Source of the DNA: Phallusia mammillata
Taxonomy: Eukaryota
Reading direction: 5' to 3'
Assembly (NCBI GenBank): GCA_965637545.1
Contig: OZ281495.1
Location: forward strand, 24,676,001 to 24,740,000
DNA length: 64,000 nt
In this document: positions 1-64,000 of the stretch, piece by piece
How the letters are laid out: each line of letters opens with the position of its first letter
Position numbering within the stretch: position 1 is the first letter of the stretch
Position numbers and translations under genes: made by a program
The notes under the pieces: generated by a model
Told to the model about the DNA's origin: nothing
Seen by the model: the letters and a program-made list of their open reading frames with translations, nothing else
Databases searched by the model: none

Positions 1-1989
1 TTTGAAGCTTCAACCTTGGACATCACACCGGCATGGGACAGGTTGACCGTTGAAGATGGAGGTGTGTTTAAGATGACGCCCCAGACAGTGTACAAAATCG
101 ACCAAGTTACAGTTAACGGCCATTGGTTGATACCCACCCCCATCATCTTGCGTGGAAGTCTAAAATCTCTAACAGGAAACTTGATTGTCGGACCAAATGG
201 CATTTTCCGGATGGACGATGAGAACTACTTAAATTCTCCTAACGAATGGACACGAGAGTCGATCATCAATGCACATGAGGTTGTCGTCAACGGGCTTATG
301 CACGGTGGAATGATTTCCACCGCCTTAGTTGAAGAACAGGATCAAGACAGGGGCGACAATCTTACCTCAGTCGGACAAGAGGTCAACCAGAACGGCTGGG
401 ACGCTCTACTTATAGGAAGTGAAGGCAGTTTGCAGTTCAGACTCTCTGCCGGTTCTGAGGGAAATTTCCCAATTGACAATATCACATGCAATGGAAGTCT
501 GATGATTTTCGACAACGTGGCAATCGTGGGCAAAGTGACGACCATGGTGAAGAGCATTTATATAGGGGCGGGTGGAAACTTTACCCTTGGGGCTCTACCT
601 GATCGGCCGCAGAACGCGACATTGGGCAACAACATGATCTATGCGAAAATAGTGGAAGTGTATGGTGGTCTGTTCAATAGTTCTGACATACCGCTATCTC
701 TCAAGTGGGGTTGGTCGGATATGAGAATTCGAGCTGGAGGAAGAGCGCTCATTCTTCCGTTTAGGACGGATGAGGACCCTGATAGAGGAAACTTTCCTGT
801 CAACCATATGATAGTGGATGGAACTAACAGTTTGGTAAGCTTATTGAAGATAAAAATTAATCAAAAGAAATTGTAGCTAAAACATTCTTTTGTTTGTTGC
901 TTACGAGCCCTACGAAGTTGTCTCTTTTGTCGATACTACTGCAATTAATTAACCTATGATATATTTACCGTATATTCACACTGTCCCTTTGGTGTTGTGT
1001 GATGTTTCACTAGTATATTTATGACACTTAAAAATATTTTTCTATATTTCAGTTGCGTTTCTACGATCACGTGACCCTGAAAGGACGCAACCGGACCGCA
1101 TTGGTGGACCTGACGGTGTCTAACGGCGCCCAGATGTATCTCGTACGGGACACAAGCGATCTCTGCCAGATCAACAATACTTGCGCCTACTCGAAGTTGT
1201 ATTCAGAAACCGTGGACGTGCTTGGAGGAAGGTTGGACACCGGATATCTGGACAACGGAGCAGGGTGGGACGTTCAAGTGGACAATGGAGGCTTGGTCAG
1301 TATAATGTCAGCACAACAGATCAACAACGCGCTGCGCTTCGATCAATTTCTTGTTAGAGGTGGGTGGCGCTTTTTACTTTTATTTTTTGATTGGGCAACA
1401 CAAATTCAAATGCTGTTTATTATTTCGTTGTCGCAAATTTGGCTTGAAAAGAAATGGTCCAACAACAAAATTATGAGAGAACACATACAGAGTAACTACG
1501 TATGCACCAATTACCATATCTCCAACAGTTGGTATTTGACTAGTGGGCTACATATAGTCCTCCTTAATGTAAAATTATGAACACCGACTTGAATCAAGGC
1601 AAGGTTGAAGTAGTTGAAACATTAAACCAATAAAATAAATTACAGTGTAAATAAAATTGGGCCGTATTTTTTTAAAGGTTCCTCAACTTTCGAGATTCGT
1701 AACTGGGTTGACTTATATGGATCAAAAAGCGAGAAGATATCAAAACTCGAAGTCGGAGCTGGTTCCACTTTGCAACTCGATTCTGACAACTTAGCTGATA
1801 CGAGACAGAAACAAGATGGCGTCTGTCCTCTTCATTGCAATACACCGAGTTTGTTAAAAGTAGCGGTGGCACTTTTGGCCGGGAATGTTCGAACTCCAGC
1901 GCTCGTTGCAAATGCTTTTTCGGTGTCAGTTCCATCTACCGGTGAGATTGACCTCAATTACGGAGGGCAAGTTGCTGGCTGCGGAGAAG
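1..1989 (+). CDS. Exons 1-3: beta-strand-rich lead-in segment with no Gly module
   Basis: Exons <1-834, 1053-1359, 1678-1989 (phases 0,1,1). Donors GTAAGC, GTGGGT, GTAAAG. Translation reads VxVxxGGxL-type strands. Confidence 0.88.
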
Positions 1990-4900
1990 GTAAAGTTGTT
2001 GTAACTAAAATTTGGAACAGTGTTTTGTTCCTTAGCAATGATTAATGATGGCTTGAACGTATTATTCTGTTTTTTTCTAAATAAGTACGTTTGTTTGACA
2101 AAAAAAGTTTTCAGTTTTTTAAATGTCAACAAAAAGACTAGTAAACCACTTTGCGTCCGAACTATCTATAATATTTTTTAAGTTTAAAGCGCAACAAGGT
2201 TTTAACAAGACTTACATTTGCTTGTAAAAATACAATAATTTTGCTACAAGTTTTTTATCCCTGTCTAAATAGATTTTACTATTTTAGGTTCTGGCCCTTC
2301 CTATTCATCTGGTTCGCCTGGAGCCAGTCACGGTGGTAGAGGAGGTCGGTATGTAAACAGCGGAGCGCCGTTGCCACAGCAACCCTACGGATACGTTTAC
2401 GCGATTGGATCTTGTGGAAGCGGAGGAGGAAGTGCAACTTCTTCATCACTAGGTGGCCGCGGTGGTGGAAGACTGGAACTCAACATCACTAACGATCTTA
2501 CCCTCAATGGAAATGTGTTTGTCAATGGAGACTCGGCCAAAGTATAATGTGATGTTTTGTAATAAAGGTTTTTTGGGCGACAGACTGGTTCTTCATTCAA
2601 ACCATGGCCACACGTTCAGCGGTTTTTAGGCCTAGATTTTTTACGAATCGGTCTACTTTAATTTTTCGAATGCAAGTGGTCTGGCTTAACCATAACAAAT
2701 GTCCCATTCTACCCGTTTGCTTGCGTTAGGTCTATACATTTAAACAGAATGTAAATTAATTCGTTTAAATAAAAAGAAACAATTAAGTAGATACGCGTGT
2801 AACCGGAATCTCAAGTAATTTGCATGAATGAAAAAAAGTACTTTTATCCGGAATTTTAAATGATTTATTTAAATGAAAGAAAAACATAACTTGTTATAAG
2901 ATGAACAGAAATTTTGGGTGAATCGTTTAAAACAAAAACATTGTCCTTCTAGGGTTCACATTCTGGTGGTGGAAGCGGTGGTTCAATTTGGATCAAAACG
3001 TTCGAGTTATCAGGCTCCGGCAAAATATCTGCTAATGGCGGTGTTGGAAACTCAAACGGAGGTGGTGGATCTGGTGGAAGAATCGTCATTTATGCGGATA
3101 GCGGGGATTTCAGGACAGGGCACATCAGCAATAAAGGTTTGAACTCTGAAACAAACAAAAGACCGTTTCTCGTTGAGATAAATATGACTAAAATATTCTG
3201 CAAAAATGAGGGGAGGCAAAAAGTTTTTTGAAAGTGACATTGGAAAGTTTGAAAACACCCGAGTGTTTGAGACCAAAAAGGATTTTTTAATATTTTTAGT
3301 GGGCATGGTCCTTTTTATCATGACTGCGTATCATGTCCTGTAACGTTTTCAATCAAAAATCTTGTTTCATACCTAGAGTTTTATATACATGGTTACAGTT
3401 CAATGGAGTATGTACAGCAATTCTAAAAAATCCTAAAGTTGTTTTCGGATTCGTTTCGTACCGAGTTAGTTTTCGGATTTTCCTTCTGTTTGCAACTTCT
3501 TTATTATTGTGTAGGTGGCGCTGCTGGGAACGAAAACAGCGAACCTGGAGCGGCCGGTACCACATACTATGAAACGGAAACGGCCCGGATTTTGCGCGTC
3601 GACAACCAATGCCAAAAACCAGTTGTCACTATTCCGACAAGCACAAGGGCTAATGAAGAAAATTTCTACGAGTTTTACAACACAGGTGTGAAACACAATC
3701 ATTTGTTTTCTATTCTATTTCTTATCGATTTTTTTGTGGATAAAATATTTGTTATTCAGGATAAAGTGTTGGATTTGGACTAATAAAATATGCAATTTTG
3801 TTTAATTCTTTAGACAACTTCTCAGAAACATGCCTAGTAGAACGGTAGATAATATTATTAGTTTAAAACAAGTTAACGATATTGATTTTTTTCAGGCGCC
3901 GTCACCATCTTAAAGCATAAAACTGACGGAAATCCGCACGATTTTACTTTGATGGAAATTTACGGTGGTTCTCATTTAACACTTGAAGATGTGGTAGTTC
4001 CTTCGTCAGGCAATGAAACTGTTGAACCTGACCTTAAAAAGTCTGTGGTGACGGCTGGTCTTGTTGGTGATGACACTGGTTTTGTGCATATTCCACCTTA
4101 CGTTTCAATGCACTGGAAGAAGGTAGTTGTTTCGTTTTGTTGCAGCTGTTTAAGTTAAAAAAACAATTCGATTTCTAATGTATCGTCTTTTTTCACATGT
4201 TCAAAACATACTTACGTTTTGAAAGCCTGCCTGACTGAGCAATTACATTTATGTCCGCAACGATACGGTTTTTCTACAATTGCGAGAAGAAGAAAACTTT
4301 TTTAATTGTCAACTAACGAAATATCTAAAAATATGAGTTTAATGATGAAAATAACGGTCAATGTAGACGTAAAAGGCGACATTCTTTATTGTTCAAACGT
4401 TTTGGCAGATGCTCATGCCAAAATAGATTATTAATATTACTATTTTCACTAAGGCATCAACGGGTGAAGGCGTGATACTGTGTGTATTGGTCTTGCATAA
4501 AATCTCGAACTTTTGGGTTTCTGCATTTTAGGTCGAGCGCTACAGCTTCGCAAACATGACTGTGATGCCAGTAATCTACGAAAAAGGTCTTTTTAAACTC
4601 CCGAGTGCTACAGTAGAATTTCGACCAGCCTTCCACGAATACAATTACAACAGGTATGGCTGGAATCTAACAATATCTTAACTAACCTATAGGCTCTTTT
4701 CGACAAACTCAATTAAATATCAACCTCAATATTGTCTGTTACTTCAATGTACAGCTGGCATACAGTTGTAAACAAAAGAATCTGGCTTTATTATCTTGTA
4801 TTGTCTGTAACTTTTTATCAATTGTAACGTAATTGATGGGCCTATTCGCCTTTTATGAGTATAGACGCCCTTGCTTTTGCTCGTGCACTTTATACTGGGT

Positions 4901-7900
4901 AGAGCTGCTATAACAAGTTCTCACAACACCAAAAATTGCTAAATACAATCCTAATAGCCCTAACCGTCGGGATTTGTGTACAAATTGCATTTGAAATATT
5001 TACGAATGCTCTTTGTGTCACCTAACGGTAATTAGCAAAATAATCTGGTGTAAGTTCTCGTGTTTTTAGATTTTACATTTCACTGACGATGGCAATTGTT
5101 TTGTCGAAACTTGTGCTTCATTGAATGTCTGCGTTTTTTTCTAGATCCCTGGCAATCTTGTTTTTATTGATATGAATTACGATTGTAATACCTGTTTGTT
5201 GACTATGTAGCTCTGATTCTAAAAAAAAACATCATATCATATTAGGGCCTCTTATATTTTAATGTGACACCCATCTCATAACAAGTATTTTTGCACAGTA
5301 AATCTTGCTCCCAATCTTTTCTGACTGGAACTCCTGGAAGTGGAACAAGACGATTTCCAATATGGGGAACACTTGACTCTTATGATGCTCATCTTCTTGT
5401 AGCATCATGTAAGCAAAACATTTTCAAGGCCATCTATGCAAGCTTTACGTATTTTTGCATTGACCAATGTTATGTGTGCTTTTCTTGCATTGACCAATGT
5501 TATGTGTGCTTGCAGATGCGACTCTCAGTTATCAACTGCCCCATATTCGAACCATAAATGCGGTCGGCGTCACTGTGCAAAACAAGGGTCATCTGGAATT
5601 GAACAGCCTGGATGGTCTTGAAAGCGATCTGTGGGTGGTGAAGGTAGGAAGATATTTTGTCCTACAAAAGTATTTTAACGACTTTAATTGCCGCTTTTCC
5701 TGATAAAAACATTTAACTTAGTATCTTTATTTTATGTATACACCATGTTTGTATGTGCAGATGCGTAACGACGACGGTACAGATTACCGAAGAGGTGAGC
5801 TGACCATTGAAGGCCATGGAACAATGACTGCTCGTTCGCTTTATATCAAAGCACAGTCGGTGACGATAGACGAAAATGCTTTACTGACTGCTAACGGCAA
5901 GGGAAATGTCGAGGGTACAGGTGTCGGATACGGTAAGTTCGTTAATAGAAATCGTGGAGAATAAAATGCCTGTTTGTGTATTTGGAGTTTTGTGAACATA
6001 TTAAGTGCAATCCAAGTAAAAACGTTCCAATCACCCACAAAGTCTTTACTTCACCACATACATATTTAAGGTTTATGTTTTATTTTATCTGTCACGGCCG
6101 TACAGGTAACTATTTCTAACCTATATTGACTTTGCGTTGTTTATCAACGTTTCTTGTTGCTGAAACCGTCACAGATTAGAAAAAAAGGATCTTCAATTAA
6201 ACTTTGTTGTAGCAACTGGAAAAATTGCTGCCGGTGGAAGTTACGGTGGTCAGGGTGGCCGAACTGATGATTCTGATGCCAATGCGGGAATGACCTCGCC
6301 TACACAAAACGATCCTGTGTATGGAATCATTGCAAAACCAACTTTGTTCGGTTCTGGTGGATTGGGAAACCTTGGATATGGTGGAAGTACTGGTGGAGTG
6401 GGAGGAGGCTTCATCAATATTACTACATCTGTGCTAACAGTTGAAGGACTGTTGTCTGCTGATGGGTCTGGTTCCACTACTGGCAGTGGCGGAAGTGGAG
6501 GTAATATTTTGTTTGTCTAGTTTAGTGATTCTTAACATTTTTTGTACGTGTAATTTTGGTTTTCAGGACGTCATTTTTTTGCGACGTCATAGTTAGCAAT
6601 CTTTGTTTGTTTACGGGGTAACACTCATAAAAAGGTTAAAAACTACTGGTCTAGTTTTGCACCACTGCAAGGCCTCTGTTGATGTGTGAATTTACATCTA
6701 ACCTGTAGTTTTTACCAACCCTATTAAATCTTGTTAGTCATTCTTTAAAACATTACATTTGTTATTTGTCAACAAATCACCTTAAGCTTTGCGGCTGTAA
6801 TCCCAATCATGAGTAAAAAACAGTGATTTTTTTTTATCTATGAAGTGCTGAAATCACTACCCAACAGTGAATTTTTATCTATAAAGTGCTGAATCACTAC
6901 CATGTTATGCATGAGTGATTTCGGCGGGAGAAATTTTCTTTTGTTGCTGTTGGTTTACAGAAAAGAAGACAAACCATTTTAAGCGTGCGTTTTAAAACGG
7001 TAAACTAATAACTAGATTCAAACACTACTGCTATGTACGTTTGTGATGTTAAAATTCAGTTATTCGTTTACTGAATTGGCAGATAACCAGGTTTTTGCTG
7101 CTTTATTTGTTTATGTGATAAGTTGATTGAAAAGTCGTCATTTTCGCTACATTTTTTCAAAACTGCACAACTTTTACACTATAAATTTATTTCCTAACTT
7201 ATAGGTAGTGTCTTCATTACCACCAGCTGGTTGGAAGGCCACGGCAAAATCACCAGCAACGGCGGAGCTGGTTCCTGCCAGGGTAAAGCGTCCAACACAC
7301 TGACATGCGGTGGTGGAGGCGGTGGTAGGGTTGCTCTACATTTCGAGAACGATCTGCGATGGTGGAAGGGCGAATTAAGCAGTTATGGTGGCTCTGGATC
7401 AGTTGGGTCTTCAGTCGGTGCTTACGGTGGCGCTGGAACTGTGCTGTACTCGTACAGATTGTTGAAAGCTGGCATTGAAACTAACTGGTTGGATGTAAAG
7501 AACCAAAGAGGTATGTCAAATCTTGCGATAGTGTGTTTGTATAATTGTATGTAGACAACAATAACGTATCGATTTTATCTGACTTAACTTGCCGGTTTGG
7601 AGTTACAATTCTTGATAACATAGACCGGATAAGGTTCAATTAAGACAAAAGTTTAGGAAAAATAAACTGCATAAACAATAGCTGGGCAAAACTGTTTTCA
7701 ATACCCATCTTAACTTAATAAGTTAGGCTTAATTGGGGTGTTTAAAGGTTTCGAAATAATACTATAGACTTGTTAGCTGGAAACTGTTTTTATTACATAT
7801 CGTGGTCAATGTGTTTTCAGGTGCACTAAGCAGCACATCGATTGAAGACGGACTAACCTCTCTAGCGCAAACCGCTTCGAGCAACGCGACCAACTCGAAT

Positions 7901-10900
7901 AGCAGTCGCAAGCGCCGCAGCATCACCACTGGAGCGGAATCTTTTGGTTTCAACCGTGTGTCGGTGAGGAATGGAGCTCGCCTGGCCCTACGCCAAGACT
8001 ACGTGCGACTCGACTCACGTCTTCTTATGTCGGGCGACCGAACAGGCTGGTTACATGTGAGATCAGGACAAACCATCGTCATCGGTATGTATTGATTTGT
8101 ACATATAGTTTCAAGGACACGAGATTAAAAGCAATTTCGTTACCAAAATATACAGATTACTTGTTAAAATCACTATTTTTACCACAATAGAAAGTTTTTC
8201 AGACAATCTCTGACAATAACTCTCCTAGATATTTTTGAAGAAAAAAAAAATCCCGTTGAAGTTGATTTGTTGCTGTGTGTGTGAAGCATAAAGGACCAAA
8301 ATAATTGCAACAAAGCTTGGGGGCCTAAGTGTAAAATGTTTCCAGTTTCCTATTCTGCAACAAATCAAGTGCAATGGCACATGCTTTTCAAAAATACCTT
8401 TTTTACTAGGTTTCATAAAATATTTTTTTAACAGTGAAGCAGTAGCGCCATTGCAGTTATTTGTCAATTTAAAGTCATTTCTATGCACTAAACTAGCTTT
8501 CACTTTAATTTGTTACCATATTATTTCTCTAGGTGCATACAGCGATACCACTCCTTTCCAGTACGAAAAATTTAAACGTATCGAATGGGGCGAGGTTCAA
8601 ACGAATGTGTTTGTGCACGAGGGCGGAAGCCTATACCTGTCGCCCGATACCTCTTGTCGCGGTGTGAGAATAATTGTCATGGGAACCATCGCCGTCCGTG
8701 ACTTTACCGTCGCAGCTGGATGCAAACTTCAACTTGGACCAACTGGAACGACGAAGATCCTTTCTTCCAGCAACGCTAACAGCACGAATCACGACACCAC
8801 ATCAGTGACGGGCATCTACAAGTTTGTATCGTTATCAATAGGCGACCAGGGAGAGGTTTCGGCTTTGGCTGGTTCCGCCGACTTGGAGAACAACGTTACG
8901 ATTGTAGCCTTTGACACGATTCGTGTTTTCGGCGGTGGTTTACTGCATGCAGTTTCCGTGAAGCTTAAGGCTCACAAGTTGATTGTTGACGACTTGGGTA
9001 CGATTTCGGGCGACGCCAACTCTATTTCTTGCCACGGTGATCCACACACGACCACCACAGCGGACGATCTCCTCCTAACTGGTTCCGGAAAGAGCGGTTC
9101 TGGCGCGTCGGGCGCTGGACACGGAGGTCGCGGAGGGCGAGGCACAGGGCAATGGCACACAGGTGGAGCCTACGGTAGCATGTACGACCCAGAAACTCAC
9201 GGATGCATTGGAGGTAGCGACGGGTCTTATTCCGGCGGTCGCGGTGGTGGAAACGTTGTTCTAAATGTAACCGGTGAGATGCAGATCGATGGACTGGTCA
9301 CAGCCAATGGAGAAACTGCTACTGGAGGTTCAGCAGGTGGTGGAAGCGGAGGCAGCATCGTTATACATGTTAACAATATGCGGGGGTACGGTGATATCAC
9401 TGTTAACGGGGGTAGCGGTCATGCGTCTGGCAACAACATAGGAGGTGGTGGCGCTGCCGGTAGAATCGCTGTTTACTTTCTTTCCAACAAAACCTACTCC
9501 GGATCTTGGCAAGCACATGGTGGAAAACCGGGTTACGAAGCGACAGGAACTCGTACTGGCTACGGTGGACCTGGTACAATGTTCTTCTATCACTTGGAGC
9601 ATAAGCATACAACGCTTATAATCAACAACAATGGCCATGGACCGGACAAGGACAGCAACTACATCGAGGATTACGCCGATCTAACCCAGGACGAGTCACG
9701 GGCTTGGTTTTTGCCTACTCACCGCGAACACGAGTTGTCCGGCAGCTCACATCACTTCTACTTTGATGAGCTTCAAGTGTGGGGCAATGCACATTTTGCG
9801 ATATCACCAAAACTGGATGAGGAAAATACTGCCTCAAACAATACAGGTACGCTGAAATGCTGTAAACTTAAGTGGTTGACAGAGTAGTAAGGTGAGACAG
9901 GCTTTTCGGGTCAGGTTTATAGGCTTAAATATGACTAGAACGGGCTTCATTGAGGCCTTACTTTACACTCGACATCAATGGTGCCTAATTTGGGCTTGTG
10001 CTTTCGGATTTGGGCCACAATTTTGGGCCGTCTCTTAAACTCTTAACCTTTGTATCTCTCCTCGGCGAACTTTAATGCTATAATGCGGTGAGGAAATTTT
10101 GTTATGTTGACTGTTAAATTTGTTGTGATGTCAATTATATCAGTGATGTCGAAACAGGAACACTTTCTTTATGGGCTACTATTCGTCTATACCAGTGGTT
10201 CTCAAACTGGGGTCCGCGGTCCTTTAGGGGTCCGTGAGGCAATTTTGGGAGGAGCGCGAAAAGGTTGGGGTACTTTTATAATCTTCTTTGGCGTCAGTTT
10301 GTGACACTGAATTAGGTAAAATCAAAGTATAATTAAGAATCGACTGTCTCCGTTGCTAAACAATAGCCTGAATTGCATGACAACTAAGAAAAGTGCATCT
10401 GTTCGCGCACAATCGTAATGTTTTTTGTCTTGTCAGTGATGTCGCAAGCTGTCTTTGGATCATTGTTATGGGCAATTTTACAAAACTAGCTAAAATCCCA
10501 CAATCAACTTTCGTATTTCTGAAATACACATTCAGGCTTAAGGACCGCGGGCACTTGAAATAATGGCAAAGGGACCGTTTGGATAAAAATATGAAAAAGT
10601 TTGAGAACCACTGGTCTATACTTTGTAGGACGTCTATGTTGAATTGGGGTACCTTTACTATTATGACATCTTTGCAACTCTGTGTGTATAAAAACTGGTT
10701 TATCACATTTTTCTAGGAAACTCGACTGACCAAGGACCTGAAACTACGATATATTTCAAGCACATGATCGGTGATCGCACTGGAGCTATTCACGTTGGAC
10801 CACGACAGAGTCTAGATCTGGAGCGAGCCTTTATCGATCTTCCGTTCAGCGCCCACGTGTATAAGCTGGGTCACCTTGGTCTGGCCCCTGTTACCCACAT

Positions 10901-13900
10901 CCACGGGGTCACAATCTGGCTGAGTGGGGCTCTCACCCACGTACGCAACGTGACTGTGCGACTTGGTGGACGTCTGTGGCTAAATCGAGACGGTAAGTGA
11001 AAATCCAAATGACGTTTGTTTTAAAATTCTGTTTGCCTAAAATTATTCTAACTTGCATTTATTTTGTTTAAAATCGTATAACTATATTTAGCAGCAAATC
11101 AATCACGTTTTTGATGAGCGGGTTTTGGTTATTTAACTTCTTAATCTTTACGGTCTTAAAACAAATGTTTTTACCAGGGCTGGGGAGTCGGGTACGAACC
11201 TCCGACTCAAACTTCTTCCAGAAATTTTAAATTTAGACTCCGAAAAATTTGTAATGGGTAGAAATGTTATTAATCAACAAAAGTAGGTTATACACAAAAA
11301 AAAACACTAAAACAATTTAAATTTATGAATCTTTTTGTATCCAAAAAGTCCAAACCAAATTAAGGGATTCGTAGTCAGCCAATTTCCCCCACTTTGAATC
11401 GGACTCAGTTAGCTCAAAAATGTCTCCGATCCCTTGACTCCCCAACTCTGGCTTTTACAATGTTTCAATTCATTGAGCGTTTAACTTTTTGTTTCACTGG
11501 AAATTTGCCAGAAGAGCTCCATAAACTTGATATTATGCCTGGCAGCAATAGCTTATATATTCGTTTCACAGGTCGCACCGCCAGCAAATACGACATCGAC
11601 GATTCTTTTTACTACCCCGAGCTTGACGACGACGAGTTTGCTGGAAAATTCCGCTTCGACTGGATGCATGTCCAAGATATGGGCTTGGTTCATATGATCA
11701 ACGATCCAACCAAGGACCCTGGGACCGAATTTCGAGTCATTGATCTTACGGTTGACGGAGGGGGTCAAGTGGAAGGGACTCATGTGTATGTACATGCCGA
11801 GGACATCACTATTGACTCCGGTGGACTGGTGACAGCTAACGGACAGGGATACGGATTGCAGCATGGTGGTCCACAGTTTACCAATGGCTCGCTAAATATG
11901 GGATACCACGGCATAATCAATCCAGGTATACTAGCTAAATAGTCACACTAATAATTCTTGACATTAAAAACAATCTGGATTTCCTCCACTAGTTCCTACG
12001 TTTTTGTCTTGTTTACCCTGGCTTTGAAATACAATGAAACATGAAAATTCCTCCTGGACGCCTTTTATACATCAATATTTTATGCACCAAAGATTTGCTC
12101 ATTTAAATTTACCCCCGAGTTAAGAACTTTTGCTTTAATGGATTAAAGACCATCAAATAGAGGATCTAAAATTACTAAATTTTATAATGCTAACAACTTT
12201 CGTTCGAATGCAGCAGGTTAGCACTGAATCTGCAGTTGATAATTCCTAAATGTAGCCATTGTCCTATTTTCTCGTGATCAAGACAAACCATTAAAACTCT
12301 TTCTCTTCCCTTAGGTATTGGTTTCGCCGCCAGCAGCTACTCGAACGGGGCTACACCATCAGGCGCTGGTCACGGTGGTAGCGGTGGACACGGACGCGGA
12401 ACTGGTGTGCTGAAAACTGGTCAACCATATGGCGACCTTTACGAACCAGAGGCGTTTGGTTCAGTTGGTGGTGGACCATCTGGTGGTGCCGGTGGTGGTC
12501 GTATCTGGTTGAACGTTACTGGTATGATCCACATTGATGGTACTTTGTCAGCGGATGGTGCTGCTGCCGGATCTCACAGCCAAGGAGGCGGAGGTGGAAG
12601 TGGAGGCAGCATCTGGATGCACTGCAACGTTATCTCCGGTTATGGTGTCGTGTCATCGAATGGTGGATCTGGCGCTGCTAGTGGTAACGGCGGAGGCGGT
12701 GCTGGTGGACGTGTGGCGGTGTACTTTAACAAAAACATCACTTTCAGGTACGTGCCAAATATTGGTTTTGGTTTCATAAACGTTTGTCTTGTTAGGCTTT
12801 GTAGCAGTTAGTTTTGTTAGTCGACCTGCTACAATAGTTTCGTGGTGACACCTACGACGACTACGTGACTTCTGGCAGCTAGCGATTCTTTAACCACAAC
12901 ATTAGGCCAACAACTGGTACTTGAGAAAACACATGAAGCAAAATTAAAACCGAAAGTTGGGCTTGTTTATTTATCGCATGACGAATTGTAAATAAACATG
13001 TTTTGGTGCCGCGAATAGCCATTCATGGGGACTTTATGTGTCAATGTTAGTGCCCAGATAATTGCTATTATTGCATTATCCTATGTTTTTGTCACGTTTA
13101 TTTATTACAGTGTAAAATAGACGTACAACAGAACCTTTACCATTCTGTTGCATTATCACTTTGTTTTCGCAGTTCCTTTACGTTCCACGCCCACGGCGGT
13201 CGATGCCAGGAAGACACATCCAGTGTTTCTCCGAGATGCGAGGTAGGAGGAGCAGGAACAATCTTCCTCTACCACCAGGTTGAGAAGCACACAACGCTTC
13301 GTGTAGAAAACGGAGGAACTAGCATCGGAACGCGTCGCCTCTTCGCTCTTCCAAGGAGCAAGCTCGTACTCTGGGATAACCTTGAAGAGGACGGAGGTAG
13401 AGCGTGGATTTTGGCTGCAACATCCGGAGGACACAAGTTCGCCAATTTTGGGCACGACTTTCATTTTGATGAGTTCCAGGTGTGGAAAATTATCGCCAAA
13501 ATTAAAATATTTTGTTCATCATACAAAAGAGTTAATCTCATTACCAACTTGCTATTTTTTATGCATTTACCCGGACTATGTAATGAGCCAAATAATTTAC
13601 CAAACCAACGACCCTTATGCAATTTAACGGATTTAAGGTTACCTAGATTTGTCTGCATAGACAATTTAGGTGTTTATCGTTGTTGATTTGCAACAGATTT
13701 CATCTATTGTTTAGGGATAAAGGCTTTATCATGGTGCTATGCTTTCGAGATATATACGTTACGGTGCAAGAATATTGTGATTTAAATTGTTAATTCCTAT
13801 ACACAGGTATACGGAGGAGCACATCTGGCAGTCATGGACCCGGACAAGATTCCTCCCGATCAGCTCTGGCGCTACCAAGTGACGGTTATTACCACTCGCA

Positions 13901-16900
13901 CTGCGCGTGGTGATGAGAACAACACTGCATCAACTGAAACCGAAACCACTCCGGCGCCTTCAGTGTCAACCAGTGCAGTCGTTGACTCAACAGCATCAGG
14001 GACTGTTTCAGTGAACCCAGTAGTGACCACAGCAAGTCCATCCACCGGAACTGGAACCACCGATGACCAGTTGCCAGGCGAAGTGACCATTCATTTTAGG
14101 TTCTTTGTTGGTGACCGGTCCGGGGCGGTTCATGTTGGCGATGAACAGACGATGGACTTGGAGAGAGAAGAAATTGACGTTCCGTTTAGCGTTTACGTGT
14201 ACAGCGGTGGATATCTGGGTCTTGCTCCTATTACTTTTATTCACGACGTCGAGATCTGGGTAAAGGGTGTGATGGACCATGTTCGTAACGTAACTGTTCG
14301 TCGCAACGGAACAGCCACTTTGCATTACGAGGGAAGGACGGCTGACACACGGAAAATTCATGATGGAGGTGAAAAATTGTTGTAGACATTTACATCCAAA
14401 ATATTTCTAGTAAGCTTAGTTGATAGATCTTCCCCAAATCTCCGTGTTTTGTAATATAGTACGCAGAATGTATACCAGTAAGATTTGATTAGTATTTAGT
14501 GAATAGTTAAACAGTTTTTATAGTCAAACAGTTTGTATTTTGTATCTCAAAAATGGACGGTTTTAGACCCCAAATGCTTGGCGTACAGTCGTACACATTC
14601 AACTACGCTATTTTGTCACATTTGGTAACACTTTTGTTTTCGTTTTGTGAAGGAGTCGCATTGAAAGACAAGGACCCGAAATCGACAAAGCCCACCGCCG
14701 TATACGTGTTCCAGCGTGTCCGTGTTCAGGACGATGGTTTGGTCCATTCGGTATCTGACCCGGTGACGCAGGCTGAGGGAGTCACCTTTTTCGCTCACAC
14801 AGTCGTTGTTGAGGGTGGCGGAGAATTCAGGGGCTCACGAATGCTTTTGGAAGTCTATAACGCCACGGTAAGAAGGAAATTTATTGTTTTCATCACTACG
14901 TTGATTGAAAATTTGAACTTATATTTGTTGATGCTATATTTGGACATTTGCTCTTTTGTATTGCGCTTGCGACCAAATAACTAAATGAATGCATTACATA
15001 ATTATTCACGTTCGAAACCTATTGTTGTTATCTGAATTGCATGGATTACCTAAATTTCTCTTTTCTTCAGACTAATTGGAACCGAACGTTTTCAAATACA
15101 CATTCAAACGTTTTGTTATAAATCAACATTTTGTTGCCAGATTGACTCGGGCGGGCTTCTAACCTCAACCGGGCTCGGTTATAGTGACAACCACGAATAC
15201 AGTGAAAACCAGATTATCAACATCGGAGCGCCCCCAGAACCCCAGCCTGACTTTAACATTGCTGGTGCTGGAGCAGGTCACGGCGGCAGCGGTGGTCGAG
15301 TTATTCGCCACGAAACCGAGATTGTCGTTTCGGAATCTGATATCTCTACCGCACCCAACTATCACCGCAGAGTCACAGTCAACATCATGAAAAGCGGTCT
15401 AGCACACGGTGATATGTACAAGCCAACCTCGTACGGTAGCACTGGTGGCAATGGAGTCAGCAGCAGTGCCAGCGGTGGGCGTGGTGGAGGCGTGATTCGC
15501 ATGATCGTTACCCATACGTTAGAAGTCGACGGTACAATAGCTTCGGATGGAGTGGCTTCAGAGACCGCGAATTCCGGCGCCGGAGGTGGTTCAGGTGGTT
15601 CGGTATGGATCCACTGTAACACCTTGTCTGGTTTTGGCCTCATTTCGACCAATGGAGGCGACGGTACCACTTCCTCTACAGTTGGAGGCGGAGGTGGCGG
15701 TGGCGGAAGAACAGCCATTTATTTTGTCAACAACCAGACCCTCTTCGGTTTCCAAGTGCAATCCAAAGGTGGAAGAGAAGGCGGCCTTGGTGGTCAATCA
15801 TCACCTACTGGCGAGAACGGTGGCGCCGGTACATCTCTTCTGTATCACATGGTCCACAAGCATAGGACCTTGTACATCGACAACGGTGGTCTCAAGGTAA
15901 GTCATTAGGTCGGCGATGAGTAATAGTTGTATCTCGCAACTCAGCTTCTTCGAAACAGGTTATATCCTTGAAGTAAACAGCGCAAGACAGCTTTTAGCAA
16001 AGTGGTGTTTTGTGATACCACTAAATTAAAACAGCTTCTGGAATAAAATCGTTGTTCAGATACAGACGTTTCATGATTTTCGGATTTTCGTTTTTGTGTT
16101 AAACCAATGATGGCAAAAATGTTTTAAAACTTCTTGCAATTTAATTTATTAAAGTTCCTTTAATTTTTATTATTATTTTTTGCTTACTTTTTATTTAGCC
16201 TTTATCAGCCTATACTTTCAACAAATTACAAATTACTTTTAATTCAACTTATCGTTTGAGTTCGTAGTACCGCACCTAAAACCACAAAGTATCAACAACC
16301 AACTATTACATAATGGACAAAGGGAATAAATTGTTCGTTATTTTAGCCTTTCGACCCGAACCATATCATTGGAGATCCCAACCCGGCTCCCAATAATCCG
16401 GAGGACCGAGTGACCAACGGAAGATCTATGGACGAGGAAGGCAGGGTTACGGAGGATGTTTCCACAGATGGATGTCGGACGTGGATTATTCCTCCTGCAG
16501 ATTTTATCGACGATCAAGATGGAGAAGCGAATGCAAGTGATGTTGAGATTGCGAGGAGGAATACAACTGATAACTCGATCATCTTCGATTACCGATTTGA
16601 AGAACTACAGGTGAAATATAGCATGGACGTATAGTGAACATTACTGATCGAAAGGTATTTTTCCGGAGATACTTGCGCCATGGGTCCTTTGCTTACGTGG
16701 TTGTATAATGCATTGTTTAACTTGTTCAGAAGTTTGCACTAATGATAGGAAGAGTGATTGCCAAAACGTTTGCAATGGTATGTATTTAATATATACAAGC
16801 TTTCTGGTAGTCTTGTTGCAGTACAGCATTGCAGCAATCTTAAAAAAATTACAATCGAAAATTCTGTCTAAAAAGACCTTGTCACGTGTGAATAAGAGTG

Positions 16901-19900
16901 TATAACTGTATTTTTTGGTTCAAATTAGTTGGTTCTCCAAGTGGGGGCCCTGGTGGTATTGAAATCAACATGATCTAATAGGGGGCCGTACTGAAAAAAA
17001 AGTAAGCTTACTATAATAAACACTTGTTAAAATTGCTCGGTACCCCATAAAGCACCCTGCTTAACCACTTTGCAACCTTTCAGATCTACGGCTTAGCACA
17101 CGTTGCAGTATCCACGATTCTCCTTCACAACACAAGCAGCAACTCAACGCAAGAGCTTGTCGCCAGCACCGCCAATTCGCCCGCAGAGGTTGATTTGCAT
17201 TTCTTGTTCATGATTGGTGACAGAACGGGAACTTTCCATTTGCGCAACAAGCAATCTCTCGACCTTAAGCGCAATGAAATCGACCTGCCCTTCAGTGTGA
17301 GAGCTTATACTGACTCTTTCTTGGGATTGGCTCCTCTCACATATATCCACGGCGTCACTGTATGGATGCACGGTTAGTGATGAGTATATGTTTTGAGGGT
17401 AGCGTTGATGTTTTGTAAATGTGTGCCAAAAGTGAGAAACGTTGTAACGCAAAACTTTGCCTAATGCAACACGCGGTAATAGCTGATCAAAGAAGAGATG
17501 ATTTTATTTGAATTTTAACAAAAGCTGCTGCAATCTTTTTGAAAATTTTGTTTGATTCATTAATGATTTTTACATTGGTTAAGTGGAGTGCTAATATTTG
17601 TCTTGAAATATGTCAAATTAATATTTAAAAATAAACAGGCAAGCCAGTATTTCGTGACATACGACATTTCAAACATCCTTTTGTCATTCTGAAATATAGG
17701 TCAAAACTTCATGTTTTTAACAAATATTCTGTCTTGTCTCAGAATTTTTAAAACCGTGAATCTTGTTTAGGAATTCTTGCTCATATCGTGCACCTTACAC
17801 TCCACCACTACGGTGTACTATCGATGGAAAGCGGAGGTCACACATACAGCGACCCTTACAACGTATTCCGGTAGGCGCACCACATCTTTTCTAAAGCATC
17901 AAAAACGCAATCTTACCATTTGCTTTTGTTCCCTAAAGCTTCGAGACTGTACGCATTCAAGACGACGCTGTAATATATGCCGTTACCTCACCCGAATTCA
18001 AAAATCCCCGCATGAACATTGACACCGTGGACTTGAAAATAGAAGGTGGTGGGAAACTGCACGGTACCATGACGACCGTGACGTCACAAAACGTCACAGT
18101 GGAGGACGGTGGCGCCGTAAGGGCAGACGGAACTGGATATTCCATTTTTGATCATTACAACGCCACTATGGGTAAGTTGGTGTTGTTTACGCTAAGGAAT
18201 GGCGAATCTGTCGTGGGAAGTTTTTAGAAAAACTTTGTTTTCTTGTTGTTGACGAAAGGCCAAGTGCGTTTTGTGACGCATGTTGGGTGGTGTTACCCCT
18301 TATGTGTTCTATATTTAAGTGTTTTGTAGCTAAAACTCTGTTTCTTGCAATATATTTTACGCGCCTGATCAAAACCATACCTTTTACAAAAACCTACTTA
18401 AGTTAGCAAACCTTTTTCATCCCTGATATTTTATTCAACCAATATTATATAGTATATAATAATATACCAATAAACGACGATTGTACTGTGTTTTTATGTA
18501 TATAAGCTCAGGAAATAATGTTCTTTATCTTCACTTTAATATCTAAGTTAAGTTATATATGTCGTTATAATTTGGTATAATAATTAGGATATTTCTATTT
18601 GTAAAAACATTTACGTTTTCCGAAATTTAAGTCTATGTCCAGTTATCCACTCGATTCATAATACCAATGTCTACAAACTTCTTATCAAACCCATTTTCAC
18701 AGGCGTTAATCTCGGTGTTGGTCATTCCCACGACTCAGGGTCATCTGGTGCCGGACACGGGGGCACTAGCGGTCAAGGGTCATCGCAGCGAAACACTGGG
18801 CAGCCTTACGGTGACATGTACGAGCCCACAAAGTTCGGCAGCGCAGGAGGAACTTCTAGTTATCGCGATTCGCAAAACCAACCGATTTACGTTCCCGGAG
18901 GTCGAGGTGGTGGAATCCTTTACATCAACGTTAGCGACACACTTTACATGGACGGGGAGATCACTGCTAGCGGTGACCCGCCACTGAAGGGCCACAATTC
19001 CGGTGGTGGATCTGGAGGCAGTATTCTCATTCACACAAACAGGTGGGCGTTTGGTGCTAAAGGTAACTGTAGGAAACTGATTTTTGCTGCACTTTTAACT
19101 TTGCGGATTTCTTAAATAATTTCACTAAAGACTTACAAAACAGCAGCTATTTACACTAATGTAAGAGTATAACTTTTGAAGCTATAATGGCTTTGAAGCT
19201 CCACTTTAGGTAAAAAGCACTTTTCAAAAATATGTGTTGTGGTAAACTGTAAAAGTGGTATGTTGATGGTTGTTTAAATTTGTCTAAATTTATCTTTAAC
19301 TACTTGAATTTTCGTAACACCGACTTCGTTGGAAAATGGTAAAATTCAAATATTTGAGAATTAATTCAGATTCTATTTGAATAATACTAACATACCTGAG
19401 GACAGGTTAACATATATTTACCGACCAACACCGTTTATCTTACATTTTACTTGAATCATTTTGCTTTCAAACAGAATGACTGGTTATGGTAAAGTGGGCA
19501 TCCACGGTGGTAGCGGAGCAGGAAATGGTGGTGCTGGTTCTGGTGGTCGTATCGGTGCCTATCTGCGCGACAACTCCACCTTCCTCGGTCGGTTCGTATC
19601 AAGCGGTGGTCCTGCGCCTGGCAGTGGAGAAGCTGGAGGCCCTGGTACAGCTTTCATCTATCACTCCACTCACCAACATAGAACTATTATCATCGACAAC
19701 GACGGTTTGGAGTCATCGATTGTCGGCGAAATTTCGTCATACGAAGGTAGCGTTGTCAAAATGTTGATATTATTATCGTTGCTGCCAGACATAATATCAA
19801 GTTTATAGAGCTTTTCTGGCTATTGTAGTTTTATTCCGACGTTTTGTCGTCCTATACAGGTCGCCTTCATCAGGGTAACTAACACTCCATGCGGAATAAA

Positions 19901-22900
19901 ACTACAATTGCCGGAAGAGCTCTATAAACTTGAACGGTTTTGTAATGTTTTGTTCTAAGTGAGAGGTTTTGAGGTTTAAACTGGTCAGCTTATATGAAAG
20001 AATCTCTTTCTATCGAGTTTCTATTTTGTACTACAGACACCTCGCAGGACAGTTTCAAGGCTTGGATAATGGCTGACGATCTTGGGCACGAATTAGCCCA
20101 ACGCCAACCCAACTTTGACCCGACACCAGATGGCGGTAGTGACCCCGCGGATGGTAGAATTGAACTGACTTTCGAAGAGTTGCAGATTTACGGAAATGCT
20201 CATCTGGCTGTGATGTTACCACAAAATGGCAACTTGTCACATGTGAATGCCAGCAAAGAGGAAATATACATGCATTTCAAAGATATGATCGGTGGGTATG
20301 GATTCCGAACTTGAAAAAAAGTCTACTACGAAAACTGCAGCTACACATATTAATGAATATTTTTTTTGAGAAAAATATACCCTTTTCCAATTAACATCAG
20401 CAGTTCCTTGTTTAAAAAGATGCTACATCCGTTTTCTACGCAAATATTAAAAGGAACTAAATGTTCTGATAAAAGTATTACTTCCTTATCCTACTAAACC
20501 ACTACAAGATTAATAAAACGTTAAACTTTTGGTAAAGCTGAGTCTTTGTTGGAATGAGTTTTTAGATACAAAGTAGCAAGTACAGTATTTAATTTGTTTG
20601 AAATTTGACGTCTTTATAGTTCCACTAATTTCTAAACTTCCATTTACCAACTGATTTTTAAACTCGTTTCGTGCAGGCGACAGAAGCGGTGTGATTCACA
20701 TTGGTGACCATCAGGACGTCGACCTCAAGCGTCACTCGATCGACACTCCCTTCAGCAGTTATGTGTACCAGGGTGGTCACCTCGGACTTGGAAGTTATAC
20801 GAGACTTGAGAATGTGTTCGTTCACTTGGAAGGCAACATGAGTCACGTTGAAGATTTACTGATGACCAGAAATGCCCGACTTCTCCTCTTTCTTACTGGT
20901 AGGTTTTTTGTTTGTTCACTGACTGCGTTTTTATCTGATTTGTCTTTGGAATGTGTGGGGCAAATATAAGTTATAGCTGTGCTTAAATTATTGCGGATCA
21001 AACAGTGATATTAGGGTTTAAAAAAATTGGAACCTGTTTCAAGGTTAAATCGCTTACATCAACCAGGTTCTTAATGATTGAAAACGTAATAATTTTGTCA
21101 GTGAAACATTTTACCCTGCTGAAATGATGTGATTACGTCAAAGACAATTCAAAGCGATTAAATTGCTTTCTTTATTTTGCTATACAGTACTCTTATGGTG
21201 CGTTGTTGGTCTACTACTTTTCGTAGTTTTAGTACTTATTAGTTTTATTATTAAAGAACTTATTATCATTTTACTTGAGATTTTGAACTTAACTCTGACA
21301 ATCGAATAGGTTCATTGATTAGATTGTAACTTCAGTGACGATATTACCAAAACCAAAATTACTACAAATGTAAATTGATGAAACCACCATGTCTTCTTAT
21401 AGGATCGGCGGCGCTCGCTGACGAACATACGTCACCAGCGACCTTCACTTTCCCGGCTGACGTCAGACTCAAAGATACATCAGAGATTATCGCTAACGGA
21501 CCACAATCTCACGAAACGCAATACACTCTGCTATCGAAAAAATCACTCACCGTGGACGGCGGAGCAGCCATCCGTGGGAAACATCTCTACGTCGAGGCTG
21601 TTGACGTCATTGTTGACGATGGTGGCTACGTCACAGTGAACAACGGTGGCTATAACAATCAAGAAGGCCCCGCCCCTGGTACGCCCCATTTCCTCGGCCA
21701 CAGTGGAGCTTCACATGGTGGTATGGGAGGCCGAGGTGGCTGTGAGGGATATCTGGCTTGTCGGTTGCCTCGCAATGCACCTTATGGATCCACGTTCCTG
21801 CCTGACACATTTGGAAGTGGAGGATACGGCTCTGCTGGTAAGTTGGCACAAGAAACGCCCTTTTTTGTACTTCAGTGAAAAACAATAAATTAAGTGTGGA
21901 CCACTTAAACTAAATTCCAATTTGGTGTTGTACTCGCCAAACTGTTTGTATTTTGTAATTAGGTTTTCTCCATTTAAAACATGAAAACAAAAACCTGGGC
22001 TGTTTGCTTTACTGAAGTAATTCTTTTCCAACTCCTAACAAACAAAGAAAATGATTTAGCCTGTCAGTCATAGTGATCCCTAATCATTGTAAGGTATTCC
22101 CGCTATGTGCAGTCAAACCTTGAGACCCAAAAGCTTCCAGTTGTAACCGGTACCCATTTTGCAAAGTGAAACCCAACCTTTGTCGTTATTTCAGGTGGCA
22201 TCGGCGGAGGTGTGTTAAAGATTCGTGCTCATAACCTGCTCCGTGTTGACGGAATAATTTCATCGGACAGTGTCGATGTTATGACGGGCAGCAGTGGATC
22301 AAGTGGAGGAAGTGGTGGAAGTGTTCTCGTTTATTGCAAAGTGTTGAGCGGAGCCTGGACCGGTTAGTGGATATTGTTTTAAGCTACTCCATGGTTCATA
22401 AACTCAAATTAACCTGCGTAAGGCTTTATAAGTTTCTAAGGCTTTATAAGTGGCTTTATAACTGATTTATGATAGTATGTTGCTCTACATGTTTGAAGTG
22501 GTAAAATGGAGTCACAAACCAATATTCATCAATTATTTGAGCCAAGGTTCAAGCAGTTTGGGAACTACTGTTCTAAGTGGTTTATTTAAAAACTTATCGA
22601 TAAAGTTTGGTGGTTGTCAACTTGGGACCGCAATCCTCCAAAAAGTTTTAAAAAGCAAACCCAACCCTCCATCGATGTCACATATTAAAGAAAATTGAAC
22701 ACATAGTTAAAAATTAAACTTAAGTGGTTTGATTTAAATCGCATTTACAGTCATGTGTTCCTGTTTGATTTTTGCTCACCCCCAATGCATCAAATTCTCA
22801 TTACAGATACAAAAACTGGTTCGAACAATTTTAAAAAAGTAAACTTTGAAATTTTAACGTGACCCCAACATTTTTGAAACGTGACCCCAACATTTTTTTG

Positions 22901-25900
22901 CTGAGTTTTAAATATTATCTTTAATTTGGTTTGTTTGAGATTTTTTAATAAATGCACGCTGGTCGATTTTTAAGTATGCACTCTAGTCAGAATTTACTTT
23001 ATACTCAGGACGAATCGAGGCACTTGGTGGCGCTGGTGATATGTCAGGTCATGGCGGTGGCGGCGCAGGTGGAAGAGTAGCAGTTTACCACCGATCCAAT
23101 GATTCCGATTTACCCTACCTTGGTCGCTTCCTCGCCTTCGGTGGCGCAGTTGGCAGTCAGGCAGAAGCTGGTGCAGCTGGAACAGCATATATTCTGCACG
23201 AAGGCAAGCAGCAACCAACTTTGCTGGTTGACAACGACGGGCAACACAGCTTGGATGGCTCTATGCACAATATTGGCCACAGGATCAACTTCAGTCCATC
23301 TTCTAATGTTGGAAAATCTAACAGTTTTAGCTCAGCTGAAGACGCAGATAGGCGGGTACAAACCTCGTCTGGTCCTTTCAATTCTAACCCAGCGTACCAC
23401 CATTGCTTGTACAATATCCTCTACGGCAACTCGGAGTACTATCGCCTCAGCAATATGTTCGATCAGACATTTTCCTCTTCACATTCTCGAATGTTCTTAG
23501 ACGCTGGAAGACACTACAACAGCAGGGGTGTAACCTCAATCACCCTAACCCTCGAAAAACCCTACATCATCAATAGGATCCGCGTTTCTCCATCATGCGA
23601 ATTTCCATCTAAGTTCCGCATAACGCTGAAGCACTCTGGGTCCGTTGAGCTTCCTGAATCTCGTTTTTACGGGCACTCTGGTAGTCAAGGTTACATCGAG
23701 CCTGCCAGTTCTTGTCAGCCTGGTTCGTACACCGATGTAGTGGTTGGTCATTTGCCTGCTACTTCTATTCTCATCGAAGTGGAAGGTCTCCGCCGTGTTT
23801 GCGATTATTATTACGCCTCGCTCTCTGAGATTGAGGTCTACGCTGATGGCGATGAAGAAACGGACCGATATATACACAGAGAATTGCAAGTACGTTGAAC
23901 TTGATAAGTAAAATAGAACTTTTGGGGTTATTTGGCCACGTACTTCTTGAATTGCGCCCTTTTTCCGTTGATAGACAATTAAAATGTCGATAAACTATTG
24001 GGTTTGTAACAAAATGGAAGCGAACGTTTTTCCTGAGATTTTGTTATCCTAAAATCTTTTTCTCACAGCATTTTCAGTTAAAATGAAATTATTGTTTGAA
24101 AAAGACGCTGTGTTTTGTATGTTGTGTTGAGAAACGTGATAATGCCATGTTGACAAAGGTTTTCTCCTAATAATATTTTGGGCTGATAAAGTTGAAGTTA
24201 CTGTTCAGTACCTATTTGTTGATGGACCATAAAATGCTGTACTTTAATTATTGAAGACTGCTAATCTGACAAAGTGATTATAGTTGTATTAACCAAATAT
24301 GTTTGTAAAGGGTGCTGCCACTTGGATTGAACCGAGCTACGAAAATTCGGTGAAGTACGATTTCTATGAAACCAATGTTCGTGGAGGCGGAAACCTTGCT
24401 GTGATGAGAGTTGAACCGGTCAGTTTGTTAAACTTTGACCAAACCCCTAAAACAAAACTTATGTAAAAAAATATCGCCTTACCTAATTGCAGAATAACGG
24501 AACTGAGCAGGCGCAGGCTGAGATGAACTTGGGTCATTTGAGAGGAGACTTTACAGGATTCGTGCAGATCGGTTACAAGCAAGCTTGGACAGTGGACACT
24601 GCTAGTATCGACATTCCGACAAGTTTCAACTTGTACGAAGGCTCCACTCTTGATCTGCCCAACACCACCTACTTCCATCAGGTACTGCTTTTTGTTTGTA
24701 CTGCTTAGTGTCGTTTAATGTCTTGTGTAGTAATATTTTTTGTAAATGTTTTTTTTTTTGATAAATGTTTCTGTTTAAACCAGTGGTTCCGAAACTGTGG
24801 GCCATGGCCCAGTACTAGGGCACCAAGACATTTTCAATGGGCCACAGAGCCATTTGAACTGATTCTACTGTTTTGTTATGCTGTAGATATTATGCACTTT
24901 GTTTTGAAAAACGTAATTTTTGCAAAGAATTCCGAATCTTGTAGCCAAATTTCAGGAGCATGTATCTCATTAAAATAAATTGCTAGAAACCATTTCGCCT
25001 GTTTTTGAGTTTTTTTTTGTTTGTGCCCAAATTTACAGCCCGTGGTGGGCAACGAATCGCTATTAAATAGACATTTGGGCCACAGACCAAAAAAGTTTGG
25101 GAACCCCTGGTTTAAACCATGTTTGCCTAATGAATATCTTTTGCTACGATTTAAAAACAAGTTTTTTGAATATTTTCTTTGCTAGTTTTAGTTAAGAGTT
25201 AAAAACAGTTTTTGTATTAAAAAATACTTTTACTTTTTGATAATTTTTATTTGATATTGTGGGGCCGGAATGTTACGGATAGTGTTGCTTGTGTTCTCAG
25301 ACGACTTCTTGCCTTTGGTGCGCTTGGCTCTGTGCAGAAAGTGTGCGTGTAATCAGCGCGCCTTTTTTAGTAGCAGTTTGTGTTAAGTTGTGTTATGGGA
25401 TGCAGAGTCAATGGCTATTAGTCTAACTGGGCTGGCTCCGTTAATTTTTTCATTTCCTCTGATTGCAGCACTTTTATCGGATGTCGCAGACATTTTTGTG
25501 TTCGCATGTTTTGCAACTTAACCAGTTATAAAAAAGTTGGTCAAATCCCGTTTATGTCACTCACACGAAACTTTTGAAAACTACACACATTAATCTGACA
25601 ATTTAACTCAATAGAATTATCTATTTTGTCATAGGTTACAAAAAATTAATGTTTTAAATTTGTTATTTTGTTGTAATTAAATATGATACATCGTTCATGC
25701 TGACTATCAGATTCGCGTTGCCCCGAAAAGAGCAGATTCCTACTGCTGTCAATGTTAACTTCAAATAAATTTTTACAGGTGGCTGTCACCTCACATGGCG
25801 GAACTGTAACTGGCATCAAAGACCTTCGTGTATTTAACGGCGGAAAGTTTTCGCTTCTATCCACTGCAAACCATAAGGCTGAACTCAACCCGTTGGAGAA

Positions 25901-28900
25901 GGTGGACACAAATGAGACGGAAGCAAAGAACTGTCAGCAGCGGGTTTCGCTAGAATCACTTCAGATTCAGAACGCAGGCACATTTGAACTTATACCACAC
26001 AGGTTAGCAACCGACAGCAATAAAGAGTTTTTTTACATTTAGGTTGGATTTTGTGTAAATGTCGCACCCTTATGTAAGTTAGTTGAAAACCAAATACCCT
26101 GGAACCGGAAACATAACCTGAAATCGTATTTTTTTGCTCGAAATGTTTTTTTTTAAACAGTCAACACTGCACTACTGTAAAAATGCCTTCGTTTTTAATA
26201 AATGCTAAATTATTTGCGATAGTAGAAACCGATACAAAAGATTAAAACGTCTTGTTTTCTTAGTTTCTGTAATAATTTTACAATATCTGTAAAGAAAAAT
26301 ATTTGACGCCCCAATCCAAGCCAGATGAAAGAGGTACTCTGCGGAGTAAAATACATTTCACATCTTTCTGTACCTAAATTGTGTGTTCCAAACGCGTCTT
26401 ATGAATGAAGTCCATTGTTTTGGTCTACAGACGCGATGACGGATTCCACTTAGTGACAACTAACTTCACAGTTTTCGGTGGTGGACACTTCATCACTAGA
26501 GGGCGCCTCCACGTCGATGCAGCTTACCAAGTGTCAGTGTACTCGGGTGGAAAGATTGACCTCAGTGGAGCTGGGTAGGTGGAATTAAAAAATGCTTTAA
26601 AAAATGTGTTTATTCGCATCAGGTTTGTGAAGTCGAAGTTGTTTTGTTTTGGAGTCTGAGCCGTAATACTTTGACCAATTTTGTTAAATAGCACAAATAA
26701 TTGTACAAGAGCAACAAGGGCTTTGTTTTTAGTCGAACGACAACCCAGAATCGCATTAAAAACGTTAAATCGCATTGGACTGGATACACCGATAACGATG
26801 TTTAGCTTGGCCTAATAACGTGTAGGTTGTGTAACGCAGAGTAGTGAAACCCCTTAATAATCACGCAACGTGCTTTCAGACATTATGAAATTGTAGTTTT
26901 TTATGCAACAGTACATGTACCAACTTTTAGCTTTTTTGAAACTTTATTCGGTTTTATAAATTAAAAAAGGTGCAGGTTTCACTTTTTGCCTATTTCAGAT
27001 TCAACGCAACTGATGATGTTTCCGTCGGAGTGGGACTTTCATCCAGCTCCGGTGGTGGAGGAGGAGCACACGGAGGATCGGGAGCGAGAGGAGCAGGAGC
27101 ATCGAGCGTTGCTCTTCCGCATGGGCTCTTCGATGAACCTGACGCGTTTGGATCTCCTGGAGGCAACGGAGCCCAAGTTGGCACTTATTACTTCGGCGAC
27201 AACGAGCTCGGGTACATACATTTACATGATTTAACTATGTATCCGCTTTGTACATAAACTGGTTCGACATGGCGCCTTAAATGGGCCTGGCGTACTGTGA
27301 TATATATGTATATAAGTGTGCTATGATCGCTGGTCTGTGTAGACGCTTCAGGGCTGATCCCATGCAGTTATGAATTTATGTTCATCTTAACATCGTAATG
27401 GTGATGTTTCAAAGCCGGTCGAAATATGCATTTCCATTTTTTGTAGAAACCTGCCTCAACCGCGTGGTTATGGTGGTGCTGGTGGCGGAACAGTTCGAAT
27501 TATCACTAAACTCCTTCATGTAGATGGCGTGTTGACTGCTGATGGTGCAACAACTATTTCAAGCATCAGCGCTCACGCAGGTAAACGCAAACAGTGCTAA
27601 TCATACTGAATATGTTATGGTTCTGACTGGTGGATAGCGATACTGTTCTTGCTAGGCTGTCTTGTATTCGCTGGTGTAAACAGCTTGGTACTAAATTGAA
27701 TTTTAGGTGTGGCTTCGAATTTGGTCATGCGTTCCATGTTGGTTTGTAATACTGCAGTTCAGAGTTGTAAACGGGCCTGAAATTGGAGCCCGAACCCGAC
27801 AGCACAAGCCCGAAACCTGGCCTGCAACCCGAATCGTTTTTAAGAAGCCCGTTTAGGTCCGAAAGTTTGATTGACAGGCCTATATATTGAAGCCTCAGAC
27901 ACGACTAAGACAACAAAAACAATATACAATTCGTTTCAAGCAAGGCGTTTCAGAGCTGTTTGACATTAGGTCAGGTCCAGCAACTGGCTATTTAGCTAGT
28001 TAAATTTATTTAAAAAATATACTGACACGAAGTGTAAAGTCAGGCCCGAATCAGTTTATTTGAAAAAACCTAAGCCCGAACCCGGCCCGACTTACAACTC
28101 TGCTGTAGTTCGATATTGCCTTTGCAACACTGAAAACCGATACAAGAAGAAATTTTGTAACAAGCCATGCCAAAACTGTTTTTAATTTGAGTTCTATTTT
28201 AGTTTTAATTTCAAAAGTCGAAGTTAAAACTGGTAACGGTTTGCGGAGTTTTGCTTGGAGATTTTACCCAACTTGGACCTGATTTTTTTCTGTTTGCCTT
28301 CTCTTATGATTTGACTTATTGTTATCAGGTGGTGGATCTGGTGGAAGCGTGTGGGTGAAGTGTGACGTACTTGATGGATACGGAGCGATCAAGAGCGATG
28401 GAGGAGCAGGAGAAGATAATGGCGGAGGAGGATCTGGAGGAAGGGTTGCTCTCGAATACCAGAGAAGCGACTTTAACGGAACCGTCTCGGCTTACGGAGG
28501 TACTGAATACCAAAATAAGAAACAATTTTATTTATTTGTTTCTAAACCTGTTATGTGAGGCGCTGTATTAATAATACAGCAGTGCATTCAATCTTCAACC
28601 CTTTTGTACTGATCTTAGGTCTAAAAATCAACATTTAATGAATTTATGTTGTTCTTGTTGCACAGATATTATTTAGATGTGCTATTATTTCAATTCGTCC
28701 AGATTTGCATATTACTGTGTCATAGATTGAATTTTATTTCATGCCAATAATTTAATAAAATTTTGGTGCAAAAATATTTACTTGCATACAAAGAAAAGAA
28801 ACTGTATTAAATAATGCATTATTTTTTCGAAGAATATGTCAAAGACGCTGTTTTTCACTTCTATTCACTAGCGCAGTGGTTCTCTACTGGTGGTCAATGG

Positions 28901-31900
28901 TTAATTAAATTTGGTGATAAACTGGAAATAGTTGCATATAATTTATTGAATATTCAGTACGAAAAAAGCTTATCCAAGTTATTGACTATTCATTGTTAGC
29001 TGTCAGTTGTTTAATATCACTTCTCGAATTCTGTGTTGAAGGAATATATATTTCAAGCCAATATGCTTGTTGTGAATGCTTTCTTTATCCTTATACTTAG
29101 CAACTGGTCGTCTATGGCTTGAAACGAGATGAAAACTACTGTACTAGCGTAAATAATGCACTTTTACAGGAGCAAGTTCATACGAAGTCGGTGCCGCTGG
29201 AACTATTTTCTCCAAAGAAGGACCAACTCCAACTTCTGAGAAGGTAACACTAACCATGGAAGTGGACAACAATGGACAGAAATATCCTCGTGGGGCGAAC
29301 GCAAGGGGCAAACTAAGTCTATCCAACGGTCGGTAAGTTCGGTTACTTAGTTGACATTTTGAATCTTTTTTAAACATTACAACCCAGGAATTATCAACAA
29401 GCTTTTTTGTATTTACATAAATTAAGGGTAAAAAGGTTAATCTCTTGAATGTTAAAAACTACGGCGACTAAAATCAATTATTACATAATGCATGGATGTG
29501 TGACGTCACAATGACTCGAGGCAGCTTGGTTAAATAGAACTGTCCATACGATTCCGGTCGACATTTTGGAATCGTTTTTGCACACTTGCATGAAGTAAAT
29601 TGTAAAATATTCTTTTCTGAAAGCTACGTGGATCAAACTCGGCTCCCCCCTGTAACTTGGCTACTTCCACCAACCTCCGGTCATTTCTACTTTGATGTTC
29701 TGAATATCAGAGGAAACGCTGAAGTGGCGATGAGCAAATCATCGTAAGTGTTGTGCAGTCGACTTGGGCCCAAAAGAAAATTGCGACAAATATGAGACCG
29801 AGTGTCAGGCCCGAATCATGTCCAATGTATCAAACTCAAGCTACAACCTGATCCTATAAAATCACCTAGCCATAAACATGGACTTTTAGCATGACAACAT
29901 ACAAATTAATGTTGTACCCATAGGCGCCGAGTGGGCGGTGGCGGGGTGGCGCCGCCACCTTGCGTTTGTAATGCACGGTGGCGACCACCGTGGATATTTT
30001 GATTTGTTTGTAGCGGTATAGTACGAAACATCGTAAAATCTGAAAAAATTTGGAAATAATTTGGCTTTCAAACAAGCATGCTGGCATAAAAGCAACAAAA
30101 CGTGTCGAAACTGCAACCTGTTTTGGTTGGTGCTTTGTTTATGACGTCAAACACATTATTGTTGGCAGTGAATGTATGGCCATTATTGTGGACAATGCAA
30201 TTGTACTGTAATAAATGGTTATTTTAGGTGATACAAGAGCAACAACTTGACATAACATTTTCTAAAGCTAAACATTGCTAAGCCAATAATAACGTTCAAG
30301 TGTTTCAACTGAACATTAGTTTAAAAATTATTTATTTTTTAAAGAATTTGACGAACGTTGCATTCTATTGAAAGTTTATTGTGCTTTGAGTTGGAGCTCG
30401 TGTGGTTTCACGCATTAGTGACGTCACAAAAAGTGACGTCATAATTTACGTCCGCCTATTGCATTTTTTGTGAAACTTGGCGCCTATGGTTGTACCTGTC
30501 GACATGACTATCTGTGCTTACAGATTGGATGATGGCGTGGTGACCGGTGAGTTTGGAAGTCTTGCAGGAGACAGAAGTGCTGTGCTTTACATTGGTGCCA
30601 ACCAAGATTTGTATTTTGATGCTGTTGACCGCGGTTATCTGCCATCACATATGCTGCTTTACCAGTAAGTATTGATACGCCTACTCCATAAATCACAGAT
30701 TTTTTTAGAAACAATACCAACACATCAAGTAAAATCGCATATTTCACTTAATTGCATCAGTTATCTAATTGCATAATGCACTTAATAGCATAATTTACTT
30801 AATAGCATAATTCACTTATTAGCATCATTCCCTTATTAGCATAATTCGCTTAATAGCATAGTTCACTTAATAGCATAATTCACTTAATAGCATCATTCAC
30901 TTAATAGCATAATTCACTTAATCACATAATTCACTTAATAGCATCATTCACTTAATCACATAATTCACTTAATAGCATAATTCACTTATTAGCATAATTC
31001 ACTTAATAGCATAGTTCACTTAATAGCATAATTCACTTATTAGCATCATTCACTTAATAGCTTAGTTCACTCAATAGCATAGTTCACTTATTAGCATCAT
31101 TCACTTAATAGCATAGTTCACTTAATAGCATAATTCACTTAATAGCATAATTCACTTAATAGCATAATTCACTGATTAGCATAATCCACTTAATAACTTA
31201 GTTGGCTTAATAGCATAATTCACTTATTAGCATAATTCACTTAATAGCATAGTTCGCTTAATATCATAATTCACTTTATAGCATAATTCACTTATTAGCA
31301 TAATTCACTTAATAGCATCATTCACTTATTAGCATAATTCACTTATTAGCATAATTCACTTAATAGCATAGTTCGCTTAATAGCTTAGTTCACTTAATAG
31401 CATAATTCACTTAATTGCATAATTCACTGAATGGCATAATTCACTTAATAGCATAATTCACTTTATAGCATAATTCACTTATTAGCATCATTCACTTATT
31501 AGCATAATTCACTTAATAGCATAATTCACTTAATAGCATAATTCACTGAATGGCATAATTCACTTATTAGCATAATTCACTTTATAGCATAATTCACTTA
31601 TTAGCATCATTCACTTAATAGCATAGTTCACTTTATAGCATAATTCACTTAATATTATAATTCACTTAATAGCATAGTTCACTTTATAGCATAATTCACC
31701 TAATAGCATATTCACTTAATAGCATAATTCACTTAATCAAACTTAACTTTCGATATTAAACACATTTTTTATGTTACTTTTCGCAGAGACGGAAACGTAA
31801 CCCTTCCCAAACATTTAACTGCTCGCGAGATTTGGATGGAACTGAACGGAGCATTAAATAACACCGGTACCTTGGTGGTGGAAAGCGAGGGTGACGTCAC

Positions 31901-34900
31901 AATGTGGTCACATGCGGCGTCCACTCCCCACGCGGTGGCCGAGGAGGAAGCGGATCCCTCATCCAACATGACACTAGGGCTCATTCAATCAAATTTCAGA
32001 CTTCATGAAATGACAGTGAAAGCTGATGGAACGGTAAGTGTACGGTGATTGTCATGTGGATTTGTTTTGAAACATAGTGCACTGTTATTTGTGTTACGAC
32101 GGTTGGGCTGAATTACGTTCTGACCAAAACCGAATATTTGACAGTTCCGAGTCAACCGGATCGTTTGTAATGCACTCAAAGTCATTTAGTACACTTTGGT
32201 CTAATCACATTTTTTCTACTAGGGAAAAATGATGGGTGTTGCAATACGATCTTATGTTTGTGGGTTTGCTTCGGCCATCGTGACAGTCTACAAACAAATT
32301 TAAAATTTATAAATTGAAATATGGAAATTATTCTGCAACAAAAAAACACACAGATGTTGTAGGACCAACCAAAACCTTCACGTTATTTGTAGATCAAACT
32401 GGTCTAATCCAATTCTTGTTTACTGCACAGCACTGACTCTCAAACGTTTACTCTTAGTTCCGTAATTAACGTGTGAATACACAAGAATGCACAATGATCA
32501 GTCTATAAATTCATGCTAATTAAATTAGTGTGATTAACACTTGTAAATTGAAATAAGTTGCACCAACTAGGAGGGTCTTTGGTTGCCACAGTTTAAGAAA
32601 CAGTGCTGTACTGTGTCTAATTATTGTGCTTAATCAAACAGTCACCAGTTGCGCACATATCATGTTCAACAGCGCGTTTCGATGTACATCTTTTATACCC
32701 CGGCGGCTCTTTGCGGGAAAACTTCGCGGGTCTACAATACTAGTCCACAGGCAAAGTGGATTTAAATTGACTGCTTTGAATACAGGTGAACGCTTACTCT
32801 GCGGATAGATTGGATCATGCTATTGAACTGACAATCCCGATAGTTGACATCAAACGTGGAGGTTTCATCGTCACAGACAACTTGAAGTTGATTGTTAAAA
32901 ATCTCACCGTAGACAATGGAGGTTCGATTTGCACGCTTGAATAACCTTATGCTTTAGAATACTTGTTCAATGCTCTTTGGCCTTTTTTGATTTAAAACCA
33001 ATTGGTTAGAAGCGTTTTTAGACTGCTTATTGGCTTGATAAGAAGGAATTGTTTTATGTAAAAGCTTTTGTAGTGACAGTTTAAGACCAGTTTGTAATTT
33101 ATTTTTTATCAGGTAAACCTTTTTGCTGGCTATTTTTGAATGCAATATTTACCATTTTGTACAAGCTTTAGTTCCACTTGACATTTAACGTCGGTTTGGC
33201 AAGCAAAGTTTCAGTTTTCAAATGCTTACAGGCAAAGTGGAACAAATGCAAAAACTGTGAACAAACATACATTTTCGTGTATAGGAACTCTAACTGCAAA
33301 CGGAGGCGGCTTTTCAGCAAGAGAAGGTCCTGGAGCTGGTGCTTCTAAATACGACAATGTACTTGGTGGAACTGGAGGTGCACATGGTGGAAGAGGAAGC
33401 CCTCCATTATACGGCCTCCACAGCTCAATTGCATACGATTTGTTCGATAATCCAACACAGCTGGGAAGCGGTGGTGGAGACTCCGGTGGACGTGGAGGAG
33501 GTAACTGCTGCAGTCACGTTAAGCCATTTTTTTGGCCGCTAACTAGTCACGGGAGTCGAAGATGTTTCAAAATCTTTGCCTCTGCCGGCGAAATTTGCCG
33601 ATAAAAGTTGGGAACTATTGCACTACATACAATCCATAGGTTACTACTGTTAAAACACATGTCATTGCTACTGAAACCGGACACATTGTTATGTCATAGG
33701 ACGTTTAGACTGACGTGTTAAAACTTCTACTTTAACATGGCGGTTAAAATGTGGCAGTCTTGCTTTTCGTGTGCAAAGTATGATTTATTGCTGGTAAGTA
33801 ACAGAAGCATTTGCCGAAACGTTTCAGAGGAAAGCATGCGTTTTGTGTAAGTTTGCTTTCAAACCATTGAACTGCAGATAACACTATTTTAAATATATTT
33901 GACTTCTATGAATTTTCTGCTGATCAACGCTTTGGGTTTAAATAAGTATTATACTTAGCCTGAAAACGTGACATTTTTATTTTGTGTCAAAAAATGTCAC
34001 AAAAACTCGAATTGTGTTGGCTGACATAAATGTTCATATCTTGGGATCTTATCAAAATATTCGATTGGCGAGGAATGCAATTTGTACTTTAATTTTGGGT
34101 AGCCAACCTTCAAAGGTGTATGGAAACATGCGTGCTGTCGCGAGTAGAACTGTTGAGCAACTGTAATATATATTATATTTTTAGGTTTATATTTTTAGGT
34201 CTTAAGATTAGCATTTGATTCTCTTGTTTTGTTTCAGGGCTGCTGGACATCATTGCCAGTGACGGAGTGCGTGTTGAAGGTGAGATCCTCTCCAGTGGAA
34301 GCGACGGATCATCGAACGGAGAGGAGGAAGTGGTGGAACGATCAGAATCAAGTCTCCTCATGTTGATGGAGCCGGAAACGTTACAGCGAACGGCGGAAAT
34401 GGTAATTGGAAAGTGAAAACGTCACCAACGCATATAACATTACCCGCCATGTCAATATAAAAACATTTCTTTGAGAGTGCGTTACCTATTCTTGTGTATT
34501 ACACCCTATAATGTTGGGCTCTTATTATAAAGTCTTTTTGTGAACGTGGTATGTGGTATTGGCCTGAAAGCATGCTTAAAAATATGTACTTTGAATTACA
34601 TTAGCAAGCGTAATATGGTCGTTCTCTGATTTTTTAGGCAAAAAATGGCAGACTTCTAAATTGTATTAAAACTCGACCTCATGACATACTAATATAAAAA
34701 TCACTTTTACTGATATGTATCAACTTTCATATACCACAAGTCGTAAAATTAATTTCATTCCTCAACTTTAGGTCATGGCTCATATGGAGGTGGCGGCGGC
34801 GGTGGTCGAATTTTGATTGACAGCGGAGAGCTGTACACTTTCCATGGAACCATCAACGTTCTCGGAGGGTCGGGTGGAATCGCAAAACGCGGTGGGGCAG

Positions 34901-37900
34901 GGACCGTCTACGTCATCTCGAACGACCTCCACAAAGACGAAATGCAAAACACGTTAAAGGTATATAGAGGCTAAAAAATAAATTGATCCCTTTCAAGCAA
35001 GAGTATGTTTGTTTTTTCTTGAACTTGTTTTTTTGTGAACAATAACCCAATTTGGAACACCATATACGGATCTGTTCATAAGTTTAATGGTCAAAATAAC
35101 GGCCATTATATCACTGATGATGGCATGAGCATTTGCCAAAACGTTTGAAAAAATAAAGCATCACTTTTTACGTCTATATGGGCCGTTGTTTTCAACATTA
35201 AATAACCCAGTTGTTATGTGTTGTAACTTTAACATCGATTTTTATGCGCGTAATATTGTCTATGGCTTTGGTAACTTAATAAGCTTACCAGGTAATACAC
35301 CGAAACCCTCTTCACAAAATTTTAACATAAAGTGAAATCGATTTTCCACCCAACGAAAATTTTTGACCGGGCCTCACCCAGAAGATGTGTTCTAAGGATT
35401 TTTTTAAATCTTTTATAATGTATAATCTGTACTAAAGCAAAATGTTTTGTAGTAACGACGATTAGTATTTTTTTTAAATTTGATTTATCGGTCGCGAAAT
35501 TTTAGGTGTAGATTACATGCAACACACGAGATCAGTTTTTGCCAAAGTTTTTAAATCGTTTGGATTGAAAACATCACAAAAACGGCTTAAATATTTCAGC
35601 AAGTCAAAACTTTGGTTTATTACGTTTTTAGCACCATAAATGTGTTACAGTACTATGTGGCTTTTCTAATCACCCAATGTTTGCACCTTTGAGGTGGACA
35701 ACGGCAAAAATGTCAACGAGGCGCATCGCATAGACGAGGTTAAGTATCTTGACATGAATGGACCTTACTCGCCTTCAGGATCACCAGAGACAACCATGAA
35801 AGTTTACAGCGGTGTTACTGTTACATCGTCTCACGCTACAGCCACATACTGCTGCGGGTCTAGCTGTAGATCCACTTGTTACTACAGGCGAGTTAATATC
35901 CAATGTCGAAAAAGCACAGATTTAAATTTGCATAGTGCTTGAATGGTTGAATACTAAAAGAAGTTTATGACATGGTTTACAGGAAAGGTTTACACATGTA
36001 GTTAACATATTTTGCACTCGATTTCAAAAATCCTTTGTTTTGCTGTTTAAACATTTAAGTTCTCTGTAGGTATTAAGGCCTACATATAAACTATTTCGTT
36101 GAAAAAACATATTCATTTAGAACGAACGGCCTGCAAAATTCACAATTTTTTTGGAAAATAGACTTGCTGGATTTATCTGAAAATGTTTTAGGTTTTTGTC
36201 AGTAGTTGTTCCTCTCGATTGAAAATCTGCTGTTTATTTTTTTCAGTTTATTCAATGCGATTCACGGTTCTGGGCAGGACGGAGCTCACTACAGGTCCAA
36301 TTACGGAACCGTCACAATAACTTACTTCTTGCCTTTCCCCATCTATCTCGACCACATCAAGATGTTCCCACACTGCACTACAAAGTAAGTGGAAGGATCT
36401 GTAACTACAAGACGATATATGTGTGTGTGTTGGTGTGTGTGTGTTGAATTTAATTTTGTACGTTATAAAATCGAAAACCTTTAGTTAATTGGCAATAACC
36501 CGACAAATCAATGGTCTGAATACAGTATTTAATTTAATTTTGTTGAAGAGGAAGGCTTCATTTACATATATTAAGTTTAATATTACTAAATCACAGTACG
36601 CCAAGCCCATTGAAGGCGCTATACCGAATCAGCCGGTCACCAAGCATTCACCACCATATGGCAAGGCGTAATATTACTAACTAAGAAAAACAATCGCCAT
36701 CATTAAAATTGTATAAAACATATTTTATTAATATGTATTTCATTGAAAACATTACCAATGTATCTAAGTTCATTTAATTTTTATAAATATATTACAACAC
36801 TATTTAGATGGTGTTGAATTAATGTTCATTTTTTTCAAGCGTCGACACCGACCACAAAGTCGAAGTTCTCGTTAACGGTACGCGTCGTGCAAACATGTAT
36901 TTCTTAACATGTATTTTATTGGAAACTTTGCCCACTTATCTAAACTTCGTTACATTTTCTCCAGTGTTTGACAAATATTTTAGAACACTATTCAGCTGGT
37001 GTTTAATTAATGTTCGTTTTTTTTTTGTCTTTTAAGCGTCGACACCGACCACAAAGTCGAAGTTCTCGTTAACGGCACACGGCGTGAGATCACAGATGGT
37101 TTTGTGCAAACTGCCGGTTGTGGGACACAAAAACACGATGACAATCACGCTGAGTATGACATCAGTGTAAAGGTGGACAGGGTAAGAAAAGAATCATATT
37201 TTTTCACAGAACCATAATTTGGGCAAGAAAAGCTTATGTGCTGTTGACATCGTTAATATATAGGGCTGATCTAGTTTTACTTCTTACTTTGAACCTTCAT
37301 GTAAGTTACCTTGGCCCAAAATGCCGAACTGGAGGAATACATATCCCAACGAATTTTTTAACGCGTTTCGGCATGTAAATTTTTGTTGAAACTGAAAAGG
37401 AAAACGGTTAGTTCAGGTCTTAAACACAATGATTAATGATGGTTTTTCGATTGTTTACAGGCCTTTTTGTTATTGTTTAAACTTCTGCCACAAATTGTGC
37501 ATCTATAACCAGAACAACTGTAATTGTGTCTTACAAAAGTTACAATATACGTCTTTTTGAATTAACTTTTTATTCCATTAAGCTATTGTACTACCAACAC
37601 CCGAATTTGTAACAACACCGGAATTTTAAAATGATTGCCTGTGCTAGGTGTATGTTACACTGCAAGGACCGAACCGGGTAGAACTGAACAAGATGGAATT
37701 GTGGGCAAGCAATGACCCTGCTGACACAGATCAACACGTTTACACAACAACACCCGATTCAACATGGCTTTTGGGACCCAGAGATTTCAACTTTACCGAG
37801 GTACGTTTTTGTGCACCATTACTAAACGTTGTTGTACTCGATTTTTAAACGTTAGTTGCTGCTTAAGACGACATCCAACTTTAATTGTTATTTATCATTT

Positions 37901-40900
37901 ACCTGCGTTATTTGAAACACTTGCGATAATACCTTTTGACATACTACCCAGTTTAATGAATAAAAGCGTCATTAATTTTAAGACACAAAAATTTGATCCG
38001 CAAACTGTACGCTTCTAAAATATCAAAAAAGGGTTAATTTTATTAAACCACTTTGTTGCGACAGCTTGAACTGACAGGCGGCTCGATTTTGAACATGGAT
38101 TCTCCAGAAAGCAACTTGATAGCTGATGACATCACAGGAGACAGTTCATCGTTGCTCGTCGTCAGACCTCAACAAGTAACGTCCCTTACCTGTTAAACGA
38201 TCTCCATTACTTCGCGTCTAATCTGAACTTTTTTTCTGTAGACTTTCCACAGCCGAACAAGCAAAGGTCACGTTCTACCGCTAGCTTTGCTCGCCCATGA
38301 AGGCTCCACGGTAAAACTGCCTGATTTGCTGTCGTGCAGAGAAGTGGATGTAACTATTCGAGGTACATATAGTTAATTAAGTACTGCACCCTTCAAAACA
38401 AAAGTTTTGGCTGACAAGGCTGCCGGTGTGTTTTATGTGGAAGGTCTTTTGTATTAATAAAGTTGGGTTCGTATTGCTACAATCTGGTAAACTGTGAGTG
38501 TTTTCATCTCGAAACTTGAAACTTGGGTGATATCTTTTTAGGTACTCTGGAAAAGCTTGAAAGTCTCAACATCGGCTCCCGTTGCTACGTCACGCTCGAG
38601 CATCATCACACAGCGTCATTGATGGAAGTTCACAATCTTACCATGAAAACTTTCGCATCTCTCAACATCAGAACCCGTGGCCTCCACACCACAACTGTCA
38701 AGGGCGTGATCCTCGACATGCGCAGTGGTGCCAAGATAACCTCGAATGACCTCCAAATTGAGTTCACGAATGTGACATTACACTCGGCATCGGAGATCTC
38801 TGTGGACGAAGGAAGGCCAAGTGATCTTACAGGAGGTAAGTAACAACATTTTTATAGGTTCTTAAATAAAAGGCTTGGTCGATTTTGAATGTTGTACAAC
38901 AACTGTGTGAACATGGTGGTCAAGTGGTGTTAGCTGCCCCGAAATTTATCCAAATTTGCCATGCTTTTAGGATCATTACGTTTTGTAAATTTAAATCAAC
39001 CTAAACTTCTTCTCTGTATAAAAAAATCGAACTAAAACAATTTAGCCCCAACAGCTATACATTTATTACGCTCACGATTTAATGTAAAACTTGTTTTTAT
39101 TCATGTCAATCACAATATTTGTTTAATAATCTACACGGTAAATGTTTTTATTAACGTTTTCAGTTAAATCACTGGTCGGCAACCGCCGGTCCGCGGCCCG
39201 GGAGGAGTTCGTTACCGGGCCGTACATTTTTTTAGGTTAAATGCTACAAAACATTTTGCCCATATATCCCCGGGATGATAAACTAATTTAAGCGATTTTA
39301 TTGCTAAATATTTGAAGTTTTTTGAAGACCGGTCCGCGATAAAATTTTAGTTTCAAAAACGGTCCGCAGTGCAAAAAAGAATGACTTGTAATTTTGCTGA
39401 CTTTATTGCTCCTATCGTTCTGGTTGACGAAACTTTAACAAAAATTACAAGCTCTTCAACTGAAAACGATTAAATTATGTAGCTTTAAACCATTTGGACG
39501 CAAACGTTACTGAATATGCAACCTGGTGGACGAAACGTTTGTTCATTACAACGTAAATGCCTTTAAACAAGGCCACACTGTTTGCCTAATAAAAACTTAT
39601 TTCTGAGTAGAAACTGGAAGAGGACTTTCAAGTACTTCTGGTTGTTCCGGAGCAAGTCACGGCTCCACAGGAGGACAGGGTTACGGACAAGCAGCCTCCG
39701 GACTTCCCTATGGATCCTACCTCTCCGCAGAGGAGTTCGGTCAGGATGGAGGTCATGCGATCTTCCCACATCTTGGAGGACAAGGAGCTGGAAGACTGAA
39801 GATCAACGTCACTGATTTCTTCAAACTGGATGGAAAGCTTTCCGCTAACGGTTAGTTAGAATTGTGCGTTTTAAGTTTCCCTTTTTTCTGTAGTCTTTCC
39901 TTTATTTAACAAGAATAACATTAAGTTACAGCCATTCTGTGGGTCTATTTGTCGTAGTATTTCATTTTATTGCTTGCAAACAGATTTGAATACATACTCT
40001 ACCCTGAACAGATAAATATCACCGAATTTTTGTTCTGCCAATCTTTCAAAAGTCTAATCTTTCAACCACTGGTGTTTGGAAAACAGTAAATTAATAGCGG
40101 CAATACTTATATAAACGGTTATACATACATACATAAAACTAACTTGGCTAAAACTGTAGCAGCTGTATGTATTTAATGCAATCGTTTCAACAATAATTGT
40201 CGTTATCAGTTGTACACAATTTTACGCACAAAAATAGGGCTATCGATCTTGGGTGTTTTTCATGATCTGTTTTCTTCATACAAATGCTTTTCTCACTATT
40301 TGCATTTTTGGCAGTTATGGTTTTGAATCAAAGAGCAATTCACCTACAATGTACAAACATCTAAGCGAGCTTTGATTTGTTCTAGGTGGATCATGGAGAT
40401 CTGTGAATGCCGGTGGTGGAAGTGGTGGGAGCATCCTCATCCACACCAGGGAGCTTGAGGGAGACGGTGTGGTGGAAGCATCCGGAGGATCAGGATATAC
40501 TTCCAGTAGCAGAGGTGGAGGAGGATCTGGAGGCAGAGTTTCCATCTATTACGTTGACAACTTTTTCGTTGGTAAGAGACTCGTCTTGTCGTAATAACAT
40601 TTTTCCCGGTACAAAGGCAAAGTGTGGAAATTGGAAATAAAGAAAAAAACTAAAAAGAGTTTTAGTTGGTTTTCTGATGCGCATTTTCCCTAAACAATGT
40701 GCATCACTTGTACTTAACCCCGAAATACATCATTTACTTTTCTTGTTGTAACTTTATTATGTTGTTTATGTTAGCGGTTTCTTCTATATATTTTTTAAGG
40801 GTACTGTCGGTTTTGATTGCTTTGTAGAACTCACGAAAGAAATACAATTTTCTACTTCGTATTAGTTGTCTTTCATCTAAAAAGAATCACATTTTCATTT

Positions 40901-43900
40901 AATATAAATCCATGTTTAGGTCAGTACGTTTCTTTTGGTGGTGCCGGTCGTGAGGTCGGAGGACCGGGAACAGTTTATTTGGAGAAAGTTCCTCTTCCGG
41001 GCGTTGTCTTCCAGGACGGAGCAACGCCTGATGGAAGAGTCACCCACGATTCCAACGTCACCCAACCAACCACCAACCGAACTCTGTACATTAACAACCT
41101 AGGCAGGGCGGGTATTGAACCGGAACGTAATCTCACAGACTTCTACTCGGATGTGACAAAGGTCAGACTATAGATCTAGTGTTTTTTCTGTTTTGTATTG
41201 TGCTGATTGTTTGTTCTGTCGGGCATGCCGTGTTGAAGTATAAGTAGAATGGTGTTTAAGTACAATAGCTGCCGAGTAGGTTGTTGACAAAAGTTCATAC
41301 CTCGTTCCAACGTTCCTGAAGCTTAGTACTTGGTTAAGCCACACAGGTGATGCTTGTGCTCGACAATAATCTACTGCTCATCGTGAAAAAAATGAAATTA
41401 AAAAAGGCCACGATGCGAGAATCGCCTATTCGTCAAACACTTTTTTGGGAACTTTTAGTGATGGCGACTTACATATGTAAGATTATTATGGTGTTGTTTA
41501 TTGTCAAAGGTTAAAAATACTGAGTCGAATCCATCCCGTATGGCGCCATCACCGCTGTAGATGTAAAGCAGAAATTTTCAAGCTTTGATCTGTTTCTATA
41601 ATAAACTATTTTATATGGCCTCATTTGATGACGGTTCGGTGTCATACCTTTTGTTAACGTTTTCGCAGGCAACGTCAGTTGTTTGGCTCGGGCCATCAGA
41701 TCTTGATGCTGAAGAAATTGTTTTTGACGAGATCCACCTTTATGGCAGTGCAAACCTTGCCTTTGTGCGACAGGACTACTCAAAGTACGTTTGGTGTTTG
41801 GTGCATGAAGCGAGGTTTTGCAGACAGTGATTAGTTCCGTACACTTTTTGTCGATAAACACACTTTATCAGCTATTAACCATTTATTTTATAACACTATT
41901 TTTTGCATTGTATTATCTGTTTGTGACATATACAGACTATTTGTACTTCTATCATGTTTACTTTCAATAACACAAACAAGAGTTTATACCTCTTTGGGTT
42001 GTTACTAACCAGAAATCTAAGCATCCAAATAGGTATCTTTACTTCTTCTACTTTTCCCAGTCTCAAAAGCAGATCTACATCAACGTATTTCACAAATACA
42101 AGACTTAAAAAAGCTTGCGTCAGTTGGAGAAGTCAAACATGTTGTTGTGTTTGCTTGTGTAGTGCTTCACTCACCATTCGTATCGGAGCATTGCACGGGG
42201 ATCGAACCGGGCGTCTCTTGATCGGAGCCGACCAACTATTCTCGTCAGTTGATTCGCATATTCCCTGCAACATGGATGTATACCGGAGAGGACAGGCTTT
42301 ACTGAAGGGCGAACTGCGGGTTGAAGGAGTCACTATTCGTGTGGAGGGAGTTTTGCTCAACGCCGATAACATGACCGTGGTTGACGGAGGTATATCGTGC
42401 CTCTTGTAGGTTCTTGGCTATTTCTGATGTCAAACTGTTTTCGAATTCAGTGTAACGTGTTTATTTGATAAATACAAGCCTTAATAACTCATATAATTTT
42501 GGCAGGTTTACTGGGCGCTAGAACGGTCCGCATAAATAAACAGGCTAAAACGGTCCGGGTGAAATTTTAGAAAATGTGTACATCTTTGTACTGTTGTTTG
42601 CAACACACCCTTTTTCATGACTGTTTGTTAATGATTTGAATAGATCCCCTTTCTAAAGACGATTGTTGTTTAACAACTTTATAACCTGTCGATGTGTAGG
42701 CAAACTGTACTTGTACGAAATGGTGGCACCGAACGGAACCCACACTCCCACAGTGAATTTTGATACAATTAACGTGAGAAATGGAGGTTTTATGCAAACC
42801 ACCAACGGCAACAATGTCCGCCTCATGAGAGGTCGATGCATCGAGGTACGTTCACGTGACTCATTTGAAATACCAACTCAAATACCATCACCAATGAAGT
42901 CAATATGTACAAAAGTGCTAGGAAGGGATTCCTTCCTATGCAGATATTTATTCCGAAAACCTAATTTTACCTCGCTAGGATACCACTTGGACAGAAAAGT
43001 CCAAAATCTAACAAAAATTCGATCAGAGTTCGGATTTTAGTTTGAATAAATCGAATACGATTCGGCCCGGTCTTCACCCCTGGCCTAGTTTGTGCTGCAA
43101 TTTAATCAAATTTAGGGTCTAATACGGTCTTTTGTTTTTTATGTTACTGTAAAGAATTTGCAAGCAAATTGTTTTTGATCAAAAACGAGACGCCCCAAAT
43201 CGACATATTTGTGGAGCAAATTAGACCGTATAAATTAGATCAGACTGTTGTACATACACGATTTACCAATCTTCAGGTATTCGGCCAAGGTCATTTCGAA
43301 GGAATCAATCTACACATTGAAGTGACTGACATTCAAGTTGACCCTCTTGGTTGTCTTAATGTTGACGCTGTGTACAGAAATGAATCAGGTAAACAACTGT
43401 AGAGTCTTCCCAACTTAGTGTTTGTATTTGTCTGACGAAATTACTAACTTTCTTCTTGTGTAGGTGATTACTACAAAGCAAGGACTGGGGGTTCTCATGG
43501 CGGTTCTGGGGGTTCTTTGGATTCAGCCAACTCGAGAGTAAAGGTATTTAACTGCGTGCATCCGTGTCAAAAATGTGCATTTGTTGCAGATTAAATCACA
43601 AAATTCCAGAGATCCATAAAGTAAAGCTGAAATGTATTTCAAAATGCATGTCGGAGAATTGCAGAAAAATAAACAAGCGCAACAATTTTATGGTGTAAAT
43701 GCAATTTCCTCAAACGATTTTTTAAATGACTAAACATACAATAAACTTTAATTTACATAAAGTTGTTAAATTTGCCTTCGTGAAATCAGACTTTGTTTAT
43801 GGTTGTTAATTGTTTTGTAAAGTTTAAATCGACTCTAATATTTACATCAAAATTACATCTATAAATTTAATTGTTAAACCTACTTTATTGCTCCAGTTTA

Positions 43901-46900
43901 GTGGTTCTTAACCTGTGGGTAATTACCCAAAGGGGTAAGTTTACACTTTCCAGGGGTTAATTACACAATTATTTAATACTTTTGTGGCGTTATCCTTCTA
44001 TGACATCATAGCTGGAATTTTAGCTCTTCCAAAAAGGGAAAATGAAATCCATTCAGATGTTTTCAGGGGTAACAATGATAAAAAAAATCACTGCTCGAAT
44101 AATGGATATTTGTTGCTCAAAATACTAAATTTAGGATTCAAGCATATCCTAAACATAGTGTATTTGTATTTAAACCACAACGATACATAAATCACATTCT
44201 ATGTTATCGACACAGGGTTATGGCTCTGTCAAAACTCCTGTAGACTTCGGAAGAGCGGGAGGATTGAACGGAGGACTTGGTGGAGGAATATTGCGCATCA
44301 CCGCTTCCCGACTTCTTCGCGTTGACGGACGTGTGAGCGCAAACGGTGGTTCGGTGACAGGGACCAACAACAGCGGAGGTGGTAGCGGTGGAAGCATACT
44401 TATTGACACATATCGCCTTGAAGGAGCAGGAACCATCGAGGTATTTTTTAGGGATGTGCCAAAACTGCAAATGTTCTGTTTGGTCGAGCACCGAGCATCT
44501 CACTTTAATGCTCGGTGCTCGGCCGAGCACGCTCGGTGCATTATGACGTCACAAAAAATCCCCTTTCTACGTTTTAGCTCTACAAGGCCTCTTACGTCAC
44601 CGGCGGTGTTTTATTAAGCTGTACATGCCCATAAAGTACGCGTTTTCCACCATCTAGTCCTTTTGAAAAATCATTCGTTTTTGTTTAAGACACCCTTTAG
44701 AACACTAGTTACATATGTTAGCAGTGCATGAATATGCAAATTTAACGCTCGGGTCAGTTTGTGCAACTGCTCGGCCGAGCACCGAGCATTAAAAACAGCG
44801 ATGCTCGGTACCGAGTACTCGGGTTCTGGCTCGGCTCGGCGCATCCCTAGTATTTTTACTTTTGCTTACATCAGACAATAATGACAACTGGACATGCGAC
44901 AACCGGATTTTTTTCAGTTAATTGACTATGGGCAAATTGGCATACTGAACTTAAAAGTGTGCTTATTCGGAAATCGTTCTGAACCTACGTGAGATTCAAG
45001 TTGCGGGTAGTCGCACTAAACTTTGGAACGCTGTTTTACAGCAGTTGTTGTTTAATGTTTAACGCTAATTTAAGCCTGTCATTTATTAAAAGTGTTTTAA
45101 TGTCTGTAATTTTTTTTAAAATTAAAATTAAATTACCTAATTAGACCTAATAACAAACAGAAAAGTCAATGATTATTAAGTATTATGACGTTTTGTTGTT
45201 AGGTTATAGTGTCTAAAATTATGCACTTATGCTGTAGATCTTACGTTGACCCATCAATATAACCCACAAAGGCTTAAAACTTCACCCCGTAATGTTTTAG
45301 GCTGTCGGTGGCAAAGGAGGAAGTCATCCAACTTCAACTGATGGAGGTGGCGGTGGCGGAGGTCGTATGTCTGTCACAATGGTGGAAGATGGAAGTTTTC
45401 TGGTGAGTGAAAACCACGCTTTTAAGAAGCTCGTTTCGGCTCGACAGATTGACAAACCTATAAGCTTACTTTGATGTCTCAGGAAAGACCTAAACAACAA
45501 ACTCAATAGACAATAACAGACAGTTGATCTTGAACAAGGCGTTTTAGGGAACTATTTGACATAAGGTTTAGGTCCAGCAACTGGCTACTTAGCTAATTAA
45601 ATTTGTTCAAAAAATACTGACACAGAGTGTAAAGTTAAATTTCAATCAAGCCCGTTTTTTGAAAAAACTCAAGCCGGAACCTGTTTAGACCTACAACTCT
45701 AAATAGGCTACGGCAGTAGTTCTCAAACTGTGCGTCGCGACGCCCTGGTGCGTCGTTTCAATTTTCCAAGGGCGTCGCAGAATAGTTCCGTTTCGTGGCT
45801 TTTTGTTGTTGTATCAATAAACACAACTTTAATAATAAGTTTCCTCATTAACTTTTATTTGCTGGTGCGTCGCAAGTTCAGAAAACTTTTCCAGAGGCGT
45901 CACGAAACAAAAAAGTTTGAGAACCACTGGGCTACGGTATCTCTCCAACATTTTGTGTCCAATATTCTCCAATAACAATTACTGTATTTTTTAGGGATCG
46001 TTTTTGGTTCACGGGGGCGATGGTGGAGTCGGTTACGACGCAAGTCTGGGTAGGGGAGGTGCAGGTACAGCTTACATTCTGCACAAGGCGCACCCTAGCG
46101 GAAGTTCGGACGCCAACGACGGAACCACGAATGTGGATAAAGAAACGCTGTCGGTATCTAACCGTGACGCAAACTGGTTGCGAGGAAAACCAGAGGTATG
46201 TAGTTCAAGATTGTTGAATACACATTTGTGCATTCGGCATTGAACTTGTATATTTAAGAAAGAAACATACCAGCTCAATTGACCTGCACTGACTACCATG
46301 CATTCTATGTACACAAGATTTGATTAAACTATTTTTCTGTTGCTTTTAAGGTCAAGTTTTATACAGCTATCAAATTCAAACTAAACGTTTTCCATTTAAT
46401 TTAAAATTAAGTTTTCCAATGTCTCAGCTACAAATACTGCTAAAAGATTTTTAAGTGCTTTATTAAATACCTCTAACCATGTTAGTCCATCGTATTATGT
46501 ACAAACCTATTTGGATGCTTAATAGGATAAAACTCCCTCTTAACCGTATTTCATTCATACTTCTCTTATAATATAGCACAACTTTTGTCTGATGTATGAC
46601 TATAGTAAGTACCAAGCACCAAATAGTGCAATATAGATTTACATTCAGGTTACGGTTAAAAAACGCCGTACAAATATACGACAGAAAAAGAACTACGGTG
46701 CTTTTTGTAGGATGTACGAACGTGGATCAGCGTTCCATGGACAACACTGTATGAGGAACATGCCGATGCTACCACATTTACTCACGCGTACTTTGGCGGT
46801 TACGCGCATATCGAGATTCTTCCAGTGGATAACAGCAGTAGACCTGTGGATTTGCCACTTGCGCATCGTCGCATACTCGAAATTGATGATGTTCAAGGTA

Positions 46901-49900
46901 GGAGTCGGACGGTTTTGTGTTGCAACCTACTGCATGCAAATGTTAGGCTAGTGCTGGGAATGAGCCGATCCGAAAGCACCCGGAATCGAGCAACTCAATA
47001 TTTAGACCAGTACTATATTTGGCGCTTGGTGCTCCAAAATATGCTGATATCTTTTCTTTCCATATAAATAGACGCAAAAACACCAATTTAGCTACTATTA
47101 AACAAGCCTTTACTAAATGGGAAAAATATTGTGACACATGTGAAGCTTGGCGCCGTACTTGCGTCACGCTTAGTCAAAAAAAAAAACGTTTAGACTATGA
47201 TGGTCACTAGTCCTCACTACGTTTACCGTTTGTCCGGTACAGATTTCTTAAACAGAAGCTGCACATGATATTGTAAATTTTTTGTTTATCTAAAAGTTGT
47301 GTATTTTTGTCAGGCGATAACACAGCGGTTATCCACGCTCTAGCCGACCACGTGATTGACCTAGATGCTTCAGTGTCTGGACCAGTAACTATGCCCGTTA
47401 ACTCCATCATTTATGAGGTACGTTGCGTTTTTTCTTTAAAAATTTTCTTTTTCATTTTTTTGTACGTATGATGTGGAATAATATAAATATGCATATATTT
47501 TGTGTTTTATAGAATGGCGAAATCGTTCTTCCCCGCGAAACTAAATTCGCCGGCACATATTTGACGCTAGATGGCGGCAAAGCGAGCAACGTTCAAAAGT
47601 TGAACGTGTCCCATGGTTCAACACTTACTGTGAGCCACAAGGTAAGATTTTCTTATGACGCCATCACAAAATCTTGAGACTCGAAGACACTAAAACGGGC
47701 TATTTAGAGCAACCGCGTTTGGAAAAACAGTATTTGTTGCCACAAGCAAACCGAAGTGCTGATTTGCAATATGTGAATGGCGATATGTGAAAACATGCAC
47801 ACAATGCGCTGTTTGATTATACAATTTGTAAGACTACAACTGTAGTTTGGGCTTCATTGACCTTACATGACTTGTTTTTACGTTTCATGTCTTGGAGTTA
47901 TAAATTTTTATTTTGTATTTTTTTGCTGCAGGGCAAAGTAAACTCGGACGTTGACGGCGAAGTATTGATGGATGCAATTGACATCGGAAGCGGTGGTTCT
48001 TTCCACTGTAAACGAACCGGAAAGACAAAGGAACTGAACGAAGTGAATATCACACTCTCCCAATTCTTCGCTGTTCGTGCCAACGGAAAGGTCTGGTGTA
48101 GCTACCTGGATGTATTGGGTAAGCTACAAATTTTTGGTCTCGGATTTTGCAAAAAAACTTATTAAGCCCGCTGTTTGTATAATTTGCTCCTGGACGTCAA
48201 AATAAGTCTAAAAGCCTTATTAATGGTATTGTTAAATAACATTGACCACTGAATGTTATTCCCACGTTACTTGCGTTTCGATTTGTCTTTAAGTTCAAAT
48301 GGTGATGTCATTACTTGCGTCACGTTTATCTATTTCCAAGGGCATACTCAAACTATAGTATATAACTTTTTGTACTGATGATATCATCGTCGATAGTAAA
48401 AACCCAATAAAATGTAAATATTTGATCAATGATTTTTTAACTCCGTTTCTTGCGATCGCAAGTTTAGTGCTTTTAAATATTAATTTTTCTAAGCTATTTA
48501 GCTTTTAAAACTAATCGACATTAATAATCACATGGCGAAATCGGACTAAATATGTTATATTTTGTATCGCAGCATCTGATATCGAGGTGGACACTGACGG
48601 GTTAGTTGACGCCACAGGAGGCGGGTACGAGTTTTCTGAAGGTCCGGGTGTACCTGACGAGGGCCAAGTGGTTTTGAACGCCGTTCCCGGTGCATCCCAC
48701 GGAGGAAAGGGAGGAAGAAGCGGATCCAGCGTCTGGAAACCGGATCAGAAGGATTTGCAGGGAAGTGGAGAAGCTTATGGAAGCTACTTGACTCCTACTG
48801 ACTTCGGAACTGGTGGAACTGTACGAACAACTCATGAAGTAAGTAGATTTTTTGAGTACTCTGCCTGTTGCGTTTGGTTGAGCGTTGCAGTGCATAAGTG
48901 CAAGGTCAATCAGTTCTAGTTTTAGCCCTTTTGTCAGTACTCTGTCGTACGTTTATAAACGACTGACATTGACAAAGATGGTTTGCCATTGAAAATCAAA
49001 GTTTCACAAAGCAATTACTTTTCGCATTGTACCGTTATACACCAATGGTCTACTGTATGGACATAAATGTCATTTTTGTCGTTTACTTATATGTCATTTT
49101 TTGTCGTTTAGACGGCCGCCGGTGGTGGTGTGATACACATGAAATCCAGGGGTTCGTTCCTGTTAGATGGTTCGCTCAAGTCAAACGGACAAACATCAAA
49201 TATCGCTGGTAACGGTGGAGCTGCTGGAGGAAGCATCTGGATTGAAGCTGAAACGTTTGCTGGTAAACAAAATCAACACTGCAATGTTGTTTTATGCTTT
49301 ACTTAAGTAGGCACACAGCAACCACATAACTTACTATTAACGATGGAGAAAATTCTAGGACACAATTACGAAAGCTGTTTTTCCCAAAAACTCTGCGCTC
49401 CCGAAAGCTCGACAAATTATGAAATAAAATATGTGATTATGATTTTCCTATCTTAATATAAAAACAAGCCCAATCTAACCGAAGCTGCAACTTTTCATTG
49501 TGTGCTTCTTAGAAAACATACACGACTTCATCAGTTCCTTATTCAAATAGAAAATACCCTTTTGTTTCGTTTGAAAAGTACGATGTAACATGTCCTGTCT
49601 GTGCAGGTGGAGACAATCAAACGGATTTTGAATGTAAAATTAATGCATGTTTTAGGCAAAGGAACCGTTGAAGCAAATGGCGGCGACGGTTCTTGTCCGT
49701 ACCAATGTAGTTTGTGTGATGAGTACAGACGCTGTGTGAGGTGCAAAGGTGGATATCACTGGAGCAACTACATATGCATACCTGACCACAACAATCCCAA
49801 CTATGAAATGGTATGTAATATTATCTTGATTTATAACAACTGCAACTTAGTTAGCTCTATTTAGCCAACCATTATTTTGACTAAATGCGATGGTCTTGTT

Positions 49901-52900
49901 CAGCCGGTTTGGACTTGGATTGTTATGAGTTATTGAATACGGTAGCTAATGAAGTAAAAGGATAATATATGATACAAAAAGTATGACAAGTACATGTTCG
50001 TTATTTAGGTGCATGGCGGCAAAGCTGTTAGTTTACAACCTGAAGTTAATTGTTCTTAACCCTCTTGAAGAGTTATTTTGTTTATTCACTCGTTAGGTGG
50101 ATAAAACTGTTTTATTGGTCTGCCTCAGTACCCTGGACTAAACAGTTTTTACAAAGTTCTTTTATTTATAAGTTTGTTTTGAGTAAGTTTTACAAAGACC
50201 AACTGTTGGATATACGATTTTCGGTACAGTCACCACAAACCTATCCAATTTAAGTTTCTAACAAGCGTTTCAGTTTTGTTATTTTGTCCTAATAACCTGT
50301 ATCTATTTAGATTGTTGGTGGTGGCGGAGGAGGTGGAAGAATCTCAGTGTCAGCTAACTCGTCTTACACGTTTGTTGGTGAAATGACTGCGTTCGGAGGA
50401 AGGAGTTTATCGGAGAACGGTGGTTCGGGAACTATGTATGTGATGAAGAACTCCAGTTACAGTGTGCTGTCTGCTGACAACGAAGGATTTAAACCGACGT
50501 TTGATTATGCTGCTGGTGAGTTTTCTTATCAGCGATTCTTAGTGTGGGCAAAGACAACAAGCGTGCCGTGATATAGCCGGCCTACGTTTGAGGGCTATAA
50601 CGAAAATGCAAGTTTAAAGTTATTCTCTTAGTCAGTGTCTCCTGCATGTCAAATAACGAAGCACAGGTAATAATTGTCGTGTTGATCCAAATAAGCAAAT
50701 TACAAACAGTTTTCATTCAGTTTGTAATAAGTTGTTTGTTTCCAAAATTGCATTACATTTATCAACTGAGCTTATGTACAGACGATCGTGCATCCCGAGT
50801 AAGGTACGACAGTGGAAGAACTTACGCATTCCTGGATGACACAAGCACTTCACATGAAATATCTCAAGTCGAAATCAAACGTTCTGCCCATCTTGTCTTT
50901 GAGAAGGTAAGTTTAGTCATCGACTGCCCAACAATCTGTGACTGTGTTGCAGCCAAACATTGTTAAAGCACTTTAATGCAAAACAATACTTGTGTTTTAA
51001 ACATGGTCAAATTTTCGACAAGGCATGTTGCCATTTCTAAGTTAACTCATAAACAGCGCTTGTAATAAAAATAATGGTTTAACTTCAATATTTGAAAATA
51101 AAAGAAAAAATATAGAAAATACTTTTCTGTTAAACCAATCAATAAAATAGTTTAGTTTGCACAAACATGCGGGTTTAAAAATATCCCAAAATCTTTATGT
51201 TTGTTTTTAAATAGCGTGGTAGCGAGGAAGACAGGGTGAACTTATCGATTGACAAACTTGACGGAGATCTCACTGGTTTCTTGCATTTGATCGAGGAAGT
51301 GAAGTCGACAATCGGCAGTGGAACTTCTTCGCCATTCCCATCCGGTTTGCGAGTTTATCGGGCGGCTGTGACGTCACTGCCAGACACTGTGCTTTTCAGT
51401 CAGCTGTCGTATGAGGTGGGGGAGTTTTTTTGTTTCATTGAAATATATCACTATAGTTATTACACAATAAATTAGCGAGTATTTTGCAAATACTTTTCTG
51501 CGTAATGCCAAAAAAAAAATTTTTTTTATGGATCACACATTTTAAATTTAATAATGTTTGGATAATATAGCATTTTCGCAGTCCAAAATACTAATTGCAA
51601 ACAATTTAAGCTTGTTTTGACAATTCAACATACCCTTTTGCCCACAAACAAGACGAAACACATGAAATACGCAAACTTGTCGCAGGGACACAACAAACCT
51701 AATATCAGCATACGAACTAAGCATAAAACATTTATTTAGATATTTGTCAAAAATGGTTATGAAACTTCAAATTACTTTGGTTTGAGAAATCAATGTTATG
51801 TTTCTGTTTTTAATCTCCGCTTCATATTTTTTAGAATATCTTCGTTGCTGGTCTGATCACCAACCTTCAAGAACTGACCATCGGTAGCCAGATGGCTTTC
51901 CACATATTGGACGGTTCAAGAATCTCATCATCTCCAGTTGCGCCCGAGGAAGAAGATCCACTGGGAGGAGAATATGAAAGATATATCTACATGACAACAT
52001 TAGACATTCTTACAGGTGCAAATCAAACTTTTATATTTTATTATGTGGTAAAACATCTCTTTAAGAATTCTAAATTTTGTACTTTGTTAAGTTTTGCAAC
52101 AGTGTTACGAAGGATATTCGTGTTTGTTACCTGTAATGTAGTACTTTTAAATTGGACGATCTTTTTTGACACTAACCAGTCCTGTATTTTACCAAGCCAC
52201 GGCTCAGTGTTAACACACCACTAGTTTCAATTACATACCTACTTCCTTTTTTCGCCAAAAACTCTTCAATTTCATATTGGCCATTGGTGACCGTTTTTCC
52301 GAAAATCTGTTCCAGCCATAAGTACACTATTCACGGTTTTGATCAAAAAATTCAATCATTTCATTTTCACAAACGTTGTTCGCAAAAGTACCAGTCCAGT
52401 TCTAAAAGAGACCAATAAAACACCATGTTTTTCTGTGTTTCAGATGGCAAGTTTGTGGCTGGCTACACAGACGACATCGTCCCTGCAAACCCCAAACCGT
52501 CCCTCACTCTTAACCTGACACAAGATCTGAAACTACATCCCGGTGCTCGTCTTGTCGCTCCCTGGCTTGACGTCATCGATGTTCGTTCCGTGAACATCGA
52601 CCGCTCGGCAACTATCAGCTCAGTGGGACTTGGTGATGACAATGTGGGAGGAGGACTCGATTCCACATCAGGAGGAGGATCTGGAGGCGGACACGGAGGA
52701 AGTGGAGGAGAAGGACGCGATAAGGTTATTTGACTGCAACTGTGTTAGTGTGTCTCAATTGCAAAGCATTGAGGTTTTTCGTGTTGCTTTACTGCGTCTG
52801 TAACAGGGGTAAAGAATGGTTAGAAATTATTTGCCTAAACCCCAAACTATAGCATTATTAAAAAATAATAATTCACTATATTTAAACTATGTGTACAAGT

Positions 52901-55900
52901 TTTTCGTTATTGATATAGACTGCATTATTCGCCCGATTTTAATATATTGTAGTTTGTTTCAATGACACTAATCAGACCCAAATTTAGGGGCTATTGCTGT
53001 AAAACAGTGATTCTCAAACGCGGCTCTCAGGGCCGCATGCGGCTCCCAACTACTTATTTTGCGGCTCCTACCAAACCTCAGAAAACCACTAAAGATTGCT
53101 ATTTAGCGTTCAAAGTAATAATCTTTAGTGATTTTCTCAAGGTTTTGTTTTTTTGCGGCTCCCTACACACTTAAAAAACTACCATTTAGTCCCGACAATA
53201 AAAAAGTTTGATAACCACTGCTGTAAAATGTAAAATCTGTTTAACTACGCTGTATTTCTGTAAGCTGTTTTGTCACCTAGTGCAAGTTGAATTCTTGGTC
53301 GTAAATATTATTTGCCAACAGCACCTAAATTTATAAGAACTGATGATGTTATTATATCGGCTAAATCGATTTTTTATTTGTAATATTACATAATGAAAAA
53401 CACAGACTAATGTAAGTGTACTCAGAGCTTTAGTTAAGTATACACGGAAACCTAAAGCAATGTCTTCCTTTGAAATAGTCCGTGGTTGGTCACTCCTTTG
53501 GATCAATGTACACCCCTCGTCATTTCGGTCAATCTGGTGGAAGCGGTAATGGTCTGGAAGGTGGAAAAGGTGGTGGAGCATTGGCGTTCATTGCTCGGGA
53601 GAAGGTAGAGATCGACGGTAAAATCGACATGTCAGGTAGCAGCAGCACGATTGGTGCTAACAACATCGGTGGAGGCGGTGGTTCCGGTGGAAGCGTTTAC
53701 ATCACCTGTCAAACACTGGCTGGTCAGTGTAACTGTTGTTTGTTTGGATTTATAGATGGCGTTTTTATTGTAGCCTATGTTACTGTAGCGCTCCTAAGTA
53801 AGGCTAAGGTTAGAGGTTTAGCAATTACTGACTTTAAAAGTAGCTTTATCTGCTGCTTTTAAAACCATTCTAATATAGTTTCAAAACACTGTCGTTTCAA
53901 ACCGTTTACAGATTGGTGATTCGATAATTTGCATTTAGGCCTGGGACAGTAAATGAACTTAAGGGTTTTAAACTTCTTGGTTAAAACATGGCCGGTTAGG
54001 TATAGATTCGCCTGGAATACACATTTCTCTTATTTCGGAATTATAATCTTCAACCTCAAAAAATAAATTTATATTGCCAAAAACCATATATTCATAAACT
54101 GGCCGATTTTATTTCACCATATAGTGTGAACGTTTGATGGTAAATACCATGTGGCTAATATTTGTCGTTCTAAACAGGAAACGGTGAAATCCATGCGAAT
54201 GGAGGTTCTGGTTCAGGAGGTGGAGGCGGTGGCCGCGTTGCGATGTGGTTTTCTAACAACATTTACGTCGGATCGTTTTCTGCCGTCGGTGGACATGGAA
54301 CTTATGAGCCTGGTGGCGCAGGTAATGACCCATTAGAATCAAAACTTAACTCAATTTATAAGTGTTTTTGACTATTTTAATTTTATAAATAAGTACCTGT
54401 TTTTGTATCTTTGTATTATTGTACTTTTATTAGGATTTCTGAGCTAATTATACGGGTTTTCTCTCAAAAATTTCTTTCATTCTTTTTTATCCTTTAGGAA
54501 CCATTTTGCTTCGTCAGAAGGTTAATGCGTCATCAAGCTTTACGATGACGTCGTCCGGTTCGTTTTATGAAGACAAACTTGTGGTTGACAACGCCAAGAA
54601 CCCGGATCCAATAACATTTTTGGTGAACTTCTACAATCTGCTTTACAGCAACCAACGCGGAATAGAAAGTACAAGGTCAGAAAGAGAAGTGGTTTTGTTA
54701 ATTTTTAACAAATGTCTAGGATGAAGTAGGCCGCGTGTTCGGAACCAATCATCTCGCATTTGTTAAAAATCTGCTAAATGATGTGACCTTAAAATAAACC
54801 GTGCAAGCACGTCTGGTTGAAGTAAGAGCATAGACATGAAAGCTCAATGCTAGGTTATACATAACATTTGTTGTTTTATCCCATACAAATAACTGTTCGT
54901 TATACTTTCAGAACTTTCCTGATGGATGAGCAAGGCGATGAAGATATTCGCGACGTGAAATTTAAGTCAGTTGACTTGAGAGGACATGCCCATCTTGTGT
55001 TGTATCCTGAAGTGGAGGAAATGAACATGACCATTGGAGAGAGTGTCGGAGATAGAAGTGGGACTTTGCATGTCGGACATTACCAGGTAATTATACATCA
55101 CAATATGTGCGCCTGTCCAAATACTGACTGTGATCTTTTTGCTCAGCATTTTTTTAGATTATTGAAACTGCTTAATTACGAATTTGTACACGCTAACTAA
55201 CATAGACTTTTGTTTGCCAACCCATTTCAGGAACATAAGTTGTAGAAAGCCAAGTTTTTAAAGTTCAGTGACTTTTACTCGTAGCCTACTTTACTGAGTT
55301 GTATCTGTAACTTTGTGATTTAAATTAATCCTTTATGTGTAGTCTAGCAGTGTCACCACCAATAAAAGCCAAATCAACCATTTATCTCTGGTTTCAGAGT
55401 TTGGACGTCGCACTTCCATCTACTTCTCCTGAACTCATGTTTGGTGTTGAAATCTACGAGAAAGCTAAGATGAGGAGTGATGGCAATTTGTTTATCAACG
55501 ATGTACGACTGATGGTTAGCGGTTTGTTGAACGGAGCCCACACACTGGAGGTCGGACACAACGGAGAACTTCACTTTACGTGCGTATCTTATAAACCTTT
55601 TTCACAAGAATCAAAAAAGTTTGCAAAGGGTAAAAAATTATTACAGAACCTACAAAAACCGTTGTACTGGATCTTTTGGAAATGTTCAAAATGCTAAGGA
55701 TTTTTTAACTAAACACTTTTACATATCAAATTCACTCTACTCGAAATATAAAAGTGGTAGAGACAACGCAATGTAACTGTTTGTGTTTAATTTTTTCTTG
55801 TCAAAAATCTGACACCATCTATAAATATAGTTGACCAAAAATTTTGATCACCTGAAACTGAAAGGTAATCGATAATAAGTGCGTTTTTATAGCCAAAAAT

Positions 55901-58900
55901 AAGGCCTCCTGGAGCAATATGTTGATTATTTACATGTACGGACCTGTGCCTATGAACAACGATTAATTTATGTTTCAGACATCTGGCCAACCTCACTTCC
56001 AACGAAACATCAGCCGAAGACGGTGAAGACGACGTAGCAGTTATTCCATTCACCAAACTTATTGTTCACGGTGGAGGAAAAGTTTTTGTAGAATCTGGTA
56101 GAGCGGGAGTTGAACTTCAGGTTTGTTACTGATTTTTGCATTCTTTTTTTTGAGTTCATTTTTAGGTGTTTTGGTCTTTAATTGCCTTTTCAAACATTTG
56201 GTTTTGTAGGGTGATCTGGTGCACGTTCATGCTGGTGGATCTATCAAGGGTGACAAACTGACTATTAGATCAACTGAACTTATCGTTGAGGACACAGCTT
56301 CCATTGATGTAAGTATACCTACTCTTCTTAGCAATCTCAATTTATTTTTTACCCTTTTTCCTTAACTGTTGGCCTTGAGCCGGTGAAATTAGCAAACAAA
56401 AATAGAAAAAAGGCTAGTCATGTGATAAATTTATTTCAAACTTATTGTTTTCCTTCTATGACAATATAAAATCTAATGTGTTCTAGCGTGTTTCAAGATT
56501 GAAAATTGCTAGCCGCTGTTTATTCAGACTGTATATATGGACCAAAAAATAACCTTACGGGCTCATAACGTTATTTACACAAAAATAACATTGTTTGAAA
56601 ACACATATAGGTGACTTGCAACACCAAATGGCACGACTGTCACGGCAGTGGTTCGGTCCAGTTCACAACAGAGGACACATCAGGTGCCAGTCATGGTGGT
56701 GTTGGTGGGAATGGAGATATGACAACCACTGAGTCGAACAGACTAAGAAGACCGCACGGAAAAATAAATGACCCCCAGGTATCGTTTAACTTCATAAATT
56801 CGCTGTCTCAGAAATCCTAGTTAAGTGATTCTGGGAATCTTTCCTAATTGGTTTGCAATTCTCGTAACGATTTCCACCTTGCATGTTATATGCCACAAAT
56901 TTGGTAGCATTAATTTTCTTGTTAAAATCTGTTGCCTATCTCTTTCTTTGTTGGTGTATGTTTTGAGAAGAGGTCACAAATTTGTTTTTAGTTTTAAATT
57001 TACGTGTTAAAATACCTTCACATACAATTGTAGTAATTCCTATGCATTTTTTTAGTTCTGTATGAAAAATCTAAACAGTTTGAGCAATATATTTATTGTT
57101 TTGGTCGAGAAAAGTCTAAAATAACCCTATGGGGCAACAACTTGACCTAGGTTTTTGCAAGAACAAAGGCTTACGAACTCAATGTATGAGAAATAAGTAC
57201 ATTTTAAACCATGATCTTTTTCAACAGAGCTTTGGCGGTAGTGCAAGCGCAAGAAAGTCACTTGGTGGCGGTATTCTAAACATCGTATCGCGGGATATTT
57301 GGTTGGATGGAACTCTTAGCGCGAAAGGACGAGATGGCGTTTCACTGGATGACGCTGGTAGGACGCGTAACGGTGGTGGAGGTGCTGGTGGAAGCATCCT
57401 TATCAATGTGGAGGGATTGATCCGAGGAACTGGACTTATCCATGCCGATGGTGGTGCAGGTAAGGATGGTAACAAATAAGGCTGAATTAGCTTGAGGAGC
57501 CAAAGTTCTGATTTTTTCCCTCTCAAAGAAAAATGGCCCTTCGAAATAAAATCTAACTTTTAGATTCATGATTTTGTCTCATCACAGTGAATGCATATAT
57601 AAATAAACGTCTAGGTTCTGGGCACTTATGCTTTAATATTTCACTTGGAAACCCACCCAAGGGCGCAAATATAGACCAGTCTTTCCGACACCAAGTGCTT
57701 TACCCACTTTTAATTTCCTAACTACCGACCCTTTTCTGGTTTCAGGACACCAGAATACAGCAGCAACGTTCAGCCAATCAGGATGCGGTGGAGGTGGTGG
57801 TCGTGTCGCCATCTTTTACCCGTCCTCGGTTGACCCTAACAGCCTGACTACAATGAGCCTGGGTTCAGCTTGGCAGGGTGAAGTCCGTGCTCGTGGTGGT
57901 TACGCTTGGTCACGTCGTAGTGGTGCAGCAGGTACAGTCTACTTCCACGAGACGAGAGGTTCGGTTGTCAAGAGGAAACTCCTTGTGGAGAACGGTGGTC
58001 ACGTGATCCAAACGGTAAGTTATTTATCATTGTGCTTTTTTTTTTTTGTAACTAACCGAATTTTTTCGGCGGTTTGTTATTTATATACGCTCAATATCGT
58101 GGTCTAAATATGCTGTCCCCGTTCTTTCTATGTATGTTTGTTTTAAAATTCGCTAAATTATTAAGTGGAACACAAAATTAAAAATATAGTTTTAATGTAA
58201 TGATGGTAAAACGTCACGTTTGGAAAATAGCATTTGCTCGGTCACAGTAACAATATATATTACTTTTTATTTTACCCTTTTCTTTTAGACAAAAAAAAAT
58301 TCAACGGTTAGCTTGTGTTTGATAATTTTGGCTGAAAACATTGTAAACATTTGTTATAACTTTGTTTTCAGCCTACGTCATCTGTGTCATATTATGACAT
58401 CATCGATGCGAACGTAGCGGTCACGTGGCTCGTTGTTGGACCAGAACCTGTCAGTTCGGCGAGAAATGGCGACATTCTTAACCCTCTAAGATCAGAAGCC
58501 AAGTTTGATGAACTTCACGTTTTGGGCGCTGCTCGTCTCTCCGTCCTCTCAACAGGTTTGTTTTTATATTTTCACGATTTCTGATTTGGCCATATGACTA
58601 AAATATTTGTAACTAAGGATATTGTAATGTAATGATATTGTTTAGGATTATTATTTCACAAACCAATACTAAGTCTGCAACGTTTATTCGGTGTTTTTTT
58701 TTTATATGTCTAAATATTGTTACCAAGTCTCGGTATAACCGTTATTTGCAGTAATATATACAGCACTTAAAGCCGACATTTTATATTTCAGTGTGAATGA
58801 AAATTTGCCTACCTTTTGGCTGCAATTATGCCTTTAAATATTGTTTGCTCTTACAGGAGAAGGAGATTTCAGAGACGACCAATTGGAGATCGGAACTTTG

Positions 58901-61900
58901 TACGTAGCCAACCCTCGTACAACAACTATACTACCAACTATCGACATCGGTAATATACACTTTTGTAAAGCAGTTCCGTATTTGTGTCACAATCTGCAAA
59001 AATCGACTCTCGGTTGGTCGAAGATTTGATCTGTATACAATGAATAAATTCTTTACAACGTCTACCATGAATGTATTGACTATAGAAAAAATCTTTCTGG
59101 CAGTTCAATTAGGTTATACTTTTTAAATCCATGTCTTCCTATACTATTATTGAGAGGGAAAGGGGTTTTAATGAATTTCGTTTAAGGTTATTCGCATCGT
59201 TTAGTACTTCAATCATAATTTGTTGATTTTTTGTGATAATTAGGCACCGATCGTTTAACTGCATAATTGTAAATCTTTAAAATATGGATTTCGCAAATAT
59301 TGGCTTGATTCGTGTGTCTGCAAATAATCTATACTTGGCTTACAAAAACAACAAAACTGGTTGCCACAAACGTAATGGAATTTAACATACACAGCTGGAG
59401 ACGGACAAACTATAACAATTCAAACTGTCGGTCACTATCTGGGCGCCAATCTACACGTTCACGAGGATTCAAGCGTAAGCGTTGCCACTTTGACGTCACT
59501 CAGTGGCTCCACAGCGCCGAGTAGTGGCGGAACGGTTGTTTTGGGAGCCGAAGTTACATTAGAAGGCACGATGGTCGGATTCGGCAACTTGGAGCTGGTC
59601 GACAGCAAACTTTACTTCGGACCAAAAGGAAGGTAGGCAACTCATGCAAAACTGCTGTAATTAAATCATTGACTTTGGCAAATGTTGATCAACATGGTAA
59701 ATTTTGCTTTCTGCTTTGGAATGGCTGTAATACCAAGCCATTGAGTTGGTCATCGATTTACTTTTTTACGCTTTTGACAGATACACCAATGGTCCCGTTG
59801 TCGAATCGAAAGAAGGTGCAGTGTTACAAGCCAACGACCTTACTATTGGTCCAAAGAGTCACGTGTTGTTCCTTCCATCTAACCTTCTAGCTGAAACTGA
59901 CGACAGAAATATCACTTCGGAAGTCAAGGTAAACTTACAATCACAATAAAATCGTTCTTTTGGCTGTGTTTTCCGTACCGACGTCCTCTGCAGGTAGTCT
60001 ACATATACTACAACATGGTAAATAGTTCAAAGCGATCAATATAGCAAGCAGGGTTGCACAAAGAAGAAACATTAGAAGTGGAAATTGGAATTGTAACATT
60101 GTCCCAAGGAGTGTTTAGATTTAAAACACGTTTGTTGGTATTTTAAGGTTTCTACTTTGCTCGTGGAATCACTTGGATTGTTGCAAGGCAGACGACTTCA
60201 CGTGAAAGCCAGTACAAAAGTGGATATTGCTGACGGAGGTCGAATATCGCTTGATAAGATGGGATTCGGACACGGAGAAGGAAAAGGTAACAAACTGAAA
60301 TGATGACATTTCAACGTTGAATAACGATATTCATACACTTTTCATAAAAAGTATGTAAATTAGGAAACTGACACTGTTCAAAATGAGCTATATCTCCCCC
60401 TCCAAAAGACCACATTATTATTGACGATTGGAAATAAATAACTGGGTATGGAGATCGGTTTCAAACTTGTTTAAAACCATTTGCATAAGAAACTGGCGTT
60501 ACCATTTAGGTCAAATGCTGGATATATTTGAAAACTGCTTTTATTAACCAATTACTCAATGTATAAGAAAACGTTGTGAACTCTCGGCAAATTCCGTACT
60601 TTAAATTGATTATGAATGTTATTAACCTGGAAACAAACAACACAGGTTCAAGTTCACATGACGAATTCCGGTTCCTGGGTGGATCACACGGGGGCCGCGG
60701 TGGTTCCCCCGACGAGAGATTTGTCCCCTTCGAAGACGATGACGATTTCTCGAAACCCACTCACTTCGGATCAGGAGGAAGCGGGTTGTTGGCCGGATCG
60801 GGTGGAGGAGCTATACACATTGAAACACGTAAAACTGTCTTTTAATAATAAGTAGTGATCCTCATTACCAAAAAAATGCAAATAGTTTTTTTATTTCATT
60901 GCGATTTTTTAGCTGGAATATTATTTCCCAACTGCACGTGCAAATATTTTATTTGAATAAGTCATCTAGTACACTAATTTTTGTTAAGTGATTTGTGATG
61001 TACAAAAACTGCGACGGTAAAAGATACTTGGCCCAAAACAGACACAGTTGTGCCAAAGGCTGAGAAATGCTGCTGTATTGTTTTACAATGAAATTTGCGT
61101 TTTAGCTTCATTGAAAAATGACGGCAACATCACAAGTAACGGTGGAAACGGTACAGCTGATCCTTACAGACAGGGAGCTGGTGGCGGCGCAGGAGGAAGC
61201 ATTTACATTCAGGTATGAAACTATTTTTAAACGACCAAAAAAGTGAATTAAATTACGCTATTAACCGACGACCAGTAGTGGGTGGGAAAATAGGCACGGG
61301 GAGAAATATAAATTAAATGTGCGTCTTTGGTTGCTTTGTAAGCTTTATATGTCACTCCACAGGTCGAGTCGCTCTCAGGAGACGGCATTTACTGCGTTAA
61401 CGGAGGCAAGGGTTACTTTGAAACATCCGGTGGAGGTTCTGGTGGTTTGATCGCAATCGACTACATCACAGCCACCAAAGAAGTTACGCTTGATCGGTTT
61501 TCGGCCTACCATGGAACCGGCGAGGTCCCGGGTGGTCCAGGACTTATTTATCTTCAATGTAGTGCTGATGTTGCGCAGCCGACTTTCTTGGAAAGTTCAG
61601 TTGATCCATTGCTCACCGTTTTGCCATCGTACAGCTATACACAACTTGTTGTCAGAGGTAAGTTTACAATTATCATGGTTTTTCCTAGCTTAGCTGTGTA
61701 CAACCTGCGAAACAGATTTCTATTGTCAAACACAAAAAATAGTAATATGGATAAAGGCGATGTGCATTGACTGAAACACATTAGTTAGATAATTTGTTTC
61801 CATAACTGGGCTTAAAGTATTTTTTGGATAAAAAAAGATGTATTACAGTTTAAATAGACACACGCGCCCCAACTGCTATTGACTGTTTGAAGGCTTATGT

Positions 61901-64000
61901 GTGGTGAATTTTAACACAAACTACCGAATACTCAATGACATGAATTTTAACGTCATAAACAGTTCGAATAATCAACAAGTATACGGATGTGGATAAAAGG
62001 TAGACACAAGTTTTGACCTTTACGAATAGATTGTAAACTATGAGGAAAATCAAATTTCTTTTTGACTATAATTGACAAACGACATGTACACGCTGACGGT
62101 CGTTGGTGGATAAAGGGTCCTTTTTCGGCCCACAATACAAAAAAGGTTGCATGTGCAACCCTTATCTACCTTTTAGGTCTAAAAATCACATAAATTGAAT
62201 ATGAATGGTCAACATAACAATATAACCTTGTTTCAACTCAAAAATATCTATAAAATATATTTCACCTAAAAAAATAAATCCCGGGTCACACGAACTCTCT
62301 TAGGTCTTTCGGGTTCATCAACCATTGCTTCGGATTTCGCTGTTCTGTCTGGGGAAGCGACGCTGGATGCTCTTGTGTTTGTGGGATCTCCCTCTCAATT
62401 CAAGATGGCGGATCGCACGAGCGCCGATGATCTCGTACACGTTTACGTCGAGTCTGTTCAAGCACATTCCTTCTCCAACTTCCGCACAAGCAATTCCATA
62501 ATTCATCTGTCTGACAGACACAGGTAAACTATAGCGTTTACTGTGTTATACATAAACGAAATCCTGGAATTTTCATAATGAAAGCTTTCGATTTGCCGAC
62601 ACTCAATGATGTACGTAAAAATAGAATGATTTGAATACTAGTGAAGCAGCTAAGATGAAAATATATTCATACTGGGATCAATTCTAAAGCGATTATGCAG
62701 ACCGGCATCTAGAAACCATGGTACGCCAGGCCCATTGAAGGCGTTATACCGCAAGTGTTTTCTGACCTGTTCCTTGCCATATGGGAATGCTTGGAAGACC
62801 GGCTTAATTCGGTATAACGCCTTCAATGGCCCTGGCGTGCTATAGTTTGCTAGTGAAGCAGTGTGAAAGAAAGATATCAAAGACGTTTGGTTTGAAATAT
62901 TAGTCAAAAAATATGTCTTAAGTTGAAATATCCAAATTCAAATTCTGATTTTAACTAGTTTAGCCTTAATACTAATTTTTGTTCAAAGGTTTTACCTCGA
63001 AACGTTGTCAGCTGGAAGCACAGAGACCGTTTTCTCATTGCCAGTCAATGTTGAGGTTTACTTGGGTGGTGCTCTGCTTCTTCCAACATCCAAACCGACT
63101 TTACTTGTGGAAAGTGGACGTCGATTGAAGTGGTGCGGAGGTGCTGACGGATTTACGAGTCTGCTTATTGCTAGTAGTTCGACAGTTGAAACCGACTTCC
63201 CCGCACACACTGGAACTGATATTAGAGACCAAGGTGAGGATTGACTGCTTTTGTGGGTGTTACTGGGAAAGTTTGGCAGATATAAGGTTCCACATAGTAA
63301 TCCAAAACCCAGGGTAGAAAATCTCAGGGCAAAGAAATAACCGTAACGACTTTCTTATGGAATAAATCTCATAACGGCTGATTGAGTTTGGCCTAAGATT
63401 TTGGATTATGGTAATGTAAAATAAAACAGTTATCACTTGGGAACTTTATACTGTGGGGGTTGATTTCAATACAGACAACAACTTTGTAGTATTAATGCAA
63501 ATCTGGGCTAAATGGCTTCATGTTTTAAGTGCGACATATACGGTTTTAAATTAACCGCGAAAATAAATACAAGTAAAAGGATCTAAATATTTCGACAAAT
63601 GCTGTTGTCACCATTATCTTGAATTATGAAACGAAAAAAAGTCCACAGCTGTAATTCTTACGTTTATTATGTGTAGTTCTTTATATACCTTGTAAATCAT
63701 GTGGATAATACTTCAAATTCTGTCAAAGTTTTAGTATCTCTACTGATACTCAAATGTCCATAGTACTAAAGTAAGTTCCAAGTCAAGCCAAGAGTTAATA
63801 TAATTGTTTTCGTTCAAACGTAGGTGTCATCCAACTTACCAATATAACTGTAATGGAGGGCGGTCGGCTCATCCACTCAACCACTTGTGGTGACAACCCG
63901 ACCAACAGACAGTTGAATTTCAAAATATCGGATACAATGGAAATTGATGCCAGCGCGACGGCCGACGATTCATCCTTTAACATCGAGGCTAAGCGACTCC
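1..64000 (+). CDS. Giant multi-exon gene (partial at both ends), >7,600 aa glycine-rich / beta-strand-rich tandem-repeat protein, probably extracellular; uncharacterised
   Basis: 99 exons joined by hand with compatible splice phases and canonical GT..AG ends (one GC donor). Hand-summed coding length is about 22,980 nt. There is no in-frame stop apart from the consequence of one frameshift near 34320. The frame is open at base 1 (FEASTLDITP...) and still open at 64000 (...NIEAKRL). 15 copies of the GASHGG...GGGSGGSI...GGGGGGRIAI module; many NxS/T sequons. Confidence 0.93.
2288..5932 (+). CDS. Exons 4-11: repeat unit 1
   Basis: Exons 2288-2541, 2953-3136, 3515-3685, 3896-4122, 4532-4653, 5299-5408, 5516-5643, 5761-5932. 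PGASHGGRGG; GGGSGGSIWIK; GAAGTTYY. Exon 5299-5408 is required to bridge phase 2 to phase 1. Confidence 0.88.
5455..5511. repeat. 30-bp tandem duplication just upstream of the exon-10 acceptor
   Basis: TTGCATTGACCAATGTTATGTGTGCT occurs twice with 30-nt spacing. Confidence 0.85.
6213..8084 (+). CDS. Exons 12-14: repeat unit 2 (contains RKRR)
   Basis: Exons 6213-6500, 7205-7510, 7821-8084. AGGSYGGQGG; GGGGGGRVALHF; SSRKRRSITT. Confidence 0.9.
6523..6648. mobile_element. Degenerate hAT-type MITE (126 bp)
   Basis: Perfect 8-bp TSD GTCTAGTT (6515-6522 and 6649-6656). Imperfect TIRs TAGTGATTCTTAACATTTTT / revcomp CAGTAGTTTTTAACCTTTTT. Confidence 0.7.
6819..6901. repeat. About 42-bp tandem duplication in intron 12
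   Basis: AACAGTGATTTTT..TATCTATGAAGTGCTGAAATCACTACC is followed by a near-identical second copy. Confidence 0.8.
8533..11925 (+). CDS. Exons 15-17: end of unit 2 and repeat unit 3
   Basis: Exons 8533-9846 (1314 nt, largest in the window), 10717-10992, 11572-11925. SGAGHGGRGG; FYFDELQVWGNAHF; MIGDRTGAIHVG. Confidence 0.92.
9880..10044 (-). mobile_element. Internally deleted copy of the CAGAGTTGTAA-TIR element (family of 27760-28102), opposite orientation
   Basis: Both ends align by eye to the reverse complement of the ends of 27760-28102 (gggcttgtgct, ctttacact motifs). Confidence 0.6.
10193..10613. mobile_element. hAT (Charlie-like) MITE, 421 bp
   Basis: Perfect 16-bp TIR CAGTGGTTCTCAAACT / AGTTTGAGAACCACTG. 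Perfect 8-bp TSD GTCTATAC. No transposase. Confidence 0.92.
11175..11450. mobile_element. hAT-type MITE, 276 bp
   Basis: TIR CAGGGCTGGGGAGTC / GACTCCCCAACTCTG. TSD GTTTTTAC / GCTTTTAC (7/8). Subterminal gactc(c) repeats. Confidence 0.8.
12315..14867 (+). CDS. Exons 18-21: repeat unit 4 (with Ser/Thr-rich loop)
   Basis: Exons 12315-12747, 13173-13479, 13807-14368, 14653-14867. Confidence 0.9.
15141..18171 (+). CDS. Exons 22-26: repeat unit 5
   Basis: Exons 15141-15896, 16347-16610, 17084-17372, 17771-17870, 17939-18171 (68-nt intron between the last two). Confidence 0.9.
18703..20898 (+). CDS. Exons 27-30: repeat unit 6
   Basis: Exons 18703-19042, 19475-19746, 20037-20291, 20677-20898. Confidence 0.9.
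21403..26574 (+). CDS. Exons 31-37: repeat unit 7 with inserted galactose-binding-like domain
   Basis: Exons 21403-21837, 22195-22362, 23009-23889, 24311-24418, 24493-24681, 25779-26002, 26431-26574. Confidence 0.9.
22856..22897. repeat. 20-bp direct repeat x2
   Basis: AACGTGACCCCAACATTTTT at 22856 and 22878. Confidence 0.75.
24781..25109. mobile_element. hAT (Charlie-like) MITE, 329 bp
   Basis: TIR CAGTGGTTCCGAAACT / AGTTTGGGAACCCCTG. Perfect TSD GTTTAAAC. Confidence 0.9.
26999..32921 (+). CDS. Exons 38-45: repeat unit 8
   Basis: Exons 26999-27211, 27447-27580, 28329-28499, 29170-29332, 29624-29743, 30524-30664, 31787-32033, 32786-32921. Confidence 0.87.
27273..27297. mobile_element. Terminal fragment of the Tc1/mariner-like MITE family (CAGTACGCCAGGCCCATTGAAGGCG TIR)
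   Basis: CGCCTTAAATGGGCCTGGCGTACTG is a near match to the reverse complement of the TIR seen at 36594 and 62719. Confidence 0.55.
27760..28102. mobile_element. hAT-type MITE, 343 bp (CAGAGTTGTAA TIR, gcccga subterminal repeats)
   Basis: TIR CAGAGTTGTAA / TTACAACTCTG. TSD CTGCAGTT / CTGTAGTT (7/8). Related copies at about 9880, 29755 and 45420. Confidence 0.85.
28874..29141. mobile_element. Degenerate hAT (Charlie-like) MITE, 268 bp
   Basis: TIR CAGTGGTTCTCTA / TGAAAACTACTG. TSD CACTAGCG / TACTAGCG (7/8). Confidence 0.68.
29919..30488. mobile_element. hAT-type non-autonomous element, 570 bp
   Basis: Perfect TIR CATAGGCGCC / GGCGCCTATG. Perfect 8-bp TSD GTTGTACC. GC-rich left end; no coding capacity. 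Confidence 0.85.
30732..31737. repeat. 17-bp minisatellite (AATAGCATAATTCACTT)n, about 58-59 units
   Basis: Uninterrupted head-to-tail array with point variants (CATCATT, CATAGTT, CTTATTAG). Fills most of intron 30665-31786. Confidence 0.97.
32431..32605. mobile_element. Old degenerate hAT-type MITE, 175 bp
   Basis: TIR CACTGACTCTCAAAC / GTTTAAGAAACAGTG. TSD CTGCACAG / CTGTACTG (6/8). Confidence 0.5.
33285..38835 (+). CDS. Exons 46-55: repeat unit 9 (frameshift in exon 47; second galactose-binding-like domain)
   Basis: Exons 33285-33500, 34238-34401 (1 nt short), 34772-34959, 35694-35887 (GC donor), 36247-36384, 37037-37181, 37648-37800, 38065-38175, 38242-38362, 38542-38835. Confidence 0.82.
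35083..35202. repeat. Imperfect inverted repeat (about 28-bp arms), probable small MITE relic
   Basis: TTTAATGGTCAAAATAACGGCCATTATA versus the reverse complement of TATATGGGCCGTTGTTTTCAACATTAAA. Confidence 0.45.
36421..36444. repeat. Short interrupted (GT)n microsatellite
   Basis: gtgtgtgtgttggtgtgtgtgtgt. Confidence 0.7.
36594..36666. mobile_element. Truncated Tc1/mariner-like MITE (same family as 62719-62842, opposite orientation)
   Basis: CAGTACGCCAAGCCCATTGAAGGCGCTATACCGAATCAGCCGGTC..CAAGCATTC..CATATGGCAAGG matches the reverse complement of the right half of 62719-62842. Confidence 0.7.
36730..36895 (+). pseudogene. Tandem duplicate of the intron 3' end plus 5' part of exon 51 (pseudo-exon 36840-36877)
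   Basis: 36840-36877 is identical to 37037-37074. Upstream intron sequence is homologous but diverged. The copy is truncated by a 20-nt deletion. Confidence 0.8.
39170..39385. mobile_element. Partial hAT-type MITE (left TIR CACTGGTCGGCAACC; ggtccgc repeats), right end not recognisable
   Basis: Left end resembles the hAT CAGGGGTCGGCAACC terminus. Internal ccggtccgc motifs recur. No clear TSD. Confidence 0.45.
39611..43388 (+). CDS. Exons 56-62: repeat unit 10
   Basis: Exons 39611-39850, 40386-40571, 40920-41161, 41669-41784, 42163-42389, 42700-42845, 43277-43388. Confidence 0.88.
43464..48118 (+). CDS. Exons 63-70: repeat unit 11
   Basis: Exons 43464-43543, 44216-44440, 45301-45402, 45995-46195, 46711-46897, 47314-47417, 47513-47641, 47932-48118. 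Confidence 0.87.
44449..44849. mobile_element. hAT (Ac-like TAGGGATG TIR) MITE, 401 bp, inserted in the exon-64 donor region
   Basis: TIR TAGGGATGTGCC / GGCGCATCCCTA. Perfect TSD GTATTTTT (44441-44448, 44850-44857). Multiple CCGAGCA / TGCTCGG subterminal repeats in both orientations. Confidence 0.9.
45420..45701 (+). mobile_element. Left-truncated copy of the 27760-28102 element
   Basis: Shares aggtccagcaactggcta..ttagcta, atactgacac..agtgtaaagt and the acaactct terminus with 27840-28102. Confidence 0.75.
45714..45929. mobile_element. hAT (Charlie-like) MITE, 216 bp
   Basis: TIR CAGTAGTTCTCAAACT / AGTTTGAGAACCACTG. Perfect TSD GGCTACGG. Confidence 0.92.
48573..52015 (+). CDS. Exons 71-77: repeat unit 12 with furin-like Cys-rich insert
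   Basis: Exons 48573-48838, 49112-49262, 49656-49810, 50311-50515, 50782-50906, 51215-51415, 51835-52015. Confidence 0.88.
52444..56308 (+). CDS. Exons 78-85: repeat unit 13
   Basis: Exons 52444-52724, 53479-53722, 54178-54321, 54498-54675, 54912-55086, 55398-55579, 55979-56120, 56210-56308. Confidence 0.88.
53005..53220. mobile_element. hAT (Charlie-like) MITE, 216 bp
   Basis: TIR CAGTGATTCTCAAAC / GTTTGATAACCACTG. Perfect TSD CTGTAAAA. Internal gcggctc repeats. Confidence 0.9.
56611..60286 (+). CDS. Exons 86-93: repeat unit 14
   Basis: Exons 56611-56778, 57228-57459, 57746-58014, 58372-58555, 58857-58949, 59395-59632, 59781-59928, 60148-60286. Confidence 0.86.
60646..64000 (+). CDS. Exons 94-99: repeat unit 15, running off the window end
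   Basis: Exons 60646-60828, 61106-61212, 61363-61657, 62304-62523, 62989-63233, 63824->64000. LGGSHGGRGG; GGGAGGSIYIQ; GGPGLIYL. Confidence 0.85.
62719..62842. mobile_element. Tc1/mariner-like MITE, about 124 bp, with about 31-bp TIRs
   Basis: GTACGCCAGGCCCATTGAAGGCGTTATACCG ... CGGTATAACGCCTTCAATGGCCCTGGCGTGC, followed by TA. Two further fragments in the window give a consensus terminus CAGTACGCC. Confidence 0.8.

Follow-up and report, generated by a model that had tools for sequence, protein, structure and literature searches.

An internal part of a giant tunicate gene predicted to encode a chain of glycine-rich beta-helix units

The 64,000 nt stretch of Phallusia mammillata DNA analysed here (the window) appears from exon chaining, strand and shuffle controls, and collinearity with orthologues to be the middle of one very large protein-coding tunicate gene, running along the + strand from base 1 to base 64000. 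The best overall explanation, which we regard as quite probable, is a single giant gene for a secreted glycoprotein composed of beta-helix units that would act as an extracellular structural or adhesive scaffold. The gene structure, the orthology, and the folds of the repeat unit and of its insert are established by the comparisons and models described below.

Gene model and orthologues

Exon chaining gave a + strand model of 99 exons, with 22,978 coding nt, 7,659 aa and no stop codons, in which all splice sites are GT-AG. The chainer used dynamic programming with a 3-periodic Markov coding score, splice-site matrices, an intron penalty and a minimum exon length of 40 nt. An earlier, sequence-only reading of the window had proposed one + strand gene with at least 99 exons and more than 7,600 aa, and independent chaining arrived at essentially the same numbers. 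It had also seen neither start nor stop, in agreement with the new model, which is open at both ends (bases 1 and 64000). Its description of the gene as titin-scale is an extrapolation past the window.

The chaining score was 3,651 for the + strand, 242 for the - strand and 544 for one block-shuffled copy of the window; a second shuffled copy gave no exon chain at all. Median lengths are 187 nt for exons and 398 nt for introns, no intron is longer than 1,122 nt, and introns of phase 1 (n = 45) outnumber those of phase 0 (n = 36) and phase 2 (n = 17). Exons 47, 86, 89 and 90 are the most weakly supported. A loosely penalised chain of 168 exons, many of them micro-exons, was dropped. Rfam and tRNA scans of the 64 kb window were both empty, and a search for near-identical fragments from the same species, as proof of splicing, gave a best match of 77% identity. 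The exon model was trained on the same 64 kb window, and the decisive support is therefore the independent evidence from orthologues.

When 14 orthologues were compared with the window by tblastn, all 806 matches fell on the + strand and none was in the wrong frame within an exon. The Ciona intestinalis protein LOC104266654 is 60.6% identical over 3,221 aa (model aa 739–3959; exons 7–36), and the indels of 6 aa or more in this alignment all lie inside exons, with none at exon borders. In hemichordates, echinoderms, molluscs, an annelid and amphioxus, single predicted proteins run collinear with exons 1–92, and exons 93–99 gave weak but collinear orthologue matches. Single proteins, all of them computational predictions and most of them truncated, span model aa 657–5491 (Patiria), 2214–6868 (Mya), 1905–6402 (Owenia) and 4334–7166 (Saccoglossus), and collinear single-protein alignments were also obtained with Lytechinus, Diadema and Branchiostoma. 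Identity to the orthologues of other phyla is 33–42% over thousands of residues. The lack of gaps at exon borders and the collinearity with single proteins argue for one gene and not a tandem array. This bears out the sequence-only reading, as the single predicted proteins of other species cross the unit borders in the same order. By these alignments, the orthologues of the Phallusia gene are LOC104266654 in Ciona and, in Saccoglossus, LOC144342564 together with LOC100369350.

Repeat units, inserts and a frame break

A unit profile of 428 positions, starting at GDRTG, passing through a Gly-rich core and ending at ELQIYG, divides most of the model into repeats (all on the + strand). Outside this profile, the first 448 aa (1–1880) form an N-terminal-type region that aligns with Saccoglossus P0001 from about residue 842. 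A partial Gly-rich unit (aa 449–824; 1881–5359) matching profile positions 127–407 precedes 14 units of 381–622 aa, and a 15th (aa 7530–7659; 63020–63999) is cut by the window end, so that the earlier estimate of 15 units of 420–640 aa was about right. Thirteen units cover 300 or more of the 428 positions, the others match in part, with E values down to 1e-146. The rungs of the core carry the motifs GAGHGGxGG, GGxGGG, GGGSGGSIxI and GGGGAGGRIAxY. The invariant columns of the unit alignment are 18 Gly and one Arg; in nearly invariant columns Gly again predominates, and Asp, Glu and His occur at a few dispersed positions.

Unit 1 (aa 825–1205; 5360–8020) contains a furin-type site, RKRR (7907–7918). 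Unit 2 (aa 1206–1678; 8021–10757), which was used for structure modelling, lies mostly in one exon of 1,314 nt (8533–9846). Units 3–5 (aa 1679–3212; 10758–20278) match the profile with E values of 1e-114 to 1e-146, and their positional orthologues are 66–75% identical in Ciona and 47–60% in Patiria, compared with 42–45% for the best paralogue within the gene. Unit 6 (aa 3213–3834; 20279–24531) holds a first jelly-roll insert, unit 7 (aa 3835–4284; 24532–30554) follows, and unit 8 (aa 4285–4841; 30555–38124) includes both a frame break and a second jelly-roll insert. Units 9–14 (aa 4842–7529; 38125–63019) have profile E values of 1e-37 to 1e-84, and the positional orthologues of units 9–13 are units 2–6 of Saccoglossus P0162. 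Throughout units 1–12 of the comparison, each unit has a one-to-one positional orthologue closer to it than any paralogue in the gene, indicating that the array is old and that each unit is separately constrained.

The AlphaFold2 model of unit 2 is all-beta (pLDDT 87.6, pTM 0.89), and VIA-align matched it to HMW1 (Z 16.1) and EtpA (Z 15.5), and also to Candida Awp, IcsA, tapirin and Fap2. The modelled fold is thus a right-handed beta-helix like that of bacterial and fungal adhesins. It was evident only through VIA-align and AlphaFold DB clusters: Foldseek found no significant match to the model in PDB or among Swiss-Prot models, and sequence searches of PDB with a single unit and with profiles gave no match. 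Pfam returned nothing above noise for 15 exon translations and only stray G8 matches for 46 aligned units, and the only NCBIfam match to the unit, AgmC_N, was far below its cut-off. RTX (beta-roll) nonapeptides of the form GGxGxD occur 3 times in the 7,659 aa, against 1.7 expected by chance. A single conserved N-glycosylation site per unit, seen in a first alignment, was not upheld across 63 units. The shared beta-helix fold says nothing specific on function, and many beta-helices are glycan-cleaving enzymes.

Insert 1 (aa 3590–3785; 23302–23889) was modelled by AlphaFold2 with moderate confidence (pLDDT 71.9) as a beta-sandwich resembling galactose-binding domains (CBM32/F5-8C). The top Foldseek matches in PDB are CBM32 modules (E 7e-6, probability 1.0; top TM by target about 0.6), with 99 matches at E values of 1e-3 or lower, and at the level of fold this confirms the lectin-like insert noticed from the sequence alone. 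Eleven named orthologues and the metagenomic protein P0008, 12 aligned relatives in all, conserve the insert. Pfam F5_F8_type_C (PF00754) did not match insert 1 of the window at the gathering cut-off and scored in one of 13 aligned relatives (E 0.004), and the insert 1 profile gave one chance-level match in PDB (E 0.96). A second, more divergent jelly-roll copy, insert 2 (aa 4640–4800; 35748–37737), occupies exons 49–52 and is matched by the insert 1 profile at aa 4675–4779 (E 4e-8). The two inserts are 1,085 aa apart here (starts at aa 3590 and 4675) and 1,005–1,031 aa apart in five orthologues. Summed across the two Saccoglossus models the spacing is 1,030 aa, and LOC144342564 and LOC100369350 are therefore one gene.

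Between the Gly-rich rungs of unit 11 lies a six-Cys furin/ephrin-receptor-like knot, CPYQC...YICIP (49694–49783). It corresponds to the FU-like insert of the sequence-only reading; its exon was matched by 6 of the 14 orthologue queries, and in Pfam it has only a weak RANK_CRD match. The RKRR site of that reading is likewise present, with the counterpart RSKR in Ciona; it is absent from the non-tunicate orthologues aligned there and was seen in two tunicates only. N-glycosylation sequons, which had been called abundant, are indeed enriched, but only modestly (81 versus 62 ± 7 in shuffles, z 2.7). Cys is rare (0.7% of residues), and a scan found no transmembrane-like segment in the window.

The one exception to continuous reading, noticed earlier near 34320, is a real frame break in the sequence and the only one in the model. 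The exon at 34238–34401 (+ strand) has 164 nt where 165 are needed, the 1-nt deficit being located roughly at 34300–34325. The frame of its 5′ part differs from that of the conserved rung GGSGGTIRIK...ANGGN, and a gap in the unit profile at positions 252–285 coincides exactly with the switch. The exon model skirts the break via a weak donor at 34351. A 44-nt 'mini-intron' that restores the frame, taken from the 168-exon chain, was rejected, as it removes part of the conserved rung. If real, the break would truncate the product.

Predicted protein and alternative explanations

Chaining of the orthologues suggests that the whole protein is probably about 15,000 aa in length, a figure that, like the signal peptide and the C-terminal EGF array, is taken from other species and lies outside the window. 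The N-terminus of the Saccoglossus orthologue is signal-peptide-like and is followed by G8 and F5/8C matches, and the C-termini of the Amphiura and Pecten proteins hold arrays of EGF_TEN (teneurin-type EGF) repeats (E 1e-123 to 1e-135). Both ends lend indirect support to the secreted or surface location proposed earlier.

The product would then be a giant secreted glycoprotein, with secretion in Phallusia presumed from its orthologues, whose body is a chain of right-handed beta-helix units of about 430 aa. The glycines of the rungs would permit tight turns and close packing of the solenoid. Units are probably arranged consecutively in a long, stiff, segmented rod, with 15 of them in the window and perhaps 35 or so in the whole protein. 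Such a rod would bear two galactose-binding-like modules and the Cys knot, and that of tunicates also a furin-type cleavage site; the orthologues suggest a signal peptide first and a long teneurin-type EGF array last. Its most likely role would be that of an extracellular structural or adhesive scaffold (an apical or pericellular matrix, or a surface coat), and the jelly-roll inserts may bind glycans.

That the window instead comprises a tandem series of paralogous genes, with a single unit or a few units in each, we hold to be extremely improbable. The units are modular and mutually only 28–45% identical, and annotations in other species split the locus (two models in Saccoglossus; a Ciona model of only aa 739–3959). 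Such genes are difficult to reconcile with 7,659 codons without an in-frame stop, splice phases that chain throughout, introns of at most 1,122 nt, single predicted proteins from five other phyla that cross every unit border in the same order, and an insert spacing across the two Saccoglossus models equal to that inside single models elsewhere. The frame break raises another reading, in which the gene is a decaying pseudogene and the break near 34320 a real disabling mutation. The 1-nt deficit does lie inside a conserved rung, and expression evidence for the Phallusia gene was not found in the fragment search. However, it is a single break in 23 kb of coding sequence, the other exons all keep open frames, GT-AG sites and invariant glycines, and 60.6% identity to the Ciona orthologue is retained; a single-base error in the purine-rich GGAGAGGAGGAAG stretch would be a common assembly artefact, and a heterozygous indel is equally possible. 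Decay of the gene is thus very unlikely.

For the product of a single intact gene, an alternative of lower but appreciable probability is a membrane-anchored surface coat or adhesion receptor, as with PKHD1L1 and fibrocystin, rather than a freely secreted matrix filament. An anchor would fit the G8 matches seen in one Patiria unit and N-terminally in the Saccoglossus orthologue, and also the orthologues' C-terminal EGF arrays, whose teneurin type occurs in membrane proteins; the true C-terminus is reached by no predicted model. On the other hand, the window lacks a transmembrane-like segment, a simple scan flagged none in four C-terminal orthologue models, and G8 was not detected in window units (of 46 aligned units, three gave a G8 score, the best at E 0.05). 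It is highly improbable that the beta-helix units are enzymes of the polysaccharide lyase or hydrolase type, which would make the product a giant processor of glycans with many catalytic units. Among the structural matches there are indeed pectate lyases, polygalacturonases, alginate lyases and phage tailspike depolymerases (Z 8–9), and enzymes of this kind typically come with glycan-binding modules like CBM32; but these scores are well below those of the adhesin beta-helices and in the range that VIA-align calls unspecific, no acidic catalytic cluster is evident among the invariant or nearly invariant columns, and no lyase or hydrolase family was matched by sequence in Pfam or NCBIfam. A secreted scaffold remains the preferred explanation.

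Among the giant extracellular proteins that shape tissues and surfaces, the known animal ones are built of Ig, FN3, EGF, cadherin or mucin modules. The gene described here would represent a conserved animal giant with a body of chained beta-helices, a design met with in adhesins of bacteria and fungi, and its unit lies outside the coverage of the Pfam copy used and of solved structures. That each unit has kept an orthologue of its own across phyla speaks for functions tied to position along the very long rod, which is unusual for a tandem array. All database matches with names are labelled 'uncharacterized', 'hypothetical' or, automatically, 'Tenascin-X/TENX-like', and a literature search (DUF8003, locus names, beta-solenoid giants, tenascin-type EGF) found no study of the family; this agrees with the earlier failure to recognise a named, characterised gene. 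The gene is fragmented in every annotation seen, which has probably hidden its true size and the order of its domains. We give about even credence to the broader proposal that the protein, at about 15,000 aa, is among the largest in animals, with some 35 beta-solenoid units, each conserved in its own right, ahead of a teneurin-type EGF array, is of pre-animal origin, and belongs to an undescribed filament or surface-coat system of marine invertebrates. The pre-animal origin rests on a weakly matching relative in a choanoflagellate. Where the EGF repeats of tenascins and teneurins come from is debated, and the C-terminal EGF arrays of the orthologues bear on this question; if the proposal is true, the family would be a possible further source of those repeats.

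Comparison with known systems

The animal orthologues share with the Phallusia gene the type and order of units, both jelly-roll inserts and the Cys knot; they include Patiria miniata LOC119725183, Mya arenaria MAR_011998, Branchiostoma belcheri Bbelb_437250 and a protein of Owenia fusiformis. The family is found in tunicates, amphioxus, hemichordates, echinoderms, molluscs and annelids, and no vertebrate, insect or nematode proteins were among the named proteins returned by the searches. Salpingoeca rosetta PTSG_11389 and Actinostola proteins are weak matches only and may be paralogues.

Titin-like muscle giants are arrays of Ig and FN3 domains, and the Phallusia gene differs in this respect, as Pfam found neither domain in those window exons and segments of orthologues that were scanned. 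The best structural matches (Z 10.9–16.1) are bacterial and fungal adhesins (HMW1, EtpA, FhaB-type TPS, Ag43/TibA/IcsA/Fap2, Candida Awp and tapirins), with which the right-handed parallel beta-helix is shared and which are extracellular, often very long, and adhesive. There is no sequence similarity to them (Foldseek E > 0.03; PDB profile searches empty), and they form one long helix with bacterial export, whereas the Phallusia protein is encoded by a spliced animal gene and would have about 35 discrete units. PKHD1 (fibrocystin), PKHD1L1, CEMIP and TMEM2 are likewise extracellular beta-helix proteins (G8/PbH1), in this case of animals, and the units of the Phallusia gene are far more numerous. 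G8 matches that pass the Pfam threshold lie in one Patiria unit (31.6 bits) and N-terminally in the Saccoglossus orthologue (26.2 bits); the domain was detected in orthologues alone, for the most part in regions upstream of the window, and G8 (PF10162) matched no scanned window exon. IPT/TIG domains were absent from Pfam scans of window exons and orthologues, and no vertebrate protein was among the named relatives returned.

The plant DUF8003 or 'glycine-rich protein, ephrin-receptor-like' family, also uncharacterised, shares the Gly-rich core of about 180 aa. Comparison of the unit with AlphaFold DB clusters gave matches at E 1e-9 to 1e-16, a dockerin-domain protein first, and a mollusc-dominated Atlas cluster, whose kinship to the Phallusia gene is not established, aligns with a DUF8003 cluster (TM 0.82). 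Giant bacterial proteins that carry Ig-like, FN3, LamG or RHS domains, likewise uncharacterised, contain the core as well, over 5–30% of the query, and NCBIfam AgmC_N (the N-terminal domain of Myxococcus AgmC) matches weakly, at E 1e-4 to 2e-6 with 27 bits against a cut-off of 275. The flanks of the unit (GDRTG...ELQIYG) are full-length in animal orthologues and in some metagenomic proteins.

Also very large are the TRIPs (teneurin-related immense proteins), extracellular proteins of about 7,000 aa from hemichordates and amphioxus (PMC6428715). Their first 2,600 or so residues are homologous to teneurins, with a transmembrane helix, EGF repeats and a YD shell, a part of 4,000 aa has been described as unlike any eukaryotic protein, and they are reported to be absent from tunicates and echinoderms (PMC6428715). 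Orthologues of the Phallusia gene also carry long teneurin-type EGF arrays, and Pfam found no teneurin, YD or RHS domain in the scanned window exons, nor in residues 1–1,900 of the Saccoglossus orthologue. The TRIPs were set aside on grounds of architecture and taxon range: in the Phallusia family a signal peptide comes first and the EGF array is C-terminal, and the family occurs in both tunicates and echinoderms.

Gene model and relatives

The window is AT-rich (36–45% G+C) and contains zero N. Open stretches of at least 50 codons occur at similar frequency on the two strands, with 228 on the + strand and 235 on the − strand (19,436 and 16,318 codons in total), and the longest on the + strand have Gly-rich motifs in common. 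Exons were chained using a 3-periodic third-order Markov coding score measured against an intron background; splice sites were scored with donor and acceptor matrices, introns carried a penalty, and codons split by an intron were checked for stops. Loosely set, the chainer gave 168 exons, many of them micro-exons, and this chain was rejected as over-fitted. The final settings (minimum exon 40 nt, penalty 14) produced a stop-free chain of 99 exons (22,978 nt, 7,659 aa), with GT-AG introns throughout and open at both ends, reproducing the exon and residue counts of the sequence-only reading. Exons have a median length of 187 nt and introns one of 398 nt (maximum 1,122 nt), and the introns lie in phase 1 (45), phase 0 (36) or phase 2 (17). 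With the same chainer the + strand scored 3,651 and the − strand 242; of two shuffled controls, one block-shuffled copy scored 544 and the other gave no chain. The weakest-supported exons are 47, 86, 89 and 90. Most of the longest intron (30665–31786) is occupied by a 17-nt minisatellite (AATAGCATAATTCACTT; 59 copies, 86% matches, 30733–31737), and two exact tandem duplications of 1.9 copies each, one of 30 nt (5455–5511) and one of 22 nt (22856–22897), are also intronic.

Since the chainer had been trained on the window itself, independent evidence was sought. The largest exon (8533–9846, 437 aa in frame) was compared by phmmer with 1.84 billion representative proteins and gave 3,831 matches at E ≤ 1e-3, many of them to proteins of 2,000–6,500 aa with several matched stretches. 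The top named match was the 4,555 aa 'uncharacterized protein LOC144342564' of Saccoglossus kowalevskii. Used as the query of a region search, it returned predicted proteins of many taxa: deuterostomes (Ptychodera, Patiria, Asterias, Diadema, Lytechinus, Ciona intestinalis LOC104266654, Branchiostoma belcheri and a second Saccoglossus model, LOC100369350, on the same 288,578-nt contig as the first), protostomes (Mactra, Mya, Potamilus, Mytilus, Owenia), Actinostola, Salpingoeca rosetta and many giant bacterial proteins. All are labelled 'uncharacterized', 'hypothetical' or, automatically, 'Tenascin-X'. Near-identical fragments from P. mammillata were not seen, the best match being at 77% identity or below. 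The named matches returned by this non-systematic search included no vertebrate, insect or nematode protein; loss of the family in these groups is suggested.

The Ciona protein is 60.6% identical to the spliced model across model aa 739–3959 (numbered along the 7,659-aa product), and its indels of at least 6 aa all fall within large exons, with none at exon borders; the window thus belongs to a tunicate other than C. intestinalis. Across exons 1–92 the model aligns collinearly with single proteins from other phyla, namely those of Diadema (model aa 32–3846), Patiria (657–5491), Owenia (1905–6402), Mya (2214–6868), Lytechinus (3359–6212), Branchiostoma (5140–7196) and Saccoglossus (12–4321, then 4334–7166), and the matches to exons 93–99 are weak yet collinear. 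With 14 orthologues as tblastn queries, all 806 matches lay on the + strand, and none of those within exons was in the wrong frame.

A relative of single-unit size (P0034, an ENA protein of 647 aa) shows 33% identity over 95% of the unit, and represents 900 member sequences from environmental data. The Gly-rich core is also present in bacterial giants, where it is joined to RHS/YD-shell repeats or caspase-like peptidase C14 domains (e.g., P0220, P0242, P0253, P0170 and P0187); the named sources include Verrucomicrobiota, Planctomycetota, Bdellovibrionota, Myxococcota and candidate-phyla bacteria.

Anatomy and fold of the product

A profile of 428 positions, built from 46 aligned units, divides the product into an N-terminal-type region (aa 1–448), a partial unit (aa 449–824), 14 units of 381–622 aa each and a 15th unit truncated by the end of the window. 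The consensus starts with MIGDRTGxxHxGxxQ and ends with ELQIYGxAHLA, and between these lie three to four Gly-rich rungs (GAGHGGSGGRG, GGxGGG, GGGSGGSIW, GGGGAGGRIAxYF). Invariance is confined to 18 Gly columns and one Arg column. Overall, Gly makes up 15.3% of residues and Cys 0.7%, and the 81 sequons represent a modest excess over shuffles (62 ± 7).

Two jelly-roll inserts lie on the + strand, one in unit 6 (23302–23889) and a more divergent one in unit 8 (35748–37737, profile E 4e-8). A six-Cys knot in unit 11 (49694–49783, + strand) was matched by 6 of the 14 orthologue queries. The linker before unit 2 carries a furin-type RKRR site (7907–7918, + strand), for which Ciona has RSKR and which is absent from the other orthologues aligned at that place, suggesting that proteolytic processing here may be tunicate-specific.

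The AlphaFold2 model of unit 2 (the exon-15 unit), obtained with a 46-sequence alignment (pLDDT 87.6, pTM 0.89), consists entirely of strands except for one short helix near the C-terminal end. Foldseek found no significant match to it in the PDB or among Swiss-Prot models. By VIA-align, the highest scores were to the HMW1 secretion domain (Z 16.1) and EtpA (15.5), followed at Z 10–12 by Candida Awp adhesins, IcsA, tapirin, Fap2, a Ca-dependent antifreeze beta-helix, UpaB and pertactin, with glycan-cleaving beta-helices lower (Z 8–9). AlphaFold DB cluster matches (E 1e-16 to 1e-9) were all uncharacterised proteins of bacterial, plant ('ephrin receptor-like'), protist and sea-cucumber origin, and the closest ESM Atlas clusters, dominated by molluscs, were unnamed. 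The stored model of the top ESM Atlas match, whose relatedness to the unit is unproven, resembles a plant DUF8003 cluster (TM 0.82). Pfam and PDB sequence profiles gave nothing for the unit, and the sole NCBIfam match, far below threshold, was to the Myxococcus AgmC N-terminal domain. Taken together, the model, the VIA-align comparison and the database results identify the modelled unit as a right-handed beta-helix of a widespread yet undescribed sequence family. By Foldseek (E 7e-6, probability 1.0), the unit 6 insert (model pLDDT 71.9) matches galactose-binding-like modules of the CBM32 and F5/8C types, and Pfam F5_F8_type_C on it was below threshold.

Continuity of the gene

The window contains no stop, transmembrane-like segment or intergenic-sized gap, and in five other phyla individual predicted proteins contain its units in the same order. 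Each unit resembles the unit at the corresponding position in other species more closely than it does any sibling in its own gene: units 2–6 are 66–75% identical to Ciona units 2–6 and 47–60% to those of Patiria, compared with 37–45% for their best in-gene paralogue. Units 8–12 (paralogue-analysis numbering) pair in order with units 2–6 of the second Saccoglossus model. The two homologous jelly rolls are separated by 1,085 aa in the window and by 1,005–1,031 aa in Patiria, Mactra, Lytechinus, Owenia and Mya. Summed across both Saccoglossus models the spacing is 1,030, so these two models adjoin within one gene, and no sequence is missing at the join. We conclude from these comparisons, in which the orthologue proteins are all computational predictions, that the window represents one gene, as the sequence-only reading had claimed. 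RefSeq splits the Saccoglossus gene into LOC144342564 (P0001) and LOC100369350 (P0162), and the split adjoins the exon 43/44 border, the first model ending at model aa 4321 and the second beginning at 4334.

The 1-nt deficit that had been noted near 34320 is correct. The affected exon starts at 34238 and reads GLLDIIASDGVRVEGEILSSGSDGSS in the frame of exon 46, and the following conserved rung (GGSGGTIRIKSPHVDGAGNVTANGGN) reads in the frame of exon 48 and ends at a good donor (34401), giving 164 nt where 165 are needed. The gene model skips the break through a weak donor at 34351, and the gap in the unit profile (positions 252–285) is exactly this rung. The break sits in a purine-rich stretch and could reflect an error in the assembly, an allele or a genuine lesion. 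A 44-nt mini-intron was considered as a formal rescue and rejected; it would delete conserved residues.

As judged from orthologues, the protein would extend beyond the window in both directions. The first residue of the window corresponds to about residue 842 of the Saccoglossus protein, which begins with a signal-peptide-like sequence (by eye) followed by a G8 match (26.2 bits) and an F5/8C domain (E 1.6e-9). The second Saccoglossus model, itself incomplete, continues for about 3,170 aa past its match to model aa 7166, a point about 490 aa ahead of the window end. Over its last 1,500 aa it aligns, at 46% identity, with the N-terminal 1,498 aa of an Amphiura protein (P0258; 6,089 aa). In the latter, more units follow as far as residue 4509, after which teneurin-type EGF repeats (EGF_TEN, E 1.8e-135) occupy at least 1,580 aa. 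A Pecten protein (P0260) has the same arrangement. Chaining these pieces, the full protein would be about 15,000 aa. The EGF_TEN arrays (P0258, 4400–6089; P0260, 2000–3800; E 1e-123 to 1e-135) make the C-terminal part of the family a large stock of these repeats in proteins other than teneurins and tenascins, and past its array the Pecten model has sequence resembling the start of a VWD domain (by eye).

Proposed role and known systems

The product probably enters the secretory pathway, because orthologues carry a signal peptide and an EGF array, because a furin-type site and sequons are present, and because the Gly-rich core is also found in giant bacterial multi-domain proteins. The units would form a long segmented rod. 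Beta-helices rise 4.8 Å per rung of about 20–25 residues, and by this geometry a 430-aa unit would measure roughly 8–9 nm and a rod of 35 units a few hundred nm. The jelly rolls may bind glycans. Most likely, the protein serves as a scaffold outside the cell, either structural or adhesive. The true C-terminus is absent from all models examined, which makes a surface coat anchored in the membrane a serious alternative. An enzymatic role of the units is unlikely, as the conserved columns are without an evident acidic catalytic cluster.

No literature on this family was found, and the gene is catalogued solely as fragmentary 'uncharacterized' predictions. The observation of the sequence-only reading is borne out, and its interpretation as an uncharacterised giant Gly-rich repeat gene stands. 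The only paper found on comparably immense invertebrate proteins describes the TRIPs, which have their teneurin-like part at the start and are reported absent from tunicates and echinoderms (PMC6428715), so on architecture and taxon range the present family is a different one. The nearest animal analogues are the G8/PbH1 proteins, although G8 was undetected in the window. The gene encodes a conserved giant of a design not described for animal matrix proteins: by descent its nearest relatives are the unnamed orthologues, and by fold its units are nearest to the beta-helix adhesins of bacteria and fungi.

Follow-up and report, generated by a model that had tools for sequence, protein, structure and literature searches.

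Beta-helix adhesins are long extracellular rods that serve in adhesion; among them are the two-partner-secretion proteins EtpA (8CPK), HMW1 (2ODL) and FHA (1RWR), the autotransporter passengers and the Candida Awp proteins. Glycine-rich sequences take on a different kind of order in ALK, where 14 polyglycine-II (PGII) helices of mixed orientation sit on a TNF-like domain. Solved proteins with ordered glycine helices are few: ALK/LTK, Obg, acetophenone carboxylase, phage tail tips and two antifreeze proteins from springtails (PMC12227593, PMC13243192). GGX motifs are the published signature of the glycine-rich PPII bundles (PMC13243192), and in the springtail antifreeze protein the segments of one layer run parallel to each other and those of different layers antiparallel, at spacings of about 4.7-4.8 A (PMC12227593). 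Here we describe a module that might join the two themes. We tentatively propose, as a reading that is quite possible if still short of probable, that it represents a very large uncatalogued class of extracellular domains shared by bacteria and animals, in which one wall of a solenoid would be a sheet of parallel PGII helices, with a His- or Tyr-bearing G-G-x helix as its cap.

The window analysed is a stretch of 64,000 nucleotides from Phallusia mammillata. A profile built from an alignment of the module (the A1 profile) recovered 15 glycine-run modules in it, all on the forward strand and in order from 2287 to 61590, which fits the span of 2288-61657 proposed by a sequence-only reading of this DNA. 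The first match lies at 2287-2538 and the last at 61360-61590, with per-exon E-values of 1e-9 to 3e-96. No long open reading frame runs across the window; the coding sequence is instead a set of forward-strand exons with a glycine content of 15-27%. The features are given below.

1-873, forward strand: tail of a 1284-aa exon whose start lies about 2,980 bases outside the window on its upstream side; the part within the window is strand-rich
2287-3621, forward strand: module of unit 1, in pieces 2287-2538, 2956-3144 and 3517-3621 (E 1e-16, 3e-18 and 5e-3 with the A1 profile); first run GASHGGRGG
5767-7452, forward strand: module of unit 2, in pieces 5767-5937, 6218-6511 and 7204-7452; first run GGSYGGQGG, the only one in the window with Tyr
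8589-9827, forward strand: unit 3, nearly whole in a single exon (stop-free frame 8292-9884; profile match 8622-9803, E 3e-96), with the glycine module at 9009-9623; first run GAGHGGRGG
11574-13488, forward strand: module of unit 4, in pieces 11574-11873, 12335-12745 and 13177-13488; first run GAGHGGSGG; 59% identical to unit 3 across the module
14700-15896, forward strand: module of unit 5, in pieces 14700-14876 and 15138-15896; first run GAGHGGSGG
17940-20212, forward strand: module of unit 6, in pieces 17940-18164, 18699-19043, 19455-19745 and 20012-20212; first run GAGHGGTSG
21477-23253, forward strand: module of unit 7, in pieces 21477-21833, 22191-22355 and 23005-23253; first run GASHGGMGG
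27027-29285, forward strand: module of unit 8, in pieces 27027-27173, 27466-27561, 28325-28507 and 29166-29285; first run GGAHGGSGA
32804-34938, forward strand: module of unit 9, in pieces 32804-32932, 33242-33520, 34317-34406 and 34777-34938; first run GGAHGGRGS
38649-40987, forward strand: module of unit 10, in pieces 38649-38810, 39616-39852, 40385-40573 and 40883-40987; first run GASHGSTGG
43232-46123, forward strand: module of unit 11, in pieces 43232-43372, 43475-43522, 44204-44440, 45304-45390 and 45998-46123; first run GGSHGGSGG
48548-50499, forward strand: module of unit 12, in pieces 48548-48829, 49115-49267 and 50317-50499; first run GASHGGKGG
52500-54323, forward strand: module of unit 13, in pieces 52500-52718, 53485-53727 and 54174-54323; first run GGGHGGSGG
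56219-58023, forward strand: module of unit 14, in pieces 56219-56314, 56635-56775, 57231-57467 and 57757-58023; first run GASHGGVGG
60139-61590, forward strand: module of unit 15, in pieces 60139-60291, 60633-60836, 61099-61212 and 61360-61590; first run GGSHGGRGG

The figure of 15 units is a truncation by the window, because the array goes on at both sides: one further module lies upstream and about 14 lie downstream, all on the forward strand. The best explanation, a somewhat probable one when taken together with the solenoid and the glycine wall described below, is that 15 of the 30 or more tandem units of a single giant gene with a secreted-type product fall within the window. The first exon of the gene is signal-peptide-like. 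The 1284-aa exon carries dermatopontin (E 5e-31) and F5/8 type C (E 4.5e-9) domains, both located in its part upstream of the window, and its portion within the window (16-876) has no Pfam match. At the other end, the exon of the last module continues in frame into teneurin-type EGF repeats. We would thus reconstruct the gene as a signal-peptide-like start, one glycine module, dermatopontin, discoidin, the long unit array, EGF repeats of the teneurin/tenascin type and further domains. A search for RNA support returned two sequencing runs that contain the stretch and look DNA-like, and two possible RNA runs that match intronic repeats only.

Inside every unit lies a conserved module of about 190 residues. 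It can be parsed as four putative coils of about 35 residues each and an N-terminal strand-free stretch of about 60 residues with two further glycine runs. Each coil would proceed from a long strand of alternating hydrophobic residues through a D/N-G turn, a short strand, an A-N/D-G-G turn and a loop into a G-G-x glycine run, after which the next long strand begins. Between successive runs from 3 to 6 the spacing is 34-38 residues, and each run has five to seven near-invariant glycines; in bacteria and animals alike, Gly fills five columns without exception, and 21 columns reach a conservation of 90% or more. In a column profile of 97 modules, the low-Gly positions within the runs lie three apart (38/41/44, 75/78, 113/116, 149/152 and 185/188), giving a G-G-x or G-x-x period of 3 in all five runs, while the strands alternate by two. 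The period is clearest in runs 1 (G-G-H/Y-G-G-x-G-G-x) and 4 (G-G-G-S-G-G-S), clear also in run 6 and weak in runs 3 and 5, and autocorrelation is a weak statistic on runs this short. The glycine motifs named in the sequence-only reading do recur (by pattern search, GGSGGS[IVL] 13 times and GGGG..R[IV] 11 times), and its V/I/L-rich stretches are real, being predicted solenoid strands where they fall in the folded exon. Its further recurrent His residues are only partly general: a GDR[TS]Gx2-3H[VIL] pattern (of the GDRTGxxHVG type) is found in six units, but G-x-AH[LF] in only three.

For the fold, a 413-aa piece from the exon at 8589-9827, a near-complete unit 3 and the sole unit of the window that was folded, was modelled with AlphaFold2. 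The model has a pLDDT of 89.4 and a pTM of 0.91, with strand pairs repeating along its full length, and the module core folded by itself has a pLDDT of 90.3. From the ESM Atlas, an independent model for a mollusc cluster agrees with the unit model at a TM-score of 0.86. On these models we are confident in predicting that the unit is one continuous beta-solenoid, with the glycine runs inside it, one per coil. The unit and core models were each aligned exhaustively to 48,161 representative chains; the lowest-scoring of the top 50 matches stood at Z 7.7 with the unit model and Z 3.6 with the core. For the unit, the best solved matches are the secretion-domain beta-helices of EtpA (8CPK) and HMW1 (2ODL) at Z 15.6, with 225-232 residues aligned at 4.3-4.6 A; 41 chains score Z 8 or more, and among those listed all are beta-helices, as are the weak matches from Foldseek. 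The solenoid proposed from sequence is thus borne out. The adhesin beta-helices, the best whole-unit matches (model residues 1-401), differ from the module in several respects: the coils here are about 35 residues long, each with a glycine run of five to seven residues; the identity is 16-19% and driven by Gly; none of the adhesin Pfam families match; and here the rod belongs to an animal gene with introns. Since each unit is predicted to be part of one continuous, right-handed beta-solenoid into which the units would join, the array as a whole would be a long, stiff rod; if each unit adds roughly 7-9 nm, its full length would come to perhaps a few hundred nm.

The glycine runs within this solenoid are confidently predicted to be ordered, as had been supposed, with a pLDDT mostly of 93-98 in two separate predictions, of the unit and of the core. 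It is barely credible that they are flexible or elastomeric low-complexity linkers between folded strand domains and that the confident model is an artefact: the glycine-rich composition of the exons is all that would suggest this, and against it stand the strict position-specific conservation from bacteria to animals, the thousands of matching protein clusters and the agreement of the independent ESM model with our own. Nor is the module at all likely to be a glycine-rich domain of the ALK/LTK type, with a globular TNF-like fold and a hexagonal PGII bundle as beads alternating with solenoid. The ALK/LTK domains (7LS0, 7N00, 7NX1) share with it extracellular, consecutive-Gly runs that are ordered rather than flexible, a likeness that is the sole ground for the idea in the sequence-only reading; however, there is no Pfam match at E<=1 in 109 module segments, PDB sequence and profile searches hit nothing other than an artificial GS linker, neither exhaustive fold search has ALK or LTK among its top 50, and the model has one run per solenoid coil, all parallel, in place of a compact bundle. 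Neither the separate ALK-like domain nor the notion of PGII platforms alternating with solenoid is supported by these results. We also consider it very improbable that the runs serve as the calcium-binding turns of a beta-roll like those of RTX or PE_PGRS proteins (GGxGxD), with the His aiding metal binding. A calcium-dependent beta-helical antifreeze protein (3p4g) does match at Z 9.7, among many beta-helices, and a conserved D/N precedes the invariant Gly at each turn; yet the nonapeptide is absent, each run in the 97-module profile being followed by A/S/R and then a hydrophobic strand with no conserved Asp two residues on, the coils are of about 35 and not 18 residues, the His is replaced by Tyr, Gly or another residue in 46% of 609 modules, and the RTX lipase 2qua reaches only Z 3.7 in the core search.

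A plain right-handed beta-helix, in which the runs are only tight turns or beta-arcs for close packing, as in many adhesin beta-helices, with neither a PGII-type helix nor a wall of Gly-Gly hydrogen bonds, is a more serious contender, if still a rather doubtful one. In its favour, the whole-exon model matches only beta-helices, the weak Foldseek matches are beta-helices too, and runs 3 and 5 show little period-3 signal. The picture changes with the core alone, whose best match, above all beta-helices, is the springtail PPII-bundle antifreeze protein 7jjv (Z 7.0, 102 of 126 residues), a moderate score that lies within the search tool's common range for models without a clear match and could stem from extended strands aligning onto PPII helices. 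Two further PGII/PPII proteins are listed, the snow-flea antifreeze protein 2pne (Z 4.9, 77 of 81 residues) and phage S16 gp38 (6f45, Z 3.7), with the two-partner-secretion beta-helices close behind the top match (Z 5.3-5.7). Moreover, five to seven near-invariant glycines are more than a turn needs, the non-Gly spacing is three and not two, and the runs receive no strand or bridge assignment in spite of their high pLDDT, in a DSSP output that merges PPII into 'other'. From these indirect signs, the conformation of the proposed glycine wall is most likely PGII-like: the runs of the coils and the two of the N-terminal stretch would stack in register from coil to coil to form a glycine wall and its cap against a beta-sheet. 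Of the original pairing of PGII with a solenoid, therefore, the solenoid, the ordered runs, the period of 3 and the resemblance of the core to PPII/PGII bundles persist.

The springtail and snow-flea antifreeze proteins (7JJV, 2PNE/3BOG), glycine-rich PPII bundles with runs of the same G-G-x type, are in effect laid out as a flattened solenoid, with the parallel-in-layer and antiparallel-between-layer order of the module model. In contrast to these proteins of 6.5-15 kDa, the module forms part of a rod that runs to thousands of residues, and only one of its layers is proposed to consist of glycine runs, the other being a normal beta-sheet with a hydrophobic face. PDB sequence and profile searches point to no sequence relationship between the two, and likewise recovered no solved relative of the module.

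As the sequence-only reading had it, the first run bears His in 14 of the 15 units, as G-x-x-H-G-G in units 1 and 3-15 (GASHGS in unit 10), with Tyr in the GGSYGG of unit 2. Across 609 modules of the family, the site is His in 329 (54%), Tyr in 201 (33%) and Gly in 54 (9%), and 79 of 150 multi-module proteins mix His and Tyr. Because the position varies in this way, the His is not a family-wide metal site, contrary to the suggested metal binding. The site co-varies with positions 41, 59 and 63, His going with Y/L/F and Tyr with T/S at position 59, although kinship may inflate this co-variation. The substitution patterns suggest a structural residue of the cap, where the His and the two side chains after it would share one face of the first G-G-x helix.

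The module matches 3,841 protein clusters, 332 of them at E<=1e-30. In a local copy of Pfam that lacks PF26010, no family was found for the 109 module segments (E<=1) or the exons of the window. That family, DUF8003, is carried by 27% of the members of a plant Atlas cluster with a fold match at TM 0.68, and it may or may not cover the module. The only curated model to touch the module is NCBIfam NF047640 (gliding_AgmC_N), over about 150-290 residues with E-values of 1.6e-4 to 4e-9. The scores of 18-36 bits are far below its 275-bit cut-off, and the N-terminal domain of Myxococcus AgmC is better seen as a distant relative that shares the module than as a family to which the module proteins belong. 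Relatives carry dockerin, CHU_C, Por_Secre_tail, G8 and Ig domains, and a mollusc relative is mislabelled 'Tenascin-X'. There is a recurrent association with the G8/beta-helix proteins (TMEM2, CEMIP and PKHD1-type proteins, and G8 proteins from the bacterial group Lentisphaerota): a G8 domain that passes the Pfam cut-off opens several relatives (32.5 bits in P0043, 29.3 bits in P0060), Atlas neighbours are G8 clusters, and the TMEM2 ectodomain matches the unit model at Z 8.6. However, the glycine-run module lies outside the G8 and PbH1 models, a Saccoglossus relative scores 18.2 bits for G8, under the cut-off, and the first exon in the window itself has no G8 match. Given this domain company and the fact that the bacterial relatives are cell-surface proteins, the protein is likely a structural or adhesive matrix rod.

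If the glycine-run wall is real, it would be the first case of a PGII structure integrated in a solenoid, and the module by far the most abundant PGII-containing fold, set against about 10 solved PGII proteins. PGII packing would then count as a widespread way of building giant surface and matrix proteins and not as a rarity, and a module in thousands of unannotated proteins of 1,000-6,500 residues would gain a name and a fold, while designers would have a scaffold that repeats by nature. In the sea squirt itself, the locus stands out as an unannotated giant matrix gene, which may matter for adhesion or the structure of the tunic.

The window holds no long ORF, the coding sequence being distributed, as expected for an animal gene, over many exons on the forward strand (window GC content of about 39%; genome of 240 Mb). 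A profile built from A1, an alignment of module relatives, recovered 15 copies of the approximately 190-residue Gly-run module between 2287 and 61590, each with the correct internal order (first piece 2287-2538, last 61360-61590; per-exon E-values of 1e-9 to 3e-96). This confirms the Gly-run units described in the sequence-only reading, whose named motifs recur along the forward strand. Its counts for the first Gly run were also reproduced: unit 2 has Tyr, and the other 14 units have His. The further His motifs that it described as recurring are both present, if less general: pattern searches found GDR[TS]Gx2-3H[VIL] (GDRTGxxHVG-type) in six units and G-x-AH[LF] in three. Within the module the window units are 37-59% identical to each other and are old copies. 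Each search or fold used either one exon or a database protein.

For structure prediction we used the exon of unit 3 (8292-9884), which amounts to nearly one unit, and folded its 413-residue coding part (8589-9827) with a 109-row alignment. The resulting AlphaFold model (pLDDT 89.4, pTM 0.91) shows strands repeating from end to end, and model and alignment together define a coil of about 35 residues for the module. Each coil begins with an 11-12-residue strand, in which hydrophobic residues alternate, and a D/N-G turn; these are followed by a 3-residue strand, an A-N/D-G-G turn, a loop and a Gly run that connects to the long strand of the next coil. Ahead of the first long strand lie about 80 residues comprising run 1, a Y-G-S...P motif and run 2, which have no strand assignment and are predicted with a pLDDT of about 92-96 from around the 30th residue onward. 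In an exhaustive structural comparison the best matches of this model were the secretion domains of the beta-helix adhesins EtpA and HMW1 (Z 15.6), with 41 chains at Z of at least 8, which supports the proposed solenoid fold. A mollusc cluster for which the ESM Atlas has an independent prediction superimposes on the model with a TM of 0.86. Foldseek against the PDB gave no match at E<0.1 for this model or for that of the module core, and a second alignment of its 34 candidates added no further clear match.

The core alone (9009-9623, 205 residues) was folded with a pLDDT of 90.3 and retrieved both polyproline-II (PPII) bundles and beta-helices:

Structural matches of the core model
7JJV, Granisotoma antifreeze protein, a bundle of nine PPII helices: first match, Z 7.0 (within the range that the comparison tool calls common), 102/126 residues, 3.7 A
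1RWR, FHA secretion-domain beta-helix: Z 5.7, 83 aligned residues
8CPK, EtpA secretion-domain beta-helix: Z 5.3, 103 aligned residues
2PNE, snow-flea antifreeze protein: Z 4.9, 77/81 residues
6F45, phage S16 gp38: Z 3.7, 111 aligned residues

The Bxb1 tail tip (9D93), which contains PPII bundles (PMC13243192), matched the model at Z 3.0. In the antifreeze bundles the helices are parallel within a layer and the layers antiparallel (PMC12227593); their topology is identical to that of a flattened solenoid. A 97-row alignment separates the two elements of the module by their periodicity: the strands alternate by 2, whereas the non-Gly positions in the runs are 3 apart (38/41/44, 75/78, 113/116, 149/152 and 185/188). 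G-G-x motifs are a published signature of Gly-rich PPII bundles (PMC13243192). The autocorrelation of Gly content, computed over short runs, is weak. Because three indirect lines of evidence agree, namely the lack of strand at high confidence, the period of 3 and a PPII bundle as the top match, we consider it likely that the Gly runs form a polyglycine-II (PGII)-like wall stacked along the solenoid.

This preserves part of the original proposal of a PGII bundle combined with a beta-solenoid, in that the solenoid and the order of the Gly runs stand and the PGII-like wall is likely; the ALK-like bundle does not stand, and a metal site is unlikely. A disordered-linker reading of the runs was rejected, as they have high pLDDT in both models; an RTX-like reading was rejected too. 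An ALK/LTK-type bundle, suggested by likeness of the Gly runs, was abandoned since ALK and LTK are not among the top 50 structural matches of either model. The case for a metal site had been the recurrent His of the first run (position 38). In A1 the site is His in 67 of 104 rows and Tyr in 35, while among 609 modules from 244 proteins it is His in 329, Tyr in 201 and Gly in 54; both His and Tyr occur in 79 of the 150 multi-module proteins. These substitutions make a metal-binding His unlikely. The residue also co-varies with its surroundings: where it is His, position +3 tends to be Arg and position 59 is large, and where it is Tyr, these positions tend to be Ala and Thr or Ser, respectively. 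Together with the His/Tyr exchange, this pattern suggests a residue involved in packing or hydrogen-bonding rather than a metal ligand. The side chain at position 38 and the two that follow it (41 and 44) would share one face of a G-G-x helix bordering the proposed Gly wall on its N-terminal side, where the residue at position 38 may form part of a cap.

Sequence searches indicate that the module is widespread: an exhaustive search found it in 3,841 clusters at E<=0.001 (332 at E<=1e-30), mostly of proteins of 1,000-6,500 residues with 3-11 copies spaced by about 300-460 residues. Among the members with names are a planctomycete dockerin protein, 'beta strand repeat-containing' proteins of Bdellovibrio and proteins of molluscs, one of which (Potamilus) is mislabelled Tenascin-X, probably on account of the EGF array of the gene. 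The best relative is an uncharacterised 4,555-aa protein with 10 modules from the hemichordate Saccoglossus kowalevskii; it has the same start as the window gene, with a weak G8 domain, one module and then F5/8C. A local copy of Pfam, without PF26010 (DUF8003), yielded no module family on six window exons, 109 module segments of relatives or the long relatives. The only NCBIfam match was the AgmC N-terminal domain, far below threshold. Among PDB chains there is no sequence match to the module, the profile search reaching only the artificial GS linker in 2L6H. Hence, the module has no solved relative and no family in this Pfam copy lacking DUF8003. Literature searches turned up no account of DUF8003 or of this gene, and no beta-solenoid described as having a PGII wall.

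Six-frame searches and the profile extended the array on both sides of the window, and flanking stretches of the contig (L006, L013, L014 and L015) supplied further parts of the gene:

Gene features beyond the window array (window positions; negative values are upstream)
-11431 (L015:3569): first exon, with a signal-peptide-like start
-8284 to -6069, forward strand: one further module
L014:2022-5873 (C2:24673022-24676873), ending at 873: 1284-aa exon with dermatopontin (two stretches, E 5e-31), then F5/8 type C (E 4.5e-9)
68060 to 126424, all forward strand: about 14 further modules
L006:2020-2916: last-module exon, running in frame into teneurin/tenascin-type EGF domains (Pfam)
L006:2020-2916, L006:3365-4303 and L013:983-1486, about 126020-135500, extending to about 143000: many exons for teneurin/tenascin-type EGF domains, which continue the reading frame of the last module

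The pairing of dermatopontin and F5/8 type C precedes the beta-solenoid array in the gene; beyond the EGF exons come exons resembling VWD, concanavalin and discoidin domains, with a (GGS)n stretch at about 149500. An insert at 23272-23895, with no Pfam match even at E 10 and no BLASTP match to the F5/8C exon of the gene, may have a fold of its own. A 532-aa open frame with a weak module match (E 2.9e-4) has two genome copies (G000:C2:24745409-24746152 and C3:3254715-3255458). The C2 copy lies inside the array just past the window, where the same stretch (69385-70170) reached E 3e-34 in the profile scan, and the frame may be a duplicated unit. The small contigs G000:C166 (5499-17160) and C273 (5391-12059) contain near-duplicates of the 5' part of the gene, with the same matches as C2:24667716-24679126, and are probably uncollapsed haplotigs. 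In one search of sequencing runs, the two runs holding the window stretch cover introns as well as exons, and therefore seem to be DNA. The other two runs, possibly of RNA, matched only in intronic repeats (10186-10613 and 11503-11561) and had no splice joints; contig depth over these interspersed repeats is very high in each of the four runs.

Taken together, these results point to a module in which a beta-solenoid carries a probable PGII wall. As for the gene, a start resembling a signal peptide, domains of the matrix type and relatives that are surface proteins suggest that its product would be secreted, forming a very long, stiff rod that may function in the matrix or in adhesion.
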